Source: Anthoceros angustus (Eukaryota; Plantae; Anthocerotophyta). Taken from it: a DNA stretch of 64,000 nucleotides. Positions 1 to 64,000 of this stretch are shown piece after piece. Numbering within the stretch: the stretch's first letter is position 1; the number at the start of each line of letters is the position of its first letter. Below the pieces are notes generated by a model, which was given only the letters and a program-made list of their open reading frames with translations, was not told where the DNA came from and did no database searches. The stretch covers positions 1,612,001 to 1,676,000 of the forward strand of contig MU008165.1 of NCBI GenBank assembly GCA_010909165.1. Reading direction: 5' to 3'. The position numbers were made by a program, and so were the translations under genes.

Positions 1-3
1 ATC

Positions 4-3000
4 GTGGTGGATGATCATGACCCTCGCGGGCCTTCAGGGTACGAAAGGCGGGTAACGGCTGAGACCGTGAGCAGACTATGTCAGCAGGGGCAGCTCGCTG
101 AGGCTGTTGAGGCTTTGGGAGTTTTAGCGCTCACGGACTGTCACATTCCGCAACGTCTCTTTTACACGGTTGTGAAAAATTGTGTGGATAAGAAGGATCT
201 GCCTCTGGGTCGCCGTGCTCATGCTCTCAGCGTGAGGAATGGGTACGAGTCGGATACGTTCCTGTGCAACCACATCCTGCGGATGTATGCATCCCATGCC
301 AGGTTGCAGGAAGCTGTGGATGCGTTTACGATGGTTGCCGAGCCAGATGCCTTCACGTGGTCTGCCATCATCTCTGCTCATGTGAAACATGGGCAGGATA
401 AGCTGGCTGTACAACTGTATCAGCGGATGCGGGGGTCGAGTGTGAAGCCAGATGCGCATGTGTTTGTTGCAGCCCTTCAGGCTTGTGGGAGGGGAGGAGA
501 CCTGGAATCGGGGCAGCAGGTGCATGCTGATTTGTTGGCTAGTGGGGTTGAGCCCAATGTGTTTGTTGCGAGCTGCTTGGTGGACATGTATGGGAAGTGT
601 GGCAGCTTGGAAGATGCCCAAGGTGTGTTTGACAGGCTTTGTCAGAAGAATGTGGTGACTTGGAGTGCGATGATAGCAGGATACGCGCAGAAGGGGATGG
701 GGCATGAAGCCCTTCGTCTTTATAGTGCAATGCAAGAAGAAGGGATGGCTGCACCCAATTCTGTGACGTTTGTATCCCTCCTGCAGGCCTGTGCTGGTTT
801 GGGCACCCCTGCTTTGGAGGAAGGGAGGCACCTTCATGCACAGATTAGAGAACGAGGACTTCAGGCTGATGTAGTTGTAGGTGGGAGCCTGGTGAACATG
901 TACTCGAAGTGTGGCAGCCTGGAGGATGCTAGGGATGTTTTTGACAGCCTTGGTGAAAAGAATGTGGTTTCGTGGAATGCCATGATAGCAGGATATGCAC
1001 AGCACGGCATGGGGGAGGAAGCCCTTGCTCTTCACCAGGCTATGCTTTACGAAGGCAGTGTCGCCCCTGATTTTGTGACGTTTGTCTGCCTTCTTCAGGC
1101 ATGTGCAAGTATTGGCAACCCTGCTTTGGAGAAGGGGAGGCAGCTTCATGCACACATGAGAGAACGAGGGCTGGAGGCAGATGCGTTTGTAGCCAACAGT
1201 TTGGTAAACATGTATGCCAAGTGTGGCAGCCTAGAGGATGCTCAGGGCGTGTTTGATGGGCTTCCTCAGAAAGATGTGGTGACCTGGAATGCTATGGTCG
1301 CAGGATATTCCCAATCGGGCATGGGGCTAAAAGCTCTTAATCTTCTCAGTGCTATGCAAGAGGAAGGCATGTCTGCACCCAATTCTGTGACATTTGTGTC
1401 CGTCTTGCAAGCGTGTGGAAGTTTGGGCACCCCAGGTTTGGAGAAGGGAAGGCAGCTTCATGCACTGACTCGAGAACAAGGGCTTCAGGCTGATGTGTCT
1501 GTGGCCAACAGCTTGGTTGACATGTATGCAAAGTGTGGGAGCCTAGAGGATGCTCAGGGTGTGTTTGATGGACTATCTCAGAAAGATGTGGGAACATGGA
1601 ATGCCTTGATAGCGGGATATTCCAAGAAGGGTAAAGGCCTAGAAGCCCTTCAGCTTCTCATTGCCATGCAAGAAGAATGTGTGAGTGCGCCTAATTCCAT
1701 GACCTTTGTGTCCCTTCTGCAGGCATGTGCAATTGTGGGCACTCTGGCTTTGGAGAATGGGAAGCAGCTCCATGCACAAATCAGAGAACAAGGCCTTCAG
1801 GGTGACATGTTTGTAGCCAACAGCTTGGTCAACATGTACGCAAAGTGCGGGAGCCTAGAGGATGCTCAGGGCGTGTTTGAGGGGCTGGTGCATAAAAATG
1901 TAGTGACGTGGAATACCATGATAGCAGGGTATTCCCATGAGGGCATGGGGGAGGATGCCCTTCGTCTTTATGCGGATATGCAAGAAGAAGGCATTGTCAC
2001 ACCTAATTCCGGGACATTTGTGTCCCTCCTGCAGGCATGTGCAAGTATAGGCACCTCAGCATTGGAGAAGGGGAAGCAGCTTCATGCACTAATTAGAGAA
2101 CAAGGTCTTCAGGCTGATCTGTTCGTAGCCAACAGCTTGATAAACATGTATGCAAAGTGCGGCAGCCTAGAGGATGCACAGAGGGTGTTTGTTGGGCTTG
2201 GCCAGAAAAATGTGGTGACATGGAGTGCCATGATTGCAGGATATTCCCAGCAGGGCATGGGCCAGGAAGCCCTTCGTCTTTATATGGAAATGCAAGAAGA
2301 AGGCACTGTTGCACCCAATTCTGTAATGCTTGTGTCTCTCCTACATGCATGTGCAAGTGTGGGCACCCTGGCTTTGGAGAAGGGGAGGCAGCTGCATGCG
2401 CAGATTAGACAACAGGGGCTTCAGGCTGATGAGTCTGTTGCCAACAGCTTGGTAAAAATGTATGCAGAGTGTGGCAGCCTTGAGGATGCAGAGGGACTAT
2501 TTGACAGGCTTGGACAGAAAAATGTCGTGTCTTGGAATGCCATGATAGCAGGATATTCCCAGCAGGGCATGTGGCACAAAGCCCTCCGTCTCTACAGTGC
2601 TATGCAAGACTATGGCATCGATGCACTGGCTTCTGGGACATTTGTGAGTCTTCTGCAGGCATGTGCAAGTGTCGGCACGTGCACCTTGGAGACCGGGAGG
2701 CAGCTTCATGGACAAATTAGTAAACAAGGGCTTCAGGCCGATTTGTTTGTCGCCAGCAGTCTTGTAAACATGTATGCCAAGTGTGGCAGCATAGAGGATG
2801 CTCGGGACGTGTTCGACGGACTGGATGAAAAGAATGTGGTGACGTGGAGTGCCATGATAGCAGGGTACGCCCAGCAGGGCAGGGGTCAGGATGCCCTTTC
2901 TCTTTATGGCGCTATGCAAGAAGAAGGCATGGTTACACCCAATGCAGTGACTTTTGTGAGTCTCCTTCAAGCATGTGCAAATTTGGGCCCTTTGGCTTTG

Positions 3001-4089
3001 GAGACGGGAAAGCAGCTTCATACACAAATCAGAGGACGAGGCCATGAAGTGGATGTGATTGTCGCCAACAGTTTGGTACACATGTATGCGAAGTGTGGCA
3101 GTCTCCAAGATTCCTGGAATGTATTTCACGGGCTTCCCCAGAAAGACGTGGGGACATGGAATGCCATGATAGCAGGTTATTCCCAGCAGGGCATGGCGCA
3201 GGAAGCTCTTGATCTTTACAGGCTTATGCAACAAGAAGGCATGGCTGCACCCGATTCTGTGACTTATGTGCGTCTCCTGCAGGCATGTGCCAAAGTTGCG
3301 GCCTTACATCTGGGAAGCGAGCTTCATGCACAGATCACACAACAAGGCCTCCAATCCGATGTGCTTGTAGCCAGCAGTCTGATAGACATGTATGGAAAAT
3401 GCGGTAGCATGGTCGATGCACAGCAAGCGTTTGATTCCTTGCCCCAAAGAGATATAGTCACCTGGAATACACTGATTGCAGGCTACGCACGTCAAGGAAA
3501 CAGTGATGCAGTCTTGGACTTATTTCAGAGAGTGAAGGAGGATGGCATGGAGCCATCTGGTAGCACATTCCTTAGCGTCCTGACAGTATGCAGCCACACC
3601 GGTCTAGTAACCAGGGGGCGGGAATACTTCCAGGCTATGAACCACCACGGCATCTGTCCCACAGTGGAGCACTGCACGTGCATGGTGGATCTCCTCGGCC
3701 GTGCAGGACACCTGGACGAGGCACTGCATCTCGCAAAGACAATGCCAGTACCTCCGGATGCTGCAGTTTGGCACACTCTGTTAGGTGCTTGTCAAAAGTG
3801 GAGAAACATAGATGTGGGACTCCACGCCTTCGATGAAGCGTTGAAGCTAGACAAGAAAGACTCAGCGGCATACGTGTTGATGTCAAACATATACGCTGGC
3901 GTCGAGATGTGGCAGCAGGCTCAGGAGATTCAAACCTGCAGAAGAGGAATAGGAGCCTGGAAGGAGGAAGGCCAGAGCTGGTGGACAGACATGGATGGCC
4001 TGGTGCATTGTTTTGTGGTTGGGGATCAGAAGAAACTACCTCTGCCCTCCTTTCGAAACCAAGATACAATGGTACGTGCCACATCCTGA
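4..4089 (+). CDS. PLS-class pentatricopeptide repeat protein (about 35 P/L/S motifs, E1/E2, WW-type PG box, no DYW core); probable organellar RNA-editing factor; 5' end probably outside the window
   Basis: 11 S-type motifs (xxNSLVxMYAKCGSLEDA) alternate with P (VVTWNAMIAGY) and L (TFVSLLQAC) motifs at ~104 aa period. These are followed by L2/S2 (HCTCMVDLLGRAG), E1/E2 and GQSWWTDMDGLVHCFVVGD. The ORF runs open to the window edge (GTG at 4). Confidence 0.97.
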   Translation: MVDDHDPRGPSGYERRVTAETVSRLCQQGQLAEAVEALGVLALTDCHIPQRLFYTVVKNCVDKKDLPLGRRAHALSVRNGYESDTFLCNHILRMYASHARLQEAVDAFTMVAEPDAFTWSAIISAHVKHGQDKLAVQLYQRMRGSSVKPDAHVFVAALQACGRGGDLESGQQVHADLLASGVEPNVFVASCLVDMYGKCGSLEDAQGVFDRLCQKNVVTWSAMIAGYAQKGMGHEALRLYSAMQEEGMAAPNSVTFVSLLQACAGLGTPALEEGRHLHAQIRERGLQADVVVGGSLVNMYSKCGSLEDARDVFDSLGEKNVVSWNAMIAGYAQHGMGEEALALHQAMLYEGSVAPDFVTFVCLLQACASIGNPALEKGRQLHAHMRERGLEADAFVANSLVNMYAKCGSLEDAQGVFDGLPQKDVVTWNAMVAGYSQSGMGLKALNLLSAMQEEGMSAPNSVTFVSVLQACGSLGTPGLEKGRQLHALTREQGLQADVSVANSLVDMYAKCGSLEDAQGVFDGLSQKDVGTWNALIAGYSKKGKGLEALQLLIAMQEECVSAPNSMTFVSLLQACAIVGTLALENGKQLHAQIREQGLQGDMFVANSLVNMYAKCGSLEDAQGVFEGLVHKNVVTWNTMIAGYSHEGMGEDALRLYADMQEEGIVTPNSGTFVSLLQACASIGTSALEKGKQLHALIREQGLQADLFVANSLINMYAKCGSLEDAQRVFVGLGQKNVVTWSAMIAGYSQQGMGQEALRLYMEMQEEGTVAPNSVMLVSLLHACASVGTLALEKGRQLHAQIRQQGLQADESVANSLVKMYAECGSLEDAEGLFDRLGQKNVVSWNAMIAGYSQQGMWHKALRLYSAMQDYGIDALASGTFVSLLQACASVGTCTLETGRQLHGQISKQGLQADLFVASSLVNMYAKCGSIEDARDVFDGLDEKNVVTWSAMIAGYAQQGRGQDALSLYGAMQEEGMVTPNAVTFVSLLQACANLGPLALETGKQLHTQIRGRGHEVDVIVANSLVHMYAKCGSLQDSWNVFHGLPQKDVGTWNAMIAGYSQQGMAQEALDLYRLMQQEGMAAPDSVTYVRLLQACAKVAALHLGSELHAQITQQGLQSDVLVASSLIDMYGKCGSMVDAQQAFDSLPQRDIVTWNTLIAGYARQGNSDAVLDLFQRVKEDGMEPSGSTFLSVLTVCSHTGLVTRGREYFQAMNHHGICPTVEHCTCMVDLLGRAGHLDEALHLAKTMPVPPDAAVWHTLLGACQKWRNIDVGLHAFDEALKLDKKDSAAYVLMSNIYAGVEMWQQAQEIQTCRRGIGAWKEEGQSWWTDMDGLVHCFVVGDQKKLPLPSFRNQDTMVRATS

Positions 4090-4319
4090 CTCGTCGTCAG
4101 AAGACTTTTGTCCAAGCCATCAGGATGCCAAACCTAAACACCTCAACCTGAACCCTAAAGAAACGCCATGAACTGCACAAGCACAAAGAACAACGTTCCT
4201 CTAAGTCTCCCTCAAAAGTTCTAGTCTTGCAAGAAGCTGCGCCAGGCTCCTCTCCCCCATCTTCTGCTCTGAACAATAACTTGAAACCTGAACGAACATA
4301 CATTTGTGGAACTTCACAT

Positions 4320-6388
4320 TCATGGCCTCCACTTCGTCTTTCTTACAGCCAGAAGCTTGTTTCTTCCCCGCACGAAGGAAAACACGGCCCTCCAGTGCAT
4401 CGACTCCAGCAACGGCCGCAGCTCGTTGTCCACCAACTGCTGCCGGTCCCTCACAACCAGCCAGCCGCCAGGCCTCACGATCCGGTCCAGTTCCACCACC
4501 ACCTGCTCCAGGGAACACCTTCTCTGCAGCCTGGAGAGGACATGGTCTGCGTGCACCAGGTCGTAGGTCCTCGGGAACGTGCGGAAAGGCTCGCACCAGT
4601 CGTGATATATCCCCACCAGCCCCCGCTGGAAGATCACCGGGAGGGTGTCGGACGAGCTGATGGGGTCGACGACGTTCATCACCCAGACGGGGAGCTTGAC
4701 GAGAGCCGCAGCAAAGCTCCCATATCCCGCGCCCATGTCTATCACGTTCCGTACTCCGGCCCAGTCGATCTGCAGCTCCTTCGTGTACGTTTGCTCCACG
4801 ATCCGGGCCCAACGGGCCGTGTCTTCCAGAAATCGCTTTGGGTCGACTCCGGCAGGTGCTGCGACCAGGCGGGCGGGCCAGGCTGCGGGCCACGCTGCGC
4901 CCAGCTTGGGAACCGAGTGGATACAGGGCTGGACGGCGGTGTACCATGCTGCGTCGGGGCCGGGATCCTGGTGGGTGCAGATGGGTGGGAACTTCTGGGA
5001 CTCCTGGAACCTGTTGGCCCTGCTCTGTAAGCATTCCTTGTTGCTGCTGCTCTTCTGGAAGACTGCAATCCCAAAGCTGCGCTTGGAATTCGTGGCTTTC
5101 GCTTGCAACGTCCAGCACATGCCTGCTGTAAGATTGACCATGGCGGCCCAGGTCGCCTCCTGCCTCTCCGTATCGTCTTTGTACACCGCCGCTGCCGACC
5201 AGACGAAGTAGCCACCCGGCCGGAGAAGTCTGTCCACCTCCAGCAGAAGCCTGCCGTCGTCTTGATGCCATTGCACAGCACACCGAGCACAGTTAACAAG
5301 GTCGTACACGTTGCTGGGAAAGGGCAGCCTCTGGGTCGTGATGTCAGCGGAGACCGCTGGAACTCCTCTTTCCAACGCGATCTGCATCCAGAAGAGAGAC
5401 GAACAAGAATCCGATCTGATTCACGACATGGAGCTGCTTCACGTTCACATGCTGCATTCCGTGTTCACAGACAGAAGTGTATCCATCAGCATGATGCAAG
5501 TTGCATGTATACCTGAGTCTCGTATGAGGTCTTACGCGTTGATGCAAAGGTGGACATGGTGATGACATCCCTTTCAAACAAGTAGCTTCCGAGGCTTCCA
5601 GCACCGCCGGCAACATCCAGCACAACGCGAGTCCGGTTGCCCCATGCAACCTCGGGCCTGCTCTCCTCAACCACATCGATGTACTCGGCAGGATCAGCTC
5701 CCTTCCGCACCTTCCTGTTGAAGTTTGGGAACGGGAAGGCAAGGAAATCCTCATGACGTCTGGCCGCCGAGAAGAGACTCAGCTCGTGGCTATCGTAAAT
5801 CCCCTGCTCACGAGGGACGTTATGGTACCAGATGGCTTGCCGACTGATCGGCCAGCGGAGGGGGTTCTTGTACTTCTCCGGCAACGGGACGAGGCATCTG
5901 GGCATCTCCTCTGCCCTAGGGCAGAGGCTGTCAGGGGCGATTGGCACCAGGCTGCTGTTACTCGCTGCCAGAGCGCTGTTGTGATGACAGGGAATGTAGT
6001 CTTCTGCACCATCCCAGGTGCACAGTCTCCATTGCGAAGATGATCCCTTGATGTCTTCATTCTGAGCAGTTTCGAAGATGGAGTCCTCAGGCAGGTCGGA
6101 TTTGTCGTACTCGGGACGGAGATGACCAAGCTGTAGATCTTCGTCTTCCCAACTGCCACCTGAACCGTCTCCGGATCCCCCAAGCTGTGGATCGTCATCT
6201 TCCCAACTGCTGCATGCGCCGTCGCTTCCAGGAGACTTCCAAATCAAGGATACTAGCTTACCAGTTGTAAGATGGATTCTACCAGGAAACCAAATACTCC
6301 TTACGAACAGCACGTAAAGAATTGCAAGGAAGACAGCCTTCGCCGCACCGCTCAGCCGGGATGGCCGTGCCCGCTTGGAGTTCGCCAT
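4320..6388 (-). CDS. PMT/DUF248 (Methyltransf_29) putative pectin methyltransferase, type II membrane protein; exons 6388-5513 and about 5381-4320
   Basis: N-terminal TM segment (AVFLAILYVLFV), DYIPC, CLVPLP..Y..P..WP, VVLDVAGGAGSLG, IALERG, RLPFPSNVYDLVNCARC, LLEVDRLLRPGGYF, RNVIDMGAGYGSFAA, RGLVGIYHDWCEPFRTFPRTYDLVHA. GT donor at 5512-5511; AG acceptor at 5383-5382. Confidence 0.95.
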
Positions 6389-6906
6389 CTCAGCACGCCC
6401 CTTTGTGCACAGCCTTGTGCTAAGGGGGTTCACCATATGAAAGAAAACAAACATGAACTACCGAACCGGAACCTAGTTTCGTAGTCTCTTGGGATGCCAC
6501 CAAGTCCCTCCCGAGTTACTCACCTGTTGACTATGAATGGAACTATATCAAGTCTTATTAAATATTGAGATCGGATACATTTCACAATATCGAAAACAGG
6601 TCCTATTGTCACGTTTTATTAATATTATTTTTAGATCTTATTTATATTTTTTTCTATTGGGGGGTGCACATCCACCCTTCACCTCCTCATCACTGTTATA
6701 CTTCCAAATTTATGGAGGTTCTTCAATAGAACTTATCTTTCTGCGACAACTACTGCACAGTCAATCAACCAGCAATTATATGTCCAACCACTTAGTGGCC
6801 TATACCCAATACAGCTATTCGTTATGGATTACAATCAATAAAACTTGGAAGTACAACAGAGCTAGGATTGAGAGTGTCGCAATGCAAGCATTAACAGTTT
6901 CACAAC

Positions 6907-7016
6907 TGCAGGCATTGAAAGTGTTACAGTGCAGGCATTGAAAGTGTTACAGCGCAGGCATTGAAAGCGTCACAATGTCAGCATTGAAAACAAAAGCAAT
7001 TGAAAGCACCACAGTG
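6907..7016. repeat. 23-bp tandem repeat, about 4 degenerating copies
   Basis: TGCAGGCATTGAAAGTGTTACAG units at 6907, 6930, 6953 and 6976. Confidence 0.8.
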
Positions 7017-7191
7017 ACAGTGTGAAGATGATAAAACTATTGTGTAAAATGAGCAACATGTAATAAACTAGAGAAAACTTATGTTAGTTCTAGAGACAAA
7101 GTTGAAAAACTACCCACACAAAACCTAACCGAGCGAAAAAAAACCTACACATTGTGGGTTGAGCCGATTAATTGAGCCAAGAAGACCACAT

Positions 7192-7329
7192 CATTGTGAA
7201 TTGCTTCCATTCCATAACCCAAACTTGAACTTCAACCCATTGTGAATTGCTGCCACTCCATAACTCAAACGTAAACTTCAACTCATTGTGAATTGCTACC
7301 ATTCCATGAGCCAAATTTAAACTTCAACC
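7192..7329. repeat. 46-bp tandem repeat, 3 copies
   Basis: TTGTGAATTGC at 7194, 7240 and 7286, each followed by ..CCATAAC.CAAA...AACTTCAAC. Confidence 0.85.
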
Positions 7330-8567
7330 TAAGTGTGCCTTAACTTAAAAGACAGGATATGAACTCTCGATGATAAGTCTACCTCAAAAAGTGACAGCAT
7401 GGTTTAAAAACGGTATTTATTCAAACGTAACGAATGTGGGCTCAATCAAAATAGAGTTTCTTCTAATTAAATAGAAAAATGTAATGTCGGCTCAATCATA
7501 AGGGAAATATGCAGAATTCTCAAAAAATTTCGAATCTTGAGAGCTTCATAATTATAAAGAGGATATCTAATTGATTTGAAAATATTGATATGCATTACTA
7601 AAATGAAACAAAGTGAAGGAAAATATTTCTAGACGGCCCGTGGCTTGCTTTCCCTTATCATGGGAATGCTTTATCATTTAAGCTAAGCAGGCCGATGCGC
7701 GTCTTCGAGACATTCATATGTGTCTTTGAGAGATCGGTGAGAAATAGAGGTAAAACTCATTTTCTCTAGCTTATTAAGAAAGATCCATATTGAATAGGAA
7801 AGACATGACTAAGTTTGTGATATCTTCCTCATATGAAAGTCATATTGGATAGAAAAGACATGTAAGGGAATGCGCTATCATTTAAGTTAAGTAGGCCGAT
7901 ATGTATCTTCAAGACACTAATATTTGTCTTCGAAAGATTGGTAAGACCCATGGGTGTAGGGCACGAACGTGAGGTGGAGGAAGGGTCCCAACTTGGTGTG
8001 TTGGGGTTGGGCAAAAGCCACCGCACTAAGGCCAAGTGGCATTCATATGAGCACTTCTTTAACTAACAACCAAGCAAATAAGTCTAATATGCAAATATAG
8101 GTGCAAACCAATAACAATAGGAGAGGGTAGCTTGCACGTCGTGGCACAAACACCCTCCTCTCCCTACGAGAACAATATGCAAATTCTTGACACATCGTTC
8201 TCGAAGTCATGGCTTTGGCCTCCTCACAATACTCTTGCGGACAAGCTATGATCTGAGCTAGTCCTCTAGAAAAGGGTATGTGTATACTAGTCCTCGACAT
8301 CAGCATATTCTTAAGATATCCTATTGGCATTAGCATATGCAGGAAATATCCTAAGAATACATTGTAATAAAGCATATTATTTGTGTTTATCCACTTAGCT
8401 ATTACTAACCATGTTTAATTAACAATACTTAATGCTGAATTAATATAATTACTTTAGAGTAAATAATATTATTAATTACTTAAAGATAAGTAATTAGGTT
8501 AATTAACACCAATCAAACACTAAACCCAAGCGCTGAGTCCGTTAAAGTGGACTATAATATATTTTGC

Positions 8568-8724
8568 TTCTTCTTCTTCTTCTTCTTCTACTACAGTCAT
8601 GGGACTTGGTACTTAACAACTTGTACCATAGTGCTACTTGCACCACTTCTTCTTCTTCTTCTTCTTCTACTACAGTCATGGGACTTGGTACTTAACAACT
8701 TGTACCATAGTGCTACTTGCACCA
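8568..8724. repeat. 79-bp direct duplication, each copy starting with a (TTC)n microsatellite
   Basis: CTACTACAGTCATGGGACTTGGTACTTAACAACTTGTACCATAGTGCTACTTGCACCA at 8588 and 8667. Confidence 0.9.
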
Positions 8725-9286
8725 AACGCATCCACTCCCTTTAGGCACCCTATCTAAGTACCAATCTTCGATTAGGATGCTTAACAACGGCATTCTAATA
8801 AATGTCTGTCCATTTGGCCTAAACCATTTGGACACACATGATATGATTGACTGTAGTGGCAAAAATATAATTGACTGTAATAGCAAAATACAATTGACTA
8901 TAAAGCTTGAAATACAAGAGCTATATATATATGTATATATATAATACTATTTCTTTATAATATATATAACGTTTATAACATAGAAGTTCTAACATGCAGT
9001 CATTAAAACAATCTAAAGAAAGTAGATTCCAGCCGCAAATAGGTTAATTGGGCAAGACCATAGTTCGGAACTGCCGGGTCTAACAGTGGCCCTCAGGCCA
9101 TCTCTTTTACGTAAATGGTTCGAAGCTCAGAAACTATTGTTCAACAGTGGAGGTCGTCCGGTATAAGATTCGTGTCGAGTGATTTGACGCATTACCCCAA
9201 GACCAGGCTCCAGCCACGGCCGCACCATGACGAAACTTCAAAGCAGGCCTTCCGCAAAACCAGTGCCCGAGGACTCTGCTCAAATT

Positions 9287-11243
9287 CTATACTACCAGTC
9301 GCACAATCTTGGCAATGAAGAGGCCACTGGTATTCGACGTCTGGGGATCGAAACGTATAGTATTAGCAATGGTTCCGCTTCTGCAAGGCCAAGGCCTGGA
9401 GATGCTGATCGTCCGCAACTCTGTGACAAAGAACCCGTCGTCAGAATTACTGTCCGTTGGAGCAAATTAACTAACCATGCATATTTGGTGGAGTAGTTTG
9501 ACCTGCAAGGGGTTGGGAGATCAGAAATTGCTCCACAACACCTTCATTCTGAGCTTGGGTCAAACTGGAAACAGAAAAGGATATTAACCCTCAAGAAAGA
9601 ATCCACGAGGACCAAGTGAATGTGCCAGGGCGGCGGTTATAAAACATACCTGCAGGTACTGTAAACTAGAGTGCCACCTGGCTTCAAGAGCCTGAACCCA
9701 TTTGCCAGGAGTTTAAACTGCTTCAGACAACACATGGCCTATCTTGAAACTGAAGGAATAGTGAAGGCCAACTCTGGCAGGAACCAATTTTCCGACACAC
9801 ATGAGAAGAGGCTTGCCTGCAGACGAGTGATGGATGACAGGCGTTCAGGATTCAGGAAGCGTCGCTCAAATGTGTCCCAACCCCAATCCTCATACTTCAG
9901 GATATGCTTGATAGAGCCGTCATGTGTGCACTCTGCATCCACCAAAACCTACAAAGACAGCATACAGATGACTGATTTAGCAAATAACACCTCCAACTTG
10001 AACTCACGTCCCAGCTTTTGGCGGAGAGAATACCTTGTCGTAGCCCAACAGTGAATCTCCAATCCCTTCCTCCAAACTGTGTTCAAATATATCAGACACT
10101 GCCCTTCCGACAACACCAGACTCTTTGCCATAGAAGAACAACTCAGGAGGCCCAGTTCCAGGTTGAAAAAGCTTTGCCCTCCTTGCAGCTCTCTTTTCTT
10201 TCTTCGTCTTTGCACTGGTCCATTCCCCAAAAATGCTGGTAGTGTGACTGACTGAAGATTGAACGTAAGCCATAATTTGATTCATAGCATTTCTCAAAGC
10301 CGGCAACCTACTGAAAGAGAGGAACTGTAAAAAAATAGTCCAGTTTTCACCTGAGCTCAGTGACCCACGCCCTCCTGCTCTGTCTGTCACGCTGGGTGCA
10401 AATGGTTCTAACGTCGAAGGGCTTTGCAGTGGAAGCAGTGAAAATGTTGTTCCGTCAGACAGGAACAGCCGGCATCTACTGCCAAGTTCATACTTCCGCA
10501 GCATTGTCCGACAAGCAGCCAGCCGGGGCTGAGAAATATCAGTGGCAGTTAACGTCCCAGAACTTCCCAGCAGTTCAGCAACCATACAAAGCTTTGCTCC
10601 TGCATCATCACTGAACACGTTAGTCATGGTCCCTGAAGCCAAACCTAAACTGTTGCATCTTAAGATTCTTCAAACACGAACCAGTACTTCGGTAAACAGA
10701 ATAGTACAGGACAGTTTGGATTCACCAGGAGCGGCACAAAGGTCAAGAACATGATCGGCAGGAGAGATGTCTAAAGCTGTCACTGCTGCTCCTGATGCTA
10801 CATCCATCCCAAATATCTACAAGAAGACCACAAAGCACTAAACACGTCACCCACATACTCCTGCAAACATCTACACCCACAAGAGAGAGAAGAAACATAC
10901 CTTTCCCTGCTGATATGCCTGTGTTTCTGCTATACGTGTTTCAGGAGGGATGCAGAAAAACCCTGGCATCCATTCGACTGGAGACAACTTTTCTCCTAAC
11001 TCTTCCTCAATGCTGCCGATATCAGCATAGGAATGCGCCCTCACTCTGGTCACGAACAGCAGTAAGCCCTGAGTCACCCAGTAATCGCATCTCATGGAAA
11101 AATTTCAACAAGTCCAGAGGCAACCTTAAACCTTTAGCACGAGTCTACCTGATGTAGCGGGGCAAGGTGTGTGCAGCCTCGTATACACGGGGATCCAGTC
11201 CATTCTCTCTCAGAAATCGCACAAACTCGGGGGGGAAATCCAT
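9287..11243 (-). CDS. NOL1/NOP2/Sun (RsmB/RsmF-like) RNA cytosine-C5 methyltransferase, 397 aa, 9 exons: 11243-11149, 11045-10901, 10816-10726, 10599-10351, 10251-10034, 9948-9817, 9717-9650, 9564-9503, 9420-9287
   Basis: The manually spliced CDS is 1194 nt with consistent phases. Motifs: VLDLCAAPGAKL, VLVDAECTHDG, LLKPGGTLVYSTCSLTQAQNE, WPCRSG..RFDP..SGLFIAKI. It resembles, from memory, the plant At5g66180-type family. Confidence 0.93.
9718..9816 (-). other. GC-AG intron (intron 6 of the NOP2/Sun gene)
   Basis: Donor CAG|GCAAGC and acceptor GCAG|TTT join ...TRLQ to FKLLANGFRLL in phase 0. There is no well-matching GT donor at the conserved position. Confidence 0.85.
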
Positions 11244-14200
11244 GCTCTTTGGCCCGAAATTCCTCGTTTTGCCAACATAGGAGTTTGCTACGTGGCAATC
11301 GCCCACGGGGCAATCCTTGACGGGATAATGTTTCTCCTCACCAACAATGACCATCTCGGCACCTGTGTTCATACAGGGCACCATGCCCACATCTCCCATG
11401 CCCACATCTCCCAAACCCCAAAGCTGATGCCTTGGTAGAGTTTCGTCCCCCTCGTGCCGGCTGTGTGTAGAGCATCTAACTTGGCCAGTCGATACGCCCT
11501 TGCCCCAAGCTAGGGACTGAAATTGAGTAGTGGCCGAGGGAAGTACGAAAGCAGATTCAGGTATCTGCCTCGGAGTCGCCCCAACAAAATCCATACACAC
11601 AGAAGGGAGACGAATCTACCAGGACAGCGTTTTATCTTTCGTCAGTACGAGATCAGTGGTTGAGGCGCCGCGGCACTGGTCAGGTACCCGATTCCCAGTC
11701 GGGATCGTCAAGAACGACACGAAAATCCATAAAAATCAGCTGGGAGCTATTGTAAAGCACGCATCCTTGCATGGCGGGATTCAGCAGACGCGCCTGCGAT
11801 TTTCGCCTCTGCACAGCTTAGAAGTATAGACATCCGGCTTCCGACGAGTCCTAATAGAAGAAGAGGAATTCCTAGCAGAAGAAGAGGCCTTTCACCCAGG
11901 CTACCCAGGTGAAAGTGTTCAAATAATATAAATAAATAAACACTAGTCACACGGCGGAGCCTAAAACTCGTCACATTATTAATGCAAGCATGTGTTTACA
12001 TTTGTTGGAGCATCCTAAGCAAGAGGTGACGCAGCCAATATTTCCTAACATGCCATAAATATAGCAAGAGTGGTACAGCATCTCCCCATGTGGCCCGCAG
12101 AGTATCTATTTCAGCAGCACCATCATCCACAAGGAAAGCACTGGGCTGCTATAGTGAACAGCGTCTGTGTCGAAAGGGGTTTCTCCTGTCAAAGGGGTTT
12201 TGGTAAAAATCCCAACCCTATTTCACCGAAAACTCAAGTTGGTTTGGTTTTTGTTGTTTTTGTAGGTGTTCATCCATCGGTTTCGCATTCTCGGCTCAAT
12301 GCCGCTTCTGTCAAGTCATTTACAGAGCTAGCGCCTTCTAATCGATTCATGGCGATTTAGTCGGCGTGATGAAGGGTCAGTGACCTCATTGTTCCATAAT
12401 TTCGTCATGTCGTAGTTTCTACATTTTGTGTGGTTCTTTATGTTTTTGTATTCTAGGGGGGCCTAAGCGCGCACAAGTGCGCACCTGGTACAATGCTATG
12501 TGCAAACTTGTGCACGCACTGTGCAAAAAGAACGCAAAAAATGATCTTCTATTGGGGAAACATGTCCTTTTGGAGGTCTGAGGATGTACCAGAACTCCCG
12601 ACGAAATAACAAGTAGCAGACATCGGCGGAGGTTCACCTAGACCGCTCTCATATATCTATCCTATGCCCTAATGCGACGAAGAACACTCTACGCCCTTTT
12701 TATCCTTTACGGTATTTTCGTCTCTTTCGGCGGTGACCTAGTACCGGGTTATCATCAAACATACTAGGGGGGCCCAGCTGGGTGAACAAGTGCGTGCACT
12801 AGGGGCAAGGGGCCCAGTGCGCGCACAAGGGGCAAGGAGGCCAGTGCACGCACAAGTGCGTGCACTAGGGGCAAGGTGTGTGCAGCCTCGTATACACGGG
12901 GATCCAGTCCATTCTCTCTCAGAAATCGCACAAACTCGGGAAATCCATGCTCTTTGGCCCGAAATTCCTCGTTTTGCCAACATAGGAGTTTGCTACGTGG
13001 CAATCGCCCACAGGGCAATCCTTGACGGAATAATGTTTCTCCTCACCAATAATGACCATCTCGGCACCTGTGTTCATACAGGGCACCATGCCCACATCTC
13101 CCAAACCCCAAAGCTGATGCCTTGGTAGAGTTTCGTCCCCCTCGTGCCGGCTGTGTGTAGAGCATCTAACTTGGCCAGTCGATACGCCCTTGCCCCAAGC
13201 TAGGGACTGAAATTGAGTAGTGGCCGAGGGAAGTACGAAAGCAGATTCAGGTATCTGCCTCGGAGTCGCCCCAACAAAATCCATACACACAGAAGGGAGA
13301 CGAATCTACCAGGACAGCGTTTTATCTTTCGTCAGTACGAGATCAGTGGTTGAGGCGCCGCGGCACTGGTCAGGTACCCGATTCCCAGTCGGGATCGTCA
13401 AGAACGACACGAAAATCCATAAAAATCAGCTGGGAGCTATTGTAAAGCACGCATCCTTGCATGGCGGGATTCAGCAGACGCGCCTGCGATTTTCGCCTCT
13501 GCACAGCTTAGAAGTATAGACATCCGGCTTCCGACGAGTCCTAATAGAAGAAGAGGAATTCCTAGCAGAAGAGGCCTTTCACCCAGGCTACCCAGGTGAA
13601 AGTGTTCAAATAATATAAATAAATAAACACTAGTCACACGGCGGAGCCTAAAACTCGTCACATTATTAATGCAAGCATGTGTTTACATTTGTTGGAGCAT
13701 CCTAAGCAAGAGGTGACGCAGCCAATATTTCCTAACATGCCATAAATATAGCAAGAGTGGTACAGCATCTCCCCATGTGGCCCGCAGAGTATCTATTTCA
13801 GCAGCACCATCATCCACAAGGAAAGCACTGGGCTGCTATAGTGAACAGCGTCTGTGTCGAAAGGGGTTTCTCCTGTCAAAGGGGTTTTGGTAAAAATCCC
13901 AACCCTATTTCACCGAAAACTCAAGTTGGTTTGGTTTTTGTTGTTTTTTTTGTAGGTGTTCATCCATCGGTTTCTGGCATTCTCAGCTCCAATGCCGCTT
14001 CCTGTCAAGTCATTTACACCGAGCTAGCGCCTTCTAATCAGATTCATGGCGATTTAGTCGGCGTGATGAAGGGTCAGTGACCTCATTGTTCCATAATTTC
14101 GTCATGTCCGTAGTTTCTACATTTTGTGTGGTTCTTTATGTTTTTGTATTCTAGGGGGGCCTAAGCGCGCACAAGTGCGCACCTGGTACAATGCTATGTG

Positions 14201-14600
14201 CAAACTTGTGCACGCACTGTGCAAAAAGAACGCAAAAAATGATCTTCTATTGGGGAAACATGTCCTTTTGGAGGTCGAGGATGTGCGAACTCCCGAAATA
14301 ACAAGTATAGCGGTTGTCGGCGGAGGTTCACCTAGACCGCTCTCATATATCTATCCTATGCCCTAATGCGACGAAGAACACTCTACGCCCTTTTTATCCT
14401 TTACGGTATTTTCGTCTCTTTCGGCGGTGACCTAGTACCGGGTTATCATCAAACATACTAGGGGGGCCCAGCTGGGTGAACAAGTGCGTGCACTAGGGGG
14501 CAAGGGGGCCCAGATGCGCACACCAGGGGGCAAGGAGGCCCAGGTGCGCGCACTTGTGCGCGCACAAGGGGGCAAGGAGGCCCAGGTGCACGCACAAGTG
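11159..14600. repeat. About 1.7 kb tandem duplication (11159-12867 and 12868-about 14600) covering most of exon 1, the 5' UTR and the promoter of the NOP2/Sun gene
   Basis: Near-identical sequence at an offset of ~1709 bp. The junction lies in GGGGCAAGG (11159-11167 and 12868-12876). Confidence 0.95.
12868..12948 (-). pseudogene. Duplicated, truncated and frameshifted copy of NOP2/Sun exon 1
   Basis: ATG at 12948. The G-run is 5 nt shorter than in the 11243 copy (MDFPSLCDF versus MDFPPEFVRF), and the exon 1 donor is lost. Confidence 0.8.
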
Positions 14601-15259
14601 TACGCACCCAAGGTTAAGAATGGTCTAGGAGCATGAACCCATATGGTTCATGCCTCCTAGTGTATTCCCAGACAATTCATCCAAATAAAAAAAGAGCAAA
14701 AAATTTAAAAGATCCCAAAAAAGTCCAATTTTTTGAAGGAAGTGCGCGCACTTGCCCTAAAATTTTGATTTTTTGAATTTTTTGGTATTTTTTGATATTT
14801 TTGTTATTTTAAAGGGTTCCTTTCGACGTTTTCAACCTTTTTTGTGCACCTCCCTAATATGGATATGTTCTTATCTTTACTTAGCCCTCATCTTTTTTGT
14901 AGTGGTTAAAACTTTGAACTAGTAGTGAGAACCTTTTGCATCTTTTGAATCTTGAGATGTTAGGTGTGCGCCCAGCTCCAAGTGCAGACCATGCTACTCT
15001 CATTCTCGTACTGCACGCGGATCAAGAACATCAGGTCAACGAAGATATTATTGTCTTAATGTCTAAGAAACAAAGTCCTGTAAATTTTCCAGAGCGAGAG
15101 TATAGTCTTAGGATTGACTGGTGTAAATGAAAGGTGGTGCGCAAACAAGTTTGCACACCAGAATTATAGCAAGCCCTAAAAACTCTAAATGTTTGTATAC
15201 TTGCCGGTTGTGAGAATAACAGTGTTTCTCAGCATAGGGGTTTGTCTCCGAACCCTATT

Positions 15260-18200
15260 TTAGCCCCAACCATCCAGAAATGCACGTCTCATTTCAGTGT
15301 TTTCAGTGATTTGCGAACCCACAGCCCATGCATCCGAGCCCAAAAGAAGACCTAATGTGCCCACCGTCACAAATGCGGACACACCTTTGTACCAAGTGGC
15401 CGGATGATCGCACTTATGCTCAAAATTTTGAGTGCGCGGACGTCCGGCGCGCTTATATTCCAAAGAGGTGCAATACACTAGGTTTGGAGAGGGTTGCGTC
15501 AATACTTGTGTAGGCAAACACTTTCGTTCAAGTTGCATGTGCACACTTACCACCGCACCAACACTCACATCAATTCTCTTTTCAAACCCGTGATTGAGCA
15601 ATCGGCGGGCATACCTGCGACACAGCCTCGTGTCGAGATAAGCCGCACTTAGATCTGCATTGGGCCCGCGAATTGGATAAGGTAAAGGATGGTGAGGCCT
15701 CCTCAACCGTTCTTGATCAAACTCTTTAGAGCTTACATTTCTTCTTGTCAAGTCCGTACCGCTTTCAACCTTAATCTACCCATGGGTGGCACATGGAGCA
15801 AGTCAGATCTTAAATTCAAAATCTCCTGGCGAATCTTGGCTATAGTTTGTCTCTGAACACCTAACTACGCCATAGCTGTAGTGGGCGTCACAGTGGGTAT
15901 AGACAAGTCCTCCTTTAGAGCCTCACTGAAATACTTAGCCATTTGGTCAAAATCCCCAGCTAGGGCGATCAGCCCTCTTTCTTCATATACTCGCTGGCTC
16001 TCACTAGGGCTCGCAGTGGCGAGCGGATGCTCTCTTATACTTGTGTTCATCAAGCGGGCTTTCATTACTCAAGGACAAATCATCTATTCTATTTATTTTC
16101 TTGCTTCTCGCAAAACATTGTGAAACATTATGCGTCTTCAAAAGGTTGGCCATTAGAAACCACCATCATACATGTCGAATTTTGGAAAATGTAGCTCATC
16201 TAGAAACCAAGGCCTATGCATCTATCGTGCATCAAACTCGAATGAGCGGACATTTGGCGCACCAATCAAAGAGATCCATGCAAGTCATCGGAAGGGCACA
16301 TAGAGTAAGGCCAAAAAGGTTTTACATGTTGTACACAAAGCGAATGTGGGAACATAACATCAACCAACAAATGATTTTCAAAAATAATGTCCATGACTTT
16401 ACGCCTAGATACTGGGATGATTTACAAATTTTTCAAACCACTAAAAATCAGCACTCCATCCTGGTACTGATTAGTCCCTAGGTTGCTTAACAGTGGATTT
16501 GTTACAAAGTTTTCAAAGCGCCAAAAACAAGCAAACCATCCTAGTACTAATCCGACCGGAGAGTGCTTAACCCTGGAGTTCTCAAATCACCAAAAACAAC
16601 CACCCCATCCTGGTGCTGATCCGACCTAGGGGTGCTTAACCTTATGTCATTCTATCGATCCACACCTTTCTGAAGCGGATGCCAATGAAGAGATACAAAC
16701 AATATATATACATTTGCACCGGACGTCCGGCACATCCACTCCACCATTTCCATCTCGTTGGGCCACAAGATTGGGGTCTCAGAAAATGCGCCGGACGTCC
16801 CAGCTTTAGCAGACTCGCGCCAATGTGCCGAACGTCCGCATTGTTCCAATTCCTTCTATGTTTTCACTCTAACAATGGAGATCCGGTTGTGTACTCACGG
16901 TGCACGGCGTCAGCGCTACTTTCTAGAGTCGTAGTTTGGTCCTCTCGAGATGGCCATGATCGGGCTATCGGTTAATGTTCTCTCACAATTGCGCGGACGT
17001 CCGTGATTACTCTTTCGACTGCTGCTTCTTTTTGTTGGTTGCGGACGTCCGTGTTTGGCTTCTTGGACTAATTTTGTTTGGTTTGCCTCATTCACCACCT
17101 AGGAAGTACTATCGCTGCGAAAGAGGTGTTTAGGATTCCTAGCACTGTTAAAATCCTTGAAATCCCTTCCTTGTGAAGGTGAAATCCCTTCTTGTTAGCG
17201 TAAGTGTTCGCAAGAAAATAATATGGTCAATGTCTTTTAGTACATGTTTAAAGAGTGATTTTGCTAAAGATGATGCATTTTGGCCCGTTTTCGGGGGTCA
17301 TTTTTTGGTCTTTAGGGACCCAAACCCCTTTAATGGAGAATAACCCATATCCACAGAGACGCTGTTGAATGACCTTCTTTTAGGAAGGCTCAGAATTGAA
17401 TAAAGTTTAAAATCAAATACGTTTGTGCACGCGTAAACAAGACCTAAACTCTTCGAAACGACCGTTTTTAGTGCGGATTTTTTAGCATGCAATTTGGGGT
17501 TTGGGGAAGTCCGTGTGCAAAAAGAGGTTAATGGAGAAACCTCTTTCTACTCAGATGCGGTTAGTGGACTATGTTGCTGCATATGCATTTGAAATGCATA
17601 CAACCACGCTTGCATATCCTCCAGTTTACCACATTGTCCGTGATAATCCAAGCAGTAGGGACTCCGCTATAGTAAGTATCAAAGACTATCAAGGTGTACA
17701 AGTGGAACTTGTACTTATTGGTACCAAACGTGGCATCAAGGGAGATCACACTATTGTTTCCAATTTGAAGCATCATAGACCTCTGAAAGGCTGTTTGCAC
17801 CCCCTGCATAAAAGAGCCTAAATTGGAAAGGTACCAAACGACGTTTCTGTGAGCTTCTATCCACATCCGCACACTTACCTCATCATTCGGATGGTACTGG
17901 TAAAAACCTGTAGTGACAGTTGATGCCATATTATCAATGTCATGAGGTTGAAGGAAGTCATCACGGCAGGAAGTCATCATGGCAGGGTTCATAACCATAA
18001 GCCTGTGCTTTCAAATCCACTTTCCGAACGTGCTCCAAATAAATTTGTCTTTTAGTGGCTCTTGCAAAAGGTCTGTGTTGGACCCATGCATGTATCTCAG
18101 TACTCAAATGAGCAGCAAAACTTGCCTGTGGGTTTGCATTGTACTGGAAGCCATGACAAATGAGTTGTCGACATGCTGGTTATGGACAATAAACACAGGT

Positions 18201-18690
18201 GCAAGATGAGGCCAACAAGCAAGCTGCATCAAAGTGGTATTGATAGCCATGTTTCACACTAGAGAGTCTTAATATCTTGCCTTTACGTTTCCCTGTGCTT
18301 TGAGATGCCTAGACAGCTGCGTCATTGCTGCGGATATCTGTTCGTCAAAGGCACACCACTACTTGGTGTGCCTGAGCCAAGACCACATGTTTTGTCTACG
18401 TGTGACGTTAGTTCCCCTTGCCTTTTTGTCGGTCTCCTTCCAGAATGAGGTAGGAAATGAGTGGTCCATACTGTCTCCGTGGAGCAAGTCCTCCACTCTA
18501 TCCCACCGAATGATTGCAACATTAGACAACAACGGAGTGCATTTCCTTTTAGTCAACACTTCTCTGCCGATAACAACAGAAGATAATGTCAAATCAAGGA
18601 TTTTGAAAGGACCTTGCGGTCCTTCCTGTACCTCCCACCCGATCGGCAGGTCAAGACCAGCTAATGCTTCTACACTCATAGCTTGAAATG
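15260..18690 (-). mobile_element. Degenerate Mutator-like (MULE/SWIM-type) transposase remnant, interrupted by other sequence at about 16.1-17.55 kb
   Basis: 17561-17998 reads FMQGVQTAFQRSMMLQIGNNSVISLDATFGTNKYKFHLYTLIVFD..GVPTAWIIT (MULE catalytic segment). There is a possible decayed SWIM finger (KCDHPATWYKGVSAF) near 15370-15410. TIRs were not found. Confidence 0.75.
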
Positions 18691-19810
18691 TTCGACATCC
18701 GATGGATCGGCGTTCACAGTGAGTGCGCGGTTGGTGAAGGCGCTCGCGAGTTTGAGCATGTAATGTACGTGCAATAATAGCCTAATAGTGTTCATGGCAT
18801 CGTGAACCATCCGTGAACGGGATTACGCTTTCGTAGGCTTAATTACATACGATGCTTGGATGGATGCATGGCCATAGCATTAGGGGATGCACCGGCATCC
18901 CGGTGGTAACGGGCAACCGGAGTATGAGTGGTGGGGCCCACGTCTGCACACACGTGCGCATTAATAACTTGACGAGTTTTAGGAACCACGGCTTCTGACG
19001 GGTCCTAATAGAAGAAGAAGAATAATTCACCCCAGGGTCCTAAAAAGAAGAATTCTACCATGGGGTAGAATTCCCCCCGGAATTGGGTGTACCATGATGT
19101 GCCTAAGCTTCTTGCACCAAGGGCATTTACTCACTTTGAGCCCGCTCCCTCCTCCTATCCAAAACACATAAACATTGGATATCAGATAGGTTGGGTTCAA
19201 TGTTGGGTCAAGGTTGGGTCCAAATCCAAGGTTGGGTCCAATGTTGGATATCATGGAGCAGAAAAAGAGGGGGGGTTTAGGGAAGGAGGAGGGAGGAAGG
19301 AGGGGCAGGAGGAGGAGGGAGGAGGAATAGGGAAGGAGGGAGGAGGGAAGGAGGGTAGGGAGGGGTGGAGAAACTAGGAGGAATTGTGGCAACAAAAAGG
19401 AAGAAAGCTAGGGAGGTCAAGTGACGGACACAGTGCTAGGAGCACATGGATGAGGCCGAGATCAGAGGAGGCTAGAAGAAGGTGAGGAGGGAAGCAACAA
19501 TGTTCTTGTCTTGTGACCAAGGATGTCAGGGGAGGTAGGATGTCGGGGAGTAGTGGTAGGCCATGCAGGAGCGTCATAGTTGCAGGGAATGGGTACAACC
19601 AGTGATAGAAACCCTTTAGCAGGACAAGGGTTTCATAGCCGAGGGCAATGGGAGTTCCATTGCCTTGTTCAACGGAGGATACTAGATAATTTCTAGTCTA
19701 GTGCTTTGAATTTCTAGGGTCTTTTCAGTTTGAGCGCTTGGCCTGCAAGCCTTAAGGACAAGTCCAAGCCCTTGGCCTGGATATGTCCCCGAATGCCTTC
19801 GATGAACATC

Positions 19811-19900
19811 TTCCTGGCTACTCATTTTTGGCCTGCTCACTTCCTGCCTCCTCACTTCCGGCCTGCTCACTTCCTGCCTACTCACTTCCGGCTTTCTCGC
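19811..19900. repeat. 15-bp tandem repeat, 6 units (TTCCKGCCTNCTCAC), with alternating variants
   Basis: Units at 19811, 19826, 19841, 19856, 19871 and 19886. They translate as (P/Q)EVSR on the minus strand. Confidence 0.85.
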
Positions 19901-21271
19901 TTTCGGATTCTGCCTGCTCACGTCTGGTTCTGGATTGTGCCTAATGGCAGATTCTGCCCTTCCGGATTCAGCTTGTTGACTTCCCTGACTTTCTTTCTTT
20001 CCCTCAACCTGCACACTAGCTTTTGGTTCAGGCTTAGAACTTGATCTCTCCAATCATCGTACTCTATGTAGAGCTTCACCAAAGCAATCCCCACATAAAT
20101 TGCTAGCGCGAAGGAGCTTAAGACCAAGCCCCATAGCACATATTAGGATGATGGAGGAGGGCACATAGGGTAGCACACAAGGGGAGGAGGAGCAGGAGGG
20201 GGGAGCACCATGGCCGCCAGCGTCTACCCTGTCTGCACGATCCCCTAACACACGTACCCTCACCCTACCCCCTAACATCCTCACCCCCATCCCTCCCCAC
20301 CCACACGGGCCCTACCCTCAGGGGACATCATCACGATAACCCCCCTCGCTCGCTGTGAGGCCCGTCGTTGTCTGTGAGGCTCGTTGTTGGTTATGAGGCC
20401 CGTGCAAGGGTGCCACAATGACCCAATGCCCAGCAAGGGTGCCACGCCACCACCACCGTGGTATCGCCCTAAGCAAGTCCTATCTAGTCCTCTACAATGC
20501 AGGCGCCATTCATCTTCCAGCTTTTTTTCTTCCTGCATCTTTGCTTCTAGGTTGGGGATGGATTCCTCTTTAAAGCCACTCGACAAAGCCCGACCTTTAA
20601 TTCTGACCCCGCCACCAGTCCCTACTCATCTCAAGGGAGCAGCCGCCATCATCACATCCTGGGCAGAAGAGCTGCACGTTAGTCCTCTAGGAATAGCGCA
20701 AATAATCCGCTTCATTGACGAGGGTTGGCTGTAGTTGCATCCAGTTCCGCTACGAATGTAGTGGCCAGCCGCTGTGGGCCTCGGACTCTTCCCTTGGGTA
20801 GGAAATGAGCTAGGTTTTTGTTTTTTTTCGTAAGTGTAGAGTAGAAAATAAGGCGGAAAGGGAGAAATAAGGTCGGAGTACTCCGGACTACACTCCGGAG
20901 TAGGTAGAGCGACTCCGGACCACACTCCGGAGCGGCTACGGATAACACTCCAGAGCGGATACAGCCCGCAATTCAGAGTACACCGTGGTAAGTCCGGACT
21001 ACACTCCGGAGTAAGACGGGATAAGTACGCCAAGTAAAGTAACTTGGGAGTCGGGAGCGTATTTTGGGCAGGAGTAGCCACATGGACGGTGCTGAGTGGT
21101 GGACAAGGATCCAGCGGACCAGGGCCGTAGGGTTTCCTGTGGCCGTTATAGGCAGGTATTCACGCTCGTCTGAGGCGCCCGGTGTAGGAGCCGTCTGGCG
21201 GTTGGCGGTACCGGTATAAAACGTCTGTGGCGTAAGGCTAGAGTAAGCCATGTAGGCCTCGGCGATTCTGA

Positions 21272-21695
21272 GCGGCGAGATGCCCTCCGTATGATTACTC
21301 TCGACGTTGCGGCCCGGAGCGAAGGTCATTCTTCCAAGCGACCTCGCGACGGTTTTCGCAGTCTCTCGCGCTCAGACACCCGGCTCTCTGGCGTTGTCTC
21401 TTCAAGCGCCCAAGCACCCTTGCGCGCGGCTCATCCTCGTGGTTGGAGCGACCGACGCAGCGACAGAAGGACAGAGGATTGTTGAGCCTCAACCCCCAAC
21501 AGCGGAGCAAGAGGAGCGCGGCAATGGGGCCCAAGAATGCGGCGGAAGTGTGGGAGCCCTGGCACCTGGTGGAACGGAATATCGTCACCAAGCGCTACCC
21601 GGACTTCGGACCTTGGTTGGCGGAGGCGGAGGAGCTGGTGGAAGACTGGCACCTGGATATTTTCCAGGCTGTCTGGACCTTCGACAGCGTCACCC
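21272..21695 (+). pseudogene. 5' half of a Gypsy-type accessory ORF (plant transposon protein-like), cut by the copia insertion
   Basis: The open frame ...PWHLVERNIVTKRYPDFGPWLAEAEELVEDWHLDIFQAVWTFDSVT joins in frame to QSSMSGKMLAANKEV at 51188 when one CACCC TSD is removed. Confidence 0.65.
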
Positions 21696-21932
21696 TAAAG
21701 ATATGCATAAAGATATGCTGCCTCGGGATCATGCAACGCGGGTGTGAGAATAGAGCATGTGGAAGAAGTAGACGCACAAGCAAGGAATCACGAAAGAGAG
21801 TAAATTAAAGAGGAAATAGCACAAGGCTATATACATCAAGTAAAGCGGTTATTGAAACCGTCATAACTAAAATGTAGAACTAACTTCTTAACCTAGGCTA
21901 GGATACTTAAGGTACTAACCAGGTTTTCTATA
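21696..21932 (-). repeat. Copia 3' LTR (237 bp)
   Basis: Matches 50956-51182 apart from a few substitutions and 1-3 bp indels. It begins TATA directly after the PPT. Confidence 0.92.
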
Positions 21933-22125
21933 CTCCCACTTAGTTTTAGCATTTTTGAAACATAAAGAAGGAATCAAAAGTATTCTATGTACGTCTGAGA
22001 AACATAATGAATCCTCAGACTCCTGCTAAACGTGAGAACTGTCCTACACCGTCCAGTCCCGCTCACTCCTTGCTTACGCTCATCACGCTCCACGCCTACG
22101 CTCCAAGGCTCCAATAAGAACAGCA

Positions 22126-22922
22126 ATGGCCACACTCAGCGCTACAGAACTCGCGCTCCTAGTTGTGACCATCTTCATCTTGGGTGTCCTCTGTCGGTGG
22201 CGATCCACAGCTACAAGTTGTTGTCTTCACTCCAGAATCAGCTGGTGCGAGATGTCGGATTCCTCGCAGGGCCTCAAGTGTCTTGGATGTGAGAGGCTGT
22301 GGGTTCCTGTCGTCAAATTCTCGGAACGCCAGTCCACTCTCCACGCAATGTCTTGCCCTGACTCCAACATAGTCTCCTTCAACACGCCTGCTGGCTCTCC
22401 TCTGCCTACAGACTGCTCAAAGGCAAAGACAGCAAGGAGGGTGCAGAACTTTGACAATAGAGGCAACCCAAAACAGGTGTTTGCTGCCTCTTCTGCAGAT
22501 TTTCATCAGGCAACACTAAAGGAGACCGAGTACAAGCTCAAGAAAACGGGAATGGCAGCTGTGGCTATGGACCCAACTAAGGAGGAACTGCTAAACTACA
22601 TGAAAGTTCCTCTGCCCATAGACTCTGAAGATGAAGCTTACATGGAGAGGGAGTGGGGATGGAAGCCTGCAAGGAGTGTCACAAAGGAAAAGAGGAAGAA
22701 AAGGTGGAGAAGAAACCTGAGCCACATGTGACAGAAACTGGCTTGCTGGTCACCTATGGCTGTAAGTACCTGAACTTTCCAGGCTGCTTTTCTATGTTTG
22801 TGCTATCACTGACCCACCTTACGTTCATGCAGCACTTCCTGAGGAGTTTGCCAAGGCTAATAGGGCTAGAGGAACTGACCAAAACTCTGAGCAAGGACGG
22901 CAAACTCCCACACAAGGATTAG
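22126..22922 (+). CDS. Antisense extra ORF in the copia 3' region (hydrophobic N-terminus, Cys motifs), with one apparent frameshift near 22650-22730
   Basis: ORF 22126-22731 (MATLSATELALLVVTIFILGVLC..CLGC) overlaps ORF 22653-22922 (CKECHK..). Its TAG directly abuts the pol stop at 22923-22925. Confidence 0.45.
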
Positions 22923-25754
22923 TTAGTGGGCAGTGCCCTTGGTGGACACTAAAGGTATCAAGCATACACCAGCAGCAGAAGTGTGCTTCTCATGAGTGGG
23001 TTTAGAGAGTGCCTTTGTGAGGAGATCAGAAACATTGTCTCCAGTTGGCACATATGATACTGTTACCTCACCATTTTCTGCCGCTTGTCGAATGAAGTGG
23101 TGACTAATTTCAACATGTTTCGAACGTGCATGGAATACCGGGTTCTTGGTGAGTGCAATCGCTGACTGGTTGTCGCACCAGAGTGGTGTTGGACCAGTCT
23201 GTTGTTGTTGTAACCCCTTTAGGAAACTCCGGATCCGGATGATCTCCTTTGATGCCCGAGTCATGGCTGCATATTCGCCTCTGTTGAGGAAAGCGGGCAG
23301 TTGGTATCTTCTTGCTTGACCATGACACCGAGGTGCCCAAAAGTGCACACGCAGCCACACTTCGCCTCGGTTCGGATCTCACCGATCGGCATCACAATAT
23401 CTTTGTAAGGTTCGGCCACCATTAGACTTCCTAAAACGCAGCCCTTCCTTGCGTTCCCTTGAGATAGCGAAAATTCGCTTTTCAGGTCGTAGGTCCCGGT
23501 TTTCTAAGAATTGGCTTACAGCCCCATCGCCCTAGTAATGTCCATCCCGTCCAACTTGAAAGGTAGATGAGAGAGCCCACGGCTTGCCTATAAGGAGTGC
23601 CCATCATGGCTTGCTTCTCTTCTGGAGTTGTAGGACACTGTTCAAGGGACAGTTTTTCTCCTACTGCCATGGGGGTTGCCACAGGCTTTGCATCAAGCAT
23701 ATTAAAACGCTCAAGGAGTTGATGGACAAAGTGCTCTTGATGGATATCAATGGTGCTGTCGGCCTTGTTGAAATGGAACTGAACACCCAGGGAGAAGGTC
23801 AACTCGCCTAAATCAGTCATCTCAAACTTGGAAAGCAGAATCGCCTTGATCTTAGCCATCATCACAGGAGAATTGCTAAAGAGGAAGTTTTCATCCGCAT
23901 AAACCGTGAGTATCACAAACTCATCACCGTTCCAGAGAACGTACACACTCGTGTCAGCATCAAGACAAGTGAATCCGAGTTCTATGAGCAGCTTATGGAA
24001 TACCTCGTACCAAGCCCTAGAAGCCTGCTTGAAGCCATATAAGGTTTTAAGCAGTTTACAGACCTTATCCTCATCAATAGTAAAGCCTTCAGGCTGGCAC
24101 ATATAAATATCTTCCTCAAGCAGGCCATTCAGAAACGCTGTTTTCACATCCAACTGATGCACCAGAAGATTGTAATGGGAGGCTATGGCTAAGAGGATTC
24201 TTACTGACGTAGATTTAACAACTGGTGCAAAAGTTTCGTTATAATCAAGGCCAGGGATCTGGCTATAGCCTTTAGCAACCAAACGTGCTTTGTATCTTCC
24301 TACAGTGCCATCAGTATTGAGCTTTTTCTTGAAGACCCATTTGCACTCAACAGGTTTTCTACCTTTGGGAAGGTCAACAAGTTTCCAGGTTTGGTTTTTG
24401 ATGAGGGACTGATATTCAGAATCTATAGCAGCTTTCCAAAAAACGGATTCTGGTCCTTCTACAGCTTCCTTGTATGTAGCTGGTTCACCTAAGGAGGCTG
24501 AAACGCTAAGGGCTGCAGACATGCTAGGATCTGAAGTAAGGAGACCAGCTTGGAAAGGAGGTTCTTGCCACTCATGCATAGGTTTTCTGATGCAAGAGGA
24601 ACGTCTAAGGGGGACGATGTCGTCTGGATTAGTCTCAACAGTAGAGTTCTCAGGTTCAGATGTGTCTGACTCAACGAGTGCATCAGTGGTATGTTCAGGT
24701 TCAGACTCAACTTGGTTTGAAATACCTGAATCAGCTGAATCATCATCATGGCTACTGATAGTTGAGTGTTGGACAGGCTGAACGGGCTGCTGTGGAATGT
24801 TGCCAGTGGCCCCCTGGTAATCCGAAGAAGGAGGATCGTCGTCATCAAAAAAAGCTGACTTCGTCAGGCAGGACTGAATCGGTGTCCTCAATTCCATGTA
24901 TGGAAGCTGGTTGAGGATCTGCCTGAGGTTGTAAGGTAGCTAGATGGCGACGAAGAAGAGCTGCTTCATTAAAGATCACACTACGAGCAAGAGTGAGTTG
25001 TCTCAAGTAGGATCAAAGCTTATATCCCTTCACCTCATCAGAATATCCAACAAAGACATGTCGTGAGGCTCGGATCCAACTTTGAGCGTTGAGAAGGAGG
25101 CACCAAGGCATAAGCTGGGAACCAAAAATTGAGGTGTTGAACCCTTGGTTTCTTACCACCAACGTTCAAAAGGGATCTTCCCAAGCTCCTTGGTGGGAAG
25201 GCAGTTCGACATAGTTGGCGCCATCAAAGCTTCGCCCAATAACCACGGGTCAGTCCAGCAAAGGTGAGGGATGCCAAAGTAGCCTCTTGCAAGGTTCTGT
25301 TCTTCCTCTCAGAGAAAGCATTCTGCTGAGGTGTGTAGTGGACAGTGAGTTGATGCAGAATCCCTTCTTGTTCGCAAAAGGAGTTGAATGCATTGCTTGT
25401 GTACTCACCCCCATTGTCTGTTCGCAAAATCCGTACCTTGCAAGAAGTGCAGTGAGCAAATTTGACATATGATTTGAAACGATAAAGCCTCACTCTTATG
25501 ACGAAGGATGTATGTCATGCAAGATCTCGCTCCACTCATCGATGAAGGTGATGAAGTAGTTGCCTCCACCAAAAGAGCTAGTGGACATGGGACCACAAAT
25601 GTCACTGTGTATGGTGTGGAGCAGCGTGTCAGCTCTGCTAAGGTTCTCATCCTTGTATGGCAGACTATGGGCTTTGCTAAGTTGGCATGCTTCACAGAAA
25701 GCATCAGAATTAAAGGAAAAATCAAGAGGCTCTCTGTAGGTCTCACCTTTTATG
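22923..25754 (-). pseudogene. Copia pol 3' part: integrase, reverse transcriptase and RNase H, with small frameshifts
   Basis: FCEACQLSK, IHSDICGP, RTDNGGEY, PQQNAFSERKNRTL (INT). YKARLVAKGYSQ, HQLDVKTAFLNG, LYGFKQ (RT). LWCDNQSAI..NPVFHARSKHVEI (RH). Confidence 0.95.
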
Positions 25755-25785
25755 GGGTATAAGCATGGTTGGGTGCTCACTTTAG
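25755..25785 (+). repeat. Left TIR GGGTATAAGCATGGTTGGGTGCTCACTTTAG
   Basis: Inverted match to 48821-48852. Confidence 0.9.
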
Positions 25786-26518
25786 TTAGAAACGGTTGAA
25801 ACGCTCTTAATTTGTCCTCACGCAATGTTTACAATTATGAAAAATTCATTTCTTTTCCAATTTATCTGATTTTTTTTACATGTTATAGTCATGTCTATTT
25901 TTATCTAGGATTAAAATTTAATAAAGAATGGTATATTAAAATATGCTTTAAAAATTCAGGTGGTTTAAGGACAATGTCCCCACATAGGCCTTTTGCCGCT
26001 TCATTTCACGAACTCGTGGCCTGTGAACGGCCCGCCAACGCCTTCAAATGCTCCGAGTTTAATAATCAACATAGAATATCATTTTATGTGGTGCAGGGAT
26101 CGAGTACGTGCATACCGCTAGCCGGCAAATGACCTAGGTAATCAGAGCTCATCTTGAACTCGTAGGCTAGGTAATCGTGACAAGCTCCGGAGCTCAAACT
26201 TGAACTCTGGCCGGTAATCGTGACAAGCTCCGTGGCTACATGTGGAGGACGTGGTGGAAGGAGCGGATCGAGTTCGGACGGCGCTACAAGTTGCAAGTAG
26301 GTCGCTACCGGGTTGGTGGATAGTGCGGGCGGTGTCTTTGCTTCAAATCGGTGGATAGTGCCGTGGCGTTGGAGGTGGTGTCTGCAAACCCTTGGGCTGT
26401 TTTGGGACGGTGCTATGGCTCGGTCACCTTCCCAACAACGGAGTCGATGGGCGCAGCCAAACGCGCCGAACGGCGGAAGCACTAACGGTGAAGGTGCTTC
26501 ACGTGAAGTGGTGTCCGT

Positions 26519-29460
26519 GTGGGAAGAAGAAGGGGGATACATCCCGGAGGTGGACAGAGGCGGATGTTAGGAGTCACGCCTCCAGCGCCAAGGAGAGTAG
26601 GGAGGATGCTCCTTCCGGGAGAGTTGAAGGAGAGGCGTCAAAACATCAACAGCCCGTGTGCGAAGCATAGAGAGCGGCGGCTCTTGCCCACCGTATTAGG
26701 GAATGCTCGGCGAACAAGAAGTGGCTCGACACTAGCCAATCGCTTTTATGCCTTACGCATACACGGCAGAAAGTCGAGAGACATCTTGGAGGTGTTTAGT
26801 CACCTACCACTTCTCAAGTTGTATAGGCCGGGCTACAAAGGATGCAAAGAGATCCAACTAGGAGCATTGTTGTTGAAGAATGTGCGTGAGGCTTGCACAA
26901 ACTTGAAGGCGTTCAAGTTGGAGACCATTTGCGAGCAAGGAACACCTGCTCAACGTCATTTTATCTCAAGATCTCCAAGACAATCACCTTGTTGCTACGC
27001 TTTCCCACCACATTGGAGTCGCAGGAGGCGATCCATCGAGCCTAAGCACAAGGCGGGGAGGGCATGCCTCGCGATGATCCGGTTGGGTGATGGAAGGAGA
27101 TCAAGATCGATATCCTTTCGCCACATGTTAAGGCCACCATCGTCCACTTTTGGGAATCGACTTCCGTCCTTCATCCAACACAAAAGATACCAAGCGGTTG
27201 CGAATAGCAAAACGTTCATCAAACATATCACGCACTTTCTGGACATGTCACAGGTATGTGTGGAATTGTCTGACTTGCTAGGTTTCGAGATTTGTGTCTA
27301 GGTTGTTGCTGATCTCAAGGATGTGTCTTGGGTCCTTCTAACCTGCTTGTGTTTCCCTTCCTCATACAACCGTAGGGTGTCTTCCTATTGGGCAACTAAG
27401 TGGTGACCGCTATGCCGCCAAACAGAGGCACTGAACCGAGTGTGTTACATGTTTGTGTTACGCCACCGGGACCCAAGCTTGCATGTTTGACCCCAATGTC
27501 CTATGCTCACATATGATCTGCGACTCCATGTGGCCTCCATTGTGGGTTTGGTGTTGCTTTTACCACAGGTTTCTTAGGTGATTGGTGTGTTCTTCGTGAC
27601 ATGTGCACGGAGTTCTACCTTCGCCACAAGAACACCGGAAATACAAGTTGGGCAACGGTCATTCGAGAAGTTGAAGCCGTTCTTTGTTAAGAGCTTGCAA
27701 GAGCGCAATCTCTGCTTCATCGGTACCATGTGGAAATGGCGTTCCTTAAAGATGCCTTCAATAACCTCCGGCACAGCCTGTGGTTCACCCGTGGCGATGT
27801 CATTGTTCCCCTGTGTGTGCTCATCCTTTTGGCTCAAGAGCTTCATTGTAACGCCTCCACTTGTTTGGCTTCTTGAGGACACTATGTGAGCGTGTTCTTT
27901 GTGCAAAGGGTGAGGATCTGGCATTCCCCGGCATGCTTGCTAGGAACATGTGATGTGTGGTGTCAACACACTTCCTTCCGCCTTCGAGACATGTTTGGAT
28001 ATTCGCAAATCTTTGTTCTTAAGTGGCTATTTTTCAATATCGTAGTCGGAAAGGATCGATGGCAACGACAAGAAAAGGATCAAACTAGTGTTTAGGAAAC
28101 ACATCCTTCCGTGTTTGTGGAGTATCCGAAGGTAAGGTGAAGGAGTTTCATTTCATGATTATATCCAAATGGCGGGATAGAGTTCGGACATTGTCTCGAA
28201 TGGTTCCCAGGATGTTGTGGTTTCGATGCTCGATTTTGCTCGAACTATGCATTTGGGGTCCGAATGAGATTCAATCCATGCAATGGCGACGGTTACTATT
28301 TTGGTGTTGGTTTTCTGCGCAATGGCCTGTTGATGCGAGGACCACGGCGCATCAATTGAGAAGTACTATCACTTTTATATTAGCGATGACATGGTCCATG
28401 ACACTCTATTTGTGCAACCTTTGTTTGCTAAAGCGATTGGCGATGGATGCGGATTCCCTCAACCTCGAGAACACGGTGCTGGTCGGATGGGGCGCTAGCC
28501 AATTCAAAGCGTGTCGACCTAGCTACTTCATTGCTCGGTATCCTAGCATCACGGTGGGTGCAACATGCTTTGGTCTTATTTTGGAAGTGGGCACGGGAAG
28601 GGGAGCACGATGGTGCAGTGCCATCTTGAGCGTGCTCTGCGGCTGCAGTCGTCCCCTCACTGGCGGGATGGAAAATGCTGCGAGATGTGGTGGAGTACTG
28701 CGGCAAAACATCTCCGCAACCAGCTCTTATGCAAGTGCTTGATCATGTTCACCGAAGTTTTGGCTCATTGGAAAGACAGAGGTAAACCGAAACAAATTTG
28801 GTTGTGACCCCATACGGATCCAAGCAAATGCACGGCATATGGTTGTGACATGCATGACCCCACGCAATTGCGAATGCGGAGCCTTGCATGTTTCGCGAGT
28901 GTATGGAGAGCAACCATTCGGTGTGAAATGGTGCCTCATCGGCTTTTGGAGGTCGTCGAATCACACCTCATGGACAGTGCGGCCCCGACAAACACGACAA
29001 GCGGTTGACCAGCAAGTCCGCAGCGATGATTGCGATCGTGCACTTCCAACAATTGAAGCGGTGAGGATGATGATGTTAATGATGTCTCGAGATGGCGAGA
29101 TATCTTGGAAGTTGGAGATAACTTCCTTGTCTTGCACCTGCGGATGAAGGGCTGGATTTTTACCTGTTGACTTGCACTAAGGCCAAGCACACGTTCGAGT
29201 CTCGGTATTGCCCTTGGAGTAAAAGAGAATTCCAGTGGGAGGAGGTGGTTGTCGGACAATACTATATGTTGGAAAAGCATTTTGCCCGAGTCTGTATAGC
29301 TTGCCTTGGGATCCGGAGGAATGCATTTTGCCAGCTCAAATTGTTCGACATGCAAGTTCACAATGGCACCACATGGGCACGATGGAGAAGTCCATATAGG
29401 CTAACCAGCCCGGAACAAGTCACGCCTATGTCTATGAAAGCGAGGAAGGTGAGTACTCTT
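26519..29460 (+). pseudogene. Intron-containing Sola2-like transposase, frameshifted as assembled (boundaries approximate)
   Basis: Motifs across frames: RPSSNTKDTKRLRI..HFLDMSQ|gt; PEIQVGQRSFEKLKPFFVK; DFA(E)NYAF ~28232; NEIQSMQW ~28263; FYISDDMVHDT ~28373; WSDG(C)ASQFK ~28480; WSYFGSGHGKG(E)HDGA ~28571. Most breaks are single-base deletions. Confidence 0.82.
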
Positions 29461-29498
29461 ACCGGGAAGGCAGTTACGGTGGTTCATGATCAATCATG

Positions 29499-30040
29499 GT
29501 CTTGAGATGAGCACAACCCGATTCGATCAACACTGTCTGCGAGGAGGACAACGAATTAATGCAAGTGTCGTGCCCGATGATGTTATTTTCACATTGTTTG
29601 AGCTGCGTTTATCGATCTATGTTGTCACCTGCTTCGGGTGCCGAGTTTACTAGACTATGTTGTCACATGCAAGGTCAGGTACCGCCACAACATGTTTTGG
29701 CTCAAGACTTGTGACCCAAATTCGTGCTATAACGCCGTTTTTTTGATATATGTTTCGTTGCCACGATAGATCATGTTCATTCTGCGTCTTGAGATGAGCA
29801 CAACCCGATTGGATGAACACTCATCGCGAGGAGGACAACGAATTAATGCAAGCCGCCGTGCCCCAAGGTTTCTATTTTCACATTGCTCCGGGCCGCGTTT
29901 TCGAGATCGCTATGTTGTCACCTGCTTCGGGTGCCGAGTTTACTAGACTATGTTGTCACATCGCAGATTTGGCGGGTTCACAAAATGTTTTTGGCTCAAG
30001 ACTTGTGACCCAAATTCGTGCTATAACGCTGCTTTGTGAC
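29499..30040. repeat. 287-bp local direct repeat, 2 copies (also present in copy B near 39407-39870)
   Basis: GTCTTGAGATGAGCACAACCCGATT at 29499 and 29786. Confidence 0.85.
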
Positions 30041-30095
30041 ATCTGCCGCTGCCCTAATAGATGTGCGGGAGTGGGAGCTCAAGTTTGATAAAACT

Positions 30096-30589
30096 ATGGT
30101 ATGTGGGTATGTGGGTATGTGGGTATGTGGTATGTGGGTATGTGGGATGTGGGGATGTGGGGATGTGGGATGGGATGTGGGATGTGGGATGTGGGATGTG
30201 GGGATGTGGGATGGGGATGGGGATGGGGATGGGATGTGGGATGATGGGATGTGGGATGTGGGATGTGGGGATGTGGGTATGTGGGTATGTGGGTATGGGA
30301 TGGGGATGTGGGATGGGGATGGGGGGGGATGTGGTATGTGGATGGGATGTGGGATGGGATGTGGATGTGGGATGTGGGTATGATGTGGGGATGTGGGATG
30401 TGGGGATGTGGGATGTGGGATGTGGGATGTGGGATGTGGGATGGGGATGGGGATGTGGGATGGGGATGGGGATGTGGGGATGTGGGATGTGATGGGATGG
30501 GGATGTGGGATGGGGATGTGGTGGATGTGGGATGTGGGATGTGGGGATGCGGTGGGATGTGGGATGGGGATGTGGGATGGGGATGTGGG
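30096..30589. repeat. G-rich (GGGATGT/GGGGATGT/GGGTATGT)n simple repeat, copy A
   Basis: Directly visible, about 0.5 kb. Confidence 0.95.
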
Positions 30590-32259
30590 CTTGTTAGGTT
30601 ACTCCGAGACGCGCCGCTTTCTCACAATCCTTCTTACCGCTTATTTTGGCCAGGAGTCCGTGAGTGCGGCGTTGTTAGTGCGGTGCGGCGGCGGTGAGTG
30701 GACTCTTCATTCACACCGTGGCCGGGGCGTGGAGGGTCCATGGCAAACCAAACTGGGAGTTGGAGGGAGACGTGGGCCGAAGTGTCTACTCACCTTCCGC
30801 CCCTGCATCAAGACGTTGAATGTGAGGAGGATGCTTTTCATTCGCCACGCTTGTGCTTGATGAGGATAACGCAGTTCGTAAGGACCGCACGGGCAGCGTG
30901 CATGTTGTGATTCCGCTCCGGTTGGAATGTCAAGCTTGTATCCTTTGGATCTTTCAAAGCACGATCCACTTGGGAGTTGGGGTATCACTGGATGTAGGAA
31001 TGCTAATGAAGGCACGTTAGAATTTGCTAAGGCCCGGCGGGGTGCAGGATCCGAGCATGCTTGAGGCCGAGTGGTGGGTGTCGTGGCGCATAAGCCGCAC
31101 GGCTATGTGCAAATTCAAGTTGGAGCATGACATTCAAGGTTACTAGCTTCGGAGCTTCAAGGTGCAAAAGGAGTTCTGGACAAAATTCAAACATTGGTCA
31201 CATCAAAACGAGACAATGCTTTATGACTCGGGAGGCTGGGTGACTTGGGCAACCACGACCAGCAAGAGGTTGATTGTCCACATGTTGAAGGTTCTAACGG
31301 CAATAACAAATAGGTTTGAAAACCTGAAAGAGGACGCCCAGGCGGGTGGTAAGCAGTACCACCCCCAGTGGTTTCAAGTTCATGTGTTGTCCTTGAAGAC
31401 AGCCGCAACACTGCTTGCTGAGAAGTTGTAGTGGGCTATAGCAAGCATGAAGCCGGCGTTAAGAACTTTGTGGATGTGTTTCAGACATTGCTTCCTCGCC
31501 ATCGCTCACCGGCTTGTTGTGAAATTCTTTATCTCTCTAAATGGCCCTAGTTTTCCCATTTTCAATCATTGCAAACAAAGCACTCCATGCACTCTTCGCC
31601 GTTTCGGACTCTTGGTCACGTTGGCCTCAAATCTTTGGTCCCCTATGCCGGGTTCGATGTCGTTGAAAGGATCGAGGTCGAATTTTCAAAATCTATCGCT
31701 GATTGGCCATCCAGCCTTGCTTTCCTTACACTTGGGCATGTTCTAAAAGTAATCATGTCACCCACCCCTTCGGGCCTTATGCACACGAGTGGCCTCCTGC
31801 ATTGGCAATTTAAAGCCGGCAAGCACTTCGTAGACCACGCAAGCTAGCCCGCCTTTGTCCTTTGTGGAGATACGGCGGACTTCGCTCTTGTATGCAATGG
31901 AAGCGCACTTGGAGGAGTGGTTGGTGTGGGGAGGGACATGGAATCTTCAAGCCGGATTAGGCAAGCTGGCCAGGCACCCTCTTGCCGGAGGTGAGTATCA
32001 CCATTTGTCAATGACAGAAAGTCAGCTAGTCACCTTGGCCGCACACTACTTGCATCGAATGGAACGGGCCAAGGCACGCCAGCGCTACTGGAAGAAGGTC
32101 CGAGATCAGTGTGTGGCCCCATATGCCAGGCCTTCCACTGCCGCCAGGCACGCTGCTGCACATCATGGAGGTGGTCGGGTTGACGGCGAAGGCACCGATC
32201 TGCACAGTTTCCGGCAGGGGGACTCAAGCGAGGAGGACACTGGCGATGTGATAGATTGA
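30590..32259 (+). pseudogene. Cargo ORF 1, unknown protein, frameshifted (second copy about 40610-42180)
   Basis: Protein-like segments occur in both copies: ECGVVSA, SMANQTGSWRETWAEVSTH, RLCLMRITQF, KEFWTKFKHW, FQVHVLSLK, EEWLVWGGTWNLQAGLGKLARHPL. Confidence 0.5.
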
Positions 32260-32299
32260 GGGCGCCACCCGAGGTCGGGCAACAAGTTCCTTCCGTCCT

Positions 32300-33122
32300 G
32301 GCTGGCTCTGCACATCCACGACACTAGATAGGTTGTGTGACAATGGGTGGATGGCGGAGCGATCCCTTGATGCTTATTTTGTGGCATTGTACATTACATC
32401 GACTTTGGGCCACGAGGGTGGCGTGTGAAATGTGGTGTGGCATATTTTGGATCTTTGGTTTCATGTTAAAGCGGTTCGCAGAGCCGCCTTGTTGTGTTCA
32501 TTCCCACAAAATGTCTACATGGCCGTGTGTCTTAAACTAATCGGTGTCATTGGAATTGTATATGTGTCCGCCACGAGCATTGAATCTGGATCGACTCGAG
32601 CATTGTGTGAGACCATCCGAGGCCCTCTTTTCTCGAATCTGGGTTTGCTCGTAATTGAGCAATTACAACCGGTAGCTTCCTCCCAACGCTTGCTAAGAAC
32701 TACAAACGGAGAATTGCTTCACAGGACCCACAAAAACCGGTGCATTCTCCCACAAGTAACATGATTGTCAAAAGTGCAAGGATTCACATCTATGCCAATT
32801 ATGGATGCTTGCACATTAATGTCCATCCACGATCCTACACGTCTACAAGCCTTGACAAAAAGTGACCACCGTGGACTAAGAACAAAGCAAGCCCATGTAT
32901 ATTTTGCAGCAGGACCCCTCCCTTTACGCTATGTCGCCACAACTTGATCCAACCATGTTCTATATCCAGCAGAGCCAAGAAGTCGCGAGTGTTCTTGTTC
33001 TTCTCATTGGCCCCGGAATAGCTACCATTGGAAACTTCGTGGTCGATGGGCTTCAAGCATTATTGGGTCACCACGTGGCCTCGAATCCGAGTGGTAGGCA
33101 CTTTGTGAGGCACCGCTCATAG
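32300..33122 (+). pseudogene. Cargo ORF 2, unknown protein fragments (second copy about 42240-43030)
   Basis: VWHILDLWFHVKA, SKVQGFTSMPIMDACTL and DPTMFYIQQ read in both copies. Confidence 0.35.
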
Positions 33123-33239
33123 TAGTAACCTTTTCACAACCTTTTCACCGAAAAATCTCACCACCCCCACCGGATCTTGTACTAATGTGACCATGGGCTC
33201 AGGCAACGCAATACATACCAGAACTTTCTCTTTATTACT

Positions 33240-36200
33240 GTGCCTCGAACGCACCATGAAGTTATCTCACACACAGTGACGCACCAAATTCCAAACCCGG
33301 TTGTTCCACCATGGCACTTTGTGAAGCTTTCTTGGGACGCCTGGTCTCCGGACTTGGAGGCACCCTTCCGCTTTCAAGTTCACGAGTCTCGCCCGCTTGC
33401 CTTTTCTACGCAAAGATCGCCGTCCACCGGATACCTCCACCACTTGTGCACGATGCTTGAAGTGGCGATTTCTCCGCATCCTTATGAATGACAATAGCCA
33501 CTACTCTGGTTCGACACATAGTGGCTTCACCAGAGAATCGGCCATTGGAACACCAAAGACAAGTGGCCACATCCATACCACCGCAAAGCCACGCCATAGT
33601 GGTCACGCCCTCCCCATCCTTGCTGGGCACCTCCACCTCATCTTCCGCTGCATCCGTGGTCACTTCCACAGAGGCACAAGTTCTACAGTTGCGTGTTCGT
33701 CGCACAAGTGGTGTCATTCTTGTGACGAGTTTCATCATCATGCACAAGGTGGGTGTCCACCGCACGACCGAGTCTCGTAGAAAACTGGTATCCTCCCCAT
33801 CGGTATCCTCTTCCACCGCTCGGTATCCTCTTCCACCGCCGCATGCGATCTTCAACACACCGAGTTGTAGGTGGCCTTGTTGGAGCCGACCACACATGGG
33901 TGCCCACCTTGTGGCACCACCAATCGACCCATGTCGTTGAGTGGAATAAAACTGGGGCCAAGAACAAGAAGTCGCCACGTGAGAGGCATCTGCATCAACC
34001 AAAGGAGCCAACCCCAAACATGACACTGGATCGCCACATGAGTGGGCCAAATACCGCGCCACACCGCACGTAGTACGTGCCTCACCAGTGACTCAACTGG
34101 TTTGAGACACGGGACCACCAGATCTGGCGATTCCATGACATAGTTGTGCATTGGCCAACAGGCGAATCGAATCGGCCGCTTTGGGATAGGTGGCCGCCCA
34201 CGTGGTGGTGTGATCAACGCCTCAAGACCGCGAGGACAAGCAGCACCTACTATATGTGCCTAGGGACAAGCGATTAGCACAAAGGTCAGATATAGCTTTT
34301 CCATGCAAAGCAACAACCTTAGAGCACTACTAACTGTGAGACTCATGAACCGCCTTCTTATGTGAGTCACCAGGCACTATCCTGCAGACCATCCCCAACA
34401 ATTCTTCCAAACGGTGCTCCATGATGTGGAATTCTTGCAGTATGATAATGCTCGCCCACTCCTCGGTCACGCTTCCTGCATCCGTTGGACTCCACTAGTG
34501 AATGGCCAACCCTTGGCCTGCAACCACCGTGCCGGGACTTGAAGAGAACAAGCAGGATTGGGGCAGTCACCGACCAAAGATAGAGGCATACATGGAAAAT
34601 AAAGGCCCACAAGGGAGGAAAACAAAGTCATAGCATCCGAATCCCTACATAGCACCACAAAACCAATTGCGCTTAGATGCATGGAATAGATCTCGACACA
34701 AAACAAGGCATGCATACGGAAGTACCGTGCACACGCAGACTTCGTGATCCGGAGGGCTACATTCGCTAGTGTAAGAAGGGCTGGAATCCATTGAGGAGTC
34801 CTTTCTTTCTTGAGCGTCAAGCTATGTATGCGCCAAAGGCATCATGTAAATCCTCCGCGGATTAGCCTGGGAGGGCGCCACGCTTTTGTTGTTGGCTCTC
34901 AGATTGTCCGCCGCCTCCTTGCACGCAATTGCGCCTGGACACGAGCAACATGTGCATCTTCTACCTGCAAAGGACATAATTAGGTCGCTCGTGTGAGTAT
35001 GAAGTTGATGACTGCTCCACATAACCGCACCTCCTTGTTATAGCATTGCGCCAAGGGCGCGCCTGTGAGCTCCCCTAGAGCAATTTTTGCCGCAAGGTTG
35101 CTTGTCTCCTCGCTTGCAATCACCGACAGCCGGGTCTCTTGCGACAAGGAGATGAGGTCTTCCACCGATGCTTTTGATCTTTGTGTGCAACTCTAGTATC
35201 CCACTACACACGAAAACAAGTGTGCACACGACAACTTGAGGAAATGCTAACATGTCCACCATGCCACCCAAGAAGACAAGATGAGAAAGTGCCCACAGGT
35301 CCAAAATGTGACAGAATGCCAAGATGAATAGCTGCACATGTGTCCACAATGTCACATAATAACAATGGCATCGAATTGTAAAGATGTCCATGACAACATG
35401 ACGGCAGGAGAAATGCCCAGTGCACAACGTGACATGATGACGATGAACAAATGCCCAGTGCACAACGTGACATGATGAGCATGAACAAATGCCCACAAGT
35501 GCACAAAGTGACATGATGACAAGATGAACAATTGCCCACGGCACAACGTGAGATGATGATGATGAACAGAGGCCTACAGTGCACAACGTGACATGATGAC
35601 ATGAACAGATGCCTACAGTGCACAACGTGACACGATGACGATGAATATGCTGTGCACAACGTGATAATGACAAGATGAACAAATGCTTACAGTGCAACGC
35701 ATGATGACGATGAACAAATGTATTACTTCCACCTGAATACACGACGATCAAGAACCGCACACTCCAAGACACGTATCACCACCCGCCATGCATGACGGAT
35801 CGCACAAGGACGACGACATGACAAGCATACACTACATGCATACATGACGACATGACAAGACACCACTAGGTGTTGATGTGCCTGTGGCCCCCGCCAACCG
35901 CACGGATAGATGTCGGAATGCCCATGAGGCCCCTCTCCCTCCCTCCCCTCCGTGAAGAATCCTCACAATTGAGCTACCGCAAGAGTCTCTCGAATCCAGA
36001 AAACACCAAGCTCACACAAAAAGACGCTAGCAAGGTAAGTGAACTTTACAAGACCGAGGCTAAGTCAAAACCAGCAAAGAACTTGTCAAGCTTGTTGCTC
36101 CCTCTATGCAATCAATAAGAGCAAGCTCACATAAATCAAGCTCAAACTTAAACGTGATGGAAAAACCGTGAACAAACCCTTCCAAATGAGCGTTGGGCTC

Positions 36201-37050
36201 AAGGCAGTCCTGCAGGTCCTAAGCAAAGCACATGACCTAAGGGTAGCACTCATGAATCTTAAACCGCAGGGAATCTAAAACTATAAGGAAAACCCACGAC
36301 ATTGCACTGCTCTTTCTACATCCTCCGCCTCCGAACGATGGTTTCCGTCCTCACCGCGCACTATGACATCAACCTCCTCTTGAATACATTCTTGCTCACG
36401 CTCCTGCATGCAAGTCCTCCTTTGGGTCTTGCTCCACGGCCACCTGTAACCTCATCACGGTCCTCGAGTCCGAGGACACCGGCCCCAACATGCCTTCTTG
36501 CCCTTCCCTTGCTCTGTGACCTCGCCATAGGGCCATGTGATCCGTGGGTCTCCTTCTCCTTGTGCACTTTCTTATCCTTCTCCATGTCCTCACATTTCTT
36601 GTGCTTGGAGGCCTTTACCTCATTAGTTTTCTGGCATAGGCCACCGATGACTGCAACTTTTTCTCAACAAGGATGCCAATGGCCATCAACCTAGGGATCT
36701 TCCGATTAACTCGCGTATATCTTGAAAACCAAGTCGCCGATGTTTCTCCACTCCTTGTCGTGACTTATCCGATCCCTTCCACCCATAAGCATCATTGCCC
36801 TGCTACCCCAAACCGAGGGTAAGCACGCCCGGCCCACGCCTCCCTCAAACCTTGCTGCAACTTGCTTTGGCGAACATCCACTCCTTCCACCCGCAAGTTG
36901 TAGTCTCCTTCATGCCAAGACCAGCGAACGCCCACTTTGGCACGCCTCAAGGCTCGACTCACACTGAGCGGCTCAACATGTTTTTGAGGGCACGCTTTTG
37001 ATTCCTTGAGATGCCTAACCTCCCTCATCGAGGAAGCCATGTCACTCCAA
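33240..37050 (-). pseudogene. Cargo ORF 3, unknown and probably multi-exon, frameshifted (second copy about 43130-46830)
   Basis: Minus-strand segments KTNEVKASKHKKCEDMEK, SVEDLISLS..YNKEVRLCGA, TLKKERTPQWIP, ARYFRMHALFCVEIYSMHL and LITPPRGRPPIPKRPIRFACWPMHNYVMES are largely retained in both copies. Confidence 0.45.
35400..35725. repeat. About 38-40 bp minisatellite, 8-9 units (second array about 45240-45560)
   Basis: CAGTGCACAACGTGACATGATGACGATGAACAAATGCC-like units. Confidence 0.9.
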
Positions 37051-38560
37051 CACCGAGCACCTCGACCCACTCCAGACACCGCACATGTGCACACATTTGC
37101 ATTAAGCCGCTCAAGTTCTTCAATGACACACGAGGATCGAGAAGCTGCACTCGCACCCACCCAAGGCCACCTCACACCAGACACACTGCACCAGACATGT
37201 GCACACAAGACCGCAGCGCTCAAGTTCTTCACTCCACAAGACACAAGGAGAAGCGCACATCGGCACCCACTCCAACAAAATCACAATGCCACCACAAGCC
37301 TAGCACCACATGTGCACACAAGAGCATTATTCAGCTCAAGTCCTTCACGTAACATTGCACACAAGGAATGATCAAAGGAGCCGCCCTCGGCACCCACTAG
37401 AGCACCCTCACACGCCAAGACCTCACCGAGCCCAGACATGTCCACAATGCATTAAGCCGGCTCAAGTTCTTCGTGGACACCATAGACAAGGGAAGCCGCG
37501 TCGGCACCCACTCAAGGCTAGCACCCTCACGCGCAACATCTCACGGCCCGGATCACGCACATGTGCACAAGAGCATTACTCAGCTCAAGTCCTTCATCGT
37601 GACATTGAACACACGGAATGATCAAAGTGCACCTCGCAAGCACTGAGCACCTCACACGCCCAAAGACCTCAGAGCATGCACATGTCCACACAAGTTAAGC
37701 CGGCTCAAGTTCTTCTGACACCAGACAATGAGAAGCCGCACGCCGGCACCCACTCGCCAGCACCCTCACGCGCAAGATCTCACACTGCACCGCAGACATG
37801 TGCACACAGAGCATTATTCATGCTCAAGTCCTTCATCGTGACATTGAACACACGGAATGATCAAAGGAGCCGCACCGCACTGATCGAGCACCTCACACGC
37901 CCAAAGACCTCCCCTAGAGCATGCACATGTCCACACAAGACCGTTGCGGCTCAAGTTCTTCGACACCACAGACAATGAGAAGCCACGCCCCCACTCCAAG
38001 GCCAGCCTCACGACAAGATCTCATGCCCCCCGACATGTGCACACAAGAGCATTATTCAGCTCAAGTCCTTCACCGTGACATTGAACACACGGAATGATCA
38101 AAGGAGCCGACCCCACAGCATCGAGCACCTCACACGCCCAAAGACCTCACGCTAGAGCATGCACATGTCCACACAAGACCGCGTTGCCCAAGTTCTTCGG
38201 ACACCACATAATGAGAAGCCGCACACCACTCCAAGGCCAAGACCTCACAAGACAAGATCTCACCTGCACTCGCACATGTGCACACAAGAGCGTAAGCAAG
38301 GCTCAAGTCCTTCATCGTGACATTGAACACAAGGAATGATCAAAGGAGGCCGCACCCACTGAGCACCTCACACGCCCAAAGACCTCAAATTTCTAGAGCA
38401 TGCACATGTCCACACAAGACCGTTAAGCTGCTCAAGTTCTTCAAAGGACACCACGATAATGAGAAGCCGCACGCCGCACCCACTCCAAGGCCAAGACCTC
38501 ACGCCGCAAGACAAAGATCTCACACTGCACTGCATGTGCACACAAGAGCGTAGCAAGCCT
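37040..38560. repeat. About 240-bp tandem array, about 6 units, each made of two related ~120-bp halves (copy A)
   Basis: GGAATGATCAA marker at about 37365, 37615, 37854, 38091 and 38333. Confidence 0.92.
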
Positions 38561-39936
38561 CGTGGCGCAAAACACCGATTGCCACACAAGGCACATTACC
38601 TTCAAAATCGACAAACAAAACTGCTGATTCCAGCCGCCGCAGCTGATCTTGCATGTGGGGAGCCCGCTCGCATGTATGGGAAGGAGGGCTCATAAGAAGC
38701 CCCACATAGCTCACAATGCAAAGACAAAGGGTTGATTACAACAACGAGCTCGAGCACGCGAACTTTTGAGCCCGCGAGTGTGATCACGGGCCGGATGTGG
38801 GCGAGCAAGTGAGATTGCATCCAGCCGCTCGTATGGCGGGATCAACTCAAGATCGAGCTCGCGATGGCAATAGCGAGAGTGCACCCACGCCAGAAGGCCG
38901 AATTAAGCGGTTGACCAGCAAGTCCGCAGCGATGATTGCGATCGTGCACTTCCAACAATTGAAGCGGTGAGGATGATGATGTTGATGATGTCTCGAGAGA
39001 TGGCGAGATATCTTGGAAGTTGGAGATAACTTCCTTGTCTTGAGACCCTGAGATGAAGGGCTGGATTTTTACTTGACACTAAGGCCAAGCACACGTTCGA
39101 GTCTCGGTATTGCCCTTGGAGTAAAAGAGAATTCCAGTGGGAGGAGGTGGTTGTCGGACAATACTATATGTTGGAAAAGCATTTGCCCGAGTGTATAGCT
39201 TGCCTTGGGATCCGGAGGAATGCATTTTGCCACTCAAATTGTTCGAGACATGCAAGTTCACAATGGCACCACATGGGCACGATGGAGAAGTCCCTATATA
39301 GGCTAACCACGAGCCGTGAACAAGTCACGCCTATGTCTATGAAAGCGAGGAAGGTGAGTACTCTTACCGGGAAGTCGTAGTTACGGTGGTTCATGATCAA
39401 TCATGGTCTTGAGATGAGCACAACCCGATTCGATCAACACGCGTCGCGTGCGGAGAACAATTAATGCGTGCCCGATGATGTTATTTTCACATTGTTTGCG
39501 TTTATCGAGATCTATGTTGTCACCACATTTACGGGTGCCGAGTTTACTAGGCGTTGTCACACCTGTCACAGGCTTTGCAAGGTCTGTAGTTTCACAACAT
39601 GTTTTGGCTCAAGACTTGTGACCCAAATTGCTATAACGCTGCATCTTTTTGATATATGTTTCGTTGCCACGATAGATCATGTTCATTCTGCGGTCTTGAG
39701 ATGAGCACAACCCGATTGGATGAACACACTGTCGCGAGGAGGACAATTAATGCAAGTCGTGCCCCAGGTTTCTATTTTCACATTGCTGCGTTTTCGGCTA
39801 TGTTGTCACTGTTTAGTCATTTACTAGACTGTTGTCTGTTGTCAAGACTTTGCTGTCTGGTTTATGGCTCAGACTTGATTTGCTATATGTGCATGATATA
39901 TGTGTTGTAAATGATGCTCTAAGACTTGTGTATCTT

Positions 39937-40606
39937 GGGATGTGGTATATGTGGGTGTGGGTATGTGTATGTGGGTGGTGTATATGTGGGTGTGGGTATG
40001 GTATGTGTGGTATGGGTATGTGGTATGTGGGATGTATGTGGTGGAGTATGTGGGTATGTGTATGTGGGTATGTGGGTATGTGGGTATGTGGGGATGTGGG
40101 TATGTGATGTGGGATGTGGGATGTGGGATGTGGGGATGTGGGGATGTGGGATGTGGGATGTGGGATGTGGGATGTGGGATGTGGGGATGTGGGGATGTGG
40201 GGATGTGGGGATGTGGGATGTGGGATGTGGGATGTGGGGATGTGGGATGGGATGTGGGATGGGATGTGGATGTGGGATGTGGGGATGTGGATGGGGTGTG
40301 GGGATGTGGGATGATGTGGGATGTGGGATGGGATGTGGGATGGGGATGTGTGATGTGGGATGTGGGGATGTGGGATGTGGGATGTGGGATGTGGGGATGT
40401 GGGATGTGGGATGTGGGATGTGGGGATGTGGGGATGTGGGGATGTGGGATGTGGGGATGTGGGGATGTGGGATGTGATGGGATGGGGATGGGGATGTGGA
40501 TGTGGGATGGGATGTGGGATGGGATGTGTGTATGTGGGATGTGGGATGTGGGATGTGTGGGGATGTGGGGATGTGGGGATGCGGGATGTGGGTATGCTGA
40601 TGTGGG
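39937..40606. repeat. G-rich (GGGATGT)n simple repeat, copy B
   Basis: Directly visible, about 0.67 kb. Confidence 0.95.
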
Positions 40607-43600
40607 TCGCCCGCTTGTTAGGTTACTCAGGGCGTGCGCTTTCTCACAATCCTTCTTACTTATTTTGGCGGACAGTCCGTGAGTGCGGCGGCGTTGTTAG
40701 TGCGTGCGGGGCGGTGTTGACGGGACTCTTCATTCCGGGGCCGGAGTGGAGGGTCCATGGCAAACCAAACTCGGGAGTTGGAGGGAGGCGTCGCAGCGGC
40801 CGAAGTGTCTACTCCACGCCCGACCTCAAGACGCGTTGAATGTGAGGAGGATGCTTTTCTATTGTCACGTTTGTGCTTGATGAGGACAACGCATCGGTTA
40901 TGGCACGGCAGGCTGCATGTTGTGATTCCGCTCCGGTTGGAATGTCAAGCTTGTATCCTTTGGATCTTCAAAGCGATCCGACTTGGGAGTTGGGGTATTT
41001 GGGTAGGAATGCTAATGAAGGCACGTTAGAATTTGCTGCAGGCACAGTCGGCCGCCTGCAGGATCCGAGCATGCCGAGGCGGTGGTGGGTGTCGTGGCCA
41101 TAAAACAGCGGTATGTGCAAATTCAAGTTGAGACATTCGAGGTTACTAGCTTGGGCTTCAAGGTGCAAAAGGAGTTCTGGACAAAATTCAAACATTGGTG
41201 CGACATACGCTAAGAGACAATCGTCGACTCGGGAGGCTGGGTGACTTGGTTGCAACCACCAGCAAGAGGTTGATTGTCCACATGTTGAAGGTTCTAACGG
41301 CAATAACAAATAGGTTTGAAAACGAAAGAGGGCGCGGTGGTAAGCGATCCACCCAGTGGTTTCAAGTTCATGTGTTGTCCTTGAAGGCAGTAACTTCTTT
41401 GAGAAGTTGTAGTGGGCTATAGCAAGCATGAAGCGGCGTTAAGAACTTTGTGGATGTGTTTGAGACATTGCTTCGCGCTTCATTTGACTTGTTGTGAAAT
41501 TCTTTATCTCGTAAATGGCCCTAGTTTTCCCATTTTCAATCATTGCAAACAAAGCGACTCCATGCACTCTTGTCGGACTCTTGGTCACGTTGGCCTCAAA
41601 TCTTTGGTCCCCTATGCCGGGTTCGACAAGTTGAAAGGATCGAGGTCGAATTTTCAAAATCTATCGCCTGATTGGCCATCCAGCCTTGCTTTCCTTACAC
41701 TTGGGCATGTTCTAAAGTAATCATGTCACCCACCTTTCGGTGGCCTTATGCACACGTGGCCTCCGCATTGGCAATTTAAAGCCGGCAAGCACTTCGTAGA
41801 CCACGCAAGCTAGCCGCCTTTGTCCTTTGTGGAGATCGGTTGCGGACTTCGCTCTTGTATGCAATGGAAGCGATTGCGAGGAGTGGTTGGTGTGGGGAGG
41901 GACATGGAATCTTCAAGCCGGATTAGGCAAGCTGGCCAGGCACCCTCTTGGCGGAGGTGAGCGCCCATTTGTCAATGAAAGTCACCTTGGCCGCACTACT
42001 TGCATCGAATGGAACGGGCCAAGGCACGCAAGCGCCAGGAAGAAGGTCCGAGATCGGGTGTGGCCCCATATGCCAAGCCTTCCACGCTGCACACATCATG
42101 GAGGTGGTCGGGTTGGCGGCACCGATCTGCCGATTCGGCGGGGGACTCAAGCGAGGAGGACAGCGATGTGATAGATTGAGGGCGCCAGGTCGGGCAACAA
42201 GTTCCTTCCGTCTGGCTAGCTCGCACATCCACGACACTAGATAGGTTGTGTGACAATGGGTGGATGGCGAATCCCTTGATGCTTATTTTGTGGCATTGTA
42301 CATTACATCGACTTTGGGCCACGAGGGTGGTGAAATCGGTGGTGTGGCATATTTTGGATCTTTGGTTTCATGTTAAAGCTGGTTCTGCGGTAGCCTCTTT
42401 GTTGTGTGTTCTCCCACAAAATGTCTACATGGCGTGTGTCATTAATCGTGTCATTGGAATTGCATATGTGTGTGCCACGAGCTCGAGCGGATCGACTCAC
42501 GAATTGTTTTCGTAGACCATCCGAGGCCCTCTTTTCTCGCGCAATCGGGTTTGCTCGTAATTGAGCAATTACAACCTAGCTTCCTCCCAACGCGTTGCTA
42601 AGAACTACAAACGGAGAATTGCTTCACAGACCCACAAAAACCGGTGCATTCTCCCACAAGTAACATGATTGTCAAAAGTGCAAGGATTCACATCTATGCC
42701 AATTATGGATGCTTGCACATTAATCTGTCCATCCACGGATCCTACGTCTCAAGCCTTGACAAAAAGTGACCACAGGACTAAGAACAAAGCAAGCCCATGT
42801 ATATTTTGCAGGACCCCTCCCTTTATGTCGCCACAACTTGATCCAACCATGTTCTATATCCAGCAGAGAGCCGTAAAGGCTGAGTGTTCTTGTTCTTCTC
42901 ATTGGCCACAGGAATAGCTACCATTGGAAACTTCGTGGTCGGGGAGCCTCAAAGCATTATTGGGTCACCACGTGGCCCTGAATCCAAAGTGGTAGGCACT
43001 TTTGTCGATGAGGCACGCTCATAGTAGTAACCTTTTCACAACCTTTTCACCTGCAAAATCTCACCACCCTGGATCTTGATTTGCACTAATGTGACCATGG
43101 GCTCATGCAGCAATACATACCACGAACTTTCTCTTTATTACCAGCCTCGAGCACATGAAGTTATCTCACTGGACGCACTTCCAAACCGCGGTTGTTCCAC
43201 CATGGCACTTTGTGAAGCTTTCTTGGGACGCCTGGTCTCCGGACTTGAGGCACCCTTCCGCTTTCAAGTTCACAGTGCCTCCCTTTTCTACGCAAAGGCG
43301 GCGTCGTCCACGGATACCTCCACCACTTGGTGCGTGATGCTTCGGAAGTGGCGATTTCTCCGCATCCTTATGAATGACAATAGCCACTTCCGGTGGCACA
43401 CATAGTGGCCGCTTGGTAGAATCGGCCATTGGAACACCACAAGTGGCCACATCCATACCGGTCTGCAAAGCCACCGCCATAGTGGTCACGTCCTCCCCAT
43501 CCTTCTTGGGCACCTCCACCTCATCTTCTAGTTGCATCCGGGTCACTTGACGGGCACAAGTTCTGAGTTGCGTGTTAAATGCACTGTATGTGTCATTCTT

Positions 43601-46600
43601 GGCCAGAGTTTCATCATCATGCACAAGGTGGGTGTCCACCGCACGACGAGTCTCGGTGTAGAAAACACAGGTATCCTCCGCCGCTGGTATCCTCTTCCGC
43701 CGGGTATCCTCTTCTGCGCATTGCGATCTTCAACACACCGAGTTGTAGGTGGCCTTGTTGGGTGAGCGACCACACATGGGTGCCACCTTGTGGACCAATC
43801 GACCCATGTCGGTGAGTGGAACAGCGGGGCCGCAAACAAAGAAGTCGCCACGTGAGAGGCATCTGCATCAACCAAAGGAGCCAACCCCAAACATGACATC
43901 ACCGCCACATGAGTGGGCCAAATACGCGTCTGCGCACCGCACGTGCCTCACGAGACTCAATCCACAGGTTTGAGACACAGGGACCACCGATCCGCGACTC
44001 CATGACATAGTTGTGCATTGGCCAACAGGGCGAATCAATGCTTTGGGATAGGTGGCCGCTGCCCACGTGGTGGTGTGATCAACGCCTCGACAAGCGAGGG
44101 CAGCGTGACCTACTATGTGCCTAGGGACAAGCGAGAATTGCTATTAGCACAAAGGTCATATAGCTTTTCCATGCAAAGCAACAACCTTAGAGCACTACTA
44201 ACGGAGACTCATGAACGCCTTCTTATGTGAGTCACCAGGGCACTATCTGTATCGGCAGTCCCAACAATTCTTCCAAACGGTGCTCCATGATGTGGAATTC
44301 TTGCAGTGACCATGATAATGCTCATCCACTCGTTCGGTCACGTTCCGGGCATCCGTTGGACTCCACTAGTGAATGGCCAACCCTTGGCCTGCAACCACAT
44401 CCGGACTTGAAGAGAACAAGCGATTGGGCAGTCACCACGAGCATGTGTTGGTAGAGGCGCATCGCAAAGTGCCCACAAGGGAGGAAAACAAAGTCATAGC
44501 ATCCGAATCCCTACATAGCACCACAAAAACCAGTTGCGATAGATGCATGGGAATAGATCTCGACACAAAACAAGGCATGCATACTGGCAAGTACGGTGTA
44601 CACGCGGCGCCGTGATGGAGGCTACATTCGCTAGTGTAAGAATGGAATCCATTGAGGAGTCCTTTCTTTCTTGAGCGTCAAGCTATGTATGCGGCCAAAG
44701 GCATCATGTAAATCCTCCGATTAACGATTCGTTGGGCGTCACGCTTTTTGGCTCTCGATTGTCCGCCGCCTCCGCAATTGTGCACGGACACGAGCAACAT
44801 GTGCATCTTCTACAAGACGATTACATAATTAGCTCGTGTGAGTATGAAGTTGATGGCTCCACATAACCGCACCTCCTTGTTATAGCAGATTGCGCCAAGG
44901 GCGCTCTGTGAGCTCCCCTAGAGCAATTTTTCTTTGCAAGGTTGCTTGTCCTCGCTTGCAATCACCGGACTGGTCTCTTGCTTGACAAGGAGATGAGGTC
45001 TTCCACCGATTCGTTTTGATCTTTGTGTGCAACTCTAAGCGTATCTACTACACGAAAACAAGTGTGCAGGACAACTTGAGGAAATGCTAACATGTCCACC
45101 ATGCCACCCAAGAAGACAAGATGAGAAAGTGCCACAGTCCAAAATGTGACGAATGCCGCATGAATAGCACATGTGTCCACAATGTCACATAATAACAATG
45201 GCATCAATTGTAAAGATGTCCATGACAACATGACGGGGGAGAAATGCCCACAGTGCACAACGTGACATGATGAAGATGAACAAATGCCCACAGTGCTGGC
45301 GTGACATGATGATGATGAACAAATGCCCACAAGTGCACAAAGTGACATGATGAGATGAACAATTGCACGGGTACAACGTGAGATGATGACGGCATGAGCG
45401 AGGCCTACGGTGCTGGCGTGACATGATGACGGCATGAGCGGATGCCTACGGTGCACTGGCGTGACACGATGATGAGCGGATGCCTACGGTGCTGGCGTAC
45501 GATGGCGGCATGAACAAATGCTTACAGTGCTGCGTGGCGTGACATGATACGCGATGAACAAATCGTCACTTCCACCGTGAATACACGGCGGCCAAAGCGC
45601 CCACACTCCAAGACGTCCGTATCACCCGGCCATGCCGCATGACGGGACTGTGAGACGGCGACAAGCCACTACATGCGAGACATGGCGACATGACACCACT
45701 AGGTGTTGATGTGTGATGGCCAAAGCGCACGGATAGATGTCGGAATGCCCATGAGGCCCCTCTCCCTCCCTCCCTCCCGTGAAGAATCCTCACAATTGAG
45801 CTACGCAGAGTCTATCTCGAATCCACGAGAAAACACCAAGCTCACACAACGTACATTAGCGGTAAGTGAACTTTACAAGGCGAGGCTAAGTCAAAAAGCA
45901 AAGAACTTGTCAAGCTTGTTGCTCCCTCTGCAATCTATAAGAGCAAGCTCACATAAATCAAGCTCAAACACATTAAACGTGATGGATGCGAAAACCGAAC
46001 AAACCCTTCCAAATGAGCGTTGGGCTCAAGGCAGTCCTGCAGGTCCTAAGCAAAGCACATGACCTAAGGGTAGCACTCAGAATCTTAAACCGCGGAATCT
46101 AAAACTATAAGGAAAACCCACGACATTGCACACTGTCTCCGGTTCTACATCCTCCGCTCCGAACGCATGGTTTCCGTCCTCCTCGGCCCTATGACATCAA
46201 CCTCCTCTTGAGAATACATTCTTGCTCACGCTCCGTGCATGCAAGTCCTCATTTGGTCTTGCTCTCCACCGGCGTCACCTCTAACCTCATCACGGTGTCC
46301 TCAGTCAGGGACACCGCCACCTTCTTGCCCTTCCTCTGTGACCTCGTCATAGGGCCATGTGATCCAGTCTCCTTCTCCTTGTGCACTTTCTTCTCCATGT
46401 CCTCACATTTCTTGTGCTTGGAGGCCTTTACCTCATTAGTTTTCTGCATAGGCCAGCGGACACATGCAACTTTTTCTCAACAAGGATGCCAATGGCCATC
46501 AACCTAGGGATCTTCGCCCCGATGCTAACTTGCCGTATATCTTGAAAACCAAGTCGATGTTTCTCCACTCCTTGTCGGCTTATCATCCCTTCCACCCATA

Positions 46601-46859
46601 AGCATCATTGCTCAGTTACCCCAAACCGGAGGGTAAGCACGCGTCCCGCCGCCTCCCTCAAACCTTGCTGCAACTTGCTTTGGCGAACATCCACTCCTTC
46701 CACCCATTGTAGTCTCCTTCATGCCAAGACCCGGGAACGCTTCCACTTTGCACGCCTCCAAGGCTCGACTCACACGCGCTCAACATGTTTTTGAGGGCAC
46801 GCTTTTGATTCCTTGAGATGCCTAATGTCTCCTCCTCATCGAGGAAGCCATGTCACTCC

Positions 46860-48310
46860 AACACGAGCACCTCGGCACTCCAGATACGCACATGTGCACA
46901 CATTTGCATTAAGCTGCTCAAGTTCTTGACGGCACACAGAGGATCGGGCGCACCTCGGCACCTCAAGGCCACCCTCACGCCCGGCACCTCACGGCCCAGA
47001 ACGCACATGTGCACACAAGACCGCAGCAGGCTCAAGTTCTTCACTCCGGCGCACACGGAGGCACGCCGGCACCCACTCAACAAAATCACAATGCCACCAC
47101 CTCACAAGCCTACGCACATGTGCACACAAGAGCATTATTCGAGGCTCAAGTCCTTCAACGTAACATTGCACACAAGGAATGATCAAGGAGCCACCTCGGC
47201 ACCCACTAGAGCACCCTCACACGCCCACCTCACAGAGCTGCACATGTCCACAGCAGGCCGTTAGCTCAAGTTCTTGAGGACACCATAGACAAGGGAAGCC
47301 GCGTCGGCACCCACTCAAGGCTAGCACCCTCACGCGCAACATCTCACGGCCCGGATCACGCACATGTGCACAAGAGCATTACTCGGGCTCAAGTCCTTCA
47401 ACGTGACATTGAACACACGGAATGATCAAAGGCGCACCTCGGCCTGTTGGAGCACCCTCACCGCAGGCCTCACAGAGCATGCACATGTCCACACAACCGT
47501 TAAGCTCAAGTTCTTGATGACACCAGACAATGAGAAGCCGTCGGCACCACTCCAGAGGCCTCACCTCACGCCACGACATCTCGGCCCGGACCAGCATGTG
47601 CACAAGAGCATTATTCGAGGCTCAAGTCCTTCAACGTGACATTGAACACACGGAATGATCAAGGAGTCGGCTGGAGCACCCTCACCGCCCGACACCTCAC
47701 CCTAGAGCATGCATGTCCACACAAGGCCGTTAAGCGGCTCAAGTTCTTGATGACACCACGCAATGAGAAGCCGCGTCGGCACCCACTCAAGGCCCGGCAC
47801 CCTCACGCGCCTGACATCTCACGGCCCGGACCGCACATGTGCACAAGAGCGTAGCAAGGCTCAAGTCCTTGACATTCACAAGGAATGATCAAAGGCGCCT
47901 CGGCACCCGGAGCACCCTCACGCCCGACCTCACGGCCTAGAGCATGCACATGTCCACACAAGACCGTTAAGCGGCTCAAGTTCTTGATGACACCGACAAT
48001 GAGAAGCCGCGTCGGCACCCACTCAAGGCCCGGCACCCTCAGCGCCCACATCTCACGGCCCGGACCTGCACACAAGAGCGTAAAGCAAGGCTCAAGTCCT
48101 TCAACATGACATTGAACACGGAATGATCAAAGGCCTCGGCACCCCAACGAGCACCTCACGCCACGCCCTAGAGCATGCACATGTCACACAAGACCGTTAA
48201 GCGGCTCAAGTTCTTGATGACACCACAATGAGAAGCCCGTCGCCACCCACTCCAAGGCCAAGACCTCACGGATCTCACTGCACCACACATGTGCACACAA
48301 GGCGTAAGCA
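46860..48310. repeat. About 240-bp tandem array, copy B
   Basis: GGAATGATCAA marker at about 47176, 47419, 47652, 47882 and 48120. Confidence 0.92.
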
Positions 48311-48820
48311 AGCCTCGAACACACTGCCACACAAGGCACATTACCTTCAAAGCACAAACAAAAGCTAGCGATTCCAGCCGCGGCCGATCTTGCATGTGGG
48401 GAGCCCGCGTTACAGAAGGAAGGAGGGCTCCTTAAAGCCCCATAGCTCACAATGCAGCAAAGGGTTGATTACAACAACGAGCTCGAGCACGCGAACTTTT
48501 GAGCAGGAGTGTCGATGTCGGAGATGTGGGGAGCAAGTCAGAGATTGCATCCGGTATCTCGGCGGAGGATCAACTCATCGAGCTCGCGATGGCAATAGCG
48601 AGTGCACCCAGTAAGGCCGAATTGGGGTGGCGGTTGACTTACCACCGGATAAAACAGATCCAAGTAAAGTAAAGTAAGTTAAAGTAAATAATAGCAAACG
48701 AAAAGTATATAAAAGTGAAACTAACATATATTGAAATATTATTTTAATGAAAACTTAAAGTCACCCTCTCACATCTCTCTATCCTTTTCAAAGTAACCAA
48801 GTGTACCAAGCCATATGGTA

Positions 48821-48852
48821 CTAAAGTGTACCACCAAACCATGCTACCACCC
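48821..48852 (-). repeat. Right TIR (reverse complement GGGTGGTAGCATGGTTTGGTGGTACACTTTAG)
   Basis: Inverted match to 25755-25785, followed by TSD TATG. Confidence 0.9.
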
Positions 48853-50442
48853 TATGAGGGTTCCAAGACGTTGGAAATTGACTTGACCTAAACGACAATG
48901 CTAAAGCTGAGTAGATGGTGTTCTTGCAATGTGGACATAAGGGCTGTCAGTGGTTGCAGTGGAGACATCTAGCAAGTAGAGATCATGGAAGCAGGTTCCG
49001 CTAAAGAGATTCTGACCTGACTTGGTGATGGTACACCCTTGCTGGTCAAAAAACACATGACAGTTGTGGTCCTGGGCCAACTTTATGACGGACATGAGAT
49101 TCTTCGTCATTGAAGGTACATAAAGTACATCACTCAAAATGAGATGAGAGGAGTTTGGCAGAAGGACTGTGACAGAACCTGTTCCCTTGATGAAGAGCCC
49201 ACTATCATCACCCAGAAGAACAAACTGCTTAGCATCATCAGCTGGAATGAAACTGGAAAAAGCAGACTTGTTGAAACAAATGTGACTGGTAGCACCAGAA
49301 TCTAAGAACCAGGAGGTAGACTGGGTCTGGATAGTGGATAGGCAGACTGCTAGGATGGTAGGTTGCTTAGCTTTGCTCATAGTGAGGTTGCTCTCTGCAG
49401 AGGTGCCTTCTCGACGTGGCTCTCCTTGTTTCTTCTTGCGACAGTCTCGCTCATAATGGCCGGGAATTTTACACCAATTGCAAACAAAGGTCTTCTTGAC
49501 GTTGTTGCTATTAGGACGCGGTGATTGAGTGGGGAAGCCACGTCCCCTACCTCGGCCCCTGAAGCCGCCACGTCCTCTGGAGGAAAACAGCACCCTTGCT
49601 CCACCAGATGAACTTGAAGCCCGTGGCTTGTGAAATGCCCGAGAACGTTCTTCAGCAAGGAGTGCTCCAATAACTTCCTCAAGAGTGACAGCCGGAGTTT
49701 GGCCTGCTGCAGTTGCCTTGACAGCAGCCTGAATGGTCACATTCTGTCCGGTGACGAAACTACTGTAGCTGTCTGGTAAGGAGGCAAGAAGGCTGACGGC
49801 TACTTGCACCTCCGTGAGTACCGTGCCACAACAAGCGAGACTTGCCCTTTGAGTCCTGTACTTGTTGATGTAAGCCTCAACAGGCTCGTTCTCCTTCATC
49901 CTCAAATTGAAGAAGTCCTTGTATGCGTGAACAAGGGATACTGAACTCTTGTCCTGATAGATTGACTCAAACACTTTCCACACGTCATTAGCAGACTTGG
50001 CTCCAATGGTGTGGGGCATCATGGTTCTGTCTAAGGCAGCAATGAGTATTGAACGGGCACGTCTATCCTTTCGCTCCCAGGCTAGGATCTCGTCGGCCGT
50101 TCGGGCAGGTACTGTTACCTTGGCTTCTGTTCCATCAACGATGTTGAACAGCTCATTCTCCTCAAATATCTGAGTAAGCCTCATGGCCCAGATCTGATAG
50201 TCTGTGCCATTAAATCTATCTTTGTCTCGAAACTCTATCTTCAAAGGCACTAGAGTTGCCGGGTTGTTGGGCCCATTGTGTGGATTGAGGATGGACTGAA
50301 AGGCGGATTGGAAATTTAATTGCCTAGCTCTCTCTAGAAGGTTGAAGGGAGAAAAATCCCAAGCAGGATATGTAAAAGCATCAGCGAACAGGAAAGCAAT
50401 GTCAAGGGACTCGTCATCTACTCCCTGGTTTTGAGCTTGCAT
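48853..50442 (-). CDS. Copia gag, zinc knuckle, aspartic protease and start of GAG-pre-integrase
   Basis: KDRFNGTDYQIWAMRL, CNWCKIPGHYERDC, WFLDSGATSHIC, LYVPSMTKNLMSV, QL*HCRLGQVNFQRL. The W of LWH is a TAG at 48901-48903. Confidence 0.95.
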
Positions 50443-50955
50443 AAGGAGGTGAACTGGCTACAGCATAGCACAGGGCATCCCATCATCAGAGGTGCTAGAA
50501 GAGGGAAGCTCAGAGATAAGGTAATTCTCACATAATGAGTGGAGGGATCGGATGCCCTCGCAAAGTCTCTGAATAAGGAGGTCTCTCGATTTCACACGCC
50601 TCCTGAGATTGCTGAGTTGCCGAAAGATGACGAGCTCGGTGGCTCCCTTGCGACGGATGGGCTCCCGCGCAGTTGAAGACGCCCTTGGTCACTAAGTGGC
50701 GTGTTGATCTCATGATACGCATCGCGGTGCAGTGGAGAGGTTGAACGAAAACGATTCTCCGACGGGCGCCCCTATGTACCGGGCTGGCCACCGCCGGCCA
50801 GGAGCCTCTCTTGCACTGCAATCGTGGCGTGCAGGGGGAGATGAGTCCCTCCGTCTGCTGGTTGGTCCAACCGTCAGCGAATCTGCGCCTAGGCATCTTG
50901 AAGGTCAGGCGCCAGGTTGATCCGCTCTCCTCACACTCGTCAAGACGGCTACACA

Positions 50956-51182
50956 TAAAGATATGCATAAAGATATGCGCCTCGGATCATGCAACGGGTG
51001 TGAGAATAGAGCATGGAAGAAGTAGACGCAAGCAAGGAATCAATAAAGAGAGTGTATTAAAGAGGAAATAGCACAAGGCTATATACATCAAGCAAAGCGG
51101 TTATTGAAACCGGTCATAACTAAAATGTAGAACTAACTTCTTAACCTAGGCTAGGATACTTAAGGTACTAACCGTGTTTATA
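50956..51182 (-). repeat. Copia 5' LTR (227 bp)
   Basis: Matches 21696-21932 and is flanked by TSD CACCC. Confidence 0.92.
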
Positions 51183-51900
51183 CACCCAGTCCAGTATGTC
51201 TGGGAAGATGCTGGCGGCCAACAAGGAGGTCCGCTCCAAGAACCTCGTGGAGGACCCTGTGAGGTGGACCGTGGAGGTCCCGAGGGCGGCCCATCTGGCC
51301 CAATGGAGAAAGTAGGGGAGTGGTTCCAGCCCTTGAAGGTGAAAGGGAAGGTGGACGCGGCCAGGCGGCCCTCTTGAGACCGGGAACGCAGCGATCCTCC
51401 AACGGATGGTCATGCCCGGACCTGCAGGAGGGTGCGCGTACAAGATCATCGTCCACTGGAACATGCTCACCAAGGTGGACCACCTTGGTGACAACTTGCT
51501 GGTGTTCCTCCACGCCCTGCAGAGGGGGAAGCGAGCCGACTGGGGGAGAATTATCTTCGCCAGGATCAACCAGAGGCGGAGTTGAGGAGTGAGAGCCACC
51601 GCCGGCGTTGTCGCCCATTATCCATGTGGCATGAACCTCCCGGGCGAGGGGAGAAGAAGAGCGGCGCTGGCGACTTGCGACCTGCCCAAGGGCAGGCGTG
51701 AAGGAAGAAGCAGGAGGCAGAATGCCATCCGGCCAGGACCAAGCGGGTCCGGTGAGGACATTCCCGCTTCCCTTCTCTTGGTCCCTTCGCCGGAGCACCC
51801 TGCAGGGAGGAGGCGGAAGTGGAAGGGAGTCAAGGCGCGACGCCTTGCAGCCCCACATGCCCCAATCAAACTCGAACCGGACTAGGCGGGAAGTGTGGAA
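51183..51900 (+). pseudogene. 3' half of the Gypsy-type accessory ORF (right boundary approximate)
   Basis: GEWFQPLKVKG and ...NLLVFLHALQRGKRADWGRIIFARIN, frameshifted. Confidence 0.6.
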
Positions 51901-52539
51901 TGGAGTTTTTGTGTCCAGAGACACAAGGAGGCCACATTTACCCTCTATGTCGTTACAGTCCTAGGATTCGATCCCAAGGGAATGGTTTTGTGTCAGGATG
52001 TTCCAAAGCTATGGTTTTTAACTCTATTTCGGTTTGGTCCTACCCAATCATAACCCGCTACCACGTCCGAAACCACCACCGTGGTAGGTTCGGCCACCGC
52101 CATGGTGGACTCAACCACTGAAGTGGCGGACTCAGCCACTGCGGTGGGACCCTCTTACCCTGCCTCGTCCGTCTACTTGGCGCCCGGTTCCTTCGGCGTG
52201 ATTCTAAGAATTACAGTATCGCGCATGGATTCGCACCTAATCCTAGTTCACCTTCTGGGCTTTTTTTCTCCCCCCACCCCAAACCTCACGGCCGACACCT
52301 ACCTCGCCACCCGTACCGCGACGCCTCACCCGTCACCGATTCGCTCCATTCCCTCTCCTTCTTCCCGAATTCTCAAATACCCCCACACGCAAGCGGCTCT
52401 TGCCACACCCTCTTGCAGGCCACACAGACCTCTCTACCCTGGGCCACACAGACCCTTTTTCCTCGGGCCACACAGACCTCTTTTCCCTCATAGAATGAAA
52501 GACTATCCGGATAAACAGCGATTTGGGAGGAAGAGGAAG

Positions 52540-54250
52540 GGAACACGACACTGGCTACAGTGCCAACACTGAGGGGGTTGGACTGGAGTAAGAAATTTCA
52601 TGTCTTTGTTGACGTTTCAGCCTTTGCCATTGGATCGGTTCTTAGCCAGCGGGATGAAAAGAAAAAGGATTTCCCGATCTACTATCTTTGGTCACGACTA
52701 CGGACCTTGAGGCAAAGTATACTCACACGGAGCTAAGCCTGGGATGGTTTACTCGTCAGAAATTCGACGCTACAACTTCTTTCATAGCAGGTTTGTGTTT
52801 CACGTTGACCATTTTGCTCTGAAACACCTTGTGAACAAACCTGACCTCTCGGGACGCATAGCCCGCTGGATCTTGCTGCCTCGGGAGTTTACCTTCACGG
52901 TTGAGACGAGGGAAGGCAGGAAGCATGTTAATGCCGACTTCATATCTCGGTTAAAAACGGGGACAGTGGAACAAAACCAGGAAGATGATTTCAATGAGAC
53001 CCTGTTTGCAACGAATGTCGAAGATGAGAAGGCAAAACTCAACTCGAAGAGCGGTAATAAAGGCGAGATAGCCTCGAATGAGAAGGAGGAGGCTTCAATA
53101 AAACCGGGATCAGAGATCTAAGTGAGTATCTCACCAACAAGACTCTCTACATGAAGAAATAGCGTCATTCATTACCACACCACCTTGACACAACACGAAC
53201 GTATATCGCATGGGCCCGGATGGTAAAGAGCGGTGTGGTGCGGACGAGAAGGTGAGCGAGTCTGAGCCTGCTACACTAAGAAGAGTCGAGGCCATTATGC
53301 AGTGCATGTCACTTGTAGAAAAATTGGCCGGGCTGTTATTGGTAGCAATGTACAAGGACGCTCAGACGCTTTGTCACTGGGTGGGCAAGTCAATCGCCAC
53401 AACACAATGGGCCACTGTCCTCATACTCGCTTTCAGCGTTCGAGAAATGGGGTATCGACTTTGTCGGACCCATCCAGCCTAAAACAAAATCCGTAACTAA
53501 TACATCTGGTGGCGCTGCATTATTGTACGCGAATGGTGGAGCGCAGTACTGCCAAAGGATTCGCAAATGTGGTGGCCGAGTTCGCTCGAGCAAATCAATA
53601 CTGTGACATATGCTGCCCATTGGGGAGCTAGTCGATGAGGCACGCATTTTCAATCGTGTAACTTATGACCACTTATTTCAACGTCACTCACAGGATGACC
53701 ACTCCCTACAACCCAAAGGCCAATGGGTTGACGGAGAAGGCAAATGGTCTGCTGAAAAGATCCCGATAAACTCACCGCTGACTCGATATGCGATGATGGG
53801 ACATGAACCGCATTCTGTGACTCCTCATGGGCGTATAGAAAGGTGGAAAAGCAGTTAGACCTCAGACATATTAACGTAGGGACATTCTCGCCAATCAAGG
53901 CCGTAGAATTGCGCCGACGGGTGCGGAACCACGGATGTCAGAGAGGAAAGCCGATTAGAAAGGTTGGCCGGTTCAAATACACGAAGATGTGGGAGCAACA
54001 ACCACACTCATGCAGGATGTTCAGCAAAGGAGGAAGGAATGGCACGATAAGAGACTTAAGCGCCAGGAATATGTTGTCCCTGGAGACCTTGCTTTGTTGT
54101 ATGATAACCGATATATGCATTTTCCAGGTAAATTACATCTCAGGTGGATGGGGCCATTCAGAGTCCTAGAGGTTTACGACAACGGATCTATCCAACATAG
54201 CATTTTGAGTGGATCGCTTCTACAACCGTAGTCAACGATTACGGTTAAAT
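52540..54250 (+). pseudogene. Ty3/gypsy RNase H and integrase remnant
   Basis: LATVPTLRGLDWSKKFHVFVDVSAFAIG, FVFHVDHFALKHLVNKPDLSGRIARWILL, EKWGIDFVGP, GDLALLYDNR..FPGKLHLRWMGPF. A PPT-like GAGAAGGGGAG lies at 54281. Confidence 0.9.
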
Positions 54251-54337
54251 AAGATATTACTAAGTTGGCGGACGCCTAATGAGAAGGGGAGTATGAGGAC
54301 CATGTACCAACCTTCTCCAACCGTTGAATGAATTTTT

Positions 54338-54341
<4 letters not shown>

Positions 54342-54370
<29 letters not shown>
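54342..54370. repeat. (TG)n microsatellite after a T-run
   Basis: Directly visible. Confidence 0.95.
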
Positions 54371-54372
<2 letters not shown>

Positions 54373-56177
54373 GTGTAACGGGATGCTTCTAATCGTCCGG
54401 TAAGGCCTTTATGAAAATGGTCCTGGCCCATGGCAATAAGGATATTTTAATAATAATCGTGCAGGGTTTTGACCCTAGTTATGGCGTAGTTTGACATAGA
54501 GTCCTTGGGTCTTGGTGATTTTAGAAATAAAGAATGTCTATATATGCTAGGTATGCCCTACATTAGACAACAGTTGGGCAGTGAAGTGGGGAGGTGGCTA
54601 GCCCCACCACGGTGGCCGAAATGGGACGTACAGACCAGGGGGAGATCACAACCCTAGTGGTGGAGCGGGGCTGGCAGTCAGTCGGAGCTCAACTGGAAGA
54701 AGACCACACCCGGCACCGCGAGGCCGCCAATTTCAAGGAGAGAGCGACTGGACGGGACTTCAACGAGCTGAACCAGGGTCCGGAGGAGGGCTGTAGGCGT
54801 TTTGACAAGACAACGAAGGAGGGAAAGAGATGGCGCCTCGAGCTACGGCAGAAATTCCCACTACGCAGTGGCCCAATATGGACCACTGGAAGGTTAGAGC
54901 TGGCGGCCTTGTGCAGGAACTGGGCCTGGACTTCATGGAGAAGAAATGGTGCTAATGATAGTCCAAAGACAGCAGGAATGCGCCCGCCAATCGAGAGAAC
55001 CAGGTCGCAAGAGGGCGACGCGAGGAAGAGGCCACAAAATTGGGACTTGGGGCTCTTCCGAGCCGTGTATGGGTGAGAGGAATATGTATACCCGACAAAA
55101 GCATGGGATTCTTCCCCACCCCATTCGCCTGTGATATGTTAATGACTGCAGGCTGTCTTCCGCTGTCAAGGGCTGCCCATGTACCAGCACTTCCCGATTT
55201 CAGGACATCACGTTGCTTCCCAACCTTGTAGCATCTGGTAGGAATGCATCCTACTTCCGTATAGCAATTGCGTGGCAGGCGCACGATGTTCTATGAACAG
55301 GTTGCTCGAGCAGGAGACAGGTATGTATAAAGGAACCCTATCATCCATGTACATATACTCCGTGTTGGTGGAGTGGAGGAGGCAGATGGTGACGAGTCAG
55401 TGGTCGCGTGTTCGAAACCGGTTGAGCCACACGATTTTGCAACTGCAACAACAAGTGGTAACGGAGGACTTGTATACAAAGACGCACACCATGCCTATGC
55501 GATAGGCGCCAAAGACCAAAGAAGAAAATGATATCCGTGTAATCAGAATAATAATCAGATAATCTAGTGGTGATGTACAAATTCGTCGTTATACATCATA
55601 TATGCAGAAGAATATATCTACAAGTAGGTACCTATACGTATAAAGGTAACGTGCCCTCCATTTCTACCAGTATATCAGGCAAAAGCCATAAACAATTAGT
55701 ATACGAGCCAATAATAGCTACGGTGAAGAAAAAAGGTTGATAAAGGAATTATGACCTTGTGAGATGGAAGGGAAAGATGACAGTTAATGGGCATGTTACT
55801 GTGATATTCAGGTCTGGGCACCATTATCAAATAGTTGTGAAGAGAGAGTGCAAAGAAGAATGGTAGGAAAAACATTAACTAATTGTACTCCCAATGGGGT
55901 GTAATAAAGATGGGGACTGAGAGAGAAGAGAGAGGGGGGTCCTTGTTACATGCTCATGTTGCAATTTGTATTTTGGGAATTCATAAACAATGCTGGATGA
56001 GAGAGGGATGTAGTGAGGGTTGAAGTGGTAGAGAGGCAGTTCGTGTTAAGATGGTAGGCCCACTTGGGGAAAGAAATGACAAACTTAATACCAAGCCTCC
56101 AAATGATGTTGCAAGTTAGAATTGTAACATAAAATTGCAACCATGACTGTAACATAGGCTGGACTTTCTAGTAGGGG

Positions 56178-56930
56178 TTGGAGCTGTATCTCAAGGCGGA
56201 TGTGATCTATCCTATCGTCAATACCGATTGGGTGGCGCCAATCGTGGTGGTACCTAAGAACCAGAAAATCCGGTCTCGCAGATCACATGAAGGTGAATAA
56301 AGTCACCAAAAAGGATCATTTTCTGTTGCCCTTCATCGATAACATCCTAGATCTGGTCTCAGGCAGGATGGCATATTCTTTCTTAGATGGGTACTGGGCC
56401 AAGCCCAGATCTCGCGTCTGATGCCACCACCGCCTTACACCTGACTGGGAACATATGCCTACAAGCGCAGTGCATTCGGGTTGACAGGAGCGCCTGGTTC
56501 CTTCATGCGAACCATCGTCAAAATATTCAAAGACTTCCTCCGCGACTTTATGGAAGTTTTCTTGGATGACTTTTGCGTGTTCGGATTTGTGAAGGACCAT
56601 TTGATGCACCTCAGAAAGTGCTTGGAACGTTGTCGAGCCACACAGTTATGCTTGCATCCAGAGAAGTGCTACTTTGGCATGTCAGAAGGTATTTTGTTGG
56701 GGCATCGGATTTCAAGCCGAGGTATAGAGGTTGATCCGGACAAGGTAAAGGTCATAGCCACGCTTAGAGCTCCAACAACGTTGAAGGAACTTTGTGGGTT
56801 CCTTGGGATGGTCGGGTATTACAGACGCTTCATTCCAAACTTTGTCAAGCGGGCTTCCCCACTAACAGGGCTGTTGAGAAAAGATCAGGTGTGGGAATGG
56901 ACGTTGGAGCATGAGAAGGCGTTCCAGTAG
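56178..56930 (+). pseudogene. Ty3/gypsy reverse transcriptase fragment
   Basis: DWVAPIVVVPK, KDHFLLPFIDNILD, MEVFLDDF, HPEKCYF, FLGMVGYYRRFIPNF, WEWTLEHEKAFQ. Confidence 0.93.
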
Positions 56931-56932
56931 TT

Positions 56933-57560
56933 GTGGGTTCCTCCTCCCCTGCAGCTGTTCTTCCCTTTTTGGCCGACCCCCGTGCAGTCATCGCCGCTCT
57001 CCTCTTCTTACCCTTGGAAACCTCCCCACCTTCATCCGAATCTTCTGGAGAGGCGCATTCCCAACTGGTGGAATCTTTTCCTGAGACCTCCTTAGACTCC
57101 TCCTCCTCTGAGTTCCCACCGGCTTCCAGCCTATGAAGGCGTGATACCACGCCTTCCAACTCGCTAGGCATTCGGAATGCATGACACATGAATCAAAAGG
57201 ATGAAATCAAGGAGGGCCGAGGAGAAGAGCAAATCGCCTCTCTTCATGTTCTCTCGAAATCATCCGTCCCCAATCAATGTGCCTTTAACCACTTCATGAA
57301 GGAAGACGGAAGTGGTCGCCATGTGATCCAACTTCCGGTCGCAGAAACACAAAATCCACTTGGCCAATCCCACAAGTTGCATGTATTGCGAGTTGGCGAG
57401 TCACCCATCCATTGTTAACCCTCACTTCCCCAGGCTTCATGAGTGTGGTCAGTAGCCCTCGAGGTCTTCTTCCTGCAGGGGTCAATTAGCAGGCTCCCAT
57501 CCTCCCCGACTCGGCCTCCAGTGGTCTTTCCCACATACAGCCACCTCCCATTCCAAAACA
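56933..57560 (-). pseudogene. Second, diverged Gypsy-type accessory ORF remnant, antisense to the RT
   Basis: HIDWGRMISRE resembles ADWGRIIFAR at ~51540, followed by an acidic/basic low-complexity tail. Confidence 0.4.
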
Positions 57561-58424
57561 CTAAACATTCCTCCCACATCTATTTCTCCCAAGGCCATGT
57601 ACTACTTGTCTTTGGCAGGTGGTGCCTCCCCACGACTTGCCCCCAAGCGGCCACCTAGCAATCATACTTCAAACCACACCTACCAACAATTTCACTTGTG
57701 TCACAAAATAGCAATGTCTCAATTGTCTGTTACAGAGTCATCGATTTCGTCAACCACAAGCTTCTCCCCTTTCCAGCCTTCACGCTCTCCACTCGTGCTC
57801 GAACCACACATTCATCCGTGATGGCGCCTATCTCCTCGTGAAGCTTCTCACATTCTTCCTACCATAAAGCGAAATCTTTGCTACATTAAGGCTTCTTGCC
57901 CACACCGCTATACCCATTGGTTGTCCTCAGGAAGATTCTTCTTCTTCCTCCTGTGTAACACCCGCCTGCTTCTTCCTTTGCTTGTTGGTGTCAAGCTTGG
58001 TGCCCGCTTCCTTGCTCACGCCTGCTGTGCTCTGGCTTTCCACACATCCTTTCTGGCCTTCTTTACGACCACCATGGGCTGCAAGGAGGCACACCACATG
58101 GTGTCGCCCATGGCATTACACTTTGCATAACATGGAACACATTTGCCCTTACACTTTTCGGGACACGCCTGCAGGATCCTCCGTGCCTCGGTGCCACCAC
58201 TTCCACCACCACCGTGGCCCCCTTCTTCCACCGCCCAACAACAGCTGTCTTCCCTCCCTCTCCTCGTTGTCCCCCCACCTCTTCTTCCACACATGCATGT
58301 ACGCCCCTCGCCTCTGACCATTGCTTCCCTCTTGCATTCCCTGTCATCCCCGTGACATGCCACAAGATCACATCATCATTCACAAGCTGCCATAACATGC
58401 CCCCTCCGCGCCCACCGTCATGCC

Positions 58425-59445
58425 TTATCCTTTACCTCTCCAATACTCCGGCATGTTCTCCAAGCCATTCCTCACTGCCCACTTCAACTCCTCTCCCGTA
58501 GCGCTCCCTCCCCACCGTTGCACGAACTTCCTTTCAAACTCTTTCGCTTTAGGGACAAAGGGATTGGTCCCTTGATCATGCTTTGCCACTTGTTGAGCAT
58601 TGGTAGCTTGCTGGGGTTGGCCACCCCCCTTGTGCAACGAACACCCCTACTCCACAGCCTTCCTCCATGCCTTCATGGTGACATTTGGGGGATTGAGCCA
58701 TTTCGCATCCTTACCCTTCTCCCTCCATATCAATGCAGCTTGCCTCACCTTCTTCCCTACGTTGTGGTTCCTTGTCCGTGATGCACCTGCAAACCTTGCT
58801 ACAATCTCATCCGGTCGATACCTGGAAACTCAACCTCTACCATACTCACCAGCCTCTCCCTCAAACTCTCGTCATGGCTTGTCCACGGCACTATCAACGT
58901 CATCTTCACACACACTAGCTCCAAGACACGCTGATGGAAGGACCTCCTCAACAATGCTTCTTCATCCTCCATATCATCCGCCTCATCCGCATTTCGATAA
59001 CCTCGCCCGCGGTGTGACCATAAACACTCCTCCCCATGGAGCACTGTCTGATGATGTCGTCGAGTTGCTTACCGGCCAGCGCTGTGGTGAGTTCTCCTAT
59101 CTCTGCTGCAGTTGCAGTGGTGGGGACGTCGTCTCTGTCACCCCGTTCTTCCATATCACCCACCTCAGCCTCCTCCTCGCAATTGTCCTCGTCCTCGCCA
59201 TTTCCATCCGCCTCGGAGTCGGCCGTCTCGGCCTCTGGCACTTGGCCCCTCAACCCTGTCCTCATCTCCCACATCCAAATGTTCTTCACATTGGAGGTCG
59301 GGAGCATGCCCTTCCTCCCCTTGGCTCGCGTGCACCTCGATCGCATTGCCGTCGTCAAAACTAGTGGTCCTTGCTCCTCGGGAGCAGGATGGGCGGCCCC
59401 CATAGGACCACTTGTTAGCGCATCCATGCCACTAGGGTGGGGCAC
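58425..59445 (-). pseudogene. CACTA/En-Spm TnpA-like (Transposase_24-like) remnant
   Basis: An acidic N-terminal region precedes VPWTSHDESLRERLVSMVEVEFP, PPNVTMKAWRKAVE*, and QQVAKHDQG..FERKFVQRWGGSATGEEL. No CACTA termini were found. Confidence 0.45.
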
Positions 59446-59849
59446 CGGTGTTGGCTCTTCCGAGAACCAGGCAACTGCTCCAAGGGAAGGGCCACCTCCT
59501 GCCTGTCCACAGGACCCAAATGCCCCTCTGGAGCAGCCAGCAGCTGGCCCCTAGGAGCGGGTGTCCTCCCTCCCGGCAGGGGGATGATGGTCGGAAGCAT
59601 CCTCCTTCCCATCTCCCACCTCCACATGGGCAACTTGCTGGTCATCGCCATCACCTACCTCCTCCGCAACCTTGGAAGGAACACCCTCGTGCCCATCTTC
59701 ATGACATGGCTCCCCAGCTCCGTTGTCACCTGTGCCACCGGCGCCACGCTGCGTCTCGGATGAGCCGGCCTCTATGGGTCCACCACCGTTTCCACCTCCG
59801 GACCCGCCGTTTCCCACCGTGAGCCAACACTTCCACCCAGCCTGTGGCG

Positions 59850-60140
59850 GCTTCCAACGGTTGCTGAGTAGCTTGCCCCTGTGTATGTTGGATCATATTT
59901 CTATCCAAAAGGCGAGGATGATGCTTTTTCCAGCTTATCTGTTTACCCATCTTTGCAATTGGCTCGGTGTGCCTCTTCCTCCTGGTGCAATTCTTTGGAT
60001 TTCTTGTCTTTCCAGTAACTAGGCCCATGAGATCATGTTCCTCAAGGATGGCTGTCAGGCGCATTTCCCATATGGGATAATCACTCCCATTAAATCGGTC
60101 TTTATCCTTGATATCGACCTTGGTGGTATTGTTGATGACA
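59850..60140 (-). pseudogene. Truncated gag fragment of a related copia family
   Basis: DIKDKDRFNGSDYPIWEMRLTAILEEHDLMGLVTGK aligns with EFRDKDRFNGTDYQIWAMRLTQIFEENELFNIVDGT of the 48.9-50.4 kb gag. Confidence 0.85.
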
Positions 60141-61956
60141 GTGTTTCCACTGCTGCTGCTTGATGCTCATGATATGGTTGTTGTGGATTAGGGTTTCTAG
60201 GTGATGTGTAATTGCGAGGAGCTCGAGGCAGCCTGTGTGGTGGGGACCACATACATGGTAGGATGCTGAACCTACCAGACTAGATACATAATGTTTAAGG
60301 GCTTGGGGCTCTTCCCCAAAAATGGTAGAGGTAAACTCTAAAATCTTCTCTACAGGTTCTGGGACAACCATTAAACCAAACACTGGATCACAGCATGAAA
60401 CAACAACCACTTTTGGTGAAATTGGTCTATCCACAAGGTAAAGTTCTAAACTGGCTGAGAGTTGCTGTAATTTTGTGCTTAGAGTGCAAATCTGACGAAT
60501 TGAGACAGGTTATATCTCTATGGTGGCTAACCTTATTATCATATGCCTGGTCTTCAAGGAGTTCAATTCTGTATATCAGGTGTTTTAGATCAACAGGGGA
60601 TGGATTGGTCACGTCGAGGTGTAACGAGGCATGACACCTGGAAGTAGATGTCAGTGGCAAAAGCTGGAAGAGTGCTAACAAAGCATGCAGGGCAGCAATT
60701 AGGAAATGGTGAGGGGCAGCGTGGATAGGAAAAAGGTTTGCACTTCTTCTTGCTGCCCGTCATATTGCCTTAGCAATCACTTGTTGTGCCCAGCAGCACG
60801 TTCCCATTTACTGCTAGCCTGCCAGAATTGTTTGAGCATCTTAGAATAAGTTTGTTTCTCCTCCTCGGTCCAGGGCTTGCTGAGCGGCGGTGGGATCCAG
60901 ACTGGGCACTCCCGCTGGACAGGGTCCATCCCTATTGTGTTCAGGTTCTCAGCGCTGTTGCCGCAAAAGAGCATATCTTATTCTCTTCAAGAATTGTAAG
61001 ATTGGGTGAGGATCGCCGCCGGTCTGCGCGACCAGCAATTGTAGCCGCAGTGTTAGACCATATCGCTGGAGCGGACGAGAATCCGAACGGGAGAGAATCC
61101 TGCTCCGATACCATAATATAATTATACACGTATCGGCATCATCAGCGGTGGAAGAACACAAGGCAGAGAGTTGCACACGTGCATATGTTCACGAAAGAAG
61201 ATATGTCAATACAATCATGAGTGTCTTACAAAGTGTGTTGAGTAACCGTCTTAACCTGGAAATAAATAACTGATTTATACTATTATGTTTTACTTAAACC
61301 CAAACGTAGTGGTTAACCTAATGAGTGTATCATGAGTTAGTCTATGTAACAAAGATAACCCAATAATTTCCTCCACCATCCTCCAACTTCCGAAGACGCC
61401 AACAAAATGCTTCGCGCCACTCACAGCCTGGACGACAACGATGTGAGTCCAAGAGTGCTTTACTTGTGAGCGTCATCGTGATCGATGCGTTATCAGGTCC
61501 AAACATATCCTCATTCCTCCGTGGGATTGTACAGGCCTACATTGCGGATGGTGAGGTTCATTCCCAATATCAAAGAGAACTTCATGAATCGCAGCGGAGA
61601 AGAAGCGGAACTGAATACCCCACGCGTCAACAGGCCTTTCAACATTGAGAGCTCCCCCAAGAGGCACTTCCTGAAGGTGTGCCTCACCGTCATGGAAGTT
61701 GAGTTGTGAATTTCATACTCGGTTGAAGTTCTGTCATATTAGAGGCGCCGATTAGTGGACCTGGCCGACGTCGCCGGCTATTAGCCTCCTCGACCATTGA
61801 GGTGCCCCACCACGGACAAGAAATCTTAACTATGTGGAGGGATCCCCATCCAAACAACGGGATGAGCAGGCGAGAAACCAAGCCACTCACAAGGCGGGGC
61901 TGGAATGCGTGGGCGGCTTGTTCAATGCGGATGAATCGACATGCGGTCGCTGAAGA

Positions 61957-62767
61957 GTGCGGCAATTACAGAATGAAGGCGAGGCGATTTCAGACCCTCC
62001 CAAGATCGCCCGTCCGCCATCTTATCACCCCAAACCAGTGAGTGAGACTTTGTTATCTGCAGACACTAGGAGTGTCCAGTGCCAAAAGAGGCGAGCTGCG
62101 GGAGTGCCAATGAGGAAATGTGAAGTGGAAAGCATCAACATTGATTTCGGGAAGGCATGTTGCAATCAGATGTGTCTCCACAGATTGACAAAAGAAAGGT
62201 TTCGTGAACAACGGTATCGCTATTTACAGATGGGGAGGCAGGAGCAGGAAACATTCTCGGAATCCCTGATACAGGTTGTGCGACAGGAGCCGGGGAACGA
62301 CAAAGTTATTACTCATCTTCTGGGGACGGATCCTTTCCGATGCTGCTTGCATGCCTTCTGAAGAGTGTATTGCCTTGGCCACAGCAGGTATGAAGAGTTG
62401 AAGAGTAGAGTCATACTGAATGCACCATGGGATGCCATGAGGTCGAATCCAAAACAGCAGTCTCACCATGCCTTAAGTGCCATAGCTTGGATGGACAATG
62501 CTTTCCTGAACATGGCTGAGAGACTTCCAAATATCGAGGTCTTCAACCTCCCCGACACATGCACGAAACTAGAAATTTGGGGTGAATATAGGCGGCATTG
62601 TCAACAAACAGGCCAGCAATATGTGACATACGCTTGGTTCTTGAAGCTATGGAAAGGGCACTTTAACAGGGTAAAGATTCCAAAGTCCAACAGATTCTCT
62701 ACAGATTGCTCGCTATGTGCTGGATTGAAAACGACTATACGAAATACAATCTCAAAGGTTGATCAAG
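61957..62767 (+). pseudogene. Sola1-like transposase N-terminal part (one in-frame TGA near 62359), ending at an intron donor; catalytic core not seen
   Basis: CCNQMCLHRL, AWMDNAFLNMAERLP..FNLP..TKLEIWGEY..YVTYAWFLKLWKGHF.RVKIPKSNRFSTDCSLC, then AAG|GTAAGT at 62768. Confidence 0.65.
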
Positions 62768-62989
62768 GTAAGTACCATTCTTTTCCCTATCCCATGTGTT
62801 CTAGCATATTGAGGGTGGTTGGCCGCGTAGGCCAAACCCTCAACGGTAGAAAAATGTGCTATGTCCACTATGTCCATATGCCCCCCGCTTCTAGTGTCAG
62901 TTGCTGTGGTGGACGCTAGCTGACCGGCACCCACCATACATCTCATACCATATCCTTAGGGTTATCAGTGGAAGGGTCCAGTGGTCATG

Positions 62990-63013
62990 AGGGCGCCGGC
63001 CGGCCGGCGCCCT
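62990..63013. other. Perfect 24-bp palindrome AGGGCGCCGGCCGGCCGGCGCCCT
   Basis: Self-complementary. A decayed copy lies at 63123-63144. Confidence 0.9.
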
Positions 63014-64000
63014 ATACAGGGAAACCATGCATGTGCGTAATCACATTGCTTGGGCCCCGCCATGCCGGTGTCATGGCTATGACCCTGTCGAGCTTGGAGT
63101 AATAATTAGGTCATGTCCTCGGGGGCGCCGGCTGGCCGACGCCCTCTACCACATAAGCATACTTTGTCGACGATGAGGAAGGCGAATCCACTAATTACTT
63201 TGAATCCAGATTGAACCAAAATGAACCAAACTAGATCAAAATGACAAAGAGACCCAAACTTCTGCGTTTCACATTTGCCGGAGGATCCATTTCTCTTTTT
63301 GTATAGATAAATTGAGGATAGAGAGCCCATATCCAATAGTTTCTTTTTACCATTACAAGAGAATCTACTCCTCTCTTTCTCTCTTTTTCTTGGTGATAAG
63401 GCTCTCCATGACCCTACCTCTCTTTACATGCAAGACCCTACAACTTAGACTTGGGAGGAATCATTAGTACAATTAGAGAACATCCATGGAAAAGCAACAT
63501 GTGTAAAGGATAAGTCAAAATCATGCCACAACACAACAAGAGGCTAATGAAGTTCTATTAGCATAGACTGGACCAACCTATCCAATCTAGGTGAAAGACT
63601 TCATGAACATCATGCTCCACGTCTAGAAAAAATTCCTTAAAATGTTTTCTAGGAATCTAACTTTATGGACTTTCGTGGATGTCCACAAAAGCTTCTTTTG
63701 ACCCCTCCTTCCCCATCTCTCCATGGTAGTATCTAAAGACAACTCGAATTTCTTTCATCCTGCCCAGTGGTTTCAATACCAAGGATAGACGGAGGCCCGT
63801 TTGGCACACACGAACAGGGCATTGCCTAGGGAACAGTCCAAACCAAGGAACAACACACATTTGTCGGGTAGAGAGTTAATGTCTCTTTGTCTAACGAAAA
63901 ATAGAAGGAACGTCCGGAGCCCATCCAATGAGGGGAGCTCGTGTCATGATACAAGCAATATCCTATGCTGGGCAGCGCTATTATATAGGGGACATTGTGA

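Follow-up and report, generated by a model that had tools for sequence, protein, structure and literature searches.

The 23,098-bp block at positions 25755–48852 of the window (the whole 64-kb stretch of Anthoceros DNA analysed here) is a genuine cut-and-paste transposon with terminal inverted repeats (TIRs) and a 4-bp target site duplication (TSD). Most likely, it is a Sola2-type transposon of ~13.3 kb before duplication, found in the integrase of a Ty1/copia retrotransposon, with its interior doubled and with small indels that are mostly assembly errors. Its size is owed largely to the internal duplication. As a new host record for the known Sola2 type, the element is rather ordinary; it adds a plant host for Sola2 and a clean example of nested insertion with a defined TSD.

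According to the series of events that we propose, a Sola2-type element of ~13.3 kb would have inserted by cut-and-paste in the integrase-coding region of the copia, duplicating the 4-bp TATG. The element would carry a single intron-containing DDD transposase gene close to its left end, the remainder being a long interior in which three tandem arrays, but no gene, can be recognised; doubling in tandem of a 9.9-kb interior segment, including the 3′ end of the transposase gene, would account for the 23.1 kb assembled.

The insertion and its copia host

The block begins with GGG, ends with CCC and has TATG on either side, at 25751–25754 (left TSD copy) and 48853–48856 (right TSD copy), so that the ends and the 4-bp TSD described in an earlier note on this DNA are borne out. 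The left TIR (25755–25786, + strand) starts with GGGTATAAGCATGG and the right one (48820–48852, - strand) ends with ..CTACCACCC; when the left end is aligned with the reverse complement of the right end, identity is 27/33 with one gap, and not the 31/32 match given in that note. Removal in silico of the block along with one TATG joins the minus-strand copia integrase ORF in frame (..HCRLGQVNFQRLGTLIKGETYREPLDF..). Because of the TATG on both sides and of the in-frame restoration of the copia ORF, the insertion is real, and its placement in a copia, also proposed earlier, holds.

The host Ty1/copia, split by the insertion, extends from 21696 to 51188 (- strand) and is recognised by its LTR pair and by the Pfam domains Retrotran_gag_2, Pol_BBD, rve and RVT_2 in the flanks. 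The probable LTRs lie at 21696–21938 and 50956–51188 (- strand) and, being repeated sequence, are indel-rich, while the gag ORF (518 aa) and the RT ORF (485 aa) show no frameshift. A search of the interior of the inserted element yielded neither extra copies of the terminal motif nor any long repeats, whether inverted or LTR-like, and, therefore, the element is not itself nested. No second copy of it was found in the 64-kb window or in the collections searched.

The transposase and its probable assignment to Sola2

The relic of a Sola2-type DDD transposase is found at 26783–29265 (+ strand). Its upstream exon (26783–27253, +), which ends with ..HFLDMSQ followed by a donor-like GTATGT, belongs to a 264-aa ORF that, compared with 1.84 billion proteins with HMMER, had as sole match P0001, an anonymous Logan singleton (E 6e-4; BLASTP 7e-11) that is informative for the upstream exon only; the exon is also matched by tblastx, at 27209–27256, by the metagenome relative L001. 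Homology to both P0001 and L001 breaks off at 27253–27256 and picks up again at 27617, and this gap suggests a probable intron at 27254–27577 (+), the acceptor of which was not located. Thus, for the intron-containing transposase reported earlier, the junction after 27253 is supported, and no other intron is.

The DDD catalytic core (27617–28608, +) was identified by profile search and tblastn, with the Asp codons at 28232–28234 (LDFA), 28486–28488 (WSDGA) and 28609–28611 (EHDGA) of the + strand. The C-terminal part (28841–29265, +), recognised by tblastn/tblastx to L001, L019, L094 and L068 and by self-tblastx, extends into the duplicated unit, and its end is, therefore, present twice. To read the core, the frame has to be changed at least six times and an in-frame stop (28331–28333) has to be passed, all within ~1 kb; as assembled, this is not an intact autonomous copy, and assembly error may be the cause. 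The motifs DFA.NY, SDGA.SQFK and HGKG.EHDG are present in the window only when read across frames, and the forms DFxENY, SDG.xQ(F/Y)K and HGKGxxDG, as written in the earlier note, are absent from every single frame.

Relatives of the transposase were collected by running on metagenomes a degenerate motif pattern derived from the window, which matched at least 120 loci, with ~0 expected by chance on a rough estimate. When ORFs of these relatives were compared with positions 27620–29265 by tblastn, E-values of 2e-17 (L001), 2e-10 (L087) and 6.5e-10 (L019) were obtained. A piecewise hmmsearch with a 604-state profile, built from nine anonymous metagenome relatives, returned eight colinear pieces covering profile positions 213–542, on the + strand only, five of them with E-values of 4.8e-9, 3.6e-6, 2.8e-4, 1e-3 and 1.1e-3 and three being weak. 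Furthermore, DF[SA]EN lies 76–96 aa ahead of the SDG Asp in 51 of the 56 relatives with enough upstream sequence, the distance in the window being 85 aa. The relatives are anonymous sequences in which no Pfam family was found, and Pfam returned nothing beyond chance on the transposase pieces. The motif pattern had no match in viral contigs, an Atlas search with a transposase piece gave none, and a metagenome scan for loci related to P0001 and the window exon yielded nothing. Three of the loci (L097, L116 and L118), of a moss type, are one and the same locus, with one TIR-like right end, GGGTGGATGCATGAATGGGTG, and no left end within the locus.

According to the earlier note, Sola2 termini begin with 5′-GRG, as do those of the GGG...CCC element. 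The TATG/TATG pair has the 4-bp length of the Sola2 TSD (PMC3627910), and the published DFa-2 consensus starts with GAGCATTT (PMC3627910). The published Sola2 transposase motifs, MDFKENI / FWSDGAKHFKS / YHGKSDVD (PMC3627910), are spaced in Sola2_DFa-2 as MDFKENI - 87 aa - WSDGAKHFKS - 30 aa - HGKSDVD (PMC3627910, Additional file 3); in the window, the series is LDFA.NY - 85 aa - WSDGA.SQFKA - ~28 aa - HGKG.EHDG, order and spacing thus agreeing in a comparison made by eye with the paper supplement rather than by alignment score. The Sola2-like character claimed earlier is, therefore, supported by motifs that follow one another in the order, and at the distances, seen in published Sola2 transposases and in the 120 metagenome relatives, and the element is probably a Sola2, as judged from motifs read by eye, their spacing and anonymous relatives, with the TIR match of 27/33 counting against it. 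Given this basis of judgement, and the reported kinship of the three Sola groups, the transposase might belong to Sola1, to Sola3 or to a DDD family that has no name; however, motif order and spacing fit two published Sola2 transposases and DUF7869 was matched neither in the transposase pieces nor in ten relatives, so that we regard such an origin as quite improbable.

The closest parallels are the Sola2 elements DFa-1/2/3 and PPa-1/4/5 of dictyostelid amoebae (Bao and Jurka 2013, PMC3627910), which also have a 4-bp TSD and GAG/GGG 5′ ends, short imperfect TIRs (12–22 bp there), the same DDD motif order and spacing and, like the Anthoceros element, long non-transposase parts within a length of 10–15 kb. 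They differ in their AT-rich TSDs (AWWT), as opposed to TATG in the land-plant host, and in carrying Fanzor1 as a passenger gene, whereas none is recognisable in Anthoceros. The suggestion that the family may be undescribed in seed-free plants is not supported, Sola having been reported in ferns in the Azolla and Ceratopteris genome papers. Nor is this a new system, as the earlier note would have it: Sola2 is an already known type, and a paper of 2013 (PMC3627910) had described Sola2 elements of 10–15 kb that carry passenger genes.

The internal duplication and the origin of the indels

The element is laid out as A (3.2 kb), B1 (9.9 kb), B2 (9.7 kb) and C (0.23 kb). The copies B1 (28999–38904, +, 9,906 bp) and B2 (38905–48623, +, 9,719 bp) of the duplicated unit stand head to tail, and are followed by a unique right subterminal segment (48624–48819, +) that is part of C. 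Three tandem arrays, all on the + strand, were found by TRF in both copies: a (TGGGATG)n G-rich minisatellite (30097–30589 in B1 and 39936–40606 in B2, with ~72 and ~92 copies, respectively), a 38-bp array (35411–35720 and 45242–45548) and a 237-bp array of ~5 copies (37308–38504 and 47125–48259), the latter lying, in B2, ~0.6 kb from the right end of the element. The internal duplication reported earlier is thus confirmed as a tandem one of ~9.8 kb, as are the G-rich tract and the two repeat arrays. An Rfam scan of 20–53 kb gave nothing.

Comparison of B1 with B2 shows 22 isolated substitutions over 3,498 clean sites (0.6%) and 341 gap openings. Since this 0.6% is below a rough count, made by eye, for the copia LTR pair, the duplication may have occurred after the insertion or may stem from the assembly, and mobilisation as one 23.1-kb unit, which had been claimed, is unsupported, the two copies being too alike. 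A 9-mer, GCGGTTGAC, lies just within both breakpoints of the duplication, 2 nt from one and 6 nt from the other, and speaks for a duplication of biological origin rather than an artefact of assembly, although it gives no date. A real element of ~13.3 kb, with the 9.9-kb duplication being an artefact of assembly, is the less likely alternative, albeit one to be reckoned with: the differences between B1 and B2 do have the profile of consensus errors, but the head-to-tail junction is clean, the same 9-mer lies beside both breakpoints, as in microhomology-associated duplications, and the array copy numbers are unequal between B1 and B2.

The profile of these differences is peculiar. Clean indels outnumber isolated substitutions by ~6:1, transitions are about as frequent as transversions, and the small indels are G/C-biased and two- to three-fold enriched at CG/CHG sites, 44% of them adjoining CG (21% background) and 35% adjoining CHG (12.5% background). 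In the same window, a PPR ORF of 1,362 aa has no frameshift. Because substitutions are few and indels many, CG/CHG sites are enriched and nearby unique genes are clean, most of the apparent decay is read as assembly noise, most frameshifts and small indels probably being consensus errors in repeated, methylated DNA. If so, the actual element may be of recent age, with a transposase that is possibly intact. For the noise in the single-copy segment A, which equals that in B, the error model offers no direct explanation; it would need other near-identical copies elsewhere in the genome.

The indels might instead be real mutations of a truly old dead copy, i.e. a long-decayed, non-autonomous element mobilised in trans into the copia. 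The frame changes (at least six) and the stop within 1 kb, while the older host copia retains ORFs of 485–518 aa, would agree with it, and trans-mobilised non-autonomous giant elements have been described in Ectocarpus; however, the ~6:1 indel ratio, the parity of transitions and transversions and the CG/CHG enrichment are unexpected for neutral decay in plant DNA, and we find this origin unlikely. From the viewpoint of method, the lesson is that repeated, methylated DNA in this assembly carries dense small-indel errors and, therefore, that 'dead' transposases and 'diverged' duplications are not to be trusted at face value.

The interior and the question of cargo

The earlier note described a giant cargo-carrying element with at least three ORF regions, a description that the analysis of the interior does not support. 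Pfam scans of 398 ORF pieces drawn from A, B1 and B2 detected no family, whether ParB-like, N4/N6 DNA methyltransferase or any other, and the long ORFs at ~33.3–34.1 kb occur on either strand and in several frames, which is what composition alone would produce. A RING-H2 pattern or core is absent from all frames of B1/B2 and from the 120 relative loci, although indel noise could mask one. Among 143 pieces, a zf-C3HC4-like match (E 0.004) was dismissed as noise, as it was not reproduced on five Cys-rich candidate pieces picked. The interior had no tblastx match in the 120 relative loci, an Atlas search with an interior piece gave no usable match, and a word-index protein search with the 217-aa, 264-aa and 127-aa ORFs, in a length range that excludes full-length transposases, returned none. 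Thus, with neither a family nor a relative match, no non-transposase gene can be identified in this copy.

It is, nevertheless, conceivable that B holds accessory genes travelling with the transposase, and that this Sola2 family is, as the earlier note proposed, truly a giant one that carries genes. The 9.9-kb B unit has no detectable nested TIR or LTR structures, some + strand pieces at 31147–32256, present in both B1 and B2, are protein-like, and passenger genes are found in published Sola2 elements (PMC3627910). Set against the 398 ORF pieces devoid of Pfam families, the absence of RING-H2, ParB or methyltransferase signals, the failure of the interior to match the relative loci or the Atlas, and long ORFs explicable by composition, these points leave such a family doubtful. 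It is just as doubtful that B hides at least one lineage-specific accessory gene, obscured by assembly noise, in an undescribed multi-gene Sola2 family of bryophytes or seed-free plants. Conserved accessory genes, if the interior proved to contain them, would be relevant to the gain and retention of passenger genes by large DNA transposons; the present copy gives no evidence of this.

With respect to other large elements, Sola1-1_Ec32 of Ectocarpus (21.5 kb; PMC12477816) is likewise a Sola-superfamily element of giant size, bounded by TIRs and with a long interior, but it carries a ParB plus N4/N6 DNA methyltransferase gene; neither such a gene nor DUF7869 is detectable in the Anthoceros element. 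The large non-autonomous transposons of the CACTA/EnSpm and MULE types are unlike it in TSD length, termini and transposase family, and have in common with it a long, non-coding-looking interior, tandem arrays close to one end and possible mobilisation in trans.

Boundaries and internal organization

The element extends from 25755 (..ttTATG|GGGTATAAGCATGG..) to 48852 (..CATGCTACCACCC|TATGagg..), a length of 23,098 bp, with TATG present on both sides as a 4-bp target site duplication (TSD). When it is deleted together with one TATG, a minus-strand ORF becomes continuous in frame (..STQL*HCRLGQVNFQRLGTLIKGETYREPLDFSFNSDAFCEACQLSKAHSLPY..) across a stretch that we take to lie immediately ahead of the copia integrase core; in the ORFs on either side, Pfam identifies Retrotran_gag_2, Pol_BBD, rve and RVT_2 in copia order, and self-comparison places the probable LTR pair at 21696-21938 and 50956-51188. 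The flanking TATG and the rejoined frame uphold the 4-bp TSD and the insertion into a copia proposed in the earlier note, but the 31/32 match that it gave for the terminal inverted repeats (TIRs) has to be revised to 27 identical columns of 33, with one gap. No extra copy of the terminal motif was found within 25755-48852.

Self-comparison of the window also resolves a head-to-tail duplication, B1 (28999-38904) and B2 (38905-48623), between a unique left part of 3.2 kb (A) and a unique right part of 229 bp (C); minus the duplication, the element measures about 13.3 kb. The sequence GCGGTTGAC occurs inside each of the duplication breakpoints, at a distance of 2 nt from one and 6 nt from the other. 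The G-rich tract and two repeat arrays described previously are found in each B copy, as a (TGGGATG)n tract, a 38-40-bp array and a 233-237-bp array. The (TGGGATG)n runs (30097-30589 and 39936-40606; 72-92 units, unequal in number between B1 and B2) carry all G on one strand, with a GC skew of up to 0.41 per 2 kb, and could form G-quadruplexes. Self-comparison reveals no long inverted or LTR-like repeats in the element interior, which argues against recognisable nested elements.

The transposase relic and its relatives

The broken frames of the DDD transposase lie near the left end of the element (26783-29265, plus strand). The motifs previously attributed to it are absent from every single reading frame, but they can be recovered by hopping between frames, which yields MLDFA, NEIQS, ISDDMVHD, WSDGA, SQFKA, HGKG and EHDGA; the motif claim therefore stands across frames and in no one frame. 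Pfam, word-index protein searches and Atlas returned no match for the pieces. HMMER with a 264-aa ORF gave a single match, an anonymous 197-aa protein (P0001), whose similarity covers 26783-27262 and ends at ..FLDMSQ; the window sequence at this point, CAG|GTATGT, looks like an exon end.

A degenerate DNA pattern that encodes DG..Q[FY]K and HGKG..DG with 22-32 aa between them was used to scan metagenome contigs. About zero matches are estimated by chance; at least 120 loci match, many of them with ORFs of 600-1,000 aa. The closest relatives among the matches listed read VWSDGAASQFKa.RPFYFVARY..LTG..MWSFf.SGHGKGEHDGAGAV.KR, and the corresponding window pieces are CWSDGA, SQFKACRPSYFIARYPS, GGCNMLWSYFGSGHGKG and EHDGAV. 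In tblastn, ORFs of these relatives match 27620-29265 (plus strand) with E-values of 2e-17 (L001), 2e-10 (L087), 6.5e-10 (L019) and 1e-8 (L085). A 604-state profile built from nine relatives, run against all stop-free pieces of the window singly and unjoined, matches eight colinear pieces at 27617-28608 (profile positions 213-542; E-values of 4.8e-9, 3.6e-6, 2.8e-4, 1e-3 and 1.1e-3, plus three weak pieces), in the frame sequence 1,0,2,0,1,1,2,1, and nothing comparable in the rest of the window. HGKG (28592-28603) and EHDGA (28603-28617) share one base and, therefore, a frameshift falls precisely at that point.

With the sole exception of the Ulp1 protease tail of one locus, Pfam assigns no family to ten relatives, which agrees with PMC5751038, where the nuclease domains of Sola are said to have no detectable similarity to Pfam domains. 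The exception, L074:983-4054 (minus strand), encodes a 1,024-aa transposase relative with a C-terminal Ulp1 protease (Peptidase_C48, E 1.8e-15).

Two Sola2 transposases are printed in Additional file 3 of PMC3627910, and the motifs of Sola2_DFa-2 (..VLMDFKENIALGMGPEELSQNFY..VFSDVLNHCSSYV..FFWSDGAKHFKS..WQFSAQYHGKSDVDRH) occur, as compared by eye, in the same order in the window. The first and second Asp are separated by 87 aa in Sola2_DFa-2, by 85 aa in the window and, among the matches listed, by 76-96 aa in 51 of the 56 relatives that extend far enough upstream; the HGK His follows the second Asp at a distance of 37 aa in Sola2_DFa-2 and 35 aa in L001, the closest relative among those matches. 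The Sola2 elements described in that source are 10.3-15.3 kb long, end in short TIRs, are flanked by 4-bp TSDs and carry Fanzor1 (PMC3627910). Since the window element resembles them in motif order, spacing, TSD, TIRs and, without the duplication, length, the designation 'Sola2-type' is accepted, on a comparison made by eye with Sola2 proteins.

Three loci from separate metagenome samples (L097, L116 and L118; contigs Ga0116227, Ga0209611 and Ga0116229) are 99.6-99.9% identical across 7-11 kb surrounding a Sola2-type transposase and appear to be one eukaryotic host locus sequenced several times; their TIR-like end, GGGTGGATGCATGAATGGGTG, is similar to the end of the window element.

Cargo and precedents

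ORF pieces of at least 60 aa and of 35-59 aa in A and B1, and the 150 longest of at least 39 aa in B2, were scanned with Pfam. None of these 398 pieces has a match above chance, neither ParB nor a methyltransferase was found among them, and a RING-H2 pattern was found neither in the scans nor by motif searches. Similarly, tblastx of 29.3-39.0 kb against the at least 120 relative loci gave no match among the loci listed. Since the interior gave no match to a Pfam family, the RING-H2 motif or a listed relative locus, the cargo that the earlier note had ascribed to the element is unshown. The long ORFs on both strands and in several frames at about 33.3-34.1 kb can be explained by composition alone; some plus-strand pieces at 31.1-32.3 kb are protein-like in appearance, with no supporting match.

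The range of Sola was reportedly described by Bao et al. in 2009 as extending to plants. The genome papers on Azolla/Salvinia and on Ceratopteris already include Sola elements, and the suggestion that the family may be undescribed in seed-free plants is not supported. Giant Sola1 elements with accessory genes have been described in Ectocarpus, and 10-15 kb Sola2 elements with passenger genes in amoebae (PMC3627910). The window element belongs to a kind already known and is not a new system.

Indels in repeated DNA

The alignment of B1 with B2 contains 1,024 mismatches and 341 gap openings, but isolated mismatches, with six matches on either side, affect 22 of 3,498 sites (0.6%). Clean indels outnumber them about 6:1, are mainly 1-4 bp long and G/C-biased, and are found in both copies; transitions are about as frequent as transversions. 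Of the small indels, 44% fall no more than 2 nt from a CG (21% background) and 35% are equally close to a CHG (12.5% background). Such a spectrum is not that of neutral decay. Non-duplicated DNA of the window retains intact frames (a 1,362-aa PPR ORF, a Methyltransf_29 gene and two copia ORFs, 518 and 485 aa long), and the indel-rich DNA is repeated (the LTR pair, the 1.7-kb direct repeat at 11159-14577 and B1/B2). We infer that the consensus escaped correction where read mapping was ambiguous and the DNA methylated. Each copy of B has an indel about every 55 nt, a density sufficient to account for the transposase frameshifts and, for this reason, the actual element copy may be young.

The 0.6% between B1 and B2 is below the divergence of the copia LTR pair, roughly counted by eye as about 2-3% in 244 bp, which suggests that the duplication may be later than the insertion; transposition of the 23 kb as one unit, as formerly claimed, is thus not established.

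Indels of 1-2 bp, several at CG/TG/CA dinucleotides, account for most of the differences within the LTR pair, in contrast to the copia gag ORF, which runs for 1.5 kb without a frameshift; error or indel density is highly uneven across the assembly. The tandem direct repeat (11159-12876 and 12868-14577; 32 substitutions and 17 indels) could represent tandem LTRs or a duplicated segment. The Methyltransf_29 gene (4323-6457, minus strand; a plant QUA2-type putative SAM methyltransferase) is represented by two exon-like ORFs (7.9e-120 and 3.1e-29), both with a clean frame. The PPR ORF (1-4086, plus strand) is open over at least 1,362 aa and extends beyond the window start; its product belongs to the PLS class of PPR proteins and has an E motif (PPR_2 1.8e-166, E_motif 1.6e-9), and the internal period of the ORF, about 312 bp, is visible as 73-77% self-similarity.
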